Assembly: GCA_965205265.1 (NCBI GenBank)
Contig: CBDBGH010000003.1
Span: 4,896,001 to 4,960,000 of the forward strand
DNA length: 64,000 bases
Direction: 5' to 3'
Source of the DNA: Alphaproteobacteria bacterium
Lineage (GTDB): Bacteria > Pseudomonadota > Alphaproteobacteria > Bin95
Of this stretch, positions 1 through 64,000 are shown one piece after another. Numbering within the stretch: the first letter of the stretch is position 1; every line of letters starts with the position of its first letter. Both the position numbers and the translations under genes were made by a program. The notes beneath the pieces are model-generated. The model worked only from the letters and a program-made list of their open reading frames with translations, was not told where the DNA came from and searched no databases.

Positions 1-909
1 CTCGCTGAGCTGCAGGAGGCGGCAGACACGCTTGTCGCCGACGGGCGGCAGCCTGCCCCAGGATCCGGAGGTGGGCCGGACGGGCCCGTTGCCGAAACGG
101 CCGCGGCAGTGCTGTTTCCGGGCTCGTCGATGGGCGGGGCGCGGCCCAAGGCGGTGGTCACCGACGGGCCAGACTCCTGGATCGCCAAGTTCGGCCGCCA
201 GGACGACCGCTGGAACCAGCCACGGGTCGAACACGGGCTGCTCGCTCTTGCGGGGGCCTGCGGCCTGGACGTCGCTGACAGCCGGATCGAGACCGTAGGT
301 GGCCGCGATGTGCTTCTCGTGCGCCGCTTCGACCGTGAGCGCATCGATGCCGGCTGGCGTCGTCACCGCATGGCCAGCGCGCTGACCCTGCTGCGCAGCG
401 GCGACGGTGTCGCCGACCGGCGGGACTGGTCCTATCTCCTGCTCGCCGATGAAATCCGCCGGACTGCCGCCAGCCCGAAGGACGAACTGCGCGAACTGTT
501 CGGGCGGATGTGTTTCAACGCGGCCGTCTCCAACCTTGACGATCACCCGCGTAACCACGCGATCCTCGCGGAAGGTCGGCAGTGGCGCCTCAGTCCGGCC
601 TTCGACCTGACGCCCTCGCCGGTCGTGCCGCGCGAACGGCGTGACCTCGCCATGACCTGTGGGCACTTCGGGCGCTATGCGAACCGGAGCAACCTGCTGA
701 GTGCCCATGAGCGCTTCCTGCTTGGACGCGACGAGGCGGAAGGGGCGTTGGACAGCATTCTGAACACGGTGCGACGGCAGTGGCTTGCCGGCATGAGATG
801 GGCCGGCGTCAGCGAGCAGGACTGTGAACGGATAGCGCCCGCCTTCATCTATGACGGCCTGTTTCACGACATTGACGACGAACTATCGGGTGATGGCTTC
901 GGCTGGTAG
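1..909 (+). CDS. hipA: HipA-family kinase toxin (5' end outside window)
   Basis: Frame open from base 1; motifs SMGGARPKA, WIAKF, LLVRRFDR, NLDDHPRNH, LSPAFDL. Confidence 0.88.
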   Translation, partial: LAELQEAADTLVADGRQPAPGSGGGPDGPVAETAAAVLFPGSSMGGARPKAVVTDGPDSWIAKFGRQDDRWNQPRVEHGLLALAGACGLDVADSRIETVGGRDVLLVRRFDRERIDAGWRRHRMASALTLLRSGDGVADRRDWSYLLLADEIRRTAASPKDELRELFGRMCFNAAVSNLDDHPRNHAILAEGRQWRLSPAFDLTPSPVVPRERRDLAMTCGHFGRYANRSNLLSAHERFLLGRDEAEGALDSILNTVRRQWLAGMRWAGVSEQDCERIAPAFIYDGLFHDIDDELSGDGFGW

Positions 910-970
910 GCGTTAGGCGGCGCGCGAACCGACTTCGTGCCCGCTCGGAGGAAATCTTCCGAACGCCTCC

Positions 971-990
971 CAGAATTTGTAGCGGCTATC
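971..990. repeat. Orphan copy of the GATAGCCGCTACA element terminus
   Basis: cagaatttgtagcggctatc; last 13 bp identical to the termini at 57359 (inverted) and 60421. Confidence 0.6.
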
Positions 991-1682
991 TACAGGGACG
1001 GCCCGGCCATAGTGTCCCGCTCGACATCGTCTTCGACGGACCGCGGTTCGGCAATCTGCGTGCGGCGCACCTCCGCGCCCTCGAAACGCGCGCCGTCCGC
1101 CTGCCGGGACGTCACACGGCATCCTTCCACGATCCCGTTCTCGAACACCATCCCGTCGAGCCGCGCCGGCGGGGCCGCGGTGAAGTCCGTATCCAGGACA
1201 CTGGCCTCGCGGGCATCCATACCGCTCATCACCGCCCCGGCCGTCCGCAGCCGGGTCATGAACGCTCCACGGACGCTCGCCCCTGCCAGGAACGTGTCCT
1301 CGATGATCGCGCCCTCCAGGCGCGCCCAGGCCAGGTCCGCCTCCTGGGCGTCCGCACCCGTCAGGTCCGCACCGTTCAGGACAGCGCCGCACATCCGCAC
1401 GCCCTTCATCTTGGCCTCGCGGAAACTCGCCCCGGTGCAGTCGCACCCCGAGAAGTCCAGGCCTTCGAGATCCATGTTCGAAAAGTCGCCGCCCCGGAAG
1501 TCCGTCCGGCCTTCCTGCAATGCCGCCGCCAGCTTGTCCCGGCGCAGGGCCTCCGGACTCAAGTCCACACCGCTCAGATTCGCGGAACGAATGAACGCCA
1601 TCGTCTCGCCGTCGAGAACAGTCGGCGGGGTTCTCAGATCCACCCCATCCGGCGGCGAGCCATGCTCCTCAGGCTTTCTCAT
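990..1682 (-). CDS. Pentapeptide repeat protein
   Basis: A(D/N)Lxx repeats (ADLTG, ADLAW, ASFRE); acidic tail ending AGPSL. Confidence 0.85.
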   Translation of the reverse strand: MRKPEEHGSPPDGVDLRTPPTVLDGETMAFIRSANLSGVDLSPEALRRDKLAAALQEGRTDFRGGDFSNMDLEGLDFSGCDCTGASFREAKMKGVRMCGAVLNGADLTGADAQEADLAWARLEGAIIEDTFLAGASVRGAFMTRLRTAGAVMSGMDAREASVLDTDFTAAPPARLDGMVFENGIVEGCRVTSRQADGARFEGAEVRRTQIAEPRSVEDDVERDTMAGPSL

Positions 1683-1750
1683 CGGTAAACCGTCTCCCGG
1701 GTCCGCTTCCCGGGAAGCTTACGCCCGCCCCCTGAAACCGGCAAACGCCG

Positions 1751-2641
1751 CTACCCGCCGCCGGACGCCCAACGGGCCGGCCGGCGCGTAACCAGCAACT
1801 CGTCCACCCCGGCATGATGCGCGTTGCGCATCGTCACCCGGACCGCATGGAACCCGTGCCGGCAGACCAGACCCAGGATCTCGTCAGAAACGTCGTAGGT
1901 CATCAGGAAATCCGCCCTGCGGTCCGCGAGAAGCGCGAACAGCCGGGCATGGTCCACGTCGTTGCAGGCATACAGCCTCCGCCCGGCCCGCTTGCCGCCC
2001 CGGCCCGTATAGGGCGGGTCGACAAACACCGCCATCTCCTCCTCCTGCCGGTCCAGCTTCTCTTCAAGCACCGCCAGCCCGTCCGCCTCGCGGAACTCGA
2101 TGTGCCCTGCCGCCGCGGAGATCGCCTCTATCCGGCGGCACAGCGTCCCGGGATACCAGCGCGAGGCGACGCCCGCCCCGTTTTCGCCCTTCCGGACGAA
2201 GGACGCCCCGGGCGCCACAATGCCGCCCCGGCGCGTGCGGTTGAGCACCAGTGTCCGGAACCCCCGCCCGACAGTGTCGCGGGGCTCGGCCCGCGCCAGG
2301 TCCCGGACCGCCGTCATGCAGGGCTGGAACGCCCGCACGCGCTCACAGAGATCGGGGCCGTGATACAGCGCCGCCTTCCAGAAGGCCGCGATATCCGCAT
2401 CGCGCTCCACCATAAGCGTCCGGGGAGCCAGCCCTTCCATCACCGCGGCGAGCGATACCGTCGCCCCGCCGGCGAAGGGCTCGATCAGCAGCCGGTCCCG
2501 GCCAGCACCGAGCCATGCCCGCGCATGCGGAATGGCCCAGGTCTTGCCGCCCGGATAGCGCAGCGGGCTGCGCTGCGGGACACGGGACACATTCGCCGGC
2601 GGAATGCCGCAGGCCGGAATGATCGCCGCCTTCCCCGTCAC
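1751..2641 (-). CDS. Dam-like (D12 class) DNA adenine methyltransferase
   Basis: SPLRYPGGK, EPFAGG, VFVDPPY. Confidence 0.9.
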   Translation of the reverse strand: MTGKAAIIPACGIPPANVSRVPQRSPLRYPGGKTWAIPHARAWLGAGRDRLLIEPFAGGATVSLAAVMEGLAPRTLMVERDADIAAFWKAALYHGPDLCERVRAFQPCMTAVRDLARAEPRDTVGRGFRTLVLNRTRRGGIVAPGASFVRKGENGAGVASRWYPGTLCRRIEAISAAAGHIEFREADGLAVLEEKLDRQEEEMAVFVDPPYTGRGGKRAGRRLYACNDVDHARLFALLADRRADFLMTYDVSDEILGLVCRHGFHAVRVTMRNAHHAGVDELLVTRRPARWASGGG

Positions 2642-2961
2642 GGCGACGGGAGCGGCTCCTGCGGGCCTGCGACCCTTACACCGCTTGCCATGATCCCCGC
2701 CGCGCGCAGCTTGTCCCTGTCACCCGGCGTCATCAGCGCTCCATCGAGCTTTGAATCCCAACCAAACGGCGTCCGATGACCTGCATCGGCCCCACGAAGA
2801 TCCGCTCCCCTGAAATCCGTCTCCGAAAAGGCCGCATCGCGAAGCACCGCATCGCGCAGGTCGGCGGCACGGAACACCGTTCCGAACAGCCCGGCACCAT
2901 ACATGTTCGCACCGCGCAGGTCGGCACCGTCCAGGCAGGCCCGGTCCAACCCGGCGCAATC
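2638..2961 (-). pseudogene. 3' part of IS-interrupted pentapeptide repeat gene
   Basis: Joins 5358-4878 in frame (741 bp total) once the IS and one duplicated copy are removed; ends EPLPSP. Confidence 0.88.
2898..2961. repeat. 64-bp target-site duplication, left copy (right copy 4878-4941)
   Basis: catacatgttcgc...ccggcgcaatc identical on both sides of the IS. Confidence 0.95.
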
Positions 2962-4877
2962 CCTGACTTCGACGGTTGATTCGCATAAGTAGTTGATATT
3001 GCCTGGTTCTCATTTCGGCTAGGCACTACATCCGGCATTTCTTCGAGCCGTGCTTCGTCGACGGTCAGGCGAGTTGATACGGGGTGATCGTCAGGGGCAG
3101 CCCCATGGTTGCGTAAATCTGCTCCGCCGCCGGTGTCGGCTTCGAGGGGATGACGTAGCGGTTGCCCGATTGCCGACAGCGCAGCAGGGAGCACTGGCGG
3201 TGGACGAGGGCGGAGCGGATGACCTCCGGGGACATCCGCCGCTTCTGGATGGCGACGCGGTACGCAAGGTGTCGAACGCAGGCGAAGGCCAGGAAGGCGA
3301 TGGCGATGTGAGCGCGGATCCGGTCCGGGTTCCAGTGCCAGATGGGACGTATCTTCAGGTCGTGTTTGGTGATCCGGAAGCTCTCCTCGACCTGCCAGAG
3401 CCCCTGGTAGTGAGCCATCACTTCGGTGACGCGCGCGTCGCGCAGATTGGTGATGACGCCGGTGAGCCCGTCCCATCGTGCGGCCTCGGCGATCTTCTCC
3501 GGGTTCACCGTGAGCCGTGCGTCGCCCTCGACGGCGATGAAGCGCTTCGCCCCGTGATTGGAGAGCAGTTCCCTGGGATTGTCGCTGCGGGCCAGCCTGT
3601 CGAGCAGGCGTTCCACCTGATGGCGGCGCTCGTGCGCGTCCTTGCGTGCGCGCTGGGGGCAGAAGACGACGATCAGGCGACGGCCCTTGTACTCCCACTC
3701 GCCGACCCGGCGGTCCTGTGAGCCCTCCAGCGGGGCATAGGTCCCGGGGTCGAGAACCTGCCCCAGCAGCGCGAGCGGCAGCTTGCGCAGCCGCGCGCCG
3801 ACGACATACTCGCCGCCGATGGCGTCCATGGCGTCGAGGTTGTCGGCGCTCAGCATGCCCCGGTCGGCCACGCATACCGTGCGCTCCACCTGGTGGCGGC
3901 GCTGCATGTCCTGCAGGACCGGGACCATGCTGTGTCCCTCGTAGGTGGCGCCGGGGAAGACCTCGTAGCTGATCGGCAGCCCTTCGCGCGTCACCATCAG
4001 CGCCAGCAGAACCTGCGAGTCCTTGTGTTTGCCGTCCTTGCTGAAGCCGTGCTGGCGAAGCTCGTCCTCGGCGGCCGTCTCGAAGTAGAGCGTGGTGCAA
4101 TCGAAGAAGAGGATCGCGACCGGCTCCGGCAGCAGCGACCGGCTCGCCTCGCCGACGCGCGTGCGCAGTCGCTCGATCACCGTCGCGTCGAGCTGATCCA
4201 TCATCCGGTAGACCTTCTCGAGCGGAAGACTCACGCCGAAGTCCTCCTCGAGCCGGCGCACGCTGCCCCGCTTGCTGTCGGGGTTGGCTACCCGCGCCAT
4301 CACCACATGGAACAGCGCGTCATGGGAGGCCCGGTAGCGCGAGCGCGGCAGCAGCGCGTCGAGGCCCAGCAGCCGGTAGATCTCGCCATAGACCTCGTGG
4401 ATGCCTGTGATCAGGCGCTGCTCCTCTTCAAGCTGCTTGAGGTCGACCGGGAGTTCCTCCTTGCCGTCCCCCCGGCGGCCGACACGGATCGCCTGCTCAG
4501 CGATCTTCTCGGGCGCAAACAATGCCGGCTGACGCTCGTCCTCCAGCTTCGCCTTGACGTACTCGCCGAGCTGCCTCAGGCGCTCGAGCTCGTCCTCGTC
4601 CATGGCCACGCCGACATGGCGGACGATGCGCTGTCGGACCTTGCCGCCGTCGCGCACGGCCTCGACGATCTGGACCGAGCGTCGCGGGCTGTTGGGGGAG
4701 GTCTTGATGCGCACGAACATGGGGGGAGTGTAGCGCGTGGCGGAGGCATTGACAGTCTCAAAGATTTACTAGGCACTACAACGCAGCTTGACCGCACCGC
4801 AACTGCCAACTCATTGGCTTTACTGAAAACTCCAGACGCGAGATCGGTCAGAAGTCAGCCCAACCGTCGAAGTCAGG
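2962..4877 (-). mobile_element. IS1634-family IS, copy 1 (1916 bp)
   Basis: Perfect 17-bp TIR cctgacttcgacggttg / caaccgtcgaagtcagg; same length and transposase as copy at 60424. Confidence 0.95.
3065..4720 (-). CDS. IS1634-family DDE transposase
   Basis: FFDCTTLYFE, GFSKDGK, VADRG, LWQVEESFRITKHDL, IRAHIAIAFLA. Confidence 0.93.
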   Translation of the reverse strand: MFVRIKTSPNSPRRSVQIVEAVRDGGKVRQRIVRHVGVAMDEDELERLRQLGEYVKAKLEDERQPALFAPEKIAEQAIRVGRRGDGKEELPVDLKQLEEEQRLITGIHEVYGEIYRLLGLDALLPRSRYRASHDALFHVVMARVANPDSKRGSVRRLEEDFGVSLPLEKVYRMMDQLDATVIERLRTRVGEASRSLLPEPVAILFFDCTTLYFETAAEDELRQHGFSKDGKHKDSQVLLALMVTREGLPISYEVFPGATYEGHSMVPVLQDMQRRHQVERTVCVADRGMLSADNLDAMDAIGGEYVVGARLRKLPLALLGQVLDPGTYAPLEGSQDRRVGEWEYKGRRLIVVFCPQRARKDAHERRHQVERLLDRLARSDNPRELLSNHGAKRFIAVEGDARLTVNPEKIAEAARWDGLTGVITNLRDARVTEVMAHYQGLWQVEESFRITKHDLKIRPIWHWNPDRIRAHIAIAFLAFACVRHLAYRVAIQKRRMSPEVIRSALVHRQCSLLRCRQSGNRYVIPSKPTPAAEQIYATMGLPLTITPYQLA

Positions 4878-5358
4878 CATACATGTTCGCACCGCGCAGG
4901 TCGGCACCGTCCAGGCAGGCCCGGTCCAACCCGGCGCAATCCAGACCGCAATCCACGAGCCCTGCATCCATGAGCCACGCACCCGAGAAGTCGCAACCGG
5001 CCGCGTCCATGTTCTCCAGGCTGGCTCCCGCCAGATTGGCCCCGGCGAATTTGGCTTCCTTCGCTTCGGCGCCGCTGAAATCCGCGGCCGCCAGACGGGC
5101 TCGCGTGAAATCGGCCCCGGCCAGGCGGGCCTGCGCGAAACAACATCCACCGGCCAGAACCGCTTCGAACCGGCAGCCCGTCAGATCGGACCTCAGGAAA
5201 GAGCACACGGCAAGATGCGATCCTGAAAAGTCCGACCCGGGCAGACGAACATCCGACAGGTCCATTCCTGACAGATCCAGATTCCGGAAATCACGTTCCC
5301 CCTGCGCATGACGCAGACAAAGCTCCTGAAGCGGGACACGCTCCCGCGCGGACATCAC
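4878..5358 (-). pseudogene. 5' part of IS-interrupted pentapeptide repeat gene
   Basis: GERDFRNLDLSG followed by pentapeptide repeats; runs into the IS end. Confidence 0.88.
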
Positions 5359-5673
5359 CGGGACACCTCATTCTTCCCGAAGCGCCGAAGGGCGTGGAAG
5401 CAGGTCAGAGTCCCAACCATGCCGGGGTTCCTTCGGACCGATCCCCTCACCATCCCACTGTTCCCTGAAAACTCCAATCCTCCCGGTTCCCACCGTGCCC
5501 CCGAGGGCCGCTGCGTAGAAGGCCCTCCCGTCCTGAACACCTGAACAATGTCTCCTGCCGGAACCGCAGTCCCCAAGGCAGGACCCCAACCCGGTCGCTC
5601 CCATCATCGCGGCGCCTGACCGGCGCGCCGGCCGCCGGAGTCCGGCGTCGACGCACTCATGAGCCCCACCCAT

Positions 5674-7173
5674 TCACCAGTAGCTTGCCTGCCGGCCATC
5701 GTTCCAGACGCGAAGAATGACCGTGTTCACGTTGGTGCCGACTTCGGAAAACGAACCCTGCGGAAGGTCACGCCACGACGCCTTGCGCGTCGCCATATGG
5801 TCCCGAAATCCCCTGGCCTTTTTCGTGGAACGCCATTCCGTCCCGGCGGACATGACCGCCACAAGCAGGCCATCCGGCTTCAGGAACCGCATCGCGTGCA
5901 TCACATGGTCGATATCCCGTTCGCGGTCGAACGGCGGATTCATGATGATCCTGTCATAGACCGGGCTGGGCGGCAGCGCGAGGAAATCTGCCGCAATCAC
6001 CCGCCGGTAACGCCCGCTGGCCTCGAGCGCCGCGGCAAGGTGGGGCTGGATCTCCACACAATCCACCACGCCGCCCTGCTCGACCGCCGGCAGGGCCAGG
6101 TTGCCTTCGCCCGCGCTCGGCTCCAGCACCCGCAGCGGCCCGGCCTCGTCCCGGCCACGGTAAAAGGCGGCAGCCCGCATCACCTCGGCCGCGACCGCCG
6201 GCGGGGTGGGGAAGTGGCCGAAAAACCGGGCCGGGGCCGTCTTGGCCCGGGACAGGCCACCCTCGTCGCCTTGGTCCCCGTCGTCCGCGAGCACCTCTCC
6301 GTAATACTCCGCAAGCAGCAGGTTCGCCTTGCGCACCAGATCGTCGCGGCGGAACCAGAGATGCAGGTTCCCATTCTTGTACACCCTGACGCGGAAATAC
6401 TCGGTTTCGATCACCGACTGGAATGCCGACAACCGCGGGCCGCGTGAGCGCACATCGTCGATCTGCGCGATGATCCCCGCATAATGCGGCGGCTGCGTCC
6501 GCCCGTCCAACAGGAAGAAGACCCGCTCGACGTCCAAGACGGTGTCCTTGTGATTGGAACTGAATGACCAATGCCCCCAGTCGTCGAAGGCCCTGTCGAC
6601 AATCACCCGGCTGCCGATCTTCCATCCCGTGTGCGACCGGAATCGCCGGTCAAGCCGTGAGAAGCAGTTCGCAAGACCCCGCTTCCAGATTGTGTCCGCC
6701 TCGGCAACGAAGCGTTCAAGGGTCGCATAGACGTTCTCGACCGTGACTTCGGGCGGATCCTCGACGAGGGCGGCGCGCAGCTTGTCCTTTTCCTCCTTGT
6801 CCATGACCGTCTCGAGCTCGGTCAGTTCGACAATCTGCGCCCACACGCCAGTGTCCGTAAGGCGCCGGGCCGCGGCCAGAAACGCTTCGCGCTCGGCAAC
6901 GTCCAGATTGCACAGGAAGTTGCGCTCCCGCCGATCCCCATGCGTGTGGAAATTGTAGGAATTGACGCGCATCGAGGCCGCAGCGCCCGCCGCGCGGGCG
7001 TCGCCGATCGCCGTCTGCGCGGCGGTGAGCGCGTCATGGGCGATTTCGTATTTGCGCAGCGCCTCGTCACGCAAAGCCACCATCCGCTCGATGGTATTCC
7101 ACGGAATCAGCGCCGTCGGCCCGGCCGGCCGTTCGTCCGCCCCCTGGAGAACGATAACGGTATCGTCAGGCAT
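5674..7173 (-). CDS. DUF4942-like N-terminus fused to N6-adenine DNA methyltransferase
   Basis: FPTP, VLEPSAGEG, IIMNPPF; YKNGNLHLWF upstream domain. Confidence 0.82.
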   Translation of the reverse strand: MPDDTVIVLQGADERPAGPTALIPWNTIERMVALRDEALRKYEIAHDALTAAQTAIGDARAAGAAASMRVNSYNFHTHGDRRERNFLCNLDVAEREAFLAAARRLTDTGVWAQIVELTELETVMDKEEKDKLRAALVEDPPEVTVENVYATLERFVAEADTIWKRGLANCFSRLDRRFRSHTGWKIGSRVIVDRAFDDWGHWSFSSNHKDTVLDVERVFFLLDGRTQPPHYAGIIAQIDDVRSRGPRLSAFQSVIETEYFRVRVYKNGNLHLWFRRDDLVRKANLLLAEYYGEVLADDGDQGDEGGLSRAKTAPARFFGHFPTPPAVAAEVMRAAAFYRGRDEAGPLRVLEPSAGEGNLALPAVEQGGVVDCVEIQPHLAAALEASGRYRRVIAADFLALPPSPVYDRIIMNPPFDRERDIDHVMHAMRFLKPDGLLVAVMSAGTEWRSTKKARGFRDHMATRKASWRDLPQGSFSEVGTNVNTVILRVWNDGRQASYW

Positions 7174-7407
7174 TCCCCTGCCTCCCTCTATCCGGATGGA
7201 CGGGATTCGCTCGGAAGGGAGCCACCCGCACCCGTATCAGGCCGATCCACCCGGCCCTCCTGCATGTCCCCGCCGCTTCCCGGGATCGGCGGCCCTAGCT
7301 CGCAAACGCCGGGTGCAGCAACACCAGCGCTGCCGTCAAAACTCCCGCGAGGGCAATGCCGGCCGCTACCGGCATCCACAGGGAAGTTCCCGCGGGCATT
7401 TTCCCCT

Positions 7408-7929
7408 TCACCGACACAAGGACCGCTCCCCGGGCCTCAGGTCGATCAACAGCCTGGTATTCAGGATCCCCAGTTCCCGGTTTTCGTCCGTGTCCCCGAG
7501 TATCAGGTCGCCGTCCGTCACGGCGTCCAGATAGCGAAAGACGATGAGAGCCATGAATTCGCCCCACGGCATTTCCGACGGGCGCTCGACCTCAAGCCGG
7601 ACGCCGCCATCGCCCTCCTCGAAGAACCCGGCGCGGCAGAAAGGCCTGCCGTCGAGTTCGAAGCGGTTGCAGAACAGCGCCCCGACCATCCGCGCCTCTC
7701 GCTCCGTATAGCCTTCCGGCGGAACGGGGGGCGGCGGTAATTTCGCGCGGACCGCCCTGGCCTGCCGGCCCCGGCCGGCTTCCAGGAAGCTCTCGATCAT
7801 CATGAACAACGCGAACGGAGCCCATGCCTTGGCATCGGCCTCGGTCGGCGCGAGATACGGCCCGAGACGGACATCCTCCCTGCCGATTCCATCGATAACC
7901 GTCATGTCCCCTTTCCCTTTCCGACCCAT
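7408..7929 (-). CDS. Hypothetical protein
   Basis: Protein-like composition, co-oriented in minus-strand run. Confidence 0.55.
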   Translation of the reverse strand: MGRKGKGDMTVIDGIGREDVRLGPYLAPTEADAKAWAPFALFMMIESFLEAGRGRQARAVRAKLPPPPVPPEGYTEREARMVGALFCNRFELDGRPFCRAGFFEEGDGGVRLEVERPSEMPWGEFMALIVFRYLDAVTDGDLILGDTDENRELGILNTRLLIDLRPGERSLCR

Positions 7930-7935
7930 TGGCGG

Positions 7936-8592
7936 CTACAGCGGCGCGAACAGGATGCCGCGCAGCTTGCGCCGCCAATGCACCCGGCCGGGCCTCGCGA
8001 GACCGGCGATGCACGGACCGCATTCCAGGGCGATACCCATTCCCTGCGCCGTGCGGTCCGTTACCGCAAGGCTGCCGGCAGAGCCGCAAAGCGGGCAGTC
8101 GGCCACCAGTTGCGTATCCGAGTTCCGGCGAGGCGCGAAAGGCCGGAGGGCTTCCACCCACAGTCCGAATTCCAGGTTCCATTGCGGCCGCTGACAGGGA
8201 CCCCCGTTCCTCGTTCCCGGAGGGAACAGGCGCCGCCGCCCATCCAGCTCGCGGGACTTCCACCCGAGGGCCTTCAACACGGCCACGATACCGCGCAGGC
8301 CGACCGTTTCCCCGCTGTCGGTGCGGAAGCGGACATCGGAGATGGCGAATGTGCCGTTGGACCGCCAGGTCGCGAGCACCTCGAGAAGCAAATCGCGCAC
8401 CCGAAACGTCACCGGCCGGTCCGGACGTTCCCGGAGTTTCCGGAACGTCTCCAGTTCCGCGACGGTCATGCCGCGGCCCAGGCGGGCCACGATGTTCCCG
8501 GTCGCCGTCTCGAAATCGCCCGGTCCGGCCGCATGGGCGCGAATGAGCGCGCCGACATCCGCGTCGACCGCGTCTTCCGACGGATGATCCAT
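7936..8592 (-). CDS. Hypothetical protein with C-terminal CxxC..CxxC zinc ribbon
   Basis: CPLC...CGPC. Confidence 0.6.
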   Translation of the reverse strand: MDHPSEDAVDADVGALIRAHAAGPGDFETATGNIVARLGRGMTVAELETFRKLRERPDRPVTFRVRDLLLEVLATWRSNGTFAISDVRFRTDSGETVGLRGIVAVLKALGWKSRELDGRRRLFPPGTRNGGPCQRPQWNLEFGLWVEALRPFAPRRNSDTQLVADCPLCGSAGSLAVTDRTAQGMGIALECGPCIAGLARPGRVHWRRKLRGILFAPL

Positions 8593-8808
8593 CTGTCGCC
8601 CCGCGTCACTCGTCTCCCGCCGCCGCCCGGGAGGGAGGCCCGCATCGCCCCGGACACGCTCATCGAAAGGGGGGAAGGGCCAGGAACCGCCTCAGGGCGC
8701 CGCCGCTCGCCCGGTGTTAGCGACGGTTAGGAAGGGCGTTTATTTGCTGGCGCGGAACGGCCGGTTTGTGCGGCTTGCGAGCAGCGTCGCATGGGTTAGG
8801 TGTTGCGT

Positions 8809-9702
8809 TCATCTGATTGGGCGGTCATCGGTTTCGAGCGGCTCGCCGTCGCGGTCACGGATGAGCATGTCGTTCCAGTCCTGGTTTTCGAGGGCCGGTC
8901 GCATTCGGACGATTCTTGTGTCGTTGTCTTGCATGCGGCGGGCGGCGTGATCGCCGTATCGTGTAGCGTCCCAGGCACAGAAGATACGGCGCGGGTTCCA
9001 GGCCTCGACCCATTTGGGGATTCTGGCCGTGATGGCGCCGGTGGAGACGACGGCGCATTTGCTGCGTTTTTCCGGGACGAGGTGGAGGGAGAGGATCGAC
9101 AGGGCGTCGAGGGCGCTGCCGGTGAGGATGACGGTGCCGGGCCAGTCGGGCTCCCATGACATCCAGAAGCCGCCGTCTGCGGCCGGCTCCTGCGCTGCGG
9201 GGAGGGTCTCTATGCCGACCACCTTGCTGGCGGCGTTTCGGCGGAGGAACACGGGATTGCCGCGCCGGTCGGCACGGATCAGGCCGAGGCCTCGGCATAG
9301 CTCGACGAGCGCGTCGGCGAGGCCGCGCTGCTCGATGAGGTATTGCCGCAGCGCCGGCCAGCGAGGGTCCTGGCACGAGGGCTCCGCCTCACAGCGACTG
9401 TTCGGGAGCCGTGAGTGGCGCGGCAGTTGGGCGAGGAAGTCGAGGGCTTCGGTCGTTGGGCATCCGAGCGCATGAACCGCCAGCTGGATGGCCCCGGCGC
9501 CTCCCTCTCCGCGCAGATGGTCGTAGAACATGAAGCGGTTGATGGAGAGGACCGAACCGGCTCGTCTCCAGCGCGCGGCATCGGCGGGATCGCGGCGATA
9601 GCCGAGGGCGTGGACCACGTCTTCGAGGGGGCAGCTTCGCAGCCCCTCGGCCCGCAGGCGGCGATCCCATGGATGCAGATGCTGCACGGCTGGCTCAGGC
9701 AT
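8809..9702 (-). CDS. DUF3991/Toprim-like primase-related protein
   Basis: Start MPEPAV overlaps istB stop; [39 protein letters not shown]. Confidence 0.7.
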
Positions 9703-10480
9703 CCCCCGTGTCTTGCGCCGTGCTCTTGCCCGCTCCTTTTGCCGATCGCCGCCGGCGGCGATCGGCGCTGCGCTGCTTCTGGCGTTCCTCGGCCTCCTTG
9801 CGGCGGTATGAGTCGCCGTCGATGGCGAGGATCTCGGCATTGTGGACGAGCCGGTCGACAAGGGCCACGAGGCAGGCGGCGTTGGGGAAGGCCTCGCTCC
9901 ACTCGGCGAAGGGGCGGTTTGTGGTGATGATGGTGGAGCGCTGCTGGCTGCGGCTTGAGACGATATTGAACAGCAGGTCGGCATGACGGTTGGAGTAGGA
10001 GAGATATCCGACTTCGTCGATGACCAGGAGGTGCTGGCGGGCGTAGAAGCGCAGCCTGCGCTGGAGCATTGTGTCGGAGTCGATGGCGGCGAGCTCGCCG
10101 AGCAGGCTGGCGGCGGTTGCGAAGCGCACGGTGTGGCCTTCGAGGACGGCGCGGTGTGCGATATTGGCGGCGATTGTGGACTTGCCGACGCCGTTGGGGC
10201 CGATGAGGACGACATTGGCGCCCTCGCGGAGGAAGTTGAGGGTCATGAGGTCCTCGACGGCCATGCGGTCGCATCGCCTTGGCCAGTCCCAGTCGAAGTC
10301 GGCGAGCGGCTTGAACTGTCCGAGGCGGGCGGCGGTGAGGCGTCGCCTGAGGCTTCGGCTTCGCCTCTCTTCCTCTTCCCATGCGATCAGGGGCGGGAGC
10401 CAGTCGCGCTCCGCAACCTCGCTCCAGTGGGCGAGGAGGCCGTGCAGTCCGAGCGCCGTGGCGCGGTCCTTGAGGGTCAT
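9695..10480 (-). CDS. istB: IS21 helper ATPase
   Basis: [37 protein letters not shown]. Confidence 0.95.
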
Positions 10481-11982
10481 TCTTCGCTGTCCTCCTCGTG
10501 GTGGCTTGCGAGCCCGTCGTATCCGCCGAGGTCGTGATCGCGGACCGCGATATCGCGCAGTCTTGGATCGCCGGGCAGGTCGATGGGGATGGGTGGTGGC
10601 TCGTTGCGCTGTTCGCGCCGCCGGTTCAGGCTGAAGCGCACCGCATTGGGATGGGGGACGCCGCGCTCAAGGGCTTCATCGATGGCGGCTTCGAGTTCGA
10701 CGGCTCCGTAGTCGTCGAGCAGGCGCAGCAGGGAGGCGACGGTTGTGCCGATATTGCCGCCGCGCCTGGCGGTCTCGGCAAGCAGGCGCTCGCTGTCGGG
10801 GGCGGCCTGGAGAAGGCGGCTCTGCCCGCGCAGGCGGTGGGCGTGACGTTTGAGCCTGACCAGCTCCTCGATGTGCTCGGGGGTCTCGATGCGGGCCGCC
10901 TTGTCGAAGCTGCGCGGATGACGGGCGACGGTGTCGGCGCCGTCGAGGATGCGTACCTCCTCCAGTGTCGCGACCACGGTGAGGGTGCGCCGCGTATGGG
11001 TATGCGGGACGCTATAGTCATTGAGGTCGAACCTGGCGTAGGGGGTCTTGCCGATCCTGACCTCGACCCTCTCGTCGACGGGGGGCCGGTCGTCGGGCAG
11101 CGCCATCAGGGAGCCGCGCTCGCGCTCGAAGGCCTCGCGCACGGTGAGGGAGCGGTCGTCCGGCCAGCGACGGTCGGCGGCGACGCCGTCGCACCAGGCG
11201 CGGGCCCGGGCGTTCAGGTCGTCGAGGTCGCGCCAGGCGCGGGCGGCGAAGAAGTTGTCGCGCACATAGCGTATGGCGCGCTCCACGCGCCCCTTCTCGT
11301 TGCCGCGCGCGACCGCGACCGGCTTGGGCAGGAAGCGGTAGCGGGCGGCGAAGTCGAGGAGCCGGGGGTTGAACCGGATGGCGTCGCCCTGGCGCTCCAG
11401 CACGACGCTCTTCAGGTTGTCGTACCATAGCTCGCGGGGCACGCCCTGCCAGGCCTCGAAGGCCTCGACATGGCCGCGCAGGAAGTTGTCCATCGCGGCA
11501 TTGAGGTAGAAGTGCAGGAAGATGCGGCGCGAGTAGCTCAGCACCATCACGAAGCCCATCAGCGGGCGCTCCGCGCGCCCGATCCTCACCTTGCCGAAGT
11601 GGGCCCAGTCCACCTGGGCCAGCTCGCCGGGCAGGGTCTTGAGGCGCAGATAGGCCTCGGCCACAGGCCGCGGGCGCTCCGGCGCGATCATGCGCCGGAA
11701 GTGGCTCTGGCTGCCCCGGTAGCCGCGCTCGACCGCCATCTGGTAGAGCCGGCTGGCTGGCAGCCTGGGCCAGACCGCCAGGGTCTGGCGGATGAAGGGC
11801 CGGAACGGATCGATCATCGAAGCCCTGCGCCGCCTCTCACGCGCGGGCGCCCCGGCGGCCGCTACCGCGCGCTCGACCGTGCCGTGGTGGACGCCGAGCT
11901 GGCGCGCGATCGTGCCGATCCTCCACTTCTCGGCAAAATACAGCCGCTGGATCTCGGCACGGGTCTGCTTGTCGATCGCCAT
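10477..11982 (-). CDS. istA: IS21 transposase
   Basis: AQVDW, LSYSR, YDNLK, EKGRVER, NDYSVP; ATG 11982 with RBS. Confidence 0.95.
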   Translation of the reverse strand: MAIDKQTRAEIQRLYFAEKWRIGTIARQLGVHHGTVERAVAAAGAPARERRRRASMIDPFRPFIRQTLAVWPRLPASRLYQMAVERGYRGSQSHFRRMIAPERPRPVAEAYLRLKTLPGELAQVDWAHFGKVRIGRAERPLMGFVMVLSYSRRIFLHFYLNAAMDNFLRGHVEAFEAWQGVPRELWYDNLKSVVLERQGDAIRFNPRLLDFAARYRFLPKPVAVARGNEKGRVERAIRYVRDNFFAARAWRDLDDLNARARAWCDGVAADRRWPDDRSLTVREAFERERGSLMALPDDRPPVDERVEVRIGKTPYARFDLNDYSVPHTHTRRTLTVVATLEEVRILDGADTVARHPRSFDKAARIETPEHIEELVRLKRHAHRLRGQSRLLQAAPDSERLLAETARRGGNIGTTVASLLRLLDDYGAVELEAAIDEALERGVPHPNAVRFSLNRRREQRNEPPPIPIDLPGDPRLRDIAVRDHDLGGYDGLASHHEEDSEE

Positions 11983-11983
11983 C

Positions 11984-12418
11984 TCACTCCCTTCGCGCCT
12001 GGCGCAGGCCCGGATAGACCGCCAGGCCGCAGAACCGACCGCAGCGCTCGCAGCGGAACACCCGGGCGGGACGGTCGGGCCCGAAGGGCCGGGTTCCGGA
12101 CCGCCCCGCCGGTATGCGCGCCACATCAGGACGCCGGCGCGCGACGGTCAAAGGGTGATGCGTCACTTTCTGCGCGATGGCCCGAACTGCCGGCTGCCGC
12201 ACACGGCGCCGTTCGCGGTAGCGCCGCTGGCGCTCGGCATGCTTGTGACGGCCCCGGCGGCTGTTCTGGTAGCGCTGCCCCGCAAGGCGCACCGACCGAC
12301 GCCGCGCCCGCCCGCTGCAACGCGGCGAACAGTAGATATGGCCAGAGTCGCAGCGCCGGCAGAGAACCACCTGGCGGCGGCACAGGGCGCAGGTGAACAG
12401 GCGGGCGGCGTTCCTCAT
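11984..12418 (-). CDS. Cys-rich basic protein upstream of istA
   Basis: CALC..CRRC..YCSPRC; stop abuts istA RBS. Confidence 0.65.
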   Translation of the reverse strand: MRNAARLFTCALCRRQVVLCRRCDSGHIYCSPRCSGRARRRSVRLAGQRYQNSRRGRHKHAERQRRYRERRRVRQPAVRAIAQKVTHHPLTVARRRPDVARIPAGRSGTRPFGPDRPARVFRCERCGRFCGLAVYPGLRQARRE

Positions 12419-12800
12419 CGCGACCGATGAGAACGGGGTGGACCCACGCCCGGACGCGCACGATACTGCGCTTCCGGGCCGCGCCTTGCATGGCTCGGGG
12501 GGTGCGGCGCCGGTCGTTGCCACCAAGCCAACGGGGCCGGCGCCGCATCGTTCTCAGAAGCCCCAGTCTACCCCCTGCCGCAGCCCGGGAACGGCCAACC
12601 CGGTCGCCAGGACGTCGCCGCCCTCCGGGAGGCGAAAATCTCAACGCGACGGGGGCCGAGGACTCCGGTCGGGCTACGCCCTCCTTCCGTCCTCGGCCCC
12701 CGTCATAAACCCGGCCGCGCCTGTCTCACGCTGTTTGTCGTGCGCACCACAAAAGCGCGCTACGCCAGCAAATATGCGCCCTTTATGATAATCACCGACA

Positions 12801-13048
12801 ACCGACAGATCCTGGTCCTCGATGTCGCTGTCGAGCTTGTGCGCCAGCGCCGGGTCCGGTTCCCACACCGGGTCGGCGCTGGCGAGATTGCGCTCCAGCA
12901 AACCGATAAAGCCGTCCCCCGTCGGGTCCACCACGCACACCTCCTGGCGCGGGTAGCCGAGCCGCAGGTCGTGCAGTTCCAGCGGGGACTGGAAATTCTC
13001 GTCCGGGACCGGCAGGCAGTCCCTCAGATTCGGATCGGGATCGTGCAT
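12801..13048 (-). pseudogene. Acidic hypothetical gene cut by the IS21 end
   Basis: MHDPDPNL...DQDLSV runs into the element terminus at 12800. Confidence 0.45.
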
Positions 13049-13106
13049 TGCGGCACATCTCCTCCCTGTTCTTGCGGCGGATATCGCGTCGTCCTGGCTC
13101 TCCGGG

Positions 13107-13691
13107 TCAGTCTTCCCCGTGTCTGCGGCCGCCGACCGCGGCGGCAGGATCAAGCCACCGCGGCCCGGCCGTATCCGGTTCCGCGTGTGCGTCCTCGCTC
13201 CGCATTTCCGCCAGCAGCACGCCCGCCAGCACGGTCAGGACCGGCAATCCCAGCCCCACCGGAATGACGAGGATGATCGCCGCCCCCATCTCCATCGCGA
13301 ACAGGAGAGCCAGCTCCGTCGAAACGAGCACCGCAACGAACCCGCAGGCCATACCGGCGCGGGTGGCGATGGCAACCGCCTGGAACCGGCCTTCCCCGAC
13401 GGGAAGCCGCAGGCGACCCGACCGGGCCGCGACCGCCTCGCCCCAGCTCGCGCAAAGCCGCCCGACAAACCGGCTTGCCACAAGCGCGCACAGGATGAGC
13501 GCCACTGCAACACCCGCCTCGATGAGAGGCATGCCCTGCGAGCCCACCGTGTGTTGCGTCCGGCCGAAGGCCTCGTGCAGCGTCTCGTGCACGAGAAGAA
13601 CCAGGAAAACCGCAATCATGCCCCTGACGCCGGAGCGTCCGGCCTGCCCGTAGATGAGGCCCAGATAATCCGCAAAGCTTCTGTATGGCAC
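13107..13691 (-). CDS. Multi-pass membrane protein
   Basis: About 4 hydrophobic segments; directly downstream of promoter P1. Confidence 0.6.
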   Translation of the reverse strand: MPYRSFADYLGLIYGQAGRSGVRGMIAVFLVLLVHETLHEAFGRTQHTVGSQGMPLIEAGVAVALILCALVASRFVGRLCASWGEAVAARSGRLRLPVGEGRFQAVAIATRAGMACGFVAVLVSTELALLFAMEMGAAIILVIPVGLGLPVLTVLAGVLLAEMRSEDAHAEPDTAGPRWLDPAAAVGGRRHGED

Positions 13692-13744
13692 AGCTTTCCT
13701 CCACTCTCCCCCAGGGAGTCCAGATCCTTGCGTTCAGCCATTGC

Positions 13745-13780
13745 ATTATATGCCAATCCGATTGGTATGGCAATCGGATT
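13745..13780 (-). promoter_or_regulatory. Sigma70-like promoter P1 with perfect operator IR
   Basis: TTGCCA-17-TATAAT; AATCCGATTG-N6-CAATCGGATT at 13755-13780. Confidence 0.75.
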
Positions 13781-13945
13781 ATATTCGAAAACCGCCTGTT
13801 GTCCCGCGCCCCCGCCCATCAATTCCGGGTTTCCCCATAAAACTGCTTTCAGGCGCCCGGTCCCCGCTTTACCTCCGTTGTCGGTTCCCCTTACACCAAT
13901 GGTCTCGAACCGCTTCCCCAGCACGGCCACCGGAGGAACCATGTC

Positions 13946-14359
13946 ATGCGCCGCTTCCTGAGCCAGGCCCTCCGGGCCCTTTCCGCCGCCGCCCTCGCCG
14001 TGCCGGCCTGGGCGGCCGCGGCCTTCCTGCTCGCGCTGCCCGCCGGCGCCCAGACCGGCAATATCGGCTCTGTGGCCGAGAACGTGCAGGGCCAGTTCGG
14101 CAGCCTCGCGGACCTTCTCGGGGCGGCCGCCTTCCTCGCCGGGGTCGGCTTCGTCGTGTTCGGCATCTTCAAGTTCTACAACTATTCCAAGAACCCCCAG
14201 GACCCGCAGAACAAGGTCGGCTCCGCCGTCATGCTGGTCGTCGCCGGGGCGATGATGATCGCCGTGCCCACCGTCGCCGGCGTCGGCGTCGTCTCCATCT
14301 TCGGCGAGGACAGCACCAGGGTGCAGATCGAGGGCGAGCAGCTCCGGAGCATCCGGTAA
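13946..14359 (+). CDS. Pilin-like T4BSS membrane protein (IcmD/DUF6750-like), copy 1
   Basis: Long signal peptide, two TM helices around FKFYNYSKNPQ. Confidence 0.7.
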   Translation: MRRFLSQALRALSAAALAVPAWAAAAFLLALPAGAQTGNIGSVAENVQGQFGSLADLLGAAAFLAGVGFVVFGIFKFYNYSKNPQDPQNKVGSAVMLVVAGAMMIAVPTVAGVGVVSIFGEDSTRVQIEGEQLRSIR

Positions 14360-14401
14360 ACCCCGACACACGGCCTTTCCGACGCACAAGGAGTCCTGCC
14401 C

Positions 14402-14812
14402 ATGATGCATCGCTTCCTGAGCCGGGCCCGCCGGGCCCTTTCCGCCGCCGCCCTCGCCGTGCCGGCCTGGGCGACCGCGGCCTTCCTGCTCGCACTGCCC
14501 GCGGAGGCCGCGGACAATATCGGCACCGTGGCCACCAATGTGAAAGGCCAGTTCGGCAGCCTCGCGGACCTTCTCGGGGCGGCCGCCTTCCTCGCCGGGG
14601 TCGGCTTCGTCGTGTTCGGCATCTTCAAGTTCTACAACTATTCCAAGAACCCCCAGGACCCGCAGAACAAGGTCGGCTCCGCCGTCATGCTGGTCGTCGC
14701 CGGGGCGATGATGATCGCCGTGCCCACCGTCGCCGGCGTCGGCGTCGTCTCCATCTTCGGCGACGACACGCAGAAAGTGGACGCCGAGGGCTCCCTGCGG
14801 ACCATTCAATAG
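14402..14812 (+). CDS. Pilin-like T4BSS membrane protein, copy 2
   Basis: 14546-14763 identical to 14090-14307; termini differ. Confidence 0.7.
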   Translation: MMHRFLSRARRALSAAALAVPAWATAAFLLALPAEAADNIGTVATNVKGQFGSLADLLGAAAFLAGVGFVVFGIFKFYNYSKNPQDPQNKVGSAVMLVVAGAMMIAVPTVAGVGVVSIFGDDTQKVDAEGSLRTIQ

Positions 14813-14838
14813 TCGGCGGGCGACCGGAGGAACGGTCC

Positions 14839-15825
14839 TCACGGCGAGGGCGATTCCTCCGGTTCCCCGAAGTTCCGGTCCGGTCTTCCGGCCAGCACCT
14901 CGTCGTAAACCGTCCCGACCACGATCGCCCGGAACAGGGCCCTTCGTTCCACCTGCCCCTTGTCAAGCGCCGCTCCGGTCATCACGGCATCCTCGAACAG
15001 CGCACCGTCCAGAACGGCCTCCTGAAGATTGGCACCCGAGAGATCGGCACTCCTGAAGACCGCGCGGTCCATCCGGGACTCAAAGAAATCCACGCCGGAA
15101 AGATCCGCCCCGGTGAAGTCGGCATGCCTGAGATCGGCCCCCTCTACCGTTGCCCCGGCCAATTGGGCACGGGCGAAAAGACCGAGCGCGATCACGCTGC
15201 CGCTCAGATCCGCCCCGGTCAAATCGCTGTTCGCGAATTTTGCCCGACGCAGTTTCTGCAACGACATGCTGTCGTCCGGGGCGATCCTGTCGATAGCGCC
15301 TTCGATCAGGCGGGCATTGCGCATCCACACGCCACGCATGACCGCTCCGGTGAAGTCGGCCCCGGAGGCCCAGCAATCCGTCAGGACCGCCCCGGTGAGA
15401 TCGGCCCCGTTGAACAGCGCATTGCACAGATTCGTTTCCCGCATGGCGGCACCGACCATGACCGCACGCTCGAACTTCCCGTCGGCCAGATTGGCATCCC
15501 TCATCTGCGCTCCGGTCAGGTTGGCTCCTGTCATCCGGCAATTCAGTCTGGCGTCCGTCAGGTCGGCCCGGATCAGCGTGGCCCCCGAAAAATCGGCGCC
15601 GCTGCAGGATGCCTGCCGGAGCTTCGCCCCGACCATCGCCGCCTCGCGGAACCAGGCGTGATCGAGGCGGGCGGCGCTGAAGTCCGTGCCGCGCAGCAGA
15701 CACCCGGAAAAATCCGCCCCGGTCAAGTCCGCCCCGCGAAAATCCATGCCCGACAGGTCGAGGTCGACGAAACGGCGCTCACCGTTGCGATACCGCCGGG
15801 TAATGTCGTCCCTGGTGATCGGCAT
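14839..15825 (-). CDS. Pentapeptide repeat protein
   Basis: MPITRDDI start with GGAGG; long ADLxG array; tail EPEESPSP. Confidence 0.9.
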   Translation of the reverse strand: MPITRDDITRRYRNGERRFVDLDLSGMDFRGADLTGADFSGCLLRGTDFSAARLDHAWFREAAMVGAKLRQASCSGADFSGATLIRADLTDARLNCRMTGANLTGAQMRDANLADGKFERAVMVGAAMRETNLCNALFNGADLTGAVLTDCWASGADFTGAVMRGVWMRNARLIEGAIDRIAPDDSMSLQKLRRAKFANSDLTGADLSGSVIALGLFARAQLAGATVEGADLRHADFTGADLSGVDFFESRMDRAVFRSADLSGANLQEAVLDGALFEDAVMTGAALDKGQVERRALFRAIVVGTVYDEVLAGRPDRNFGEPEESPSP

Positions 15826-15906
15826 GCCGGATCCTCCCTGCCGTGCCTTCGGGAAGACGGCCATCATCCGCCCTTGACGTGAAAACGCCAACGGCCGCGC
15901 ATCGGT

Positions 15907-16971
15907 TCACCGCGTCATGCGCTCCATCAACACGATGCGGTTCGTGTTCGTGCCCTTGCGGTTGTTGGCGACACCCCAGCAATTGGCGGTCTTGGTGAAG
16001 CGCTGCTCGTTCACCATCACGCCCTCGACGGCGAGCGGCAGGCCCTTGGCGGCCGCCACGACATGGTCCTCCAGCAGCACCTTGCCGCCGCGCACCTCGC
16101 CCACCTCGAAGGCGAGGAAGCCGCCGGGACGGAGGGTGCGCGCGATGTCGCGGAGGCTTGCATGGACGAAGGCCCGCCAGGCGTCCGGGGTCCTGTGGGC
16201 CGCTATCGGGACGGTCTCCATGTCGATGCCGGCGAACCAGCAGCGCAGCCAGTTGTCGGTACGGTAGTCCACCTGGTCGAGGAAGGGCGGAGAGGTGACG
16301 ACCAGATCGACCGAGCCGTCCGGCACGAAGGCGGCATTGTCGGCCGGGGCCGCGCCGAGCAGCGCCGGCGGATGCGGCGGCGGCTGGCCCGTGGAGAGCA
16401 GCGACCGGCTCTTGCGCAGGATGAGCGCGTCCACGTCGCGCGGGGGCGGCGTCTGCCCGCGCTTGGCATTGATGCGGCGTTGGCGGTCGGCCGCGACCGC
16501 CTGGTTGGGCGGCATGGTATAGACCGAGAAGAAGCCGGGGGAATGGCCGGTGAGGCGGTTGAGGCAGACCATACGCAGCCACCCGTCCACCGGGTCGAGC
16601 GCGCCCGACCGCTCCCGCTTGAGGAACCATGCGCGGAGCGCGGCGAGGCGGGCGAGCACCGAGTCGTGGAAGAAGACGCGCAGGTCGGCGAGCAACGGCT
16701 CTTCCGGCAGGGGGGCGGAGGGCGGTATCTCCGCCAGCCGCGCGGCGATTTCGTCGAGGGCAGGCGGCGCGAGGCGCGGGGCGAGCAGCATGACGGAGAG
16801 CGGGTTGATGTCGGAGCCGACCGGGCGGCGGCCCATCAGCGCGGCCTGCAAGGGCGTCGTGCCGCGCCCCATGAAGGGGTCGTAAACCGCGTCGCCCGCG
16901 CGCGTCAGCCGCTCGATGAAGAAAGCCGGCAATTGCGGCTTGAAGCAGGCCCGGTAGCTCACCTCATGCAA
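15907..16971 (-). CDS. DNA methyltransferase (N4-C/N6-A type); start uncertain
   Basis: YDPFMGRGTT and LVVTSPPF. Confidence 0.85.
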   Translation of the reverse strand: MHEVSYRACFKPQLPAFFIERLTRAGDAVYDPFMGRGTTPLQAALMGRRPVGSDINPLSVMLLAPRLAPPALDEIAARLAEIPPSAPLPEEPLLADLRVFFHDSVLARLAALRAWFLKRERSGALDPVDGWLRMVCLNRLTGHSPGFFSVYTMPPNQAVAADRQRRINAKRGQTPPPRDVDALILRKSRSLLSTGQPPPHPPALLGAAPADNAAFVPDGSVDLVVTSPPFLDQVDYRTDNWLRCWFAGIDMETVPIAAHRTPDAWRAFVHASLRDIARTLRPGGFLAFEVGEVRGGKVLLEDHVVAAAKGLPLAVEGVMVNEQRFTKTANCWGVANNRKGTNTNRIVLMERMTR

Positions 16972-17109
16972 CCGGCTCGCCTGACGCTGCCGGGCGGTCC
17001 AGAATTCGCCCGCGAAGCGGGGGATTCCGTGCCTGCGGGACTCCGATACGTTCCGCCCATTTTCCCGGGGGATGGGCGATGACGGCAGCCGGAGGCCGGG
17101 CGGACGCCC

Positions 17110-18207
17110 TCACGAGGGGCCCGAAAACCCGGAATCCAGGTTCTCGGCCCCGGGCCCGCTCGACGGATCGTTGAATTGCGTCTCCAGAGCCTGGAGGCGA
17201 TCATTGATCCATTCGAAAGCCGGGGCGTCGCCAGCCATCATGCCCTGCATGCGCCTGTAGTCCCGTTCCATCGCGGAGCGCAGTTCCGGCTGCGGAACCA
17301 GCCGCAGCGAACCGGGCACCGCCTCCTCGATTTTCTTCCATCTCTGCCGGAAGGCCAGCAGGGTGTGCTCCCGGGCCCCCTTCCCCACATCCAGCCGCCC
17401 GGCAGCATCCTTCCCGATATCCGTGCCGGCGATCATCGCGGTATCGTAGTAGTGCCGCGATATGCGCTCGGCCGACGGAATGCGGCCTTCGTCCCTGTAG
17501 CCGCAGTGGAACCCGTGAAGGATGAGCAGCTTTTCCCAGAAAGCCCTTGCCGGATGGATCGTCACGATTCCCCCCACCTCGAGGGGCAGGTCCGGAATAT
17601 CCGCAGCAACGAACGGGTCGATGGCCGTTTCCACAGCCATGTCGAGGCCGCCGCGCGCGCCGCCCTCGATCTTCACCCGCGGCTGCACGTAGAACGGCCT
17701 TCCCTCACCGGCAAGGACACTTCGATAGCCGACCAGAAGGCTCTGCCCGGACTGGTCGGCTTCATCGACATGGATGGCGCTCTCCGCGCCGGCCGCGTCC
17801 AGCGCGGCTCCCAACTCCCGGCGAAGATCAATCTGGATATAGGCGCTGCACGAAGCCCGGAGTTCTTCAAAAAGCCTTGCCCGCTTCGTGTTGGACAGGC
17901 CGCTGTCCGGATTTGTCGGATCCCGGTCACCGGCGAACCCGAGCGCTTCGCGCGAGACGGTAATGTCCACGTCCTCGGAGAAGCGGTCTATGAGGCCGAA
18001 CGACTTGGAAAGGGCGGTGCCTCCCTTGAACAGAAATGCCGGGTGACCCTGCGGCAGGCCGTGATAAAGCGCGTCCAGCGTCATGCAGACCCAGAAATCC
18101 TGCTCGACATAGGCGGGGACGGTTCCGATCCGCTCGGCGGTCTCCGTGAAGAGAAGCCTCCGCTCGGCCTCACCCAAGGCAAGAAACCGGCCGAAAGACG
18201 GATTCAT
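17110..18207 (-). CDS. AbiEii/AbiGii-family nucleotidyltransferase toxin
   Basis: VEQDFWV, FKGGTALSK, RFSEDVD, WEKL, SRHYYD. Confidence 0.9.
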   Translation of the reverse strand: MNPSFGRFLALGEAERRLLFTETAERIGTVPAYVEQDFWVCMTLDALYHGLPQGHPAFLFKGGTALSKSFGLIDRFSEDVDITVSREALGFAGDRDPTNPDSGLSNTKRARLFEELRASCSAYIQIDLRRELGAALDAAGAESAIHVDEADQSGQSLLVGYRSVLAGEGRPFYVQPRVKIEGGARGGLDMAVETAIDPFVAADIPDLPLEVGGIVTIHPARAFWEKLLILHGFHCGYRDEGRIPSAERISRHYYDTAMIAGTDIGKDAAGRLDVGKGAREHTLLAFRQRWKKIEEAVPGSLRLVPQPELRSAMERDYRRMQGMMAGDAPAFEWINDRLQALETQFNDPSSGPGAENLDSGFSGPS

Positions 18208-18836
18208 GTTGCCGGCCGCCCCGGGCCCGGGGCCCCGGCAATGCTGTCGACGATGGCGGCCATCCATGCCGGCACCGCGTCCCTGCCCTCGAGCAGGTCG
18301 CGCTTCACGCAATCCGGCAGGTTCCGTCTCAGAATCGCCGCCGTGCGCGGATGCCGCGCTTCTCCCGGGCCGAGCCAGTGCAGGGCCTGTATGACCGGGC
18401 CGCCCGGCCTGCCGTGCCAGTTCATGACGGTCGCGGTCGCGCGCGACAGATGGACGGTCCGCCGCCCGACCCCGATACGCCGGGTGCGGCCGTCCGTGGC
18501 ATAGGCCGCCCTGGCGGGGATGCCTTCGGAAAGACCGAGCCAGTTGGCCGCGGAGCACCCGTCCGGCATGATCCGGATATTGTCGCGGCGCGCGATCGCC
18601 TTGACGGCGGCCCCGAGATCGGGCGGCTCGGAACGGCCCAGAATCGCGCTGTATCGCGGCAGATCGTAAAGACCCCGGCCTACCCGGCGAAGCCGTCCGG
18701 TCCGGACCAGGCGTGCAAGGGCCCGGTCCACGGCCGCCCGACTGCCGAGGTCGAGAAAGTCCTTCGGCGTGCAGACCCACCGGCCCCTGCCGTGACCGCG
18801 CACCCGGCGCATGATCCTGTCTGCCAGCGAACCCAC
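18204..18836 (-). CDS. AbiEi-like (DUF6088-type) antitoxin
   Basis: TPKDFLDLGSRAAVDRALARL, RGLYD; ATGA overlap with toxin. Confidence 0.85.
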   Translation of the reverse strand: MGSLADRIMRRVRGHGRGRWVCTPKDFLDLGSRAAVDRALARLVRTGRLRRVGRGLYDLPRYSAILGRSEPPDLGAAVKAIARRDNIRIMPDGCSAANWLGLSEGIPARAAYATDGRTRRIGVGRRTVHLSRATATVMNWHGRPGGPVIQALHWLGPGEARHPRTAAILRRNLPDCVKRDLLEGRDAVPAWMAAIVDSIAGAPGPGRPAT

Positions 18837-18848
18837 CCCCAGGGCCGC

Positions 18849-19732
18849 CTACTCGCGAAGCGCGCGACCGATCCGCTTGGTCAGCCGCCTGCGTGCATTC
18901 TCGCGCTCCTTGCCGGTCAGCATTCCCTGCACCGCGAGCAGGGTAATGGCCTCGGCGAGCCGCTGTTCCGTAGCCACCTTCTCCTCGGCCACGCCCAACT
19001 GCTCGTGAAGCGGCGGGGCAAGCGCTCCGTAAACGACCTCGATCACCGTTTCGTCCATCGGGTAATCCTCCTTGCGGTCCAGGCGCTCACGGGCGCAATA
19101 CGGGATCCAGCGGGTCCTCGTCTCCCACCGCGGCCCCGTCATGTCCTCCTTGCGCCACAGGAACCAGGCGAAGGTCAGCACCGACCCGCCCTTCCTGACC
19201 AGGCGGCCCTCGTCCATCCTCACCCGGGCGGAAAACACCGCGACCTCGGTCGGGGGCGTGCGGGTGAACAGCCTGTTGTAGCGCGTCTTGCCCTCGAGCC
19301 AGGACAGCCGACAGAGCAGCGCCACACCCTTCCGGGCAAGCGGCAGGGCGCGCATGGCGAAGTCCATCGCCTTCGTATAGGGCGGGTTTGTGATGATCCA
19401 GTCGACCGGAACATCGTCCGCCCGTTCCTCCAGGAAGTCGCGGACCGGGAATCCCGCGCCGTAATCGGCGATATCCGTCGCCACGACCGTCCCGAAATGC
19501 TTCTCGAGCACCTTCACCATGTGGCCGCGATTGGCGCCGGCCTCACCCAGACCGTCTGCCGGCGCCGGGCCTCGTCGGGTCCCAGATGTTCCATCAGCGC
19601 CCTGGTGGCCCAGGGCGGCGTCGGATAGTCGTCGAGGGAGTCCTCCGCCTCGATGCGCTTGTGCGCAAGGATGTGCATATTGCTGCGCGGGCTGTAGCGC
19701 GCGACCTGCCCGGCGTTGCGGGCGGCGCTCAT
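18849..19732 (-). pseudogene. Frameshifted N6-adenine DNA methyltransferase
   Basis: DDYPTPPWAT...TVW in one frame; ANRGHM...IITNPPY in another; switch near 19545. Confidence 0.75.
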
Positions 19733-19983
19733 GGCCTGCCCGACATGGCCGAAAGGATCGTCCGCACGCCCTGGCAGAACGCTTCCATGCACACCACGAC
19801 GGCAATGGCGAGCAAACCGCTGATCGTGACCGCCAGGGTCACGTTCCCGGCATCCGTCGCACGCTGCGCCGCGTCTGTGCCGACGATCCAGAACACCGGA
19901 ATGGCGATCATGGCCAGGACCACATCGATGAGCGCGCAAAGGAACGCGAGCAGCCCCATCACGAACGGCCAATTGTTCTTCAC
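19729..19983 (-). CDS. Small two-TM membrane protein
   Basis: Hydrophobic; ATGA overlap with the next gene. Confidence 0.6.
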   Translation of the reverse strand: MKNNWPFVMGLLAFLCALIDVVLAMIAIPVFWIVGTDAAQRATDAGNVTLAVTISGLLAIAVVVCMEAFCQGVRTILSAMSGRP

Positions 19984-20104
19984 GTCGAATTCCCGCCAGG
20001 TCCAGGGAGAAGAGGCAAGGGGGTCAGGGATGCATTCCGCATCGTTCAGACATGCCCGGCGCCCCGGGCATCGCGCGTGTTCCGTGACCGGCCGGCCCCA
20101 AGCC

Positions 20105-20488
20105 TCAAAGGCTCATGTCCCAGGGCTCCCGGCGGGTGAAAACGATGCCCTGACTTCCACTCTCGATCACGTCGAGCCAGCCCGCGTAATCGAGCGTCGT
20201 GTCCGCGAACACGCTCGCCCTGTTGTCCACCAGCCATTGCGCCAGCTCCTCGGCGGTGGCGAACGCCGGGCTGATCGGCGTGCCCCCGGTTGTGTCCTCA
20301 TACATCATGAGATGCGTCGCGCGGTCGCCGAACGCGGGCATGCAATCAGCCTCGTCGATACGCTCGTCCTCCGGCGTGTCGGCGTCCTGACTCTCGAAAA
20401 ACTCCCGCGGATGAAGCGGAATGAAAACGTCCCGCTCGTCTCTTGGATGCTCCCACTCGGGAGGCACCATCCTCACTTCCCGTCCCAT
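20105..20488 (-). CDS. Phage/plasmid-type hypothetical protein
   Basis: MGREVRMVPPEWEHP...YEDTTGGTPISPAFATAEELA; GGAGG RBS. Confidence 0.7.
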   Translation of the reverse strand: MGREVRMVPPEWEHPRDERDVFIPLHPREFFESQDADTPEDERIDEADCMPAFGDRATHLMMYEDTTGGTPISPAFATAEELAQWLVDNRASVFADTTLDYAGWLDVIESGSQGIVFTRREPWDMSL

Positions 20489-20596
20489 TCTACCATCCTC
20501 CGGTTTCCTTGCATGCGGCCGAGCGGGCCGCAGAACCGTCGTGCAACCCCGCCGGCCGGTTCAGGAGGCCCGCCGGAAGGAGCGTGTCCGACGCCG

Positions 20597-20770
20597 TCAT
20601 CCGCCATGTGCGACACCGACCTCCTGGACACAAACGCGACAGACCGTCTTTCCATCGACGGAAACAGCTTCGCGCATCTCCACCCGAACAGCGCAAAACC
20701 GGCAGGTGACAAACCTGTGGCTTTTCATGGCACGCAACAGCCTGAGCAGTCGCTCATTCCATGCGGTCAT
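20597..20770 (-). CDS. 57-aa zinc-finger-like protein (below ORF-track cutoff)
   Basis: Hand translation MTAWNE...CRFC...CRVC...HGG. Confidence 0.45.
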   Translation of the reverse strand: MTAWNERLLRLLRAMKSHRFVTCRFCAVRVEMREAVSVDGKTVCRVCVQEVGVAHGG

Positions 20771-20773
20771 CGC

Positions 20774-21001
20774 TCAGATCCCCGGAAACCGGCGGTCGAT
20801 CCAGGCCTCGACCGCTGTGGCCCGGGTCCGGAACTTCCGGTGAAGCACCCATGCCAGCCCCAGCAGCGCGGCCCCGAAGACCGCGGACGCGCCAACGGAC
20901 CCGATCCCCAGAAACAGGCCGGCCAGGTGGAAGACCGGCCACAGGAACGAGGCAAAGAGGATGCCCAGCACAAAGCCGACCGCGATCAGGATCATCTTCA
21001 T
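20774..21001 (-). CDS. Small membrane protein
   Basis: MKMILIAVGFVLG, two TM segments; ATGA overlap with upstream gene. Confidence 0.55.
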   Translation of the reverse strand: MKMILIAVGFVLGILFASFLWPVFHLAGLFLGIGSVGASAVFGAALLGLAWVLHRKFRTRATAVEAWIDRRFPGI

Positions 21002-21255
21002 GTCCGGCGCTCCTGTCCTGGCGTTCCCTGCGTCCCGGACGACCTGCCGCCCGGAGCGTGGCGCCAAGAATAATCGAGATCCCTGAAAAACGCGCTCCCG
21101 CATGCCACCCTCGAAAGGATGGCCGCCAGGGCCATTGCCGCCATCGCCGCCATCGCGACCCGGGATCCGGCCATGAATGGCAGCGCCCAGCCGATCTGCA
21201 CCGCCACAACTGCAGTGCAGGTTACGGACAGGAATCGGAGATGTTTCTCGAGCAC
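20998..21255 (-). CDS. Small membrane protein
   Basis: Two hydrophobic segments; first gene after promoter P2. Confidence 0.5.
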   Translation of the reverse strand: MLEKHLRFLSVTCTAVVAVQIGWALPFMAGSRVAMAAMAAMALAAILSRVACGSAFFRDLDYSWRHAPGGRSSGTQGTPGQERRT

Positions 21256-23564
21256 GGCAATTCCTGCGGTTCGGGACGATCCCCATTATATGCTGATTCG
21301 ATTGCACCGACAATCGGATTATTGTTCCACTCGTCAGCCGACACCGGCTCTGCATGTTCCGGCAGGACCATCCGGGCCTCGCGGTCGATCGCGGCCAGCA
21401 CGCCTGCCTCTGCAAGACCCCGCCGGATCCGCGCAGACACGGCCGCCTGACTGGCCGGGCCATCGTCCCGCACCAGGGCGGCCGCCCGCGCCTCGGCTTC
21501 CCGGCAGAGGCCGGCCAACCGCCGGTGAATCGGGTCGGCTGGGTCATATCTCGGCACCGGCACGGTTTTCCAGAGCGTCCGGCTGAAATGCCTTCCGGTA
21601 CTCTTTGCCTCCGCGAAGGCCTCCCTCAGACAGGGCGCGTTGAGGAGGGCGACCAGGAACGCCGCCTCCGCCGACGACGAAACCTGCATCAGGTTCAGTG
21701 TGTGGTCCATGATTGCGCGGCCCGGATCGATCCGGGCCGCGCGCATGATGTCTCCGGATACCGGATGAAGGACAAGGAACCTTTCCGTGCGACAGTTCCG
21801 GGCAAGTTGGAATGACAGCCGCCCGTTGTAGTCCAGACGGTCGAGCAGGCATCCCGGCGTATGGCGGCCCGAGCCGCGATGGTCGCGATAGATGGCGTCG
21901 AGCCGTCCCCAGAACGGACACAGCGGTCCCGGATCGGCCTCGAGACCGCCTTCACGGTCAACGGGAACGATGGCCTGGGACTCCGCCGCCCTGACGACGA
22001 AGGGCAGCATCTCGGCCGACGTCACCGTATCGCGCAGCCAGCGTTCCGGGACATGGCCGGTCTGCCGCGGGATGCTCTTCCAGGGATCCTTCATCGAAGG
22101 CAGGGTCTCGACCGGGACGCCGGCCGCCTCTTCCGGTCCCGTGCGCCGGACCAGGCTCAGGACGCGCGGATAGAAGGTCACGCCATTGGCCGGCGCGTCC
22201 TTGCCGCACCATGCGGACGGCCGCGCCGGCCTGGGACGGGCTGCCGGAACGATCTCCATCCACTTTGCGGCTTCCGCCGTCCCCATCCAGGATCGCGGCG
22301 GTCCGTGACCGGCCCTCCGCCGGGCCACCAGGTTCCCTGTCGGCCCGGCGCAGTTCTCGAACAGGACACAGCAACGCCGGGCCTCGCCCGATCCGAAGGG
22401 CCGGACCGCCTCCAGGTCGAGCACGCTCATACTTTCCGGGGCGTGCCGCTCCCGGTAGCGCGCCCAGGAGCCCGCGGTCCGCGCCGCGCTCTTCACGACC
22501 CAGGCCGCCGCATCATTCTGCGGATTCCCCAACCAGAGCCCCCGCATCCGGACCGCGCAGATCTGCGCCACATCCAGATGCGGGGCATGGGCGCCGCCCG
22601 GAAGGATCCCGAGCTTGCCCGCCAGCTCCTCGAGGACCTGCCGGTACCCCGCCTCTCCCAGGGAAGCCGTCGAGTACCATGGCGGGTTGGCGACAATGCG
22701 GTCCACCTTCCGGGCGGCCAGCATTTTCAGCCCCGGGCCGGGCTCCCCGGCGCCTGCCAGGAGCCCGTCGCCCCAATGGATATGCAGGGCGTCCGCCCCG
22801 CCCGCAGGCGAGACTCCCAGGGCGCGCAGGACTGTCGCCCGGGCCAGAAGGGCTGCAACGGGATGAATATCCACCCCGTGGACCAGTCTGGCCACCACGG
22901 TGCTGCGCTCGGCATCCGGCGGGCCGGCTGCCGCCTCCGTCCGCATGAGCTTCCTCACGGCGTGCCACAGCAATGTTCCGGACCCGCAGGCCGGGTCGAT
23001 CACGCCAATGCCGGGGACCTGCCCGGTGCGGCTCGCCCGGGCCGCCTCGACCGCCCGTTCGCACCAGTCGTCATCGAGAACGCGCTCGACGATCAGGCCG
23101 GCGAGCCAGTCCGGCGTATAGAACGCCCCGCCGAGCCGACGCTCCCGCTCTGCGGTCATGCGCTCGTAGAGAATCCTGAGCATGTCGCCGTCCCGGCTCC
23201 AGTCCGTCCGGCGCACGGCGTCCCCGAGCGCCTGCGTCCATTTCAGGCCCGCATTCCCGGCACCGGCGATCCAGCCCGCGAAAGCCGACTCCGGCGTGGC
23301 TGTCGGCCCGGACATCCGTTCCAGAAGGGCACGGGCGAGCATGGCGAGACAGGAATGCGCGATGAAAAGCCGACGGGCGATATCTCCGTCCGTCGGTTCC
23401 ATGCCGCCCGCCCGGAGCATTCGCGTCCAACCCGCAAGGGACCGTCTGAATCCTTCCAGAGCCGGGCCGGCCAGACCGGCCGCGAGCAGACCGAGCCGGT
23501 CCGACAGGTCCTCGAATGCGGCAAGCGGGTCGCCCACGCCCGGCAATTCCGGGTTACGGCCCAT
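21222..23564 (-). CDS. Large N6-adenine DNA methyltransferase (type IIG-like, no evident nuclease domain)
   Basis: GAFYTPDWLA, IDPACGSGT, GVDIHP, VANPPW. Confidence 0.82.
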   Translation of the reverse strand: MGRNPELPGVGDPLAAFEDLSDRLGLLAAGLAGPALEGFRRSLAGWTRMLRAGGMEPTDGDIARRLFIAHSCLAMLARALLERMSGPTATPESAFAGWIAGAGNAGLKWTQALGDAVRRTDWSRDGDMLRILYERMTAERERRLGGAFYTPDWLAGLIVERVLDDDWCERAVEAARASRTGQVPGIGVIDPACGSGTLLWHAVRKLMRTEAAAGPPDAERSTVVARLVHGVDIHPVAALLARATVLRALGVSPAGGADALHIHWGDGLLAGAGEPGPGLKMLAARKVDRIVANPPWYSTASLGEAGYRQVLEELAGKLGILPGGAHAPHLDVAQICAVRMRGLWLGNPQNDAAAWVVKSAARTAGSWARYRERHAPESMSVLDLEAVRPFGSGEARRCCVLFENCAGPTGNLVARRRAGHGPPRSWMGTAEAAKWMEIVPAARPRPARPSAWCGKDAPANGVTFYPRVLSLVRRTGPEEAAGVPVETLPSMKDPWKSIPRQTGHVPERWLRDTVTSAEMLPFVVRAAESQAIVPVDREGGLEADPGPLCPFWGRLDAIYRDHRGSGRHTPGCLLDRLDYNGRLSFQLARNCRTERFLVLHPVSGDIMRAARIDPGRAIMDHTLNLMQVSSSAEAAFLVALLNAPCLREAFAEAKSTGRHFSRTLWKTVPVPRYDPADPIHRRLAGLCREAEARAAALVRDDGPASQAAVSARIRRGLAEAGVLAAIDREARMVLPEHAEPVSADEWNNNPIVGAIESAYNGDRPEPQELPCSRNISDSCP
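21285..21320 (-). promoter_or_regulatory. Promoter P2 with operator
   Basis: TTGTCG-17-TATAAT; GATTCGATTG-N6-CAATCGGATT. Confidence 0.72.
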
Positions 23565-23568
23565 CCAT

Positions 23569-24072
23569 TCAGAATCCGGGCTCCGGCAGGGCGGACATCG
23601 ATTCATCCTCTTCCCCGTGATCGGGACCGTGACCGTTGTCGTGCTCGAAGAGGATGCGATAGGTATCGTCTTCGATGACATGCGGCTTCAGCCAGTCATG
23701 GAAAGCCCCGAGGTCCCAGTCACCGGCGGCTACCTCGATGACCCGGTCCGCGATGTCATCGTTGGAAAGCCCCGGGTCGAGCCGCAACCCGTTTGCCGCG
23801 AGCATCGTCACCAGCGCGCCATATCCGGCCCGCTTGTTGCCGTCGACGAACGGATGGTTCTTGACGATCGTCCAGCAGAGCATGGCCGCGGCCTCGACCG
23901 TTTCCATGTCATCCGCATAGGCGATCGCATTGCCGACCCGCCCGACAGCGGACTCCAGCAATCCGAGGTCGCGGATTTCCGGCGCCCCTCCGAAACGCCG
24001 GATCATCACGTCATGCTGTTCGATGATGTCGGCGGTGTCCGGCAGGAAGATCGCCCGCCGGTCGCCGGTCAT
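23569..24072 (-). CDS. doc: Doc/Fic-family toxin
   Basis: IRDLGLLESA, NHPFVDGNKR; extra acidic tail ending PEPGF. Confidence 0.9.
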   Translation of the reverse strand: MTGDRRAIFLPDTADIIEQHDVMIRRFGGAPEIRDLGLLESAVGRVGNAIAYADDMETVEAAAMLCWTIVKNHPFVDGNKRAGYGALVTMLAANGLRLDPGLSNDDIADRVIEVAAGDWDLGAFHDWLKPHVIEDDTYRILFEHDNGHGPDHGEEDESMSALPEPGF

Positions 24073-24287
24073 TGCGCGAGCCGCCGGTACAGGTCGGCCC
24101 GCATGTCCATGTCGTCCATCAGGGCCTGGTGCATCGCGCCCGAAACCGAATTCCTCGCCTTGACCAGCACCCCGTCCTGGACCGGCACCGTCACGACCTC
24201 GTCGTTCAATCCCAGATTGGCCTGGGCGAGCACCTCGCGCGGCAGCGTCACCATGTGCGACCCCCCGACTCTCACGATCTTCGGCAT
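24069..24287 (-). CDS. AbrB/MazE-type antitoxin
   Basis: KIVRVGGSHMVTLP, LYRRLA; ATGA overlap with doc. Confidence 0.82.
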   Translation of the reverse strand: MPKIVRVGGSHMVTLPREVLAQANLGLNDEVVTVPVQDGVLVKARNSVSGAMHQALMDDMDMRADLYRRLAQ

Positions 24288-24305
24288 GGAACCTGCTCCC
24301 CGATT

Positions 24306-24343
24306 GTTATACAAATCATATAACTTTTTCGGGGGACTGTCAA
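24306..24343 (-). promoter_or_regulatory. TA operon promoter with palindromic operator
   Basis: TTGACA-17-TATGAT; GTTATA-N7-TATAAC over the -10. Confidence 0.75.
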
Positions 24344-24393
24344 GCCTGCCGCGCCGACCGGCGAGGGAACGGCCTGCGGCGAAAGCAGGTCGC

Positions 24394-26238
24394 CTACCCG
24401 GCCGCCCTTTCCTCCGGGTCGCGGTCATGCTGCCAGAAGCGCGGATCGCCCGGCCTGGGCGGTTCCGTCATCTGCTGTCTCCGGAACTCCTCGATATCCC
24501 GGCGCTGCCGGCGCACCGCATCGCCGTCGTTCGGCTCCCCGTCGTCTCCGGGCGGTTTGCTCAACTCGAACGCCCGTTCCACGAGGGACCTCGCCGTCCC
24601 GTAGTCATCGGCCGCCAGGATGTGCTTCGCGACCGGCCGTTCCCTCAACGAAAGGAACAGGTCCACGGCGGCTTCATAACCGGCTTTCCTGAAACGGTCC
24701 CAGGAGAGATCCGGCGGCCCGGCCTCTTCTCCGGCCTCCTGGGAGGTCAGTTCGCCGATACCGTTCAGCAGCGCCTGCAACGCCTCGTTGTCGCACGAGT
24801 AGCCGCCGATCTGCTCGTCGAACTCATGCGCCAGTTGCGGATGCCTGACGACCGCCAGGATGACCTGCATCGCGCGAATGGTGTCGCCGGAGAGCCCGAT
24901 CCCCGCGTCTCCGCCCGGGCGCGGTCGCGGACGGTTCCGGCGCCCGTCCGGGACCGACGGGACTATGCCGAATTCCTTGTGGCACCGGTCCTGGACCTCC
25001 CGTTCATGAAACGCCCGGAGGTCCCGATCCCCTATCCGTCCGCACAGCGTGAGCAGGGCGCGCAGGCACCCGGCCTTGGCGCTCGCGGACTGCGGGTTCT
25101 CGAACCGCAACTCGCTTGTCCAGAGCGTGCCGACCAGGGTCTCCGCACCGTCCAGCGCCGCCCTCAGCGCCTCCGGCCCGCCGGGGGCCCTCACCAGGTC
25201 ATCCGGGTCCTTCCCCTCCGGCAGCGTCGCAAACCGCAGCGACTTGCCGGGCCGGATGGCTTCCAGGGCCCGCTCCGCGACCCGGCGGGCCGCCCTCTGG
25301 CCCGCCTCATCGCCATCGAAACAGAACACCGGTTCGTCGACGATCTGCCAGAGCGCCTTCAGATGGTCCTCGCCGAACGCCGTTCCGAGAGCGGCAACAG
25401 TCTGCGGGAACCCGGCCTGCGACAGCGCGATGGCATCCATATAGCCCTCGACCACCACAATCTCCCGCTTCCGCCAGGCATCCTCGCGCGCCTGGGCGAG
25501 CCCGTACAGGGTCTCGCGCTTCCTGAAGACGGGACTTTCGGCCGTGTTGAGGTATTTCGGCTGACCGGCGCCGAGCGTGCGCCCGCCGAAGGCGATCACC
25601 CGCCCCCGGCGGTCCGTGACAGGGAACACGACGCGTCTGCGCAGCATCGCGCTCGGGCCCTCATCGTCGTGCCGGGGGGCGTGCACCATCCCGGATGCGA
25701 CGATCATCCTGTCCTCGAACCCGGCTTTCGCCAGCATCTGCGGCAGGGCCTGACCGTTGGCAGGCGCCCAGCCCAGGCGAAACCTGCCGATTGTCTCGTC
25801 ATCCAGGCCGCGGCCATGGAGATAGGCCAGCCCCTCCCGCCCTTCCGGCATGCGGAGCTGCTTCTCGTGGAAAGCGGCCGCAGCCTCCATCGCATCCTGA
25901 ACGGTCTGGCGCTCGCCCGCCCGCCGCGCCGCCTGCGGGTCGCGCGCCGGCATCTCCAGTCCGGCCCGGGCGGCGAGCTTCTCGACGGCTTCGGGGAAGG
26001 AAAGCCCCTCTATCTTCATCACGAAATCGAAGACATCCCCGTGCTCGCCGCTCGAGAAGCAATGGTAGAAGCCTTTCTCCGGGACGACGGTGAATGACGG
26101 CGTCTTTTCCGTCTTGAACGGCGACAGGCCGCTGAATTCCCGTCCGGTCCGTTTCAGATTGACGTGGGGCGAGACGATGTCCGTCAGCGGCACGCGTTCA
26201 CGAATGCTGTCGAGAAATTCCGGCGTGAATTCCACCAT
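24394..26238 (-). CDS. dnaG: DnaG-type DNA primase
   Basis: GLSPFKTEKTPSF, FGGR, KYLN, VEGYMD, FDGDEAG, KDPDD. Confidence 0.93.
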   Translation of the reverse strand: MVEFTPEFLDSIRERVPLTDIVSPHVNLKRTGREFSGLSPFKTEKTPSFTVVPEKGFYHCFSSGEHGDVFDFVMKIEGLSFPEAVEKLAARAGLEMPARDPQAARRAGERQTVQDAMEAAAAFHEKQLRMPEGREGLAYLHGRGLDDETIGRFRLGWAPANGQALPQMLAKAGFEDRMIVASGMVHAPRHDDEGPSAMLRRRVVFPVTDRRGRVIAFGGRTLGAGQPKYLNTAESPVFRKRETLYGLAQAREDAWRKREIVVVEGYMDAIALSQAGFPQTVAALGTAFGEDHLKALWQIVDEPVFCFDGDEAGQRAARRVAERALEAIRPGKSLRFATLPEGKDPDDLVRAPGGPEALRAALDGAETLVGTLWTSELRFENPQSASAKAGCLRALLTLCGRIGDRDLRAFHEREVQDRCHKEFGIVPSVPDGRRNRPRPRPGGDAGIGLSGDTIRAMQVILAVVRHPQLAHEFDEQIGGYSCDNEALQALLNGIGELTSQEAGEEAGPPDLSWDRFRKAGYEAAVDLFLSLRERPVAKHILAADDYGTARSLVERAFELSKPPGDDGEPNDGDAVRRQRRDIEEFRRQQMTEPPRPGDPRFWQHDRDPEERAAG

Positions 26239-26314
26239 GCCCCTGCACCCTGTCGCCCGAGCCGCCCGGGACCGTGCATGCTACACGCTGACGGCTCCCT
26301 CCGATACATCCGAG

Positions 26315-26350
26315 AGCATAGCGTAAGCGGATTGTCGTTGCAATCGGATT
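26315..26350 (-). promoter_or_regulatory. Promoter P3 (dnaG) with operator
   Basis: TTGCAA-17-TATGCT; AAGCGGATTG-N6-CAATCGGATT. Confidence 0.7.
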
Positions 26351-26354
26351 ACTA

Positions 26355-26780
26355 TATCAATCGGTTGGGTGCTTTCGCCGATGGATTGACGGACCGCCAT
26401 ATGTGGCGGTCCCCGGGCGGCGCTGCGACGTCCCTGGCCCGGGGAGGCTCGCAGCTGGAGGCCAGGGCGCCGAAGGAATCCCGGCCCTTCAGGACCGGGA
26501 GGGATATTGCGGTCCGATCCCGACGAAATGTCCCGACCGGCTCTACCGGGCATGCCGGCTACATACCCGGGAGCCGGTCGGGACCTCTACCGACGCAGGG
26601 GGGAGGAAACCCTGAATCGGCAAAGCCCATGCCGCGCCGACGGCAGTGCCCTTCGCGAACTCACACCCGGCCCCGGGCCATCTTCCTGCCCATATCCGAG
26701 GTCGGACCGGGAGACCGGTCGCTTTCATCGTTCCACGGAAGCCGCATGCCCAATCCTCACCCTCCAGGCATGTACGCAGC
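26355..26780 (-). ncRNA. Candidate structured ncRNA or ssDNA origin
   Basis: Several perfect hairpins, no convincing ORF, downstream of P4. Confidence 0.4.
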
Positions 26781-26785
26781 GCATT

Positions 26786-26821
26786 ATTATATGACTCTCC
26801 GATTATCATTGCAATCGGATA
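26786..26821 (-). promoter_or_regulatory. Promoter P4 with operator
   Basis: TTGCAA-17-TATAAT; TCTCCGATTA-N6-CAATCGGATA. Confidence 0.72.
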
Positions 26822-27004
26822 AGGATGGGCGACAGGGTCGCGGCAACGGCCCGGCATGTTCCGGGTTGCCGGCACCCTGGCGGTGAAGGGCTTGGGGCCC
26901 TGCAGGCCAAGCCTGACGACGCGCCTCACGGAGAGGCCGTCATCATCCCCCGGTTCGGGTCGTGACCCCGACGGCGGGCATCGTCCGTCACCGTCCGGGC
27001 GCGG

Positions 27005-28537
27005 CTATTCCCGAATTCCGCCGAAGCCCGCGGAAAGGTCGTCGCGCGTCAGGACGCCGAGCATGGCCTCATGCTCGTTCCCGGCAAAGGCCCCCTCGAC
27101 CTCGCCGTCATCGCCCGATGTGCGGGCGAACGTGTTCGCCGTCACCTGGATCCCGTACTCCAGGTCGCCGTCACCCCACTGCATGCCGGAGCCGACGGCC
27201 CCCGGCGCCGAGCCCGGCGTCCAGAATTCCAGGCCGGTGAAATCCAGGGTCCCGGTGAGATCGGCAAGCTCCACCGTCATCTCGGCCGCACCGGCAACCG
27301 CACTGGACGTCGGCGTCAGGCCGGCCAGCCGTCCTGTCCAGGTTGCGCTTCCTGACAGAAGGGCGTTCGACGCCAGCGGCACATCCGGCAACGGCCCGCC
27401 GAAGGCCCAGGGGCGCACATGCCCGTTGCGCTCGACCGCCCCGAAGCGGAGCAGCCCCGCCCCGCTTGCGAATGAACCCTCCACGGCAAAATGAGCGCTT
27501 TCCGTCTCCCACGGTCCGAGCGCTGTCGCCACCATCGTGTAGTCCTGACCCGCCGTCAGGAATCCGTAGGTGGCAAGCAGGGCCTCGATGTCCATCTGCG
27601 GGAGTATGCCGGGCACCGCAGGCACCGTATTTATCGTTGTGTGCAGCAACGTGTTCGCGAAGGTCGCCGGATCGACATGTTCGCGGCCCAGCACATGCAG
27701 CATTTCATGGCCCAGCACCATCAGCCGCTGGCTTCGTGTCGTGTTCTGAACCGGGTCCACAAAGACCCGCGCGCCGATATAGGTGTGGGGCGTCCCGGCA
27801 TTGTAGATGAACAGCGCCAGCCCGATGGAGCCGTCCCCCGGCATGATCTCCGGCCAGGTGTCGCTCGTCGTGAACTCGACGACGATCCTGCCTTCCTCGG
27901 GATCGGTCATGGTCGTCGTGTCGACCCGGTCGACCGACAGCGTCAATTGCCAGTCCCTCGGCAGGGCGCTGTTGAGCAACCCCACCATGATGCGCACCTC
28001 TTCGAACTGCTCCCCTGTCGTTCCCGCCGCCACATGCACGGTCGGCGGCGTCGCACCCCAGCGGCTGATGGAGATGCGCCCTCCGTGCTCATCCGTCGTC
28101 AGGAGCCGGTTCAACGTCGCCGCATCCGTGCCGTCGTCAAGTTCACCGTAAAAGGAGCCGAAAGCCCCATGCGCCGATCCCGCAGACAGATCGGAGAGGT
28201 TTGCCAGCTGCGTCCCGAACAGGCCGTGGCCGACCAAAACCTGTCCGGCCTCGGGGTTCTGGAGAACCGACGGCCCTCCCGGCACAAAGCTCCATGCCGG
28301 GTCCGGGTGTTCGCCAAAGGTCCCTGTCGGCGAGAAGTCCGCATCCGCGTTCCTGTCCGGCGGATCGGCAAAACCGGTCCCGGGCGGCGGCCGCTGCAAA
28401 TCCCCCGGCTGCGTCCTGTCACCCGGCTCCGGCGGCGCGGCCTCCCCGATCCGGACCGGCGGCGAACTCCCGCCTCCGCCTCCACATGACGCAAGGAAAA
28501 CAGCCGCCATCAGGACGGCAAGTGTCCGCATCTGCAT
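27005..28537 (-). CDS. Surface lipoprotein with metzincin-like protease motif and TbpB-like C-terminal barrel
   Basis: Lipobox FLASC+GGGGG; HEMLHVLGREH; GSATWTG; AGFGG end. Confidence 0.78.
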   Translation of the reverse strand: MQMRTLAVLMAAVFLASCGGGGGSSPPVRIGEAAPPEPGDRTQPGDLQRPPPGTGFADPPDRNADADFSPTGTFGEHPDPAWSFVPGGPSVLQNPEAGQVLVGHGLFGTQLANLSDLSAGSAHGAFGSFYGELDDGTDAATLNRLLTTDEHGGRISISRWGATPPTVHVAAGTTGEQFEEVRIMVGLLNSALPRDWQLTLSVDRVDTTTMTDPEEGRIVVEFTTSDTWPEIMPGDGSIGLALFIYNAGTPHTYIGARVFVDPVQNTTRSQRLMVLGHEMLHVLGREHVDPATFANTLLHTTINTVPAVPGILPQMDIEALLATYGFLTAGQDYTMVATALGPWETESAHFAVEGSFASGAGLLRFGAVERNGHVRPWAFGGPLPDVPLASNALLSGSATWTGRLAGLTPTSSAVAGAAEMTVELADLTGTLDFTGLEFWTPGSAPGAVGSGMQWGDGDLEYGIQVTANTFARTSGDDGEVEGAFAGNEHEAMLGVLTRDDLSAGFGGIRE

Positions 28538-28683
28538 GAAATCGCTCCTGTTCCCGTCCCCAGGCGGCCCAATCTGAAGTGGCCCGGGACCGTTTGCGAG
28601 AGCTGCGCAGACGAAATATGGGGAAACCGGTTTCCCGGTGTCGCGCACGGGAGCCGGCGCCGGGTGACAGGACGCAGCCGGGG
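28403..28683. repeat. 31-bp inverted repeat pair (28403-28433 / 28653-28683)
   Basis: 30/31 identity; encloses the lipoprotein start and the palindrome GGGAAACCGGTTTCCC (28621-28636). Confidence 0.85.
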
Positions 28684-28684
28684 T

Positions 28685-28843
28685 TCAGCCCGCAGGAAGG
28701 AAGAAGCCGGGGACCGCGACGGCGGCCGCGGTCATTCCGGCGACAGCCAGAAGCAGACGGATCTCCCGCTTGACGGTTTCCGCATCGCGCCTCGCCACGT
28801 CTTCGGCCAATCGCGCAATGTCGGTCTTGTAACCGGCTCGCAT
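28685..28843 (-). CDS. Small coiled-coil protein with C-terminal TM
   Basis: KTDIARLAEDVARRD..LLLAVAG. Confidence 0.4.
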   Translation of the reverse strand: MRAGYKTDIARLAEDVARRDAETVKREIRLLLAVAGMTAAAVAVPGFFLPAG

Positions 28844-28914
28844 GGTTCTCGATATCCGATTGCTATCGACGGCCCAACCCCAACCTGCCTGCACTGTCCG
28901 CCCGGCGGCCCCGA

Positions 28915-31900
28915 TCAGGCTGCCACCGGCTGCCGCTGCGGGCGGTCCAGGCTTGCCAGCACGCGGCGGCCCTCGAGGGCGTCCTTCGCTGTCGGCGGAC
29001 CGCCCGCCGGACCGCGCTGGGCGGCCACGCTCTTCGTCATCATTGCGCTCAGCGCCGCCAGACTGCGCTCGAGATGCACCATCTGCTCGGAAAACTCCGG
29101 CTCCTCTGCCGAAGCCGGGCTCGCCCCGGTTTCCCCGGCCACCAGCGTATTCTCGGCAAGAAGCATCCCGAGGATACCGGGATAGCGTTCCTTCGCCGTC
29201 GCCCCGTTCAAGGCCATGTCCACATGCTTCGCCCGCACCGGCGACGGCGAAGGCTTCGGTTCGGCCAACGGCTCCGTCTCCTCGCCGCCGTCCGCCTCGG
29301 CGGACGGTTCGGGTTCGAGGTCTTCGGCCAGCTTCACTCCTCCGCCGGCAGCGGCCGCCGAAACATCGCCGTCGCTGTCGCCGGGCGCCCCTGCCGCCGT
29401 TTCCGGTTCCGCTGCGGCCTCCGGCTCCTCGCCGGCCGCCTCGGCCAGAACCTCGAGCAGCAGGACCGGGGCGGCGGCAGGGGCCTGCTCCGAAACGGCT
29501 GTCCGGCATTCGACCAGCAGGTCCTCGCCCGCCCCCTTCGCGTCGATCTCCGGCGCCGGGTCGCTCCTGGCGATCCCGACAGCCGCCGCCTGCAGGGCCG
29601 TCTTGAAGGCCTCCTCGACCGACTGGTCCAGACCCGGCACCCGGTCGAGCGGGCCCCGGATCTTGAGGAAGCGGTTGACCGCGAATTCCGGCGCGAAGTC
29701 CTCGCCGATATAGAAGGTCCGGGCGAGCTCCAGCTTCGAATCGAACAGGAAGAAAAATTGTCCGGGCGCCATGTCCTGGAGATCCTGGACCTTCACCCGC
29801 GCCGTCTGCTGGAACGACACTTCCGGACGGTCGACCCACTTCCGCCCGTAGAAGGTCTCCTGAGCCTGCATGCCGCCCGTGACGGCCACCTGCTCCTCGC
29901 CCATGACCTTGGAGATATAGTCCATTGTTTTCGCCCCATCGACGGTCTTGCCGACAGCGAGCGTGCTTGCGTTCGCAAGCGCCGTCTCGGCGATCTGGGC
30001 GGACACCTTCTGCATGGCCGACATGTCCTGGCCGGCGAGGATGATGCAGAATCCCAGTGAGCGCGCCTGGGCCATCATCACATCGATGCCGTTCACCATA
30101 TAATACCCGACCTCGTCCAGAACAACGATGAACGGGCTCGGCGCCCGCGTCTGGTCGGCCTCGATGATTTCGGAGAATCCGCCCTGGAGCGTGGCGCCCG
30201 AGACCTTCGCCATCGTCATCTTGACGTTCGAGACGACGATTTTCCCGCAGTTGCGCATTTCCTCCTCGGCTTTTTGAAGCGCTGGAAGAAGGACAATAAG
30301 AATTCTCCTGTTTATGACAATATCTTCTATGTCCACTTCTCCAAGAGGCGTATTGAAAATATGACCGAAATCATCCGCCATACCGCCCAAAGGTTTCGTT
30401 AATTGCATACTCAAAAAACCGTACTGTTCTGATGCTTTACTTTCCTGCGGATCCCCGTTCAACGCTTTTTTAAGTGCAAAACCGGGCAAACTGTCGAAGA
30501 AACCTTTCAGCGCAAGCTTGCTGCTTGTCGAAAATTCCCCGCGCAAGGCGCGCAAATAAAGCTCGATCATCCCGCCACGTTCGCGCAATTCCGCCCAGGC
30601 GGCCTCCGGAACCTCCTCGATCTTCTCGATCTTGCCGGCCTTCCCGCCGAGCTTGGACTTCATGAAACCCTTGCCGAGCGGCAGGAAATCGCGGACCGCC
30701 TGCACGTTGAGCAGGATGTCGCCGCTCTCGCGCATCTCGACCAGGGCCTTCATCGCGCTGGTGACGAGCGACATCGCCCTCGACTTCCACATGTCGTTGC
30801 CCGAGCCGGCATCGCCCATCAGCGACACGATCAGGTTCATGAGATTGTCAGCCGAGCCCTTCGCGAACGGATTCATGGTGTTGGTCTGGGAGGTCGGCCC
30901 GCCGGCGGGGCGGTCCGAATCCTCCACGCCCATGAAGTTCAGCACCCGTACATCGTCCTCGCGCCCGAAACGCTTCGCGAGAGACCAGATGCGCGCGTAA
31001 AAGACTCTGGTGCCCTTCCCGTCAATGAAAAGGAACCCCGAAGACCACATCAAAGCCTGCGATATCAGGCCCAGCAGCAGCTCCGTATTGTGCGTCGTGA
31101 CATAGCCCTCGACGACATAGAGGCCGTCCTCGCGGTCGACCTTGAGGCACGACATTTCCGCGCCGGCCTCGACGGGCTCGACCGCGGCGATCGTGATTCC
31201 CTCCTCGTCGAGCCTGCCGACGAGGCTTTCCGGCAGCCCTGCCGAGGCGGGAAGCGCGAAATGCACCTCGAGCAGCGGGCCCTCGACCTCCCAGAGCGCC
31301 GCGACGCCGCCGAGCGACCAGACCAGTTCCTTGAACAACCGTCCCTCGCGCCAAGAGCGCACCGCCTGCACGGCGTGCAGGCTTCCGTCCCCCGTCTCCC
31401 GGTCCAGACGCATCTGCCCGCGCCCCTCCAAGAAGGAACGCAGGAACCGCGCCCGGTCCCCCGGTGTTCCCGACAGCGCCGCCGGCGTCCGGCAGGACTC
31501 CAGCAGGCCGTTCACGGCAAGGCGGACCTGCTCCCCGTCCAGGGCCGGATACGGCCCCGAGGACGGCCTGGGCGCCGGCACGGACAGCCGCAGGCAGCGC
31601 GCCGGGGATTCCTTGGCCGCATAGACGCCGTGCAGGAACCCCAGATCGTTCGCCGTCATTACCCGGTCGCCCCAGGGGATGCTGCCGAGCTTGGCCAGAT
31701 CGGCCCCGGGATCCTCGAGCAGGCCCCGGCTCCGGGCTTCCGCGGTCAGCGCTTCCTGGTACTGCCGCACCTGCGGCAGCGCCTCGGTCCGGACATGCCA
31801 CAGATGGTCGGGCGAGCAGTCGACGAAACGCCCGTCCGAAAACCAGATCCGGACAACCGGCTGCTCCCCCTGCGGATGCACCGAGAGCACCCGGCAGGTC

Positions 31901-32451
31901 CCGCCATGCGGATGGACCAGACGGTCGCCGGGCCGGAGATCCCCGTTGCGCCGCCATCCGAACGGCGTCAGGACCAGCGTGTCCAGGGGCAGGGCCTTGC
32001 CGCTGCCCGTGGTGCCGATAATGACCATATGGCGCCGGGCGTCGGAATTGCTGATCCACAGCTCCTCGCCGGGCGCCTTCTGGCCGGTGCGGCCGGTCAC
32101 CCCCTTCGACAGGATTCCGCCGGACTTGGCGAACCGCCCGTCAATGCCGGGATGGGGATCGGAATAGTCCACGCCGCCCCAGGACACCGGGTTGCGGAAC
32201 GGGAGGTTGGAGCGGCGTGAGGTGAACCACAGCAGGTAAAGGGCCGCCATCGGCGGCAAGAGGAACCAGAGCGCCGGGGCGATCAGCATGCCGAGCACGA
32301 TGGCGAGCACCACCATGACAGCCGACGGCTTCTTCTGGAGAGCCCGCGAGGCCTTCGCCGGGCCTGTCATCACCGAGCGGCGCATCTGCGCCGAGCCCAC
32401 GCGCATTTCCGGTGACGGATTTGTCGGATCGCGGCTTTTCAGGATGGCCAT
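28915..32451 (-). CDS. dotL: Type IVB coupling ATPase DotL/IcmO/TrbC-like, intein-containing
   Basis: N-terminal TMs; RHMVIIGTTGSGK/TE; IDGKG; NTMNPF; LDEVGYY; AQARSLGF; adjacent to dotM-like gene. Confidence 0.85.
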   Translation of the reverse strand: MAILKSRDPTNPSPEMRVGSAQMRRSVMTGPAKASRALQKKPSAVMVVLAIVLGMLIAPALWFLLPPMAALYLLWFTSRRSNLPFRNPVSWGGVDYSDPHPGIDGRFAKSGGILSKGVTGRTGQKAPGEELWISNSDARRHMVIIGTTGSGKALPLDTLVLTPFGWRRNGDLRPGDRLVHPHGGTCRVLSVHPQGEQPVVRIWFSDGRFVDCSPDHLWHVRTEALPQVRQYQEALTAEARSRGLLEDPGADLAKLGSIPWGDRVMTANDLGFLHGVYAAKESPARCLRLSVPAPRPSSGPYPALDGEQVRLAVNGLLESCRTPAALSGTPGDRARFLRSFLEGRGQMRLDRETGDGSLHAVQAVRSWREGRLFKELVWSLGGVAALWEVEGPLLEVHFALPASAGLPESLVGRLDEEGITIAAVEPVEAGAEMSCLKVDREDGLYVVEGYVTTHNTELLLGLISQALMWSSGFLFIDGKGTRVFYARIWSLAKRFGREDDVRVLNFMGVEDSDRPAGGPTSQTNTMNPFAKGSADNLMNLIVSLMGDAGSGNDMWKSRAMSLVTSAMKALVEMRESGDILLNVQAVRDFLPLGKGFMKSKLGGKAGKIEKIEEVPEAAWAELRERGGMIELYLRALRGEFSTSSKLALKGFFDSLPGFALKKALNGDPQESKASEQYGFLSMQLTKPLGGMADDFGHIFNTPLGEVDIEDIVINRRILIVLLPALQKAEEEMRNCGKIVVSNVKMTMAKVSGATLQGGFSEIIEADQTRAPSPFIVVLDEVGYYMVNGIDVMMAQARSLGFCIILAGQDMSAMQKVSAQIAETALANASTLAVGKTVDGAKTMDYISKVMGEEQVAVTGGMQAQETFYGRKWVDRPEVSFQQTARVKVQDLQDMAPGQFFFLFDSKLELARTFYIGEDFAPEFAVNRFLKIRGPLDRVPGLDQSVEEAFKTALQAAAVGIARSDPAPEIDAKGAGEDLLVECRTAVSEQAPAAAPVLLLEVLAEAAGEEPEAAAEPETAAGAPGDSDGDVSAAAAGGGVKLAEDLEPEPSAEADGGEETEPLAEPKPSPSPVRAKHVDMALNGATAKERYPGILGMLLAENTLVAGETGASPASAEEPEFSEQMVHLERSLAALSAMMTKSVAAQRGPAGGPPTAKDALEGRRVLASLDRPQRQPVAA
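31087..31995 (-). mobile_element. Class 3 intein (303 aa) with degenerate LAGLIDADG-like remnant
   Basis: K/ALPLDT start; CSPDHLW; MSCLKV; VTTHN/T end. Confidence 0.88.
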
Positions 32452-32483
32452 GGTTCTTTCCCTCTACCCGACGCGGGCGCCGT

Positions 32484-34259
32484 TCAGCGCTCGTCGTCCT
32501 CCTCCCTCGCCCGGTAGCGCCTGCGTTCCGGGTCGCGCATGGGATGACGATGGGGCGGACGCCTCTCGTCATCATCGTCATCGTCGTCGCGCCGCATTTG
32601 CTGCATGCGCCGCCGACGCTCCCAGTCCCTGCGTTCCTCGTCATAGCCCGCCGGCCCGGGGCCCATGGCCCTGCCGGCGCCGGGCCGGCCTCCCGGCCTG
32701 TCCCATCCGGCGGCGGGGCCCATCGCCCGGCCGCCCAGGCCGCCAGCGGCCGCCTCTTCCTCGGCCTTCTTCTCCGCCTCGGCCGCCGCCCTCGCCCTTT
32801 CGGCCTCGGCTTCGGCCGCCTCGTCCGCGAGCAGGTTCGGATTGTCGAAAATAGCCTGGATTGTCTGGCCCGGCGTGCGCGCACGGGCCTCCTTCCTGCG
32901 CCGTTGCTCGACACGTTCCGGACGCATGTCCAGGTAATCCTCGACAACGGCCCTGGCCGCCTGATAGGTCGCCGGCCGGGCCATGGGCGACTCGTACTGG
33001 ACCTCGGCCCTGTAGTGGCCGATGACCGCCGCCCCCTCGATGCTCGCAACCTCGGAACCCAGGGCGGCGAGCACGTACCAGAGCCGCCGGTTCTCGCGCT
33101 TCAGCCACTGGAAGGAGGCCCCGGCGAGCACGCCCCTGTCCTTTCTGGCCACCTCCATCATCCGGCAACAGGCCGTGTACAGGTAATAGTGACCGGACAT
33201 GCGCTCCAGAAGGTTCGCGCCGGCCTGCGACGACAGCACGCCATCCACCCCCGCCATCAGGCCCGGCTCGTCCTCGAGCAGGCGGTCGAACGCCCCGACC
33301 GGTTCCCGGCATACCACCTCGTAGAGGGCGCCCAGTTCCTGAAGCAGCCTGTTGCCGCCCGAGGTATCGAAATCCAGGAACCGGGCGCAGACCGCCATCA
33401 GCGCCCTCAGATGCGGCGGCAGCCTTTCGGTCCGGCCCGTCCAGACCGGGCCGATATCCGCCTCGAGCAGCTCCCGCACCGTATCGATCGACATCGCCTC
33501 CCAGCGATGCTCGAACTCATAGTCCGCCGCGCTTTCGTTGGTGAAGGAAACCGGCTTGCCGCGGTCTTCCGATCCCGTGAGGCTGGAGTAGGTCTCCTCG
33601 TCGTAGGTTGCCCCGGTTGCGAGCAGCCATTCCTCCGGCCGCAGCGACCGCGCCCAGGGCGGCGGGGCGACCGGTGTCGGCGAGGGCCGCACGAGCATGC
33701 CCAGATCCCCGGCGCCGCACTGGCTGTGGAACCGCCTCCCGACCTCGTCGGCCGTGCGCCTCAGGTCGAATTCGCGTTCCTTCAGGAAATTGATGCTGCG
33801 CGGGAGCCTTCCTGTCCACCAGGTCTTGGAATGCTCCGCGATCATGCTGTCCATGGTGTGGCGGTTGTTATAGATGTCCTCCGGGCGCACCCGGACCGAC
33901 CGGGCGATGACCCACAACAGCGGAATCCCGTAGATCGGCACGGCGCAGAACGCCGCCGCCCGGTTCACGACCGACGCCTGGGCGGCATTCATCGTGGACG
34001 GATCCGCACTTGTGAGGAAGTCGTAAACCAGTTCGGCCCGTCCGAACGGAATGCCGATAACCCCGAGAAAGGGCAGCAGTTTGGTCAGCCAGGCATAGGG
34101 CGCGACATGGATGAGCGCCACGGCCCCGTAAAGGCTGTTCAGGTCGCCCCGATAGCGGTCGAGCGCCAGCCCTGCAAGCAGGAACAGGCCTATCGCCACC
34201 CCCATCAGGACCAGGAAGTCGCTGTCGCTCCTGCCCTGCTGGTCGCCGGGACCGGCCAT
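32484..34259 (-). CDS. dotM: DotM/IcmP/TrbA-like protein
   Basis: N-terminal TMs; WARSLRPEEW; ARKDRGVLA..FQWLK..R.LWY.L..LG; IEGAAVIGHY.AE. Confidence 0.8.
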   Translation of the reverse strand: MAGPGDQQGRSDSDFLVLMGVAIGLFLLAGLALDRYRGDLNSLYGAVALIHVAPYAWLTKLLPFLGVIGIPFGRAELVYDFLTSADPSTMNAAQASVVNRAAAFCAVPIYGIPLLWVIARSVRVRPEDIYNNRHTMDSMIAEHSKTWWTGRLPRSINFLKEREFDLRRTADEVGRRFHSQCGAGDLGMLVRPSPTPVAPPPWARSLRPEEWLLATGATYDEETYSSLTGSEDRGKPVSFTNESAADYEFEHRWEAMSIDTVRELLEADIGPVWTGRTERLPPHLRALMAVCARFLDFDTSGGNRLLQELGALYEVVCREPVGAFDRLLEDEPGLMAGVDGVLSSQAGANLLERMSGHYYLYTACCRMMEVARKDRGVLAGASFQWLKRENRRLWYVLAALGSEVASIEGAAVIGHYRAEVQYESPMARPATYQAARAVVEDYLDMRPERVEQRRRKEARARTPGQTIQAIFDNPNLLADEAAEAEAERARAAAEAEKKAEEEAAAGGLGGRAMGPAAGWDRPGGRPGAGRAMGPGPAGYDEERRDWERRRRMQQMRRDDDDDDDERRPPHRHPMRDPERRRYRAREEDDER

Positions 34260-34260
34260 G

Positions 34261-34638
34261 TCAGGCGCTCAGCGCGGCGGCGCCCGTCATTGTCCTCACC
34301 TCGCTGGCCAGGTGCCCCGCCGCTTCCCTGATATGCCGCCGGTAGAATTCCGGCAGGAATTGACCGCCCAGAAGATCGGACAGCCGTTTCAGGCGCCGGC
34401 CGTCGATATTGGGATTCCTGTCATGGCTGTCGCTCAGGATCTCGAGCGTGTGATCTATCGCGAACGGCAGCTCCTCATGGCGGCTGAGACCCGCATGCCT
34501 CATGTTCGCGAGCGTGATTGTCAGGAGTTCCTCCACGCACCGCTCGCGTCCCAGCCATGTCGCCGCCAGTTCGCCGTCGCAGCGCGTCGGCCCGACCACC
34601 CGGAGCATCATCTCCGCATCACCGTAAAGATCGGACAT
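34261..34638 (-). CDS. Hypothetical protein
   Basis: Tightly coupled upstream of dotM. Confidence 0.55.
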   Translation of the reverse strand: MSDLYGDAEMMLRVVGPTRCDGELAATWLGRERCVEELLTITLANMRHAGLSRHEELPFAIDHTLEILSDSHDRNPNIDGRRLKRLSDLLGGQFLPEFYRRHIREAAGHLASEVRTMTGAAALSA

Positions 34639-34714
34639 GCTTCAGCTTGCACTCCCCTGTCGTAACGCGCCCCGTACATACGGAGTGTAGCAGAAACTGC
34701 CGGGGCAGAAAGTC

Positions 34715-35257
34715 TCACGGGCTGTAGTCGGCTCCGTCATAGTCCGCGTTCCACGGCTCTATCGGCTCGACCCCCGGATATCCGTACTGCACGAGATCCT
34801 CGTAGATCGACGCGCTCTCGAGCACCTCGAGCGCGGGCCTTTCGAGATCGAGCACATCGGACATGAAATCCGCCATATGCTTCAGGTCCGCCTGCCTGGC
34901 ATCGATGACGCCGGGCTCGATGCCGCCCATCGACATGATGTATGCCACGCGGGCCGGCAGGTCATGAAACAGTTCGGGGTCGGCGAGCAGCCGCATGCCG
35001 CCGTCCCGGTCGCTCTCGTACCGGAACGCCGCCGGATCCTCGACGCTGTCCGCCTCGTATTCCATCAGCTCGATCAGGGCCCTGGTTCCGCTTGCGCCGA
35101 GATTCCCCAGGCTCTCGGCATCGATCATCACCCGGAACCCGTCCTCGAAGGCGGCCATGTTGACCGTCACGAAGCCTTCTTTCTGGAACATTCTCCTGAG
35201 GGCCGGCATGCCGCCGGGCGGGAGCGGGTAATTTTCCACAAACGGTTCGGGGGTCAC
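34715..35257 (-). CDS. Acidic hypothetical protein
   Basis: GTG start with RBS; tail DYDGADYSP. Confidence 0.65.
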   Translation of the reverse strand: MTPEPFVENYPLPPGGMPALRRMFQKEGFVTVNMAAFEDGFRVMIDAESLGNLGASGTRALIELMEYEADSVEDPAAFRYESDRDGGMRLLADPELFHDLPARVAYIMSMGGIEPGVIDARQADLKHMADFMSDVLDLERPALEVLESASIYEDLVQYGYPGVEPIEPWNADYDGADYSP

Positions 35258-35508
35258 GAGACTGCTTCTCCCTCTGTCCTTTACCCTATCGGTCCCACGC
35301 CTGAAAATTCAAAGGGGAAAACGACTCCAAATTTCCCGGAATCCCCAGATAACCGCTGTGCGACGCTCAAAATCATCCACAGACGGGCTAGAATCATCCC
35401 GTTCTCGAAGAGAATCCGTCGTCCCGCTCCGGGCCGGCGGCCCGACAATGTCCCAATCCCGGCATTCCGTGGATATGGCGGTTGCCGGATTTCCCGGAGA
35501 AGCACCGA

Positions 35509-36435
35509 ATGACGAAATTTCCCGGCCCCACCGTCATCGCAGCGGCCTTGCTGCTCTGCGCGGCGCCCGCCGTCCATGCCGCGGACGAGGAACCCCTGTT
35601 CGTCGACCGCGGCATGATCGGCGGCTGGGACATCTATTCCAGCGGCTCGAGCGTGTTCATTCCGTCCCCGGACGGCAAGTTCTTCGTCGTGGGGCGGCTC
35701 TTCAGCCGGACCGGCCAGGACATCGGCGCCGCCCTCACGGCGTCGGAACCCGCCGCGATTCCCGAGGACGTGCTCACCTACCTGAAGTCCGCCGTCCTCA
35801 TGCCTGCCGACGGCTACGGGAACTGCGATACCTGCCAGCGCACGCCCGACCAGGCGCGCGCCGCGGACGAGCCGCCTGCGCCGCCTCAGGGCCGCCCGCG
35901 CCTCGATGTGGCGGCGGCGAACCCTGCCGCGCCGGCCGCCGCCCAGGACACCCGTCCCGGGTCGCCGGTCGAGCGCCTGACCCAGGCCTACGGCTTCGAT
36001 GTCGGCTCCGGCGGCCTGCCGGTCGTCATGGTCGTCGATCCCGCCTGCCCGTTCTGCACCAGGGCCGTGCATACGCTCCGCCCGGCCATCGAACAGGGCC
36101 GCATGCTCCTGAAGGTCCGCCTGGTGGCGGGTTTCGTCAATCCCATAGAGGCCTCCCTCAACATGGCGGGGGCCATCCTCACCGCAGATGACCCCGCAGC
36201 CGAGTTCATGGATTTCATGGCCCGGCGGATCAACGACCCCGACGCCGCTTCCAGGACCTTTACCGAGGAGGCCCTCACGATCGAAATGCGCACCGGCGTA
36301 CGCGACAACGTGCGTCTTGCGCGTGAGTTGTCGATCCGCTCGGTCCCCTATTTCGCGTGGGTGGACCAGGCCGGGCGGCCGCGCCTCATGGCGGGCGTTC
36401 CGGACAGCCTCAAGGACCTTGCCGCTCCCCGGTGA
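35509..36435 (+). CDS. Periplasmic DsbC/DsbG-like (TrbB-like) thiol-disulfide protein
   Basis: Signal peptide; SPDGKFFVVG; DPACPFC; SVP. Confidence 0.78.
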   Translation: MTKFPGPTVIAAALLLCAAPAVHAADEEPLFVDRGMIGGWDIYSSGSSVFIPSPDGKFFVVGRLFSRTGQDIGAALTASEPAAIPEDVLTYLKSAVLMPADGYGNCDTCQRTPDQARAADEPPAPPQGRPRLDVAAANPAAPAAAQDTRPGSPVERLTQAYGFDVGSGGLPVVMVVDPACPFCTRAVHTLRPAIEQGRMLLKVRLVAGFVNPIEASLNMAGAILTADDPAAEFMDFMARRINDPDAASRTFTEEALTIEMRTGVRDNVRLARELSIRSVPYFAWVDQAGRPRLMAGVPDSLKDLAAPR

Positions 36436-36635
36436 TACGCTTTCGCCTTCCCGTCCCGCGGCGACGCAGGTCCCGCCTCGCGCTTATCAGGCGCGAACAG
36501 CAGGACCAGCATATCCTGCGCGTGCCGAAGGCCCGCAGGATATGCTGGATACTGCTATGCATCTGGCTGCTGGCCATGACGCTCACGGCCTTCCTGCTTG
36601 CGACCGGCCTCTGGACCCCCGGCCGCACGCCGTGA
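36432..36635 (+). CDS. Small single-TM peptide containing a 15-bp hairpin
   Basis: GTGA overlap with dsb gene; ICWILLCIWLLAMTLTAFLL. Confidence 0.35.
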   Translation: MIRFRLPVPRRRRSRLALIRREQQDQHILRVPKARRICWILLCIWLLAMTLTAFLLATGLWTPGRTP

Positions 36636-36809
36636 GCGCCCACCGACGACGCTCTCAGAGGGGAAGCCCGATTCCCCCGGGGACGGCGGCGGTGCAGAGG
36701 AATCCCCGTCCTTCGGGACAGGCAGCTGTCAAGCGTTGATGCCGATCCGGAGACAGGCCGGGGGCTCAGTGTGCTGAGGCGGGCAAGGGCAACCCGATCC
36801 GGGTGCCCG

Positions 36810-37046
36810 CTATCGTTGATAATTCGGCTTCGTGACCGCCCACCAAATAAAGATGGCCGCCACCGTGACGGTGAGAGCCCACGGACGCCAGTCCTCGACG
36901 CCGTTCATCGAAAACATGATGATGGCCACCGGAGTGCCGATGCACACATACAGCCCCAGGAACACCGCAAGCGTAATGCGGGCCGTAAAGGAAGCCGCCC
37001 CGACCATAGCGGACCCGGTTCCGCGCAAAACTCTCGAAACGCTCAT
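36810..37046 (-). CDS. Small two-TM protein, candidate entry-exclusion factor
   Basis: GGAGG RBS, own promoter, directly after dotA. Confidence 0.55.
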   Translation of the reverse strand: MSVSRVLRGTGSAMVGAASFTARITLAVFLGLYVCIGTPVAIIMFSMNGVEDWRPWALTVTVAAIFIWWAVTKPNYQR

Positions 37047-37102
37047 TTGCCGATTTCCTCCACTGCGGGAGCTGATCTTTCAGGACTGAAAATCACGTAA
37101 TG

Positions 37103-37131
37103 ATTATATCGGACTCTTACATTTACTGCAA
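37103..37131 (-). promoter_or_regulatory. Sigma70-like promoter lacking the shared operator
   Basis: TTGCAG-17-TATAAT. Confidence 0.65.
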
Positions 37132-37182
37132 CTAAATTCTTCTGCTACGCAGAAATATCGGGACATCTCTCCTCTTTTTCCC

Positions 37183-39660
37183 CTATTGCCCGGTCGGCCG
37201 GTCATCTCCCCGTCCCTGCCCAATCCGTCCCTGGGAACGGCCGGTCAACCTAGCAACAGAGCTTCCAATCTCCCCTCCTATCCCACGCGCCAGCGGCGCC
37301 CCGGCAGACCCGGTGGCGGCCGTCGCGCCGATCATGCCGATGCGGGCCCGGTCGAGAGCGCCCTGGTCGGCCAGGTCCGCCCGCGCCCCGATCCAATTCA
37401 ACACGCGGTTGGGGAACTCGGTCACGAGCGAGAACGATCTCTCGATCAGGATCAACTGCATCACGCCGACCAGAAGGCCCAGGGCCGGCAGGATCAGCAT
37501 GATGGCAATCAAGGAGGAACCCACGACGCTGGCCTGGAACACCGGGAAAATCCCCGACAGCAGAAGGCCCGACGTCACCCTGAAAATTCCCATTCCAATG
37601 ACAAAACCGAAGACCATCAGGATCGGCGTGAGCAGCAGGGCCAGCAGCAGCGTCCAGCCATTGGTTGCGGCTCCCGATATCCCCTCTCCATCCAGGCGCA
37701 GATGGGCGAAAGCCCACAGCGACACGCCGACCACCGCCTCGACCACCAGAAGGAAGTATCCCGTCACTCCGACAACCCAGAGGATCCACGGCATCATCGG
37801 CAGGATGATCTGAAGCAGCGCCCCCGTGCCCCAAAATACCCCGAACATCGACTGCGCGGCGCTTCCGATTCCGTCGCCGACCCCCATCGGCAATGCCTGC
37901 GTGACCGCCACTACCGCCAACAGGCCAGCCGCCACATGCAAAAAGTCCTCCCCGAAGCTCATCATTGCCAACAAGGGATCGTCGCCAAATCTCCAATTCA
38001 GCAAATCGTCCATCATCGACCTTACATATTTCCCCACCGCCGTCTTCTGTATCCAATTCGACAGCCCCCAGCCGTCCGACGTCGACAACTCCAGCACCGC
38101 CGGATTGAACTCGAACCCGCTGCCGAACGCCCCCAAATTATGCTTGTCCCGGTGAAAGGCCTGCAGCATCGCTGCATATCCCGCGGACGCTTTCTTTACA
38201 TCGAGCAACTTTATCGCATGGTCCGTGCCATAAACCGGCGTTCCGCTGTTCTGGAGCGCCATCGTCACATCGACGCCCACCGCGCTCTCCGTTTCATCCA
38301 CAGTCCAATTGTGTGGCTTATATCCCAACGCCGCTGGAGGTTTGACCCTGTTGAATACAATATCTTCGGAAATTTTTCCGAAGACGGAAGAAAATACATT
38401 CAGGCTATTGTTGATCCTGGCAAAGGCAATGTACCATTTTCCCGCACCGATCCAACCTTCTCCATAACATCTGTGGCGATTTTCCTTGTCCGCCATGACC
38501 TCCGAGCGACATGCTTCCCCTCCCGTTATCGCATTCAACAACAATTCGCCATTCATGGCGCCATCTTCGCCCTTCAGGACGCCAACAGCCGAAAAGATGG
38601 TCCTGAACAGTCTGGAGAGGTCCGTATTTGCCTGTATAACGGCATCCGCAATTCCCGGCGAGTGGCTGACTCCCCGCGAAGACAACGGCCTGGAGGCCTT
38701 CTCTGTAAGAACTACATCGGCCTTTTCATGTGCGATGGACCACATTCGATTATAGAGGTTTTGCATAATCGCGAAATGCGCGTCCTTGAAGTTCCTGAAG
38801 ATGAAATCAATATCCTCGTCCTTTATGCCACTCTTTTCCAGATAACTGACTATATCCTCATCATAGACCGGAGTGCTCCAGTATCCACAAAGCGGACTCG
38901 ACTGGCCGTTGGGGAAATACAGGCGCAGACTGACCACATCCCGTACACGGGATCCGGACTCCCGGGCCTCCACCTGAATGGACCGTATCCTGTATCCGCT
39001 GTCCAGATACCCCTTGTTGTTCAAAAACTGACGCGTAACGACCTCTCGGCACGCCGCTATGGAATACATCTTCTCCACCATGCTTCCCGGAATGCTGGGA
39101 GGCTGGGCGGAAAGCGGTATTTGGTCGGCGAGCAGCGCTTCGGCGGACTTCGTCCAAAGAAAGGACGCCGTCATTGTAGCCCCGCGCACCACATAGGCTA
39201 CGCCGGCCTGAACCGCGTTATACCCTTCGAGATTGGGCAATGGCACGAGCATGCCGACGGCGAAAACGACCCGCATCGGCGCCCACAGGCTGGACCAGCG
39301 ACGGCCGAGCAGTTCGCCTTCGTGGGCTGTTTGAAGAAGCCCGGCAGTGGCGTTCCAGGCGAAGAGCAGTCCCCCGAGACCCAGGGCAACAACATTGAAG
39401 TAGCCAATGATCGTGGAGAATACGGTTCGGTTCACCGCGTCCGGGCCCCTGTCCACGGCAGGGAACAACGGCCCGAACAATTCGTGCAGGAAAATGCTCG
39501 TCAGCGGGTCGCCGAATTCATCCGAGAAAAACTCCTGCGCCTGACCGACGGAGAATTCCTGATGCTGGATATTCGGGTCGATATGCGGCTGCCCCTGTGC
39601 CTGTGCGGCCGATAGCGGGGCCATCAGCAGGACCAGGACAATCAGCAGGCGCCGCAGCAT
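37183..39660 (-). CDS. dotA: DotA/TraY-family protein
   Basis: QTAHEGELLGRRWSSLWAPMR, GWIGAGKWY, DPL, PMMPW, EAVVGVSLWAFAH, PILMVFG. Confidence 0.9.
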   Translation of the reverse strand: MLRRLLIVLVLLMAPLSAAQAQGQPHIDPNIQHQEFSVGQAQEFFSDEFGDPLTSIFLHELFGPLFPAVDRGPDAVNRTVFSTIIGYFNVVALGLGGLLFAWNATAGLLQTAHEGELLGRRWSSLWAPMRVVFAVGMLVPLPNLEGYNAVQAGVAYVVRGATMTASFLWTKSAEALLADQIPLSAQPPSIPGSMVEKMYSIAACREVVTRQFLNNKGYLDSGYRIRSIQVEARESGSRVRDVVSLRLYFPNGQSSPLCGYWSTPVYDEDIVSYLEKSGIKDEDIDFIFRNFKDAHFAIMQNLYNRMWSIAHEKADVVLTEKASRPLSSRGVSHSPGIADAVIQANTDLSRLFRTIFSAVGVLKGEDGAMNGELLLNAITGGEACRSEVMADKENRHRCYGEGWIGAGKWYIAFARINNSLNVFSSVFGKISEDIVFNRVKPPAALGYKPHNWTVDETESAVGVDVTMALQNSGTPVYGTDHAIKLLDVKKASAGYAAMLQAFHRDKHNLGAFGSGFEFNPAVLELSTSDGWGLSNWIQKTAVGKYVRSMMDDLLNWRFGDDPLLAMMSFGEDFLHVAAGLLAVVAVTQALPMGVGDGIGSAAQSMFGVFWGTGALLQIILPMMPWILWVVGVTGYFLLVVEAVVGVSLWAFAHLRLDGEGISGAATNGWTLLLALLLTPILMVFGFVIGMGIFRVTSGLLLSGIFPVFQASVVGSSLIAIMLILPALGLLVGVMQLILIERSFSLVTEFPNRVLNWIGARADLADQGALDRARIGMIGATAATGSAGAPLARGIGGEIGSSVARLTGRSQGRIGQGRGDDRPTGQ

Positions 39661-39670
39661 GGACGGAGGC

Positions 39671-40162
39671 TCAGTTGGAGACCGACTTCCATGCCGGCCC
39701 GGCCGTTGCCGGGCTTACATGGCGGATCAGCAGCACATTCTGGTCGGTGATGTCCGCCTGGGGCGGGTTCGGCAGCCAGGACAGGCTGTCGAGGAGCGCC
39801 TCGACCACATCGCTGAAGCTGCCGAGGAAGCGCCGACTGCCGTCCATGCGGTAACGCCGGTCGGTCAGCACATGGACCTCGACGCCTACGCGGGCCCCCC
39901 AGCGCCGCAGCGTGTCGCCAAGCATCTCCCCGGGTCTGACATCCCAGTAGGGCATGTCAGGCTCCGCAATCGCCCCCGGCCCGGACGGCGGCGTCATGGC
40001 CGCCGGCGGCACCGCAATCCCGGCGGGCGGACGCACCACCGGGCCCGGGCCACCGCGCTCGTTCACGATTACCGGAACCGGGTCCACCCATCGGAAATCC
40101 GCCTGCGCGACGGAGGCGCCGAGCGCCGCCGCAAGGGCGGCAGGGAACGCTATCCGTCTCAT
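39671..40162 (-). CDS. TcpQ-domain periplasmic protein
   Basis: Signal peptide; WDVRPGEMLGDTLRRWG..F.GSF.D. Confidence 0.7.
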   Translation of the reverse strand: MRRIAFPAALAAALGASVAQADFRWVDPVPVIVNERGGPGPVVRPPAGIAVPPAAMTPPSGPGAIAEPDMPYWDVRPGEMLGDTLRRWGARVGVEVHVLTDRRYRMDGSRRFLGSFSDVVEALLDSLSWLPNPPQADITDQNVLLIRHVSPATAGPAWKSVSN

Positions 40163-40989
40163 ATCCCCGCGTCCTCCACCACGAGCCACCGGTTGCCGTG
40201 ATGCACCTTCACCTTCAGCACCCGCCTCAACTGGTCGCTCGACATCATCTGGTCCGCAGCCCGCAGGAACCCGCCCACGAACCGAGCATATGCGGAAACC
40301 GTGAAATTGCGATTGGACCGCCAGTCCACGCGCCAGCCGGCCATGCGGGCCCAATCCTCGAGCACCTGCTGGACCGTTTCGTGCCGGGCCGGGTCAACGA
40401 TCCAGATGCCCGGCTCTCGGCCCGGAGCGCTCATCGGGCCGCGCTGTTCGATATCCCAGTACCGATGGAACACCACCGACCCCGTCGCGGGGTCCCAGTC
40501 CCAGTTATAGCCAGCTCCTGTCGCGAAGCGGTCCAGCAGCGCCACCAGCGCTCCCTTGTGGCTCACCGTCACGGGCGGCGGCGTGCCATGCGTAACGGCA
40601 CCGTCCACCACCCGGGACGGCCGCTCCTCGACCCTCGTCGGAACCTCGGCTTCCAGGCCCAGGCGCCGGACGGCATCCGGGAACGACAGCGGCTCGAGAA
40701 TGGCCAGATTGACCTGCTTGCGGGCCAGGTCCGCCGGCAGCGGCGTCCGGACCGGACCCAACACCGTGGCCGGCATGAAATCCCCGCTTGGATAGAGCAC
40801 GGCCGAGGGCGCGGTCGAACTCCGCGGCACCGCCAGCGCCCCGGACGGTGTCGGGTGCGCCGTCTGCGGAACGGTCCCGGCCTTCGCCCCCGGGGCTCCG
40901 TTGTCGTTGCCGGGCGAACCCGCGAGGACCGGGGCCGCCACAAGAACCGCAAGCGCTGCAAGCGCGATCATCGATCTTTCGCCAGACAT
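40159..40989 (-). CDS. PilL/TcpQ-like exported protein
   Basis: Signal peptide; TVQQVLEDWARMAGWRVDW..F.GGF. Confidence 0.68.
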   Translation of the reverse strand: MSGERSMIALAALAVLVAAPVLAGSPGNDNGAPGAKAGTVPQTAHPTPSGALAVPRSSTAPSAVLYPSGDFMPATVLGPVRTPLPADLARKQVNLAILEPLSFPDAVRRLGLEAEVPTRVEERPSRVVDGAVTHGTPPPVTVSHKGALVALLDRFATGAGYNWDWDPATGSVVFHRYWDIEQRGPMSAPGREPGIWIVDPARHETVQQVLEDWARMAGWRVDWRSNRNFTVSAYARFVGGFLRAADQMMSSDQLRRVLKVKVHHGNRWLVVEDAGI

Positions 40990-41015
40990 GGGTCTCTTCT
41001 TTCCGCTTCCGCCGT

Positions 41016-42695
41016 TCACCGCCCCGCTCCGAAGGCCCCGGCCACAGTGCCGGTATCGAACACCCCGCCGACCTCTTCCTGGCCGGGACCGAAGAACCGC
41101 CCCTCGAGGCCCCTGTCGGCGCTGAACGCGCCGGCCGTCATGGGCACCTCGGTCCAGGAAATGTCGTCCCACGTCCCGTCACCGCCTATGGCGCGTATGT
41201 TCCGGATATCCAGATCGAGCTGCGAGCCGGCCAGGTCCCCGACCAGCTCCACATCGCCCCTCACGGTATCGCCGAGCCCGGCGGCATCGTAGGCGACTCC
41301 CGCCATGGAGCCGGACCACGTCGCGCTGCCCTGCACCGGATTGCTTCCCGAGGCCAGACCCGTCGAGACAGGCAGGGCGAACTCGAACGGGTCCGGGGCT
41401 CCCTCCTCGACGCCGCGCACGATCTCGAACGCGCTGTACCGTCCCCAGCCGCCAAAGGAGTCCCAGCGCACGCCGGCGGCGCTCTCGACGTCGTGTCCCA
41501 CGCCGAAATCCCTTCCGGCGGTATCCTCGATACCCAGTCCTGCCGTTCTGGAAAAACCGTCCACCGTCACCGTGCACCGGCCGGGAACACAGGACGCATC
41601 CAGACCTGTCACGCTGCCGGCCTGTTCCAGCAGGCCGCCATGCGAGGAAATGCGCAGACCGGACAGCCTCGTTTCCTCGGCATTGCCTCCGAAGCCGCCG
41701 AGCAACCCGTTCTGCTCGAATACCCCGGCCACCTCGTCCCAGCTCCCGCCGGATCCGAAGAAGCCGCCATAAAGCCGGTTTTCCAGCACGCCACCTCCGA
41801 ACATCACGCGCAGGATCCGCGGTTCCTCGCCTTCGGGGATCAGCGATTCCGCACCTCCGGGGAGTTCCGCCGCGTCGGCCCGCACGATCTCTACGGGCAA
41901 TCCTGCGAAGAAGATCGGTGCATCCGGGCGCCCGTCGCGCAGACGGCGAATGTTGGTGAAATCCACATGCAGCGTCCCGACCCTGAATCCCACATCCGCT
42001 ACCGAGGTCACCAGCCGCCCGTCGCTTGTGAACCGGATTTCCGCATCGCCGTAGATCACCGACTCCCAGAACGACAATGCCGGGCGCACCGCGACCACGT
42101 GGCCTCTCCACGTCCTGTCCGGCAAGACGGTCGGCCCGATCACCAGCCCGTCGGCAAAATCCCCGAAAGCCATTGCGTAGCGCACGTCGAGCGCGCCGGC
42201 TTCCGTGATATCCCAACGGGCCGTCCGGATCCCGAACCCGCTGTGATGCAGCCACCCGCCGAAGAAATTCTCCGTGACGCCACGCTGCCCGACAAGATCG
42301 ATTCCCTCTCGTGCCGGGATATCGAGCACCGGAGCCTGCGCGAGCCCGCTCGTGCTGTGCAGCAGGATGGGATTGTCCCTCAGCCCGTCCGCCGCACAGA
42401 CGGCCTGCGTCGCCGAGCACTGGATCTCGGCGACGAAGCCCATGTCGTCCCGCTCGCCATACAGGCTGGTGACATGCAGGGTATCCACCCGGGCCGCAAC
42501 ACCCGTAGCGTGGATCGAGGCCCGCGGCGGACCCTGGCCGGGCTCCTCACCGACGGGCCGGGTCCCTCCTTCCCGTTCGGGGTTCGCCGGCTGTATCGAC
42601 AGCGGTGGACCCGAGGACCCGCCGCCGCCACAGGCATGCAACGAACAGGCGAACAGCGCCGCCGCGACGACCCGCAGGAAGCCCGGACCACTCAT
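41016..42695 (-). CDS. Lipoprotein with two TbpB-like barrels
   Basis: LHAC+GGGG; GGFFG..EVAGVF; GSATWSG; FFGP..EVGGVF..GAFGA. Confidence 0.75.
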   Translation of the reverse strand: MSGPGFLRVVAAALFACSLHACGGGGSSGPPLSIQPANPEREGGTRPVGEEPGQGPPRASIHATGVAARVDTLHVTSLYGERDDMGFVAEIQCSATQAVCAADGLRDNPILLHSTSGLAQAPVLDIPAREGIDLVGQRGVTENFFGGWLHHSGFGIRTARWDITEAGALDVRYAMAFGDFADGLVIGPTVLPDRTWRGHVVAVRPALSFWESVIYGDAEIRFTSDGRLVTSVADVGFRVGTLHVDFTNIRRLRDGRPDAPIFFAGLPVEIVRADAAELPGGAESLIPEGEEPRILRVMFGGGVLENRLYGGFFGSGGSWDEVAGVFEQNGLLGGFGGNAEETRLSGLRISSHGGLLEQAGSVTGLDASCVPGRCTVTVDGFSRTAGLGIEDTAGRDFGVGHDVESAAGVRWDSFGGWGRYSAFEIVRGVEEGAPDPFEFALPVSTGLASGSNPVQGSATWSGSMAGVAYDAAGLGDTVRGDVELVGDLAGSQLDLDIRNIRAIGGDGTWDDISWTEVPMTAGAFSADRGLEGRFFGPGQEEVGGVFDTGTVAGAFGAGR

Positions 42696-43705
42696 TCCCC
42701 TGTCTCCCGTCTTGCGCCGAACGCCCCGACAATGCCCAATTGCTCGAACACGCCGGCCGCCTCGACATGGTCCGGGCCGAAGAAGCCGCCATGGATGTAG
42801 TTGTCTCCGGTGCCCTGCCCGAACCGGCCCAGGCTGTCGACGGCCACATCGCGGAAGACGATCGTCGGAAGCCCGCCCGTGATGTTCGTGAAGGACGCGT
42901 CCAGCAGTTCCGTATCGAGGTAGTAGGTCACCGTCGCCGTGCCCGTCAGCCGCTGCGAGGAATGCTCCGGCGCCCCGACCATCGCGCCGTTCCAGACCAC
43001 GCTCTGGCCCGTTTCCGCGAGACGGGCCGGCCTGGTGCCCGTGAGATCGCCGGCCACCAGCGCATAGCGCCAGACCGTCTCGAACTCGACATCCTCGATT
43101 TCGGCGTCGCGAATGCTCCGGGCCGTCCGGACCACGAACCCGCTGTGGTGCATCCAGGCCCCCCAGGACCGCATGTCGGGACTTGCGGGGCGCGGATGGA
43201 GGTTGGTCGACCGCGCCTCCATGATGTTGATGCCGCTCTGCGGCTCCTCGAAAAGGACACTGGCGCGGCGCGATACCCACTGCATGTCCTGAAGGCCGTA
43301 TTCGTTCCTCACGCCTCCGGCCGGGCCGGGGAGCGCGGGCGGGGAGCCGGGTTCCTCTCCCGGCCCTACAAACACCGGTTCGCACATGATCCCCGTGCAG
43401 CCCGGTCCGTAGCTGAACCGGACCGACTCCGGAAGTTCCGGAGGATCCGTGATCGGCGGCAGGCCGGTCTCCGGGTCGATGGGAGGCGGGTCCACCGCCC
43501 GACTGTTCCTCTGGCCGAGAATCCGGCTCATCCTGAACAGGTCCGTCCGCCTGATGATGCCGGATGCCCGGGCCGCCTGCTCGCCGCCGGGCTCGGTACC
43601 GGGGCCGAAACCCGGAGGCCTCGGCGCGGTGCCTGTCCCGCCGCCCCCGCCGCCGCATGCCGCAAGCAGCGCCAGGGCCGCCATCGCCACCGCAATCCGC
43701 CACAT
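42692..43705 (-). CDS. Lipoprotein with TbpB-like barrel
   Basis: LAAC+GGGGGG; WNGAMVG; GGFFGPDHVEAAGVF..GAFGA. Confidence 0.78.
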   Translation of the reverse strand: MWRIAVAMAALALLAACGGGGGGTGTAPRPPGFGPGTEPGGEQAARASGIIRRTDLFRMSRILGQRNSRAVDPPPIDPETGLPPITDPPELPESVRFSYGPGCTGIMCEPVFVGPGEEPGSPPALPGPAGGVRNEYGLQDMQWVSRRASVLFEEPQSGINIMEARSTNLHPRPASPDMRSWGAWMHHSGFVVRTARSIRDAEIEDVEFETVWRYALVAGDLTGTRPARLAETGQSVVWNGAMVGAPEHSSQRLTGTATVTYYLDTELLDASFTNITGGLPTIVFRDVAVDSLGRFGQGTGDNYIHGGFFGPDHVEAAGVFEQLGIVGAFGARRETGE

Positions 43706-43911
43706 GCCGCCGAACTCCCCTGCGCTTTCTCCAGCGTTTCCCACTAACGCCGGAGCACGTCAGTCCCATTAGCACGATGCAGCAAAGGCCCGTCATACTC
43801 GGCGAGACGATATATGGGGAAACTCGCGATTCCCGGCGCTGGCCGTATTGACCCCCGCTGTCCCTTACCGCATCCCGAATACGGGTTTTCCCGAACGCCG
43901 GAGACATCTTC

Positions 43912-44991
43912 TTGCCGCCCCTTCATGTTCTCGACCAGGCTCGCAGGACCAATCTGCGCATCCTCTTTCTCGCCCCGCATGCCCCGGTGAACGGCGCCGC
44001 GCCGCCTCCGGCCATCGACCCCGTTTTCGGCGTCCAGCCCGCCTACCACCGCGAGATTCACGACCTTCTGCGGGACGCGCTCGGGCTCGACCTGGTCAGT
44101 CGGAACAGCCTCGACGGCCTGGACGAGGCCCTTGACAGGGCCAATTTCGTCTTCTCGCTCTACAACATCGCTCCCTTCCGCAATTCCGAGGTCCATGTCG
44201 CCTCTCTCGCCGCCAAGGCCGGGATCGCCTGCCTGGGGGCCCCGCCCAACATCCGCGCCCTCGCCGAGGACAAGTGGATATCGAAGCTGTCCGCGCGGGC
44301 TCTGGGCATTCCCTGCCCGCCCGGCCAGCCCTATGGCGACGGCCACGACGTCCTGCCGCCGGCCTTTCCCGGCCCCTATATCGCCAAGCCGCGCTTCGGG
44401 GCCGCTTCCGCCGAGATCGACGAGATGAGCGTCCATGACCGTTTCGAACCCTTGCGCGGCCGCGTCGCGGCACTGTCGAACGCCCCGGATTCCTGCCTGG
44501 TGGAGCAGGTCGCCGGGGCGTTCGACGTGACGGTCCCGGTCCTGCCGGGACCGGAAGGGCCGTTCGCCCTGCCGGTTGCCTGCCAGAAGGCGGCCGGGCC
44601 GAGCGGCGTCTTCACCCACCGCCAGAAGCGCCGTCTCGAGCCGGGTCTCGTGCGCGAATTCCCGGGAGACGCCCCCTGGACCCGCCCGATCATCCGCGAT
44701 GCCCTGCGCTTTGCCCGGGCCGTCCAGCCCTGGGACTATCTGCGTTGCGACTTCCGGGCGGGCCCCGACGGCCACGCTTTTCTGGAATGCAATGTCGCCT
44801 GCTCGATCGGTTCCGCCATGGCGTTCGCCCAGTGCGCCGAACAGGCCGGGATCGCGCTCGAGAGCCTCGTGGAGCACATCATTGCCGCAAGCCTCGACCG
44901 GCAGTGGGGACCCGGAGAAGACCGGCCGCCGGTCGTCCCGGGCCGGCACGGCCGTCCGGCGCGGGAACCGGAGCGGCGACACCATGCCTGA
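43912..44991 (+). CDS. D-Ala-D-Ala-ligase-like ATP-grasp protein
   Basis: EDKWISK, IAKPRFGAAS, LVEQ, YLRCDFR, FLECN. Confidence 0.75.
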   Translation: MPPLHVLDQARRTNLRILFLAPHAPVNGAAPPPAIDPVFGVQPAYHREIHDLLRDALGLDLVSRNSLDGLDEALDRANFVFSLYNIAPFRNSEVHVASLAAKAGIACLGAPPNIRALAEDKWISKLSARALGIPCPPGQPYGDGHDVLPPAFPGPYIAKPRFGAASAEIDEMSVHDRFEPLRGRVAALSNAPDSCLVEQVAGAFDVTVPVLPGPEGPFALPVACQKAAGPSGVFTHRQKRRLEPGLVREFPGDAPWTRPIIRDALRFARAVQPWDYLRCDFRAGPDGHAFLECNVACSIGSAMAFAQCAEQAGIALESLVEHIIAASLDRQWGPGEDRPPVVPGRHGRPAREPERRHHA

Positions 44992-45099
44992 CGGTTGCCG
45001 CAGCCGCGGCGAGCAGCCCTACGGCCTTTGCACGGTGCATGGCCTCCGCCGGATTACCGGGGCGCTCGAGATGGGCTACAGGAACAGGGACACCGCTCT

Positions 45100-46221
45100 C
45101 TACGGGGTGATCGTCGCGAACCGCGGCGTTTCCCCTGCCATGCGCGTGGCATCGACCAGCAGTTGCCGGCTTGACACCTCAAGCTGCAGATAGGCGATGC
45201 GCGCGTGAAGCGCCTGGGTCTCATAGATGCGCTTCATGTAGTTTCTGGCGGTCATCGACGACTCCCGCTGGGCCGCTTCCTCCGGCTGCGGCTCGTGGTG
45301 ATAGGTCGTCAGCACGTCAAGGGCCTGCATTTCCGAGACCGCCCCTGCCGGCAGCGGCCGCAAATAGAGGCCCTTGTCGGCGAATTTCCTCATCGTCTTC
45401 CCGCTTCTGATCGCCATGCCGCCCGAGCCCGGCGACGTCGTCTGACCTTCGCGCAGACCGAGCACATAGGCCATGGCCTCGCGCACGATGCTGTGCCTGA
45501 CGCGGACCCCGTCCATCTCGCTGTCCAGAACCCTGTAGCCCGGGGCCGCTTTCAGCTCTTCGTTGAGTTCCGGCGGCTGCAACGGGTCGATGACGTTCTG
45601 GATGAGGGCTTCGGTACCCCGGTTGCGCTCCGGGCTGCGTTCGACCGTCGTCCCGTCCCACCAGTCCCTGAAGTCGGTCGTGGAAATCCCCTCGCCCTCC
45701 AATTCCTTGCGGAGTTCCTGACGCTCCACGGCATAGCGCACGCTTCCCTCGGTGCGCGCCGGCGTTTCCGGCGGCGGCTTGCGCGCCGACTCGCTGTTGC
45801 TTTCCAGTCCGGCCTCCGGCGCCCCGGTTCCCCCATAGCCGGCGCGCTCGAGCGTGAGGCAGCCGTTCGGGTCCGGGTCATACCGTCCCTCGGCTTTAGC
45901 GCTCGCACGGAACTCCTGTCTCAGACGCAGGGCCTCGTTCGTCTCCTGGGCGTCGGCGAGACGCTCCATCGCCTCGATCTGCAGTCTGTCATACTGGGAC
46001 AGCTGCGAGGTCTGCTGCCGGAGCGCCTCGACGATGGCCTCCGTCATTTCGTCGATCCAGCGCCTGACGTCCCTTCTGGTGTCGCCGTGCTCCGAACTGA
46101 CAAGACGGGTTATCCTGTAACAAATTCCGGAACATTTCGCCGCAGCGGCCTCCCGGACATCCCCGAAAATCACCAGAACCGCCATGGCGGCCACGGCAAA
46201 AACGAATGCCTTCCGTATCAT
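45100..46221 (-). CDS. Exported TraW/VirB5-like conjugation protein
   Basis: Signal peptide, helical body, DPNGC, IQNVIDP, SEMQAL. Confidence 0.5.
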   Translation of the reverse strand: MIRKAFVFAVAAMAVLVIFGDVREAAAAKCSGICYRITRLVSSEHGDTRRDVRRWIDEMTEAIVEALRQQTSQLSQYDRLQIEAMERLADAQETNEALRLRQEFRASAKAEGRYDPDPNGCLTLERAGYGGTGAPEAGLESNSESARKPPPETPARTEGSVRYAVERQELRKELEGEGISTTDFRDWWDGTTVERSPERNRGTEALIQNVIDPLQPPELNEELKAAPGYRVLDSEMDGVRVRHSIVREAMAYVLGLREGQTTSPGSGGMAIRSGKTMRKFADKGLYLRPLPAGAVSEMQALDVLTTYHHEPQPEEAAQRESSMTARNYMKRIYETQALHARIAYLQLEVSSRQLLVDATRMAGETPRFATITP

Positions 46222-46234
46222 CGCGCCGCTCCCG

Positions 46235-46828
46235 TCACCTGCCGCCGCCAAGCATCGAGTCCCAGGCTTCCCGACGCCTGTCGTTCAATTCCCTCTGGAC
46301 CCCGCCTGTCAGCGGCCGGAGGGCTTCATTGGCGCCGCGCCGGACCTCGTTGCCCACACGGGCATTCCTGGTCGCCCCCCTGACCACTGAGCCCGGCGAT
46401 GGCAGCCAGCTTGTCGGATCGAGCACGGACTGGAGGGAGCCGACCCCCCCGCTCAGGCTGGTGATCGGCGAGGTCACCTGCGCCCACTGCCGCTCGGCAA
46501 AATTGCAGACGGCCCGTCCCAGGCCCTCGACCCACCTGTCGAGCGCCGACAACGGGTCGATCAATATGCCCGAAAAGGTGTCGATATCGATGTCCAGAAG
46601 ATTGTCGAGACACCCCAGGTCGCCCACCGCCCGGGGAGGCTCGATCGCCTGCTCGGCGATTCTCACGCTGTTTTCCAGTTCCTGGCGGCTCCGTTCCGCA
46701 ACAATGCTCCGGCTCGCATCGTCGCAACCGGCCCGCGCCATGCGTTCCGACAGCCGGTCGGCCTGCGCCGGAACGGTCCCGGCAAACAGGAGTGCGAGAA
46801 CCAGAACGGACCACGTTTTCCTGTTCAT
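46235..46828 (-). CDS. Exported TraV-like conjugation protein
   Basis: Signal peptide; GC...GCLD...AVC; upstream of TraW-like gene. Confidence 0.45.
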   Translation of the reverse strand: MNRKTWSVLVLALLFAGTVPAQADRLSERMARAGCDDASRSIVAERSRQELENSVRIAEQAIEPPRAVGDLGCLDNLLDIDIDTFSGILIDPLSALDRWVEGLGRAVCNFAERQWAQVTSPITSLSGGVGSLQSVLDPTSWLPSPGSVVRGATRNARVGNEVRRGANEALRPLTGGVQRELNDRRREAWDSMLGGGR

Positions 46829-47328
46829 CGGCACTTTCTCCGCCTGTCCGAACACGCATGTCCAGCGTAGCACGGCCAGGGGTGCTCGCCGGTTCAGCCG
46901 ACGCAGCTTTATGGGGAAACTCGAATTCGCCCGACGCCCGCCTGTCAGGACCTCTCCTCCGGCCCCGGGGGCCTCCCGGTCCGATGTCGCTCTCCCGCAC
47001 CAGACCTCTTCCAGGATTCTCTCCGCCCGATCACCTGCTCATCCGGACACCCCGGCAGGTCTATAGGAATCCAGCCGTCACGGTCCTCCAATCCGGACGT
47101 ATCGTGGACATGCGCTGTCAACGCCCTCGCATATGACCGGCCGTCATGGCATGCTGGCCGTGTCGGCCTTGGCCGTCACGCTGTTTGTACATCGTCGGGC
47201 CAGAGGCTGGAGCGGGGGCGCCGTCGAGGCGTGATGCGTGATCCCTGCCGGCCGCCGCATGCGCATTCACCGCCTGGATTCGAGCGGTCCGCCAGTCCTT
47301 GCGCAACAAGAGGCTTGGGGAGCGGAGA

Positions 47329-47482
47329 ACAGCGGGCCTTATGCCCGCCTCATACACATTGAAGCATCACCGCCAGGGTGTCATTGCGGTTCATGCGCTC
47401 AGCACAGCGGGCTTTATGCCCGCTCCATTGAAGACAAGGGCGTAGGAAGCACCTTAGGGAGCACCCGCCTCACACATTGAAG
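47329..47482 (+). CRISPR. Degenerate cas-less CRISPR-repeat-like cluster A
   Basis: CATTGAAG at 47357, 47426, 47475; first two preceded by GCGGGC-N5-GCCCGC stems; irregular spacing. Confidence 0.45.
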
Positions 47483-47787
47483 GTTCTGTACAGGAAGGTT
47501 ATCCCCGTGCTCTGCCCGACCAGGAAAGGGCAACGCCTTTGCATGCGGCACGCGCTGCAATGCGGCTGGCAATCTGCCCGCCTCGCACCAGGAAATATCC
47601 CCCGACATGATCGCGCCCTGCCGCGGCGTTCCAGGTTTTTGGTCCGGTCTTCATTCTTCATGACAATATGCAACGGCTTCCTGAAAATCCCGCCTGCGGA
47701 ATCCCGGTGGCACTTTGGGATTTTCATCGCGGCAGCCCATACTGCCGGGACCGGTTCCGGAACAGGAGACAAAGGGCCTTGGAAACC

Positions 47788-48444
47788 ATGAACACCGACG
47801 ATCTGCTCGTCGCCTACAAGCAGGGCAGGCGCAATTTTCGCGGCATGCAGATCGAGCCCGGCGGCCTCCTTTTCGGCGAGTGTCTCGACGGCGCCGATTT
47901 CTCTGAATCCCGGCTGACCGGGGTCTCTTTCGATCACTGCGACCTCAACCGGACGAGTTTCCGCAACGCCGACATTTCCGGAACCGGCTTCAGTTGTTCC
48001 AGCCTTGTCGGAGCGGACATGACCGACGCCAGGGCCCGCGGCGCCGACATGTGGCAGGCCGACCTGACCCGGGCCTGCCTCGACGGCGCCGACTTCGGCC
48101 CGGAGCCGCAAGGCCTCGACGATCCAATGGACCGCGAAACACCTCCGTCGGCCTTCGGCTATGCGAGGCTGGTTCGCGCCAGCGCGCGGGGAACGCTGTT
48201 CGATGCGGCGCGCCTCGACGGCGCCGACCTGACCCATATGGACGCCACCGGCGCCAAATTCCGCCACACGGAGATGAAGGACGTCAATCTCATCGGCACC
48301 TGCATGCATGGCGCCGACCTTCAACATGCCCATCTGGCGGGGAACGTGAAGGTGGGCCTCGCCGGCACCCGGAACACCGATTTCCTCGACCCGGAGGAGC
48401 TTCCGGAAGATCTCCGGGAGCCTTCGATCCATCCCGACATCTAG
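47788..48444 (+). CDS. Pentapeptide repeat protein
   Basis: YKQGRRNF followed by repeats; acidic tail. Confidence 0.88.
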   Translation: MNTDDLLVAYKQGRRNFRGMQIEPGGLLFGECLDGADFSESRLTGVSFDHCDLNRTSFRNADISGTGFSCSSLVGADMTDARARGADMWQADLTRACLDGADFGPEPQGLDDPMDRETPPSAFGYARLVRASARGTLFDAARLDGADLTHMDATGAKFRHTEMKDVNLIGTCMHGADLQHAHLAGNVKVGLAGTRNTDFLDPEELPEDLREPSIHPDI

Positions 48445-48489
48445 GCCGCCCGCGGGCGGGATCCCCGAACGCTCCCTCGCGTTCGCCGC

Positions 48490-48966
48490 CTACCAGAGCG
48501 TCGGCCTGAAAACCATCAGCACATAGATCCCGACCAACGCGACGAACGCCGGCCACCCCAGCAGGAACCAGCGCCGCATCGCGGCAAAATAGGCCGACGG
48601 CAATCTGCATCCCGTGCGTGCCGCGGTCATGGCCATTGTCCTTATCCGGTACTGAAGCGCCACCACCACGATCCAGCACGCGACCGCCACTCCGTACAGC
48701 ACATAGCTCGCGACCAGCCAGCTCTCCAGGAGGTCGATGCCGGCCATGAGCGCGAGGGCCAGACCGGACGCCGGCTGGTAAAGCGCCGCCGGCGCCGTGA
48801 ACAGCCAGTCGGCGATGACGGTGTTGCGCGCCGCCGCCGCGATCGCCGCCGCATCGCCGCGGAGGTGGGTGCAATACAGGTGGAAGGCCGTGCCGATACC
48901 GGTGCCGAGCAGCACTGTCGCGCTCAGCATGTGGCTCCACTTTATCCAGAGCCAGGGGTCGCTCAC
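48490..48966 (-). CDS. DUF2269-like membrane protein
   Basis: HMLSATVLLGTGIG, ADWLFT, WFLLGWPAF, LMVFRP. Confidence 0.82.
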   Translation of the reverse strand: MSDPWLWIKWSHMLSATVLLGTGIGTAFHLYCTHLRGDAAAIAAAARNTVIADWLFTAPAALYQPASGLALALMAGIDLLESWLVASYVLYGVAVACWIVVVALQYRIRTMAMTAARTGCRLPSAYFAAMRRWFLLGWPAFVALVGIYVLMVFRPTLW

Positions 48967-50279
48967 CGCTCCTCCTCCAGAACGCGATGAACCGCCACGA
49001 GGACAAGGAAGGCCAGCGTCTTCATGAGGTCGGCAAGCCACACGCCCGCCGATGCCGGTGCGAACACCGCCGCCACGGCCGCATGGGCGGCGATCATCGC
49101 CGCCTGGACCCACGCCAGCTTCCCGAGTTGCCATCCGCGGAGAAGAGCGAAGGCGGCGCCAAGCCCCGTAACGGCCACCGCAATCCCGAGCCCCGTGGCC
49201 CACAAGGGCCCCGGCCCGGCCTCCCCGGCGACCGCATCGTAAGGCGGACCATGTAGTGCCGCCAGGCCGGTAATTGTCCAAAGCAGTGCCAGCACGAGAC
49301 GAATGACCGGCCGCAGCAGGAACAGGCGCGCATGCCAAAGGTCCTGGGTGCCGCCCGGACGGACGGCCAGCACCTCCCGCAGGCCTCGCAGGCGTATGCC
49401 GCAAGCCTTCTCGAACTCCCTGCCGTCGCCGGTAAGCCTCGTCCGGAATTGGGCATAGGCCGTCGAGTTCACCGGGTGCAGGCGCGCAAGGTCGCCGACC
49501 CGGGCGACGAGGGCCACGACCGGAAGCGGCAGGTGCAGCAGCGGGCGGCGCGGGAGCCCCATCCATCCACGGTAGGCCACAACCAGTTCCCGGAGCGCGA
49601 GACGGTCCGGCCCCGCCGGCTCAAGCACGGTGCACCTGCCGCTTCCGGTCCGCAGCAATTCGACGATGCCGGTCGCAAGATCCTCTGCATGGACCGTGTC
49701 CACCGGCGTGCCGCCATTGCCGATAACAGGCGTGCGGAACGGCATGGCCGCCATCGCCCGAATCAGCGAGCTGCCCCCGTAGGAGCCTTCCCCGACCACA
49801 ACGACGGGGCGCAGCACCGTCCAGTCCAGATCCCGCGCCATCAACGCCTCGTCGCCGGCGCGCTTGGACTGCGCATAGAGTGTCCGGCCTTCCTCGATAC
49901 CGACCGCGGAAATATGCACGACCCGCCGGACGCCCTGCTTCTCGCACGCGGCATACAGGGCGTCCGGCGCATGACAATGCACGGTCCAGGCCTCTGCCGA
50001 CCTGCCCGGCTGAAGGACACCGGCCGCGTTGACGACCGCGTCCACGCCGTCGAGAAGGCTTGCCCAGTGGCCGCTGTCCCGGACGGCCATGGAAGCCAGA
50101 TCGACATACCGGACATCCGCACGCGGGAATCGAAGCGCGAACCGCTTGCGGTCACGGACCGCGCACCTGGTTTCGATTCCACACCGCTGCAGTGCCGCAA
50201 CAATGGCGGAGCCGATAAAACCGGACGCCCCCAGAACCAGGACCCTCCCGCACCCGCGCTCGCGGGATCCTTCATTCAT
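48963..50279 (-). CDS. NAD-dependent epimerase/SDR with DoxX-like C-terminus
   Basis: LGASGFIG, VVNAAG, YAQSK; C-terminal TMs. Confidence 0.85.
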   Translation of the reverse strand: MNEGSRERGCGRVLVLGASGFIGSAIVAALQRCGIETRCAVRDRKRFALRFPRADVRYVDLASMAVRDSGHWASLLDGVDAVVNAAGVLQPGRSAEAWTVHCHAPDALYAACEKQGVRRVVHISAVGIEEGRTLYAQSKRAGDEALMARDLDWTVLRPVVVVGEGSYGGSSLIRAMAAMPFRTPVIGNGGTPVDTVHAEDLATGIVELLRTGSGRCTVLEPAGPDRLALRELVVAYRGWMGLPRRPLLHLPLPVVALVARVGDLARLHPVNSTAYAQFRTRLTGDGREFEKACGIRLRGLREVLAVRPGGTQDLWHARLFLLRPVIRLVLALLWTITGLAALHGPPYDAVAGEAGPGPLWATGLGIAVAVTGLGAAFALLRGWQLGKLAWVQAAMIAAHAAVAAVFAPASAGVWLADLMKTLAFLVLVAVHRVLEEER

Positions 50280-50378
50280 GGGGGGGAGGGTCCTGGTTCT
50301 GGGGGCGTCCGGTTTCTCCTGCGAGGAATCCTGACGAGCCCGCACGCCCGCGACCCGCACGGCAGCGCCGCGCGGTCC

Positions 50379-51149
50379 CTATATCTCAACGACGAGGTCC
50401 GGCACGAAATCCCTGGCCTCCTCGTTGTTTTTTCCGCGCGGATTGGCCAGCACCCGCGTCCGCCCGATGGTGAAATCCACCGCATCGTGGACATGGCCAT
50501 GGACCCAGAGCGCGGGCTGGAAGCGCCGGATCGCGTCCTCGAGGTCCGAGGCGAAGCCCGGGCTGAGCGCGTCGCCGGCGAAACGGTCATGGATCGAACG
50601 CGGGCTCGGCGCATGGTGGGTCACCACCACCGCCTCAAGGCCGTCCTTCCCGGCCTGCGCGAGCTCGGTCTCGATGAAGGCCCGGTCCCCGGCATGCCGG
50701 TGCGCGGATTCCCAGGTGGTGAAGTTCCGCCACGATGCCCCCCGGATCGACCCGGCAAAATCGTTGAGCCCCCGGCCGACGGCATCGTGGGCATACAACT
50801 CACGCGGCTCGCCGTACAGGCGGAAGTCGGTCCAGAGCGTGGCGCCGATGAATCGCACAGCGCCGACCGTGACCGCGGCCGTGTCGAGCAGGGTGACGTC
50901 CCACCTGGCGCAGTCGAGCGCCAGACTGTGCTGTGCGTCCCCGATCCGGGACCCGTAGTATTCGTGGTTGCCGGGGACATAGAGGACATGCCCCGCGTCT
51001 CCCCAGACGTCGGCCGCAAGCCCGATGAACCCCTTCTTCGCCGGCGCCAGGTCGCCCGCCAGCACGACGGCCTCCACGTCCGGGGCGAGCGGCGGGACGC
51101 CGGCATAGCGCCGTTCGAGATGGAGGTCGGAGAGCACCTGGATACGCAT
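50379..51149 (-). CDS. Metallophosphoesterase
   Basis: SDLH, AGD, GNHE, THHAP, HGHVH. Confidence 0.92.
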   Translation of the reverse strand: MRIQVLSDLHLERRYAGVPPLAPDVEAVVLAGDLAPAKKGFIGLAADVWGDAGHVLYVPGNHEYYGSRIGDAQHSLALDCARWDVTLLDTAAVTVGAVRFIGATLWTDFRLYGEPRELYAHDAVGRGLNDFAGSIRGASWRNFTTWESAHRHAGDRAFIETELAQAGKDGLEAVVVTHHAPSPRSIHDRFAGDALSPGFASDLEDAIRRFQPALWVHGHVHDAVDFTIGRTRVLANPRGKNNEEARDFVPDLVVEI

Positions 51150-51277
51150 GGGACAGGCCTTCTGGGAGACTCCGGGTCAAATCCCGGGCATGTGGAGATA
51201 GGACTCCGGGACGGGATTGCCAGTCCCGGCCACGGATACGGAGGCCCCGGATGGGGCGCTCAGGGAAGCCGGATGCC

Positions 51278-52381
51278 CTACAGTCCCGGCTCGGGAACCG
51301 CGGACGCCTTTCCCCGCCGGGGGCCGGCCAGGGCCTGCCGGAACCACCGGTAAAGGTCTCGGTCTATCCTGGGAGAGGGATGCGCGGCTCCCGCATCGAC
51401 CAGATCGGACACGGTCCGTCCGCCACTGTCCGGCAGATCGCGGTCCGCGCCGTGTTCCAGGAGCGTCTGCACCACCTGGGGATGTCGGCGCCAGACTGCA
51501 TGGTGCAGGGCCGTCCAGCCTCTCTTGTCCTGCCTGTCCGGATCGGCCCCGGCCGCCAGCAGGTCCCGGACATCGTCCAGCACCGTTTCTCCCGAAGCCC
51601 CGATCACCCGCATGATCGCGGTCTGGCCGTCACTGTCCCCGATATCCGGATCGGCCCCGGCCTCGAGCAGGGCCCCCATTGCGCCGCTGTTTCCCCGGCA
51701 AGCGGCCTCGAGGAGGGCGGTCCGGCGCTCGAATCCTCCGGTTTCGTTGAGGTCCGCGCCGAATTCGATCAGATGACGGACCGTCCAGGCCTGTCCGGTC
51801 CGGTCCGTCTGCGCCGCCAGCATGAGAGCTGTCTTGCCTCTGCCGTTGATCGAAGGCGCCCTGGCCCCGGGATCGGCGCCTGCATCCAGAAGCATCTCCA
51901 CAACCAGTTCCCGACGGTCGGGACTGGACCGGCAGACAGCCTGATGGAGGGCGGTCTCTCCCCGGCCCCGCGCCGCATCGGGTCTGGCGCCGGCGTCGAT
52001 CAGCACCTGAACGACCTCCGGCTCGTTTCCGCGCGCCGCCAGGCGTAACGGCGTGCTCCCCTGTTCGCCGACGGCCTCGACATCCGCCCCGGCCTCGATC
52101 AGGGCCACGGAGATGGCGGCCTCGTCGTTACCTTCCGCCGCCAGATGCAGGGGCGTCTGGCTCAGGACCGTCCTCGCCGCCACGGATGCGCCGGCTTCGA
52201 GCAGAATGCCGATAACCGCGCTGTCGCTGGCTGCAGCCGCCGCCAGGTGCAACGGCGTTCGTCCGAGATGGTCCGCGGCCTTGGGGTCGGCGCCGGCGGC
52301 CAGCGCCTGCCGGACCTTCTCCGGCGAGGCATTGGCAAAGAACCCTTTCGTGCCCCATGTAGCGTCAGACATCTCACTCAC
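51278..52381 (-). CDS. Ankyrin repeat protein
   Basis: Repeated G.TPLH.AA...LL.AGAD; tail PEPGL. Confidence 0.92.
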   Translation of the reverse strand: MSEMSDATWGTKGFFANASPEKVRQALAAGADPKAADHLGRTPLHLAAAAASDSAVIGILLEAGASVAARTVLSQTPLHLAAEGNDEAAISVALIEAGADVEAVGEQGSTPLRLAARGNEPEVVQVLIDAGARPDAARGRGETALHQAVCRSSPDRRELVVEMLLDAGADPGARAPSINGRGKTALMLAAQTDRTGQAWTVRHLIEFGADLNETGGFERRTALLEAACRGNSGAMGALLEAGADPDIGDSDGQTAIMRVIGASGETVLDDVRDLLAAGADPDRQDKRGWTALHHAVWRRHPQVVQTLLEHGADRDLPDSGGRTVSDLVDAGAAHPSPRIDRDLYRWFRQALAGPRRGKASAVPEPGL

Positions 52382-52467
52382 CTATTCGTGTGTCCTGCCA
52401 TGTTACCGCACCGTCCTGAAATAGCCGAAATGCTCCCAAACCCGCCGCAGGGCGCGGGAGCCTGCCA

Positions 52468-53139
52468 TCACGGCTGGCTCCCCTGCGGTGCGGCCGCCGG
52501 ATCGCCTGCTGTCTGCTCCGGGTCTCCGGTGCGAATGGCCTCCGGCCACAGCTTGACGAGCCTCCGGTTGCGCTCTTCCGTCGAATACCCGTAGCCGCAG
52601 TCCTCAAGGCCGGCACCCACGCCATATCCCGACCAGCCGGCCCAGACCGTGCCATCCGGCTGCGCCAGGCGCGCATAGATGTAGAGGTTATCCTCCTCGA
52701 CCCACAGCACTTCGAGGCGGCTGCCGTCCGGGAAGGCAAAGGCCGCGACCTCACGGTCCACGTTGCCTTCCGCCCAATCCACCGGATTGAGCGCAGGTGC
52801 GATGGGCTTTCCCTCGGAATTCTCCCGCGCTATCAGCGCCTCTGGAAGATCCACCCCATGGGACAGGAGGTCGATCTCCCGCCCGTCAAGCCAAGCCGTT
52901 ACCGCGTAGCTCTTGTAGAGCCCGACATGGAGACGGCCGTCGCCAAGCACGACATGTCCGTTCGGACTCTCGTTCCTGAGCTTGTAGCCTTCCTCCGCTC
53001 CGATCCCCTGGGCGGCGAATGCAAACCCCGGATACGTTCCGGGGACCGTAAAGGCCCGATCGGTGAGAACGGCATCGCTGCGGTCCACGATACGCCTGCC
53101 GTTGCGAAAGGCGTATCCACCATAGTCCGAATATGCCAT
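52468..53139 (-). CDS. Hypothetical protein
   Basis: GGAGG RBS; MAYSDYGGYAF; SGYGVGAG. Confidence 0.7.
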   Translation of the reverse strand: MAYSDYGGYAFRNGRRIVDRSDAVLTDRAFTVPGTYPGFAFAAQGIGAEEGYKLRNESPNGHVVLGDGRLHVGLYKSYAVTAWLDGREIDLLSHGVDLPEALIARENSEGKPIAPALNPVDWAEGNVDREVAAFAFPDGSRLEVLWVEEDNLYIYARLAQPDGTVWAGWSGYGVGAGLEDCGYGYSTEERNRRLVKLWPEAIRTGDPEQTAGDPAAAPQGSQP

Positions 53140-53175
53140 CGGGATTTTCCTCCGACCCTGTTCGCGACGCGCCTT

Positions 53176-54300
53176 CTACCCGCGTTCCAGCGACGCCACC
53201 AATTCCCTGACCTGGCCCAGGCCGGGTTCATCCCCCTCCTTCGCCAGAAGGAACAGGGCATCCGCATCCACGCGCTGCTCCGGGGCGGCGTTGACAACCA
53301 CGTCCTCGCCGCCGGCCGGCACATAACCGAGCAAGGTGCCGAAGCCGGCGCGCATGAACGAGCACACCGCCTCGCGCCACTGCACATCCTCGATGTCGAC
53401 ATCGTATCGCAGACACTCGTCACCCCGGTGCGTGAAGAGGTTCTCAAGGATTTGCTCCGAACCCGGCGCGTTCAGCGCACGCACGAGCATACCCGGATAG
53501 CCGCGCATCGGACGCATCACCGTTTGCGCCCAGGGGCGCAAACGGTCTCGATTGCGGTCGTCCACGCATTCGACGAGGACCGGCGCGGCAGTGAATGCGG
53601 AAGACTCTATTCCCCGTATGCGGTGCAGCAGATCGAAGGCCAGGGCGTCCGAGGCCGGGTCCTTCTCGTCCGCAGCGAGAAGGACCACGGCCGCTGCCTC
53701 GTCCACCGCGGCATCCTTCAACCGTTCCTCATTGTATGGCAGACCGTGGACATGCCGCACGCCCAGCGCGGCAATCTCGGCCGGCAGGCCCTGCGGCCAG
53801 CACTCCGAGACCAGGACGATATCGCGGTCGCGGCCCCACTCGGTTTCCCGGAGCTGCGTCAGAAGCAGCCGGAAATAGGTCTCCGCCCCGCCGTTCGGCG
53901 CATTGGCGATTACCAGATGGTCCTTCATTCTCCACCTCCAGCGGCCGCGCTCCCGGAGCGCGCGCCGGTCTGCGCGATACTCGAAATAATCCGCGGCGCC
54001 CTTGCCCAGCACGAATATCCCGCCGCCATACAGAAGCAGCGCCGTGGCCCATCGGCCTTCCGCAGTGGCGGCCGACAGGTCGCCATAGCCGACCGTCGTC
54101 ATGGTCGTCGCCGTGAGCCAGAGGGCATCCCCGACCGACAGGCCTTCAAAGGCCGACATCGCTGCGACATGCGCGACCGAAATGGCCGCCAGCCACAGGA
54201 CCAACCGCAAGAGCGACCTTCTTGCGGCGCCGAGGCCCGGCAGGGGCCCCCGGCACCGGCGGCGACGCCGCAGCCTTTGCAGGAATACCGGGACTACCAT
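53176..54300 (-). CDS. Potassium channel with RCK domain
   Basis: TMTTVGYGD filter followed by RCK-like domain. Confidence 0.88.
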   Translation of the reverse strand: MVVPVFLQRLRRRRRCRGPLPGLGAARRSLLRLVLWLAAISVAHVAAMSAFEGLSVGDALWLTATTMTTVGYGDLSAATAEGRWATALLLYGGGIFVLGKGAADYFEYRADRRALRERGRWRWRMKDHLVIANAPNGGAETYFRLLLTQLRETEWGRDRDIVLVSECWPQGLPAEIAALGVRHVHGLPYNEERLKDAAVDEAAAVVLLAADEKDPASDALAFDLLHRIRGIESSAFTAAPVLVECVDDRNRDRLRPWAQTVMRPMRGYPGMLVRALNAPGSEQILENLFTHRGDECLRYDVDIEDVQWREAVCSFMRAGFGTLLGYVPAGGEDVVVNAAPEQRVDADALFLLAKEGDEPGLGQVRELVASLERG

Positions 54301-54316
54301 TGGTACCACCCGCCCC

Positions 54317-54916
54317 TCATCTTGTCCTGGCCAGAAGGTTGACCCAGCGGCCATCAGGATCCGGTGCCCCGCCCAGGGCGGTCCGCCAGATGTCCAGGAT
54401 GTCGAAGAGACCCAGATACGCAAGCAATCCGCGCAGGCGCTCCTCGGTGATGTCGTGATGGAAACGCCCTTCCCCGTCGTAACGCTCGCCCTCGCCATGC
54501 TTCATGCAGCAATAGAAGGCTCCTCCCGGCCGCAGGGCACGATGCACGCGCCACAACACGACCGGCAACTGCCGCTTCGGCACATGCAGCAACGACCCCA
54601 TCGCCCAGACCCCGTCGAAATACCGGAAGTAGCCCATGTCCTGGGCCCGTTCGACGCGCGCCGCCCGGCCGGTCAGCCCGGTCGTTATCCGGCACATGCG
54701 CTCCGAAGCGTCAATGGGCGTCACATCGAACCCCGCCCGGATCATGGCGAGCGTGTCACGGCCCGACCCGCAGCCGAGGTCGAGCACATGGCCGCCCGCC
54801 TTCACAAGCGCCGTGAACCTGTCGATCAGGCGGGACATGTCCAGGTCCCGTGTCCTGGCCGCGAATTCATCGCCATGCTCATCGTACCACGCCGCCGGAT
54901 CGGCATGATCCGCCAT
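54317..54916 (-). CDS. Class I SAM-dependent methyltransferase
   Basis: VLDLGCGSGRD, GSLLH, LRPGG. Confidence 0.88.
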   Translation of the reverse strand: MADHADPAAWYDEHGDEFAARTRDLDMSRLIDRFTALVKAGGHVLDLGCGSGRDTLAMIRAGFDVTPIDASERMCRITTGLTGRAARVERAQDMGYFRYFDGVWAMGSLLHVPKRQLPVVLWRVHRALRPGGAFYCCMKHGEGERYDGEGRFHHDITEERLRGLLAYLGLFDILDIWRTALGGAPDPDGRWVNLLARTR

Positions 54917-54953
54917 CGCACACCCTCCGCAAACCGCGGAATAGAGAAGAACT

Positions 54954-55006
54954 ATTCTATGTCTAACTGATTATCAAGTCAATCTGATTGCCTTTGCAAT
55001 CCATAC
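54954..55006 (-). promoter_or_regulatory. Promoter P5 with tandem operator variants
   Basis: TTGACT-17-TAGAAT; TAACTGATTA-N6-CAATCTGATT. Confidence 0.68.
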
Positions 55007-55054
55007 AGCCTGCCGGATCATGGAATGACAGGGCACAGCGGGGCCGGGCGCCGC

Positions 55055-55318
55055 TCAGGCAAGACCGGTCGCCACGACCGCCCCGCGTTCCCGACACAGC
55101 AGAACGGGACACCCCCGTTCCCTTGAAACCTCGTTGAACTTCCTGACCACATGTTCCTGGAGATCGATCCCCGCATGCGCCGCGAGGCTGAAGGCTTCAC
55201 CGCACTCGCCGGCCAGGGCGTTCCCCCAGTCGGAAAACGTCCACCGCCGGGTTCCCGGCGGATGAAAGAACTCGATCCGGGCTGCCTGCGCCCGCGCAAA
55301 CGTCTCGAAGCTGAGCAT
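55055..55318 (-). pseudogene. MazG-like NTP pyrophosphatase, apparent internal deletion
   Basis: WGNALAGECGEA joined directly to LAAHAGIDL..KFNEVS. Confidence 0.55.
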
Positions 55319-55387
55319 CGCCAACCTTCTCCTCGGTATCTCTCCGCTTGGCGGCTGTCCGCAGGGCCAGCGACACATCGGCCCCGG

Positions 55388-56233
55388 TCAAGGCGAAAAA
55401 CCGACCTCCTCCATCGCCGGCATGCCGGCGCCGTAGTCCTCGATCACCGACACCACCTCCCTGTGATACCCGTCCAGGGCGGGCTCCAGGGCGTTCAGCA
55501 CGACGGCCGCATCCACGCCCGGAAGAACGGAAGACCTTTCCAGAACCTTCGGACCGCCCGGGTCCTGAAGGTCCCTCATCGTCAGCGTCCATCCCTTCTC
55601 CTGCGTGTCGAGAGTCCATATCTCGGCCACGCCCAGGCGGCTGCACATATCCCGCACCTTGGCCGCATCGTGGGAAGCGTCGCTGCGTTCCACCTCAACG
55701 ACCAGATCCGGCGGCACACGCCTTTCGAACGCCTCGATCCCCGCCCCACCGGTTTCCCTGGACAGGCGCCTGACATTGTCGCCGACATAATATGAGAGCG
55801 GCGGCACCAGCGCGCTGTGTTCCGGGGCGTCGGGGAAGGCCATCTCCTGCCGGAAGCGGCGCGCCAGCCAAAAGGCGGACTCCTGCCGCCCCAGCATCGA
55901 GAATATGAGATCCAGCCCCGTCCTGATTCTATCGTGGCGAGCAGACGGAAAGCGCATCTCCACCCAGCCCTCCGTCGTGTCGATCAGGACGTTGCCATCG
56001 GCAAGAATCCCGCCTGCCCTCGCGTTGAACGCACCCAGGTTGCCCGAGTGCAGCATCCCTTCGCGCCGCAAATCCTCCGGCGTCAGCCGGCCCGATGGCG
56101 CCTCCCTTCCGGCAAGCCGGTAGAGAAGGTCGAAATCGTTTTCGCGAATGCGTTCCAGAAGAACACCGGCCATGTCCGGTCCGACACAGACACGGACAAA
56201 TTCGGACCCCGACGTCCCCGTCGTCCTTTGCAC
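55388..56233 (-). CDS. Uma2-family PD-(D/E)XK protein
   Basis: PSARHD, PPDLVVEV, LGVAEIW, RSSVLPG; tail EEVGFSP. Confidence 0.75.
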   Translation of the reverse strand: MQRTTGTSGSEFVRVCVGPDMAGVLLERIRENDFDLLYRLAGREAPSGRLTPEDLRREGMLHSGNLGAFNARAGGILADGNVLIDTTEGWVEMRFPSARHDRIRTGLDLIFSMLGRQESAFWLARRFRQEMAFPDAPEHSALVPPLSYYVGDNVRRLSRETGGAGIEAFERRVPPDLVVEVERSDASHDAAKVRDMCSRLGVAEIWTLDTQEKGWTLTMRDLQDPGGPKVLERSSVLPGVDAAVVLNALEPALDGYHREVVSVIEDYGAGMPAMEEVGFSP

Positions 56234-56316
56234 CGCCTCCTCCTTCCCGGAGAACCGTGCCTCATCGTTCGGATGATCGGCCCGCCTCTCTCCCAAAGTG
56301 TCTTTCGCAGCCCCCG

Positions 56317-57210
56317 CTACGGTTGCGGACCGTCCTCGCCGGGCCCGGCGATTGCCGGCCGGACCGCCGCGGGAGTCTCGATATAGCGTTCGTCCCTGAA
56401 CTCCTCGACGCCGCGCCGGAAATGCACCTCCATGCCTTCCGCAGTAATGCGCAGGGTTCCGGATCCGCCGAGATCGTTCCACCAGCCGGGGAACCTGGCC
56501 TGAAGCAAATTCCAGGCAACATGCCGGATCAGCGCGCCGAAGGTCTCCGGATCCCGCTCCGTCACGACCCAGTCGTCACGACCCTCGTCCCAGCGAACAC
56601 CCCGCAGCCCGGCGCATTGCGCATTCAGGTTGCCGCCCGGAAGAAGCCTTACCGCCTGAACAGCTCCATCGTCCGATTCACCGGCAACCTCGATCTCGAT
56701 CGCCTGGACGGCGTCCAGGGCCATCCTCTCCATGACCACTCCGAGATTGTGGCGGGCAGCGAGGTCGACCGCGGTCCGCCAGCGCTCCTCGCTTCGTTCC
56801 TGTTCCCGGTCGTAGGCCTCGCGCTCTGCATCGGGAGGCTCGCGCAGCCAGTTTTCCCACGCCGGCCCGGTTCCCTCCAGGCCGAAGAGGAACGACGAAA
56901 CGTACATGTTCTGCGGCCAGAACTCGACCGCCGCCGGACCTCCGTTCCCACCCGCCGCCGGGTCGGCCTGGGCGACAACCCGGAACTCGTTGTTGCTCTC
57001 CTTGTCGGCGGACACCAGAGCCCCGCCGTCATCGAGGGCCATCTCATACTCCGCCATCTCCGCTAAGGTCAGGGCGGGCCCGGGCTTGATAGCCCGCACG
57101 AGCGCGCTGACACCAGCCCCGTCCGGGGCGCCGGCCAGGTTGTAAACCTCGCCGTCCTCGACCAGGAACACGGATCCCAGATCGTCCTCGTAAATCCGCC
57201 TCATCGCCAT
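56317..57210 (-). CDS. Hypothetical protein, DUF6878-like C-terminal half
   Basis: AGESDDG, PGWWNDLGGSG; tail GEDGPQP. Confidence 0.65.
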   Translation of the reverse strand: MAMRRIYEDDLGSVFLVEDGEVYNLAGAPDGAGVSALVRAIKPGPALTLAEMAEYEMALDDGGALVSADKESNNEFRVVAQADPAAGGNGGPAAVEFWPQNMYVSSFLFGLEGTGPAWENWLREPPDAEREAYDREQERSEERWRTAVDLAARHNLGVVMERMALDAVQAIEIEVAGESDDGAVQAVRLLPGGNLNAQCAGLRGVRWDEGRDDWVVTERDPETFGALIRHVAWNLLQARFPGWWNDLGGSGTLRITAEGMEVHFRRGVEEFRDERYIETPAAVRPAIAGPGEDGPQP

Positions 57211-57299
57211 GGCAGGAAAACTCCCGTCTGACCGTCCCGTCAGGGGCATACTGCGCGATATCCGTGAAAACCCCCAACCGACGGAACCGCCTCTGCCAT

Positions 57300-57360
57300 A
57301 AGCCTCTTCTTCAATGATGTGGTGGAAGCCGCAATGACCGATGGGCCATTCCTTCAATGA
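57300..57360 (-). repeat. CRISPR-repeat-like cluster B
   Basis: Two TCATTGAAG; shares GTCATTGCGG and AAGAGGCTT with cluster A. Confidence 0.4.
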
Positions 57361-57975
57361 TAGCCGCTACAGATATTGTGGCATAATATATCGTTACTTA
57401 TTGATATTACGCTGAAATATCACTGCAATAAATCGACATCGATTTTCCGGCGAATTGTGGCGAACCGCTCAAGCTCTCCCCATAGACCAGTGTGTTTATT
57501 GAATAAAGTCTGAGATCTGGCTTTGCGCGCTGGACAGCGGGGTTCCGACCACCGCATCGGGAACCAGGCTCTGGACGAAAGGGCGCCTCCGGGTGAAGGT
57601 CGACGGCAACCGCGAGGCGCCCGGCTGAGAGGAGGCGGCGGAGCGGCGTGGAGAAGCCAGCGCTGTGGACGCCGGAAGACGGACAGCTGATCGGGCCGCA
57701 AGCGTCGGCCGCAGCCGAGTCCGCGACGAGCGGCGCGGGCAAATCATGAGGGCGTCGCGACCTGGACACTCGGCACCGCCAGCAAGCGCATTCGGGACAC
57801 GAGCGGCTGCAAGCCGGTGCGGCAGCGCCTGCCCCTCCCGGCGCGACGGCGGCTCAGGGAGGGATTCTGCGGTTGACCGCCGCCAGAACGCCTGAACCTC
57901 CCTTCAGCAATGAGAGGGGATCGGATTTTCTGGCGGAGATTGCCGACGGGCCCGTCCGTTCCGGCTCTCGAAGGG

Positions 57976-59643
57976 TTACGACGGGCCGGGGAGGTCCGTG
58001 TCCAGCGGTGTCGGCGGCGTCCAACCGCGCCCGGACTCCTTGCGGTCCTCTTCCCGCGGTGGAGCGGTCTCCAGGCCCATGGCCCGGGCCATGGCCGGGA
58101 TGTCCAGACACCCGAAGCCTTCGCCAGCATAACGCCGCTCCTCTTCGTCCGAGAAGGCGGGCGAGATGAGCAACTGGCGGCGCGGCAGGTCGGCCAGATG
58201 CGCCTTGCTCGTGCCCCGAATGTCGTGCAGGAACGCTTGAAAGTCCTCTTTCAGCTTGTCGCACTTGTGCCGGCTGGCATTGCGTTTGCAGCCGGCCATG
58301 GTGAGCAGGGGAGGGTCGCCGTCGTCCACGACAAGGACGTCGATATCGGGAAGGTTCCCGCGCCCCGGGCGCCACGCGCCAGAGGCGGCGTATTCTGTCT
58401 CAGGGCGGGTCCGGAACCAGTCGGCTGCGAACCGTTCGAGCGCGAACCCCTCAAGGGTATGCAGATGACTGAGGGCCCGGTCTATGTCGACGGTAGCCCT
58501 GCCGGCCGCTTCATTGTCGTCCGTCGGCTCTCCACCGAACAACTCGGGGAATACCCCGAGCTGGAAGAGCGCGCTGTTATCCCTCAGGCCCCATCTCACC
58601 CGGCTCCGATTGTCGGCGGCCGGGAAGGCCGTCTGCGGGGTAACCATCTCCAGATGGTCGCGCAGCCGGCCCATGACCGCTTCCAGCGGCTCAGGGGCTT
58701 CCCCCTTCGCGTCCGGGACCCAATTCCGCAACACTTCTGGAAATTCCCGCAGCCGTTCGCCGCGTCCGCCGCGTCCGGCCAGCCACAGAATGGCCCGCCG
58801 GGCCCGGTCGGCCAACTCGACATAGGCCTTGCTGTCGAAGCGCTCGCGCGGGTCTTCCTGAAGAATCCGGCACTCGCTCTCGATAAAGGCGCGCCGCCAG
58901 ACGTCGTCATCAGGCCAGGCTTCGAAATCCCTCAACGCCTCGAATTCGTCATCCATGGTGAACCGTTCCCAAGGGCGCGGCAGGCCATCCCAGGCCGTCC
59001 AGAGCGTGAGGAACCGACCCGGATGGCGCAGGAATCCCTGGTCCGAGGCCATTTCGAGCACGGTCTCGACCGGCCAAGGCCTTACCTGGACGCCCGGATT
59101 GCTTCTGCCATGGAGTGGCTGGTCCACCCGAAACATGTGCAGCATTTGCTGCTGGTGCGACCCCATCAGCACCAGCTTGCCGGACGGAGGCTCGCCCTTC
59201 ATGCGCCGGATCTCGTCGATTATGTATTTGATCGATGGCACGATGCCGGCCGGCGCGGCATGGTGGAACTCGTCGAGCGCCACGATCGCGCCCTTCATCA
59301 GCAGCTGCCTGACGATGTCCGTGAAGCGAAATCCGGGGCTGTAGGAACCGTCCAGACGCGGCATGTCCTCCAGCAGCGGCGACAGACCATCATACTGCAC
59401 CTGGTCGGCCAGGGCCTCTAGGCACGCGGCCGCATCGCCAGAGGGAAGCTCCACATGCAGAAAGGGAATCGCGGGGTCGCGGTCGTGGCATACCTCGTGC
59501 AGCAGGCGGGTCTTGCCGACCCCGCGCCGACCCAGAATCGTATAAGTGCCGAACCGGCGCCGACGCCGGTTCGGATCGAGACCCAGACGAAGCGCCAGAT
59601 CGCGAGACTCGTTCGCCCGCCCGTAGAAACCCCAATGAACCAT
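57976..59643 (-). CDS. ATPase_2-like ATPase with C-terminal PD-(D/E)XK (DUF234-like) domain
   Basis: FYGR..E, GRRGVGKT, LDEF, MGS, DIDV..GCK. Confidence 0.82.
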   Translation of the reverse strand: MVHWGFYGRANESRDLALRLGLDPNRRRRRFGTYTILGRRGVGKTRLLHEVCHDRDPAIPFLHVELPSGDAAACLEALADQVQYDGLSPLLEDMPRLDGSYSPGFRFTDIVRQLLMKGAIVALDEFHHAAPAGIVPSIKYIIDEIRRMKGEPPSGKLVLMGSHQQQMLHMFRVDQPLHGRSNPGVQVRPWPVETVLEMASDQGFLRHPGRFLTLWTAWDGLPRPWERFTMDDEFEALRDFEAWPDDDVWRRAFIESECRILQEDPRERFDSKAYVELADRARRAILWLAGRGGRGERLREFPEVLRNWVPDAKGEAPEPLEAVMGRLRDHLEMVTPQTAFPAADNRSRVRWGLRDNSALFQLGVFPELFGGEPTDDNEAAGRATVDIDRALSHLHTLEGFALERFAADWFRTRPETEYAASGAWRPGRGNLPDIDVLVVDDGDPPLLTMAGCKRNASRHKCDKLKEDFQAFLHDIRGTSKAHLADLPRRQLLISPAFSDEEERRYAGEGFGCLDIPAMARAMGLETAPPREEDRKESGRGWTPPTPLDTDLPGPS

Positions 59644-59745
59644 GGTCCGGTTCCGACCCCAGCCCGACCGGACCTAACTGGACCCGGAGGCTGAAACGGT
59701 CAAGGGCACTCTCCACCGGAAGCGACGGCCGGGCAAGGGGAATTA

Positions 59746-59975
59746 TACCAGCGGCGGTAGTGTCTGACTCATGGGGGATTCCCTGGAGGCCCGGTTTCTG
59801 ATTCAAGGCGGGAGCCTTGGATTGGAGGGTTTTTATGGGAGCTGCGCTTCCGTTGCGTGGAGATTTCGATGCGGCTGGTCTGCGTCGTGTTGCGAAGCGG
59901 AGCCGGGACGGTGCGCAGAGCCGTCGTCTTCTGGCGCTTGCGATGATCTACGAGGGTCATTGCCGTTCGGATTGC
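59746..59975 (+). pseudogene. Truncated IS630-family left end and transposase start
   Basis: TA|TACCAGCG end; LRGDFDAAGLRR.A..RRLLALA.IYEG, then similarity is lost. Confidence 0.72.
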
Positions 59976-60423
59976 GGCAGAAATTGGTTGAAGAAGAAAC
60001 CCCGCCTGAATTGCGGGAAGGGGATTGGCTCGAAGGCCGCGAGACTGGACTCGAGCATGCCTCAGACCGCCTTCACGGCTGTAGCGGCCAAGCCCTCGCA
60101 TGGCCTCCCGGCGGACAGCCTCGCGGATGCTGTCACCATTCCCGGTGCTCCTTCGCAGCGGCATGGGACTGCCTGTTCCCGAATAGCATCCGGAAGGAAA
60201 TTCCTTGTCAAGCCGGACTCCGCAGGAGTGCCGCGGGAATGACGGGCGGGCCGGTGTCGCCCAGGCGGGGAGTTGGAGTGCCCTGGGGCAGGAAACCCCT
60301 TGTGTCTGCTCTGACTCTGGGGCTAATGAAGCGCTTATCCAGACAAGAACGGCCCGGAACCTACCGAAATAAAAGGAATTATCTAAATTTCGGAGATGCC
60401 ACAAAATCTGTAGCGGCTATCCT

Positions 60424-62339
60424 CCTGACTTCGACGGTTGGGCTGACTTCTGACCGATCTCGCGTCTGGAGTTTTCAGTAAAGCCAATGAGTTGGCAGTT
60501 GCGGTGCGGTCAAGCTGCGTTGTAGTGCCTAGTAAATCTTTGAGACTGTCAATGCCTCCGCCACGCGCTACACTCCCCCCATGTTCGTGCGCATCAAGAC
60601 CTCCCCCAACAGCCCGCGACGCTCGGTCCAGATCGTCGAGGCCGTGCGCGACGGCGGCAAGGTCCGACAGCGCATCGTCCGCCATGTCGGCGTGGCCATG
60701 GACGAGGACGAGCTCGAGCGCCTGAGGCAGCTCGGCGAGTACGTCAAGGCGAAGCTGGAGGACGAGCGTCAGCCGGCATTGTTTGCGCCCGAGAAGATCG
60801 CTGAGCAGGCGATCCGTGTCGGCCGCCGGGGGGACGGCAAGGAGGAACTCCCGGTCGACCTCAAGCAGCTTGAAGAGGAGCAGCGCCTGATCACAGGCAT
60901 CCACGAGGTCTATGGCGAGATCTACCGGCTGCTGGGCCTCGACGCGCTGCTGCCGCGCTCGCGCTACCGGGCCTCCCATGACGCGCTGTTCCATGTGGTG
61001 ATGGCGCGGGTAGCCAACCCCGACAGCAAGCGGGGCAGCGTGCGCCGGCTCGAGGAGGACTTCGGCGTGAGTCTTCCGCTCGAGAAGGTCTACCGGATGA
61101 TGGATCAGCTCGACGCGACGGTGATCGAGCGACTGCGCACGCGCGTCGGCGAGGCGAGCCGGTCGCTGCTGCCGGAGCCGGTCGCGATCCTCTTCTTCGA
61201 TTGCACCACGCTCTACTTCGAGACGGCCGCCGAGGACGAGCTTCGCCAGCACGGCTTCAGCAAGGACGGCAAACACAAGGACTCGCAGGTTCTGCTGGCG
61301 CTGATGGTGACGCGCGAAGGGCTGCCGATCAGCTACGAGGTCTTCCCCGGCGCCACCTACGAGGGACACAGCATGGTCCCGGTCCTGCAGGACATGCAGC
61401 GCCGCCACCAGGTGGAGCGCACGGTATGCGTGGCCGACCGGGGCATGCTGAGCGCCGACAACCTCGACGCCATGGACGCCATCGGCGGCGAGTATGTCGT
61501 CGGCGCGCGGCTGCGCAAGCTGCCGCTCGCGCTGCTGGGGCAGGTTCTCGACCCCGGGACCTATGCCCCGCTGGAGGGCTCACAGGACCGCCGGGTCGGC
61601 GAGTGGGAGTACAAGGGCCGTCGCCTGATCGTCGTCTTCTGCCCCCAGCGCGCACGCAAGGACGCGCACGAGCGCCGCCATCAGGTGGAACGCCTGCTCG
61701 ACAGGCTGGCCCGCAGCGACAATCCCAGGGAACTGCTCTCCAATCACGGGGCGAAGCGCTTCATCGCCGTCGAGGGCGACGCACGGCTCACGGTGAACCC
61801 GGAGAAGATCGCCGAGGCCGCACGATGGGACGGGCTCACCGGCGTCATCACCAATCTGCGCGACGCGCGCGTCACCGAAGTGATGGCTCACTACCAGGGG
61901 CTCTGGCAGGTCGAGGAGAGCTTCCGGATCACCAAACACGACCTGAAGATACGTCCCATCTGGCACTGGAACCCGGACCGGATCCGCGCTCACATCGCCA
62001 TCGCCTTCCTGGCCTTCGCCTGCGTTCGACACCTTGCGTACCGCGTCGCCATCCAGAAGCGGCGGATGTCCCCGGAGGTCATCCGCTCCGCCCTCGTCCA
62101 CCGCCAGTGCTCCCTGCTGCGCTGTCGGCAATCGGGCAACCGCTACGTCATCCCCTCGAAGCCGACACCGGCGGCGGAGCAGATTTACGCAACCATGGGG
62201 CTGCCCCTGACGATCACCCCGTATCAACTCGCCTGACCGTCGACGAAGCACGGCTCGAAGAAATGCCGGATGTAGTGCCTAGCCGAAATGAGAACCAGGC
62301 AATATCAACTACTTATGCGAATCAACCGTCGAAGTCAGG
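60424..62339 (+). mobile_element. IS1634-family IS, copy 2 (1916 bp), no flanking duplication
   Basis: Same 17-bp TIRs; identical 551-aa transposase. Confidence 0.95.
60581..62236 (+). CDS. IS1634-family DDE transposase
   Basis: Same protein as 3065-4720. Confidence 0.93.
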   Translation: MFVRIKTSPNSPRRSVQIVEAVRDGGKVRQRIVRHVGVAMDEDELERLRQLGEYVKAKLEDERQPALFAPEKIAEQAIRVGRRGDGKEELPVDLKQLEEEQRLITGIHEVYGEIYRLLGLDALLPRSRYRASHDALFHVVMARVANPDSKRGSVRRLEEDFGVSLPLEKVYRMMDQLDATVIERLRTRVGEASRSLLPEPVAILFFDCTTLYFETAAEDELRQHGFSKDGKHKDSQVLLALMVTREGLPISYEVFPGATYEGHSMVPVLQDMQRRHQVERTVCVADRGMLSADNLDAMDAIGGEYVVGARLRKLPLALLGQVLDPGTYAPLEGSQDRRVGEWEYKGRRLIVVFCPQRARKDAHERRHQVERLLDRLARSDNPRELLSNHGAKRFIAVEGDARLTVNPEKIAEAARWDGLTGVITNLRDARVTEVMAHYQGLWQVEESFRITKHDLKIRPIWHWNPDRIRAHIAIAFLAFACVRHLAYRVAIQKRRMSPEVIRSALVHRQCSLLRCRQSGNRYVIPSKPTPAAEQIYATMGLPLTITPYQLA

Positions 62340-62587
62340 ATCCGCTCCGGGGCCTGCCGGGCTACGGCTTCCTGGAGAAGGGACCCGCCGGACGTGCCGG
62401 AGGCCCGTTCGAGCGGTGGGGCATGGACAAGCGTGTCTTCCAGGACACAGTCGGTCATGTACTCGGTCGGGACATGCCTTACATGCGCATACGGCCAGCA
62501 ATCGCCGGCCCGGGTGACCTCGTAAACCGGCTCCGCGGTTCCCCGCCTGACCACCCTGTCGCCCTTGGCGAACCTGGAATCGGCCAT
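62340..62587 (-). pseudogene. Hypothetical gene truncated by IS copy 2
   Basis: GGAGG+MADSRFAKGDRV; frame runs into the IS. Confidence 0.55.
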
Positions 62588-62616
62588 CCTCCTGTCCTCC
62601 GGGCCCGGTGTCGCGG

Positions 62617-62835
62617 TTATCCGCTCTCGAACGTCCCGGTGCGGGCGTCCCAGACGTCGGAATCGATGCCGTTGCACCGGACGATGTAGCGGCCCTCGCC
62701 GTAGTCGAGAAGCCGCTCGAAGGCTTCCTCGCGATTCGGCCCGGGCGAGTGTTCCGAAGTATTGACGGTTTCGGTGATCGCCATGGTCTCGTCGCCGGTT
62801 TCGTGCAGCCGGATGATTTGTGCGGCGGCGTTCAT
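62617..62835 (-). CDS. Small hypothetical protein
   Basis: GGAGG RBS; ATGA overlap with upstream gene. Confidence 0.55.
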   Translation of the reverse strand: MNAAAQIIRLHETGDETMAITETVNTSEHSPGPNREEAFERLLDYGEGRYIVRCNGIDSDVWDARTGTFESG

Positions 62836-62975
62836 GACGTTTCCTCCCTGGTATCCTGCGTCATTCGGGGCGTATCCCGGTCGGCGATCAGGGTCGCTTC
62901 CTCGACGTTCCGGCCGGCGTCGCGGGCGGCCGAGTAGATGCGTTCGTACGCGGCCTCGTATTCGGCCTGGGTCAT
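62832..62975 (-). CDS. Small hypothetical protein
   Basis: MTQAEYEAAYERIY. Confidence 0.45.
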   Translation of the reverse strand: MTQAEYEAAYERIYSAARDAGRNVEEATLIADRDTPRMTQDTREETS

Positions 62976-63332
62976 TTTCCGTTTGCCGCCCGTGCCGCCA
63001 GGCCCTGCTCCGGTCCGGCTGCGGGTTTCGGACAGGAGGCCGCGGGCTATCCAGGCCGAGAAGCGGGCGCGTCCGGGAGGCAGGACGGTAAACATCCGGG
63101 CCTGGGGCCCTTCCTCGCCGATGAAGGCCGACACGGCATCATGTCCGGTTGTCCTGAACAGGATCACGGCACCGGGACTCCGGTGTATCCGGAAGTCCAG
63201 AAACCGGGGTCAGGGCGGCGGCGCGCGAAAGGGGGTTGTGCTAACGAAAGACCCGTCGCCGACCATAGGCTCTCTACGGTCTGGCGCCGCCGCCCTGTCT
63301 CGGGAGCCGGACCCGGAAAGAGGCCGGCAGGT

Positions 63333-63596
63333 TCAGCCATCGGGCAATTCCCTGAAGGCATCGCGGACCGCCCGCTGCGCCTGATGCATGCGCACAGGCC
63401 CGCGGGCGTCCAGAACGCCCGATATGTGTGTGTCGCGCCGCTGCATGGGCCTGAGCGGCGTCCACTTGAAGGACCGTCCGCCGCGAGGCTCTTGGTGCTC
63501 CTCGATATAGCCGAGCACCAGGCTGCCATGGCTGACGCAGCTCATGGTCACTCCGCGTCCGCGGTGGAAGTCCGGCGTGGAGCACACGACTTTCAT
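63333..63596 (-). CDS. Small hypothetical protein
   Basis: GGGGAG RBS; MKVVCSTPDF. Confidence 0.5.
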   Translation of the reverse strand: MKVVCSTPDFHRGRGVTMSCVSHGSLVLGYIEEHQEPRGGRSFKWTPLRPMQRRDTHISGVLDARGPVRMHQAQRAVRDAFRELPDG

Positions 63597-63869
63597 TCCG
63601 GCATCTCCCCTTTCATGGCGAGCCACCATCGGCATACGGACGGCCAGTGGTAGCCGAGGAGGTAGGCGGGGACCCCGCCGGCGATGGTCAGGGTCAAGGC
63701 GATGAGCAGGTCTTCGGGAGAGATGCAGATCATCGCCCGGTCCTCTGGAGGACACTACGCATACCGGCCTCCTTGCCTTGAGTCCTCGTGAAGCTGTGTC
63801 CCGGAAGAGGAAAGCCTTTCCGGCATTGTGTCGAATGGCGTTGATCGACGGTCGCGGCCAGTGCTTGCG

Positions 63870-63898
63870 AGTATATGACTATCCGATAATTCTTGCAA
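63870..63898 (-). promoter_or_regulatory. Promoter P6 with operator half-site
   Basis: TTGCAA-17-TATACT; TATCCGATAA in the same spacer position as P1-P5. Confidence 0.62.
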
Positions 63899-64000
63899 GC
63901 TGCTTGTCATGAAAATCAGCTTGTTGTATGTATGGCTGGCGGAATGTAGCCGGAGGTGAGGCGATGCGGAAGGGGATGGTATCGGCTTTTGTCGTGGCGG

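Follow-up and report, generated by a model that had tools for sequence, protein, structure and literature searches.

An acidic, proline-ended C-terminal tail on soluble proteins of a giant alphaproteobacterial element as a candidate type IVB export label

Introduction

Unrelated proteins encoded in one stretch of an alphaproteobacterial chromosome end in similar acidic, proline-rich residues, which raises the question of whether these ends form a common tag and what might read it. The stretch, hereafter the window, comprises 64,000 nucleotides (4.896-4.960 Mb of a 5.46 Mb chromosome). A sequence-only reading had quoted 12 such tails and interpreted them as a candidate substrate tag of a plasmid Dot/Icm-like system that delivers proteins together with DNA, cautioning that high GC inflates proline and glycine by chance.

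Results

Tails and neighbouring genes in the window

Genes were called with our own codon-model caller, trained on the present genome (GC 68%) and poorer in performance at lower GC. We define a strict tail as Pro in the last 3 residues, at least 2 D/E in the last 15 and no K/R in the last 6. All 12 quoted strings are present in the window (12/12), each immediately before a stop codon; 11 of the 12 end genes selected by the caller, and the twelfth, GPQEPLPSP at 2641-2667 (-), lies within an ORF that the caller skipped. The quoted ends, together with one further strict-tail protein, belong to the following features.

990-1643 (-), pentapeptide-repeat protein, 217 aa (Pfam Pentapeptide, E 6.9e-20), tail ...EDDVERDTMAGPSL
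2638-2949 (-), putative small ORF, 103 aa (ORF list), end ...GPQEPLPSP
14839-15867 (-), pentapeptide-repeat protein, 342 aa (Pentapeptide, E 5e-54), tail ...GEPEESPSP
17110-18207 (-), AbiEii nucleotidyltransferase toxin, 365 aa (Pfam), appended 17-residue tail ...PSSGPGAENLDSGFSGPS
21222-23564 (-), N6 DNA methylase-domain protein, 780 aa (gene call, Pfam), end ...SRNISDSCP, strict-tail positive
23569-24072 (-), Doc/Fic toxin, 167 aa (Pfam), ~35-residue extension ending ...EEDESMSALPEPGF
34715-35257 (-), protein of no known family, 180 aa, two genes upstream of dotM, tail ...NADYDGADYSP
47788-48444 (+), pentapeptide-repeat protein, 218 aa (Pfam), tail ...EELPEDLREPSIHPDI
51278-52381 (-), ankyrin-repeat protein, 367 aa (Pfam; 23-paralogue family in the element), end ...SAVPEPGL
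52468-53139 (-), protein without known family, 223 aa, tail ...DPAAAPQGSQP
55388-56173 (-), Uma2-family nuclease-like protein, 261 aa (6 element paralogues, all tailed), tail ...PAMEEVGFSP
56317-57210 (-), DUF6878-like protein, 297 aa (member of a 27-paralogue family), tail ...AGPGEDGPQP
57976-59643 (-), AAA_16 ATPase, 555 aa (Pfam), tail ...PLDTDLPGPS

The proteins named earlier as tail-less do end differently: the IS transposase in ...PYQLA, the SDR in ...VLEEER, the phosphoesterase in ...DLVVEI and the channel in ...ASLERG. Around the tailed genes lie transposases, antitoxin genes and parts of a type IVB system (T4BSS).

3065-4720 (-), IS transposase DDE_Tnp_1, 551 aa (gene call, Pfam), untagged
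60581-62236 (+), transposase of the same length, score and ends as the copy at 3065-4720
18204-18812, AbiEi antitoxin gene, next after AbiEii
24069-24287, MazE-like antitoxin gene beside Doc
24394-26238 (-), DnaG-type primase, 614 aa (Pfam, NCBIfam), no tail, end ...DPEERAAG
28915-32406 (-), TrbC/DotL-like T4BSS coupling protein, 1163 aa (TraG-D_C; NCBIfam TrbC_conju, E 8e-106), no tail
32484-34259 (-), DotM/IcmP homologue, 591 aa (Pfam DotM_C, E 4e-29; NCBIfam DotM_IcmP_IVB), no tail
34261-34638, 125-aa gene between dotM and the gene of the 180-aa tailed protein
37183-39660 (-), DotA/TraY, 825 aa (NCBIfam DotA_TraY, E 2.7e-76), no tail
39671-40941 (-), two T4BSS-linked TcpQ-domain proteins, 138 and 260 aa (Pfam; homologues in sister T4BSS loci), no tail
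45100-46855 (-), two conserved T4BSS-linked genes of no known family, 373 and 206 aa (homologues in all sister T4BSS loci); the 373-aa protein ends ...RFATITP, outside the tail definition

The transposase at 3065-4720 has ~10 full-length copies in the surrounding element (a 12-member cluster), none of them tailed.

Enrichment across an integrated element

On its own, the window is only modestly unusual. Pro falls in the last 3 residues of 23/62 window genes versus 1115/5128 in the remaining genome (OR 2.1, p 0.0045), and strict tails end 10/62 versus 383/5128 (p 0.017). The caution about GC was justified for the window, because counts this high are reached by 8-11% of all 62-gene windows of the chromosome and, at 68% GC, 21.7% of genes genome-wide already have Pro among their last 3 residues. 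The window lies, however, within a ~0.56 Mb element (C3 4.762-5.320 Mb) that is integrated in the chromosome rather than carried as the plasmid first assumed, and the top-scoring windows for tails all fall between 4.79 and 5.3 Mb. Strict tails end 141/556 element genes, against same-GC controls at 4-6% (238/4398 on the chromosome, 12/208 on two plasmids and 39/894 among low-codon-score chromosomal genes). Pro-x-Pro at the extreme end is found in 53/556 element versus 23/4398 chromosomal genes. Among high-confidence genes (score at least 40, length at least 120 aa), strict tails number 105/364 versus 199/3540 and terminal PxP 38/364 versus 19/3540. Implausible cargo also passes the strict definition (one DotH in Paracoccus; DnaB, whose chromosomal paralogue ends similarly), and we therefore place its false-positive floor at about 5%.

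These counts bear on whether the tails have any function at all, or are a by-product of GC-rich sequence, stop codons drifting into GC-rich spacers, paralogy and caller errors. The high proline background, a home-made gene caller and three large paralogous families that inflate raw tail counts favour such an origin, but the controls of equal GC do not, and the excess survives family collapse, with 76 of 360 sequence families majority-tailed and a family-weighted frequency of 19.8% versus 5.7%. Were the same DNA simply read through, the product would be rich in Arg and poor in acidic residues, whereas Arg makes up 3.4% of tails versus 14.9% expected from GC-rich read-through, a comparison that is partly circular. 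The same tails are seen on proteins with Pfam-confirmed domains and on independently predicted database proteins, and the pattern recurs in two other genomes, where it falls on largely non-homologous cargo. A functionless origin is strongly disfavoured, and we regard it as extremely improbable.

Architecture and origin of the tail

The tail is a short, disordered, acidic, K/R-free stretch of ~8-12 residues ending at the free carboxyl terminus, in the form Pro-x-Pro (PSP, PEP, PAP, PGP, PQP) or Pro-Gly-hydrophobic (PGL, PGF). Pro reaches 21-23% at -1 and -3 versus a background of 7%, Gly/Ser are enriched at -2/-4 and Asp/Glu from -5 to -11, and tail positions are depleted in K, V, I, F and Y. 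Enrichment fades out by about position -13, and body composition is unchanged.

Alignments with homologues bear out the proposal that the tails are additions to unrelated soluble proteins. Rhodobacterales homologues of the DUF6878-like family end flush with the domain, and each aligned element paralogue continues for 12-20 residues. For AbiEii, 102/119 homologues align only to residue 346 and end at most 2 residues later, with 6/119 tail-like; 17 residues are added here. Eight of the 13 nearest relatives of Doc (149-182 aa) carry a tail, and one of the 13 comes from a sister-element contig; outside this group are 106 of the 119 homologues, of which the 104 listed have a median length of 130 aa and include 5 that are tail-like. 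By this comparison, the ~35-residue extension of Doc occurs in the nearest subclade only.

Such an end could instead set protein level, either as a cap against proteolysis or as a throttle on termination, tuned by an RF2 and a tmRNA of the element itself. Polar, acidic, Pro-ended C-termini would resist C-terminus-directed proteolysis, and the element does encode an additional RF2 (71% identity with its chromosomal counterpart, programmed frameshift site retained) and an additional tmRNA whose tag differs. A terminal Pro or Gly is reported to make peptide release inefficient, and bacterial C-termini are normally enriched in K/R (PMC7246954, in its available text); slow release would give tagged ends a cost or effect. 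A termination effect, however, would involve no more than the final one or two residues and leaves the acidic stretch of 12-20 residues unexplained. Neither Pro at -3 nor the avoidance of membrane proteins follows from such an effect, and tailed and untailed genes do not differ in stop-codon usage. We consider this explanation improbable.

Tagged proteins and related replicons

Tails avoid membrane-type proteins in all three replicons compared: they end 11/120 element proteins with a hydrophobic segment versus 142/447 soluble ones (OR 0.22), 11/87 versus 89/318 in Paracoccus and 7/95 versus 86/295 in Gemmobacter. The tag is missing from the identified T4BSS parts, from IS transposases and from nearly all housekeeping duplicates that were checked. 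Tagged proteins acting on DNA or nucleotides include helicases, nucleases, RecQ, methylases, Tmk, RecJ and YqaJ; the tag is also found on ankyrin, pentapeptide, GPP34, toxin and regulator proteins.

In the first 400 kb of the Paracoccus sp. ME4 T4BSS megaplasmid, strict tails end 97/405 genes versus 17/401 on its own chromosome, and on the Gemmobacter caeni DotM contig 91/390 versus 5/179 in the control. About a quarter of the proteins of the ~0.56 Mb element and of these two related giant replicons carry the tail. In two families, tailed relatives putatively share ENA contigs, matched by identical length and source, with the DotM sisters at 72% and 60% identity. Homologues in both the Paracoccus and the Gemmobacter replicon exist for just 35/567 element proteins, ~20 of which are T4BSS parts; the shared backbone also includes a Sno-like helicase, a UvrD-like helicase, TopoIII, a Toprim protein and RecJ. 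Three replicons that share little beyond a T4BSS are thus all tagged, whereas the tag is not enriched around the relaxases of nine T4ASS ICEs of the same genome (17/279 genes), which links it to the T4BSS. Nor is it enriched in replicons with DotM at 26-27% identity (6/102 and 3/94). The few other shared backbone genes follow the tag in the same way, and co-occurrence does not tell them apart from the T4BSS.

A candidate reader

The T4BSS of the element is largely complete (DotA, DotB, DotC, DotD, DotH, DotI, IcmT, a VirB4-like ATPase, DotL and DotM); IcmS/IcmW were not noted among the proteins scanned, which covered part of the small proteins. As first read, the window encodes both a DotL/TrbC-type coupling protein and a DotM homologue (Pfam, NCBIfam). 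The former is 54% identical to the Paracoccus and Gemmobacter copies; the latter, the sole copy in the genome, matches PDB DotM chains (E ~1e-20) and is a candidate tag reader. DotM binds acidic C-terminal peptides, and the authors of that work proposed co-evolution of DotM with effector tails (PMC5802825, in its available text). In a residue comparison, the acidic-peptide-binding residues of the solved system do not discriminate between systems with and without the tail: at the R314 equivalent, both kinds carry one and the same residue throughout, and only 3/6 tail-positive sequences have Arg at the R315 equivalent. The 180-aa tailed protein at 34715-35257 has no Pfam, NCBIfam or Atlas match. 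In the sister loci at 54% identity, the corresponding place two genes upstream of dotM is taken by a 175-aa gene ending ...GPEEDDAPSL, a putative counterpart of the window protein for which tblastn gives no hit.

The tag could alternatively tether soluble element proteins to a shared intracellular hub, such as a DNA-processing backbone protein or a replication/partition focus, with those proteins acting inside the carrier cell, much as SSB brings in many partners through its acidic C-terminal tail. Many tagged proteins do act on DNA or nucleotides, both helicases, TopoIII and the Toprim protein are common to the three tailed replicons, and DotM residues do not discriminate. Yet most of the shared backbone consists of T4BSS parts, the tag extends to the ankyrin, pentapeptide, GPP34, toxin and regulator proteins, the architecture matches T4BSS signals as far as the published accounts describe them, and no hub candidate with a C-terminal-peptide-binding domain was identified. 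We hold tethering to be possible but unlikely.

Discussion

We propose that the tag is probably a clade-specific T4BSS export label. It would mark soluble cargo of one giant alphaproteobacterial element clade for the element's own type IVB (Dot/Icm-like, I-type) system, with the DotL/DotM coupling complex at the inner membrane as its likely reader. We infer that the T4BSS, particularly DotM, recognizes the tail, that tagged proteins leave the cell and that they enter a target cell. This target may be other bacteria during conjugation, which would suit the nucleases, helicases, DNA-mimic-like pentapeptide proteins and Macro, SIR2 and NUDIX domains, or a eukaryotic host, which would suit the 23 ankyrin proteins and the GPP34 domain encoded in the element. 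Our analysis thus retains the appended tails, DotL/DotM and the T4BSS link of the sequence-only reading, and parts from it on the plasmid. Neither a conjugative context nor co-delivery with DNA is established, because no relaxase of PF03432, PF03389, PF08751 or PF07514 is found in the element.

I-type plasmids transfer primase. Protein co-transfer by conjugative T4SSs is treated in the available part of PMC8406263, and the F-plasmid 'conjutome' shows a conjugation machine delivering many plasmid and host proteins that aid establishment or stress response. Its signals, as given in the available text, are heterogeneous (positively charged, hydrophobic, internal) with no common tag (PMC11288057), whereas here a single uniform acidic tag is carried by roughly 100-150 proteins per element. 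T4ASS signals (Agrobacterium VirB/D4, Bartonella BID + tail) are likewise C-terminal, unstructured and charge-based in the same text (PMC11288057), but they are positively charged, the opposite of the acidic tag; the TrwC relaxases of the nine T4ASS ICEs here end in an unrelated ...GGMDLGL-type motif.

The carrier element, as distinct from the tag, resembles tRNA-array ICEs and giant plasmids of Acidithiobacillus and Mycobacterium, large and with >20 tRNA genes as far as their available descriptions go (PMC4758250, PMC5966550, PMC12803027). The present element is built around a T4BSS and also encodes tmRNA, RF2, DnaA, DnaB, RpoD, NrdJ and two CRISPR-Cas systems.

The closest likeness is to the Legionella/Coxiella Dot/Icm signal (E-block/Glu-rich motif), which also occupies the extreme C-terminus of unrelated soluble proteins and, in the available accounts, is defined by composition rather than conserved sequence, with D/E some 5-17 residues from the end. 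As had been suggested, the tail architecture fits published signals, which contain tiny/polar residues, are enriched in D/E and place Pro or a hydrophobic residue at -3/-4 (PMC2701608, available part); Pro at -1 is absent from those parts of the published descriptions that were examined. The Dot/Icm signal is read by the DotL/DotM/DotN coupling complex (PMC5802825, available part), and DotL and DotM homologues are present here, DotM being only ~30% identical over its C-terminal domain to class-level relatives. Compared with the Dot/Icm signal, the tag is shorter and much sharper, with Pro at -1 and -3 and K/R excluded, and is visibly appended to domains. It is carried by ~25% of the genes of a mobile element, instead of a chromosomal effector set, in hosts that are free-living-type Alphaproteobacteria.

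Proline-ended tails are concentrated in one block of the chromosome

Genes were called across the 5.70 Mb genome (68% GC; a chromosome, C3, of 5.46 Mb and two plasmids of 193 kb and 43 kb) with a codon log-odds model trained on long, high-GC3 open reading frames of the same genome, from which non-overlapping frames were chosen. This gave 5190 genes and a coding density of 86% on C3. As a C-terminus is set by frame and stop codon alone, start-codon errors leave the tail results untouched. All 12 tails quoted by the sequence-only reading were found in the window with a stop codon directly after each, and their bearers are as it named them: pentapeptide-repeat proteins, AbiEii, Doc, an ankyrin protein, Uma2 and an AAA ATPase. 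By itself, the window carries a statistically weak signal. Proline lies within the last three residues in 23/62 window genes versus 1115/5128 elsewhere (odds ratio 2.1, p = 0.0045), and the window's counts are matched by 8–11% of equal-sized gene windows along the chromosome. Candidate DNA-level sources of a common ending were rejected: inspection from 36 nt upstream to 70 nt downstream of each window stop showed no shared repeat, attC-like site or terminator hairpin, and the fractions of TGA, TAG and TAA are equal in tailed genes, untailed genes and the rest of the genome.

On the chromosomal scale the signal is localized. All top windows of a sliding scan fall between 4.79 and 5.3 Mb, with a maximum of 35/62 genes carrying proline in the last three residues; in 100-kb bins this proportion is 40–50% in the region against about 20% elsewhere, and the codon score is lower there. 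We scored a tail as strict when proline occupied one of the last three positions, D/E occurred at least twice among the final 15 residues and the final six lacked K/R, and separately counted proteins whose last three residues are Pro-x-Pro (PxP$).

Table. C-terminal tails by gene set (strict tails; PxP$)
Element (C3 4.762–5.320 Mb, 556 genes): 141/556; 53/556
Chromosome: 238/4398; 23/4398
Two plasmids: 12/208; 2/208
Low-codon-score chromosomal genes: 39/894; 5/894

The comparison with the chromosome, the plasmids and low-codon-score genes upholds the compositional signal, which proves far larger than the sequence-only reading had reported. Among high-confidence genes the excess persists for strict tails (105/364 in the element versus 199/3540) and PxP$ (38/364 versus 19/3540). 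Position by position, proline is about 3-fold enriched at -1 and at -3 in the region relative to the rest (21–23% at -3), Gly and Ser are enriched at -2 and -4, and Asp and Glu at -5 to -11, with D+E at -5 to -8 reaching 18–22% against a background of 13%; K/R are depleted, as are V, I, F and Y. The enrichment is limited to the last ~12 residues, with no difference past about -13 and equal body composition, and the C-terminal 15 residues have an average net charge of -0.68 versus +0.13. Tails contain 3.4% Arg and are acid-rich, while in-frame read-through beyond the same stops would yield 14.9% Arg, with D and E at about 3% apiece, a comparison that is partly circular because the tail definition requires acids; the unselected position-specific test is free of this circularity. 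Paralogy is not the cause of the excess, since 76/360 sequence families in the element are majority-tailed. Within the 27-member DUF6878-like family, tail sequences differ and keep one style (...GPQP, ...SPGP, ...QPGL, ...APSP, ...SPSP).

The tails are appended to conserved domains

Alignment to homologues bears out the earlier suggestion that the tails are additions, for DUF6878, AbiEii and Doc. DUF6878 homologues of Gemmobacter and an uncultured Rhodobacter (163 aa) stop at the last conserved aromatic residue of the domain, and every aligned element paralogue runs 12–20 residues past the domain end. For AbiEii, 102/119 homologues align only to query residue 346 and end within 2 residues of it, the window protein continuing for 17; 6/119 homologues are tail-like, matching the background rate. 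The 13 nearest relatives of Doc (149–182 aa) have a common extension of ~35 residues, 8/13 fitting the tail definition, and the other 104 homologues listed have a median length of 130 aa with 5 tail-like. When species-representative genomes were searched for this tailed subclade, every match was an ordinary Doc toxin that aligned up to about residue 130–135.

The carrier is a giant integrated element with a Dot/Icm-like system

The tails had been assigned to a plasmid; in this genome the window lies at 4.896–4.960 Mb inside the 5.46 Mb chromosome, and its replicon is thus integrated. The carrier appears as a low-codon-score block of ~0.56 Mb at ~4.75–5.32 Mb of C3, with higher-scoring flanks. 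DotM is present in 1/37 genomes of the order, namely this one, and in 28/401 genomes of a class-level sample, a count that includes this genome and one unpublished genome (G076), the latter used for no other claim, and reflects ~30% identity over the C-terminal domain only. Pfam and NCBIfam searches identify a largely complete T4BSS, including both components of the DotL/DotM coupling complex, whose presence the sequence-only reading had noted.

Table. T4BSS genes of the element
C3 4.76–4.79 Mb: DotH, DotI, VirB4-like ATPase (1022 aa), DotD, DotC/TraI, DotB, IcmT
Inside the window: DotA, DotM, TrbC/DotL (Pfam/NCBIfam)

The VirB4-family match is weak (E = 7e-9), and the protein is 43–47% identical to copies on sister T4BSS replicons; DotG and DotF were not identified by name in the Pfam and NCBIfam scans. 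Type IVb pilus genes are also present. The element is foreign to its lineage, encodes a mating-pair apparatus and is chromosomally integrated, all characteristic of an ICE, with approximate ends. Searches with four relaxase families found none in it: PF03432 and PF07514 have no match anywhere in the genome, PF03389 matches on plasmids C1 and C2 only, and the nine PF08751 matches all lie outside the element, in T4ASS ICEs. The nine TrwC-type relaxase genes, at 0.37, 2.38, 2.56, 3.26, 3.42, 3.79, 4.36, 4.73 and 5.44 Mb of C3, indicate many T4ASS ICEs within one chromosome; 7/9 of these relaxases end in a common ...MDLGL / ...GGGM-type motif.

The element carries second copies of many housekeeping genes, 34–91% identical to the chromosomal ones, among them DnaA (40%), RpoD (61%), DnaB (44%), ParE (78%), NrdJ (74%), RecJ (76%), ClpS (91%) and dGTPase (80%), and also DciA, ThyX, RecQ, RNase HI and PyrE. 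Its 31 tRNA genes, 28 in an array and three at further sites, cover all 20 amino acids; 54 typed tRNA genes lie elsewhere in the genome. The element RF2 gene is still preceded by a short frame ending ...GDSL-stop, as is usual for programmed +1 frameshifting. With 31 tRNAs, tmRNA, RF2, DnaA, DnaB, RpoD, NrdJ and two CRISPR-Cas systems, this is an unusual carrier.

Table. Further features of the element (L numbers denote stretches of it)
C3 5,094,894–5,101,696: array of 28 tRNA genes
C3 5,228,146–5,229,081: second RF2 gene (71% identity to the chromosomal one)
C3 5,292,698–5,293,015: second two-piece tmRNA, tag ANDNQEFALAAA (chromosomal tmRNA tag ANDNEVALAA)
L014:243–6997 (C3 ~5.046–5.053 Mb): type I-G cas3/cas8/cas7/cas5-6 genes
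L016:35–2374 and L018:1981–3283: short Cas9-like gene (780 aa) and type II cas1/cas2, about 40 kb apart
Window 3065–4720 (-) and 60581–62236 (+): two copies of a DDE_Tnp_1 IS, with 551-aa transposases equal in length, score and ends
Window 43987–44991 (+): opposite-strand gene midway through the T4BSS cluster, weakly matching ATP-grasp (D-Ala-D-Ala ligase C-terminal; E = 7.6e-4 in Pfam, 7e-7 in NCBIfam)
L009:5364–6635 (C3 ~4.961 Mb): Slam-type surface-lipoprotein assembly modulator
L001:9349–10863 (C3 ~4.81 Mb): group II intron reverse transcriptase/maturase
L020:13859–15061 (C3 ~5.175 Mb): Rep3-type plasmid initiator (Rep_3 C-terminal WH2 domain)

The Rep3-type initiator fits an origin of the element as a plasmid that integrated later. 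About 10 full-length copies of the DDE_Tnp_1 transposase (a 12-member cluster) are spread over the element, and two IS21-type elements are scattered in it at 7–11 copies.

Tails sit mostly on soluble proteins and spare the identified apparatus parts

Tailed proteins include pentapeptide-repeat (47-member cluster), ankyrin-repeat (23), DUF6878-like (27) and Uma2 (6) families, together with AbiEii, Doc, SNase, RNase_T, Thg1, CSD, HTH_3, Macro+NADAR, GPP34, two nucleotidyltransferase families, SocA/Panacea, DUF2958, DUF3085, DUF7007, RecQ and a UvrD+DEAD helicase of 1754 aa. None of the identified T4BSS parts is tailed, nor are the IS transposases and their helpers, the type I-G Cas proteins or the Cas9-like protein. 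Nearly all housekeeping copies checked are likewise untailed (DnaA, RpoD, ParE, NrdJ, ThyX, RecJ, ClpS, RF2 and dGTPase); the second copies of DnaB, DciA, RecQ and CSD fit the tail definition, and the chromosomal paralogues of DnaB and CSD end similarly. Where a protein has a hydrophobic segment (Kyte-Doolittle mean of 1.6 or more over 19 residues), it is tailed in 11/120 cases, versus 142/447 for soluble proteins of the element (odds ratio 0.22, p = 1e-7). The pattern is what one would expect of a tag recognized in the cytoplasm by the T4BSS coupling complex.

Two tailed proteins merit individual description.

Window 34715–35257 (-): 180 aa, without a known family, encoded two genes upstream of dotM
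L026:8169–8828 (C3 ~5.286 Mb): GPP34 (Golgi phosphoprotein 3) domain protein (E = 7.6e-44)

The GPP34 family is known mainly in eukaryotes. The 180-aa protein has no match in Pfam or NCBIfam and none usable in the Atlas. In the 54% sister loci, the corresponding position relative to dotM is taken by a 175-aa gene that ends ...GPEEDDAPSL, a different tail of the same style; a homology search between the two proteins gave no match. Rather than cargo, the 180-aa protein may be a partner specific to the coupling complex.

The tail recurs on distant replicons encoding a T4BSS

Within the same genome, the tail is enriched in the T4BSS element relative to the T4ASS ICEs: in the 20-kb surroundings of the nine TrwC relaxases 17/279 genes are tailed, versus 153/567 in the element (p = 2e-14). 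We sought close sisters with a profile of the DUF6878-like family from which tails had been trimmed. It found 1946 relatives; the best 150 comprise 20 from this genome and 130 others, and 15 of those 130 are tailed, with a concentration at the top ranks. ENA contigs of 188,107 and 302,850 bp carry four tailed relatives, and the longer contig also encodes a Doc relative that ends ...GGPSPSFS. From the matching sizes and source, we infer that these contigs also carry the DotM sisters P0002 (60%) and P0001 (72%). A related-locus search with DotM alone returned no relative; an alignment-based scan did find relatives.

Table. Tails on distant T4BSS carriers and same-genome controls
Paracoccus sp. 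ME4 plasmid NZ_CP151277.1, first 400 kb (DotM ~36%): strict 97/405, PxP$ 34
Paracoccus sp. ME4 control: strict 17/401, PxP$ 2 (p = 1e-16 for strict)
Gemmobacter caeni NZ_QBKP01000002.1, 40–440 kb (DotM ~34%): strict 91/390, PxP$ 31
Gemmobacter caeni control: strict 5/179, PxP$ 3

Both replicons, which also encode TrbC/DotL and DotM, replicate the proline peaks at -1 and -3, the D/E peak at -5 to -8 and the depletion of tails in hydrophobic-segment proteins, and the terminal tripeptides PSP, PEP, PAP, PGP, PGL and PGF recur; 22/30 genes are tailed in one 20-kb stretch of Gemmobacter. A candidate conclusion that distant systems lack the tail had come from seven distant T4BSS loci of ~20 kb each, in which 2/106 genes are tailed (0–2 per locus). 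The 400-kb sampling, with 23–24% of genes tailed, overturned it; few tails occur within ~20 kb of these loci because the apparatus neighbourhood is poor in cargo. Two MAG contigs, both at GC where gene calling is weaker, show no excess: a Paracoccaceae contig (DotM 26%; strict 6/102 and PxP$ 0, control 3/64) and a gammaproteobacterial one (DotM 27%, 51% GC, long-ORF calling; strict 3/94, PxP$ 1).

Homologues on both the Paracoccus and Gemmobacter replicons exist for only 35/567 element proteins, some 20 of them T4BSS parts. The rest of the common set includes a Sno-like helicase, a UvrD-like helicase, TopoIII, a Toprim protein, RecJ, an RNase_T exonuclease and a YqaJ-like protein, the last being tailed on both Rhodobacterales replicons and in 1/2 element paralogues. 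On the Paracoccus plasmid, 78/97 tailed proteins have no Pfam family, and the others are UvrD, PIF1, SNF2, RecJ, YqaJ, MYG1, NUDIX, SIR2, Tmk, Grx and similar proteins; its tailed set differs in kind from that of the element.

Discussion

We propose that an acidic PxP-COOH tail would mark proteins for DotL/DotM, leading to their export through the T4BSS. The sequence-only interpretation of the tails as T4BSS substrate tags on a plasmid keeps its link to the T4BSS, which has comparative support, and loses its plasmid location. We consider it probable, with appreciable doubt, that the tail is a T4BSS export tag. The broader proposal, that a clade of giant alphaproteobacterial T4BSS elements (integrated or megaplasmid, ~0.45–0.56 Mb) uses one universal appended label to mark ~100–150 unrelated proteins per element for export, may hold, and here we regard the arguments as evenly balanced. 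The putative cargo differs almost completely among elements, with DNA mimics, ankyrins, nucleases and toxins here, and helicases and NUDIX, SIR2 and Tmk-type enzymes in Paracoccus. According to PMC7246954, bacterial C-termini are generally biased to K/R, and terminal Pro and Gly slow peptide release. The tail runs counter to this bias and ends in residues of slow release, which argues for selection, and slow release at Pro/Gly ends may be why the element carries its own RF2.

How T4SS coupling proteins recognize substrates is still poorly defined; the signals described so far are loosely defined and heterogeneous, and predicting them is difficult. If the universal label were real, no type IV secretion system would have a sharper known consensus signal, and no larger protein payload would be tied to a conjugation-type machine. 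A compact tag carried by one gene in four on at least three large replicons would allow the substrate repertoire to be listed straight from sequence, supply a minimal peptide for structural and binding studies of DotL/DotM and serve as a portable export label in engineering. It would also make it possible to test directly if giant conjugative elements deliver a large protein starter kit along with or instead of DNA, for example of anti-defence, DNA-processing or host-manipulating factors. As Paracoccus sp. ME4 and Gemmobacter caeni DSM 21823 are cultured carriers that are not pathogenic, the question is testable now. The literature searched, with most subscription journals outside it, contains no description of the tag or of a T4BSS on Rhodobacterales replicons, and we rate the putative tag as a new, sharply defined form of C-terminal T4BSS signal on a class of giant elements.

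Comparison with the solved DotM addresses the candidate reader. Its basic patches for acidic peptides comprise R196/R197, R217 and R314/R315, of which our alignment of 8 sequences (6 from tail-positive and 2 from tail-negative systems) reached R314/R315. The RR pair was first taken as conserved; the wider alignment shows that it does not discriminate tail-positive from tail-negative systems, the R314 equivalent being invariant in 8/8 sequences, tail-negative included, and that of R315 being Arg in 3/6 tail-positive sequences. A few basic positions are common to the tail-positive set alone, an observation of little weight with only two negatives compared.

The tag itself is compared more readily with known Dot/Icm signals. 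These sit in the last ~20–35 residues of a substrate, and the enrichment here, confined to the last ~12, falls inside that stretch. PMC2701608 describes a hydrophobic or Pro residue at -3/-4 and enrichment of tiny and polar residues, to which Pro at -3 and G/S at -2/-4 of the tag correspond; Pro at -1 is an extra feature, outside that description. The acidic, Glu/Asp-rich low-charge block of Dot/Icm signals is present as well, as is a DotL/DotM coupling complex encoded alongside the putative substrates. In outline, the predicted tag matches the Dot/Icm signals published in PMC2701608 and PMC5802825.
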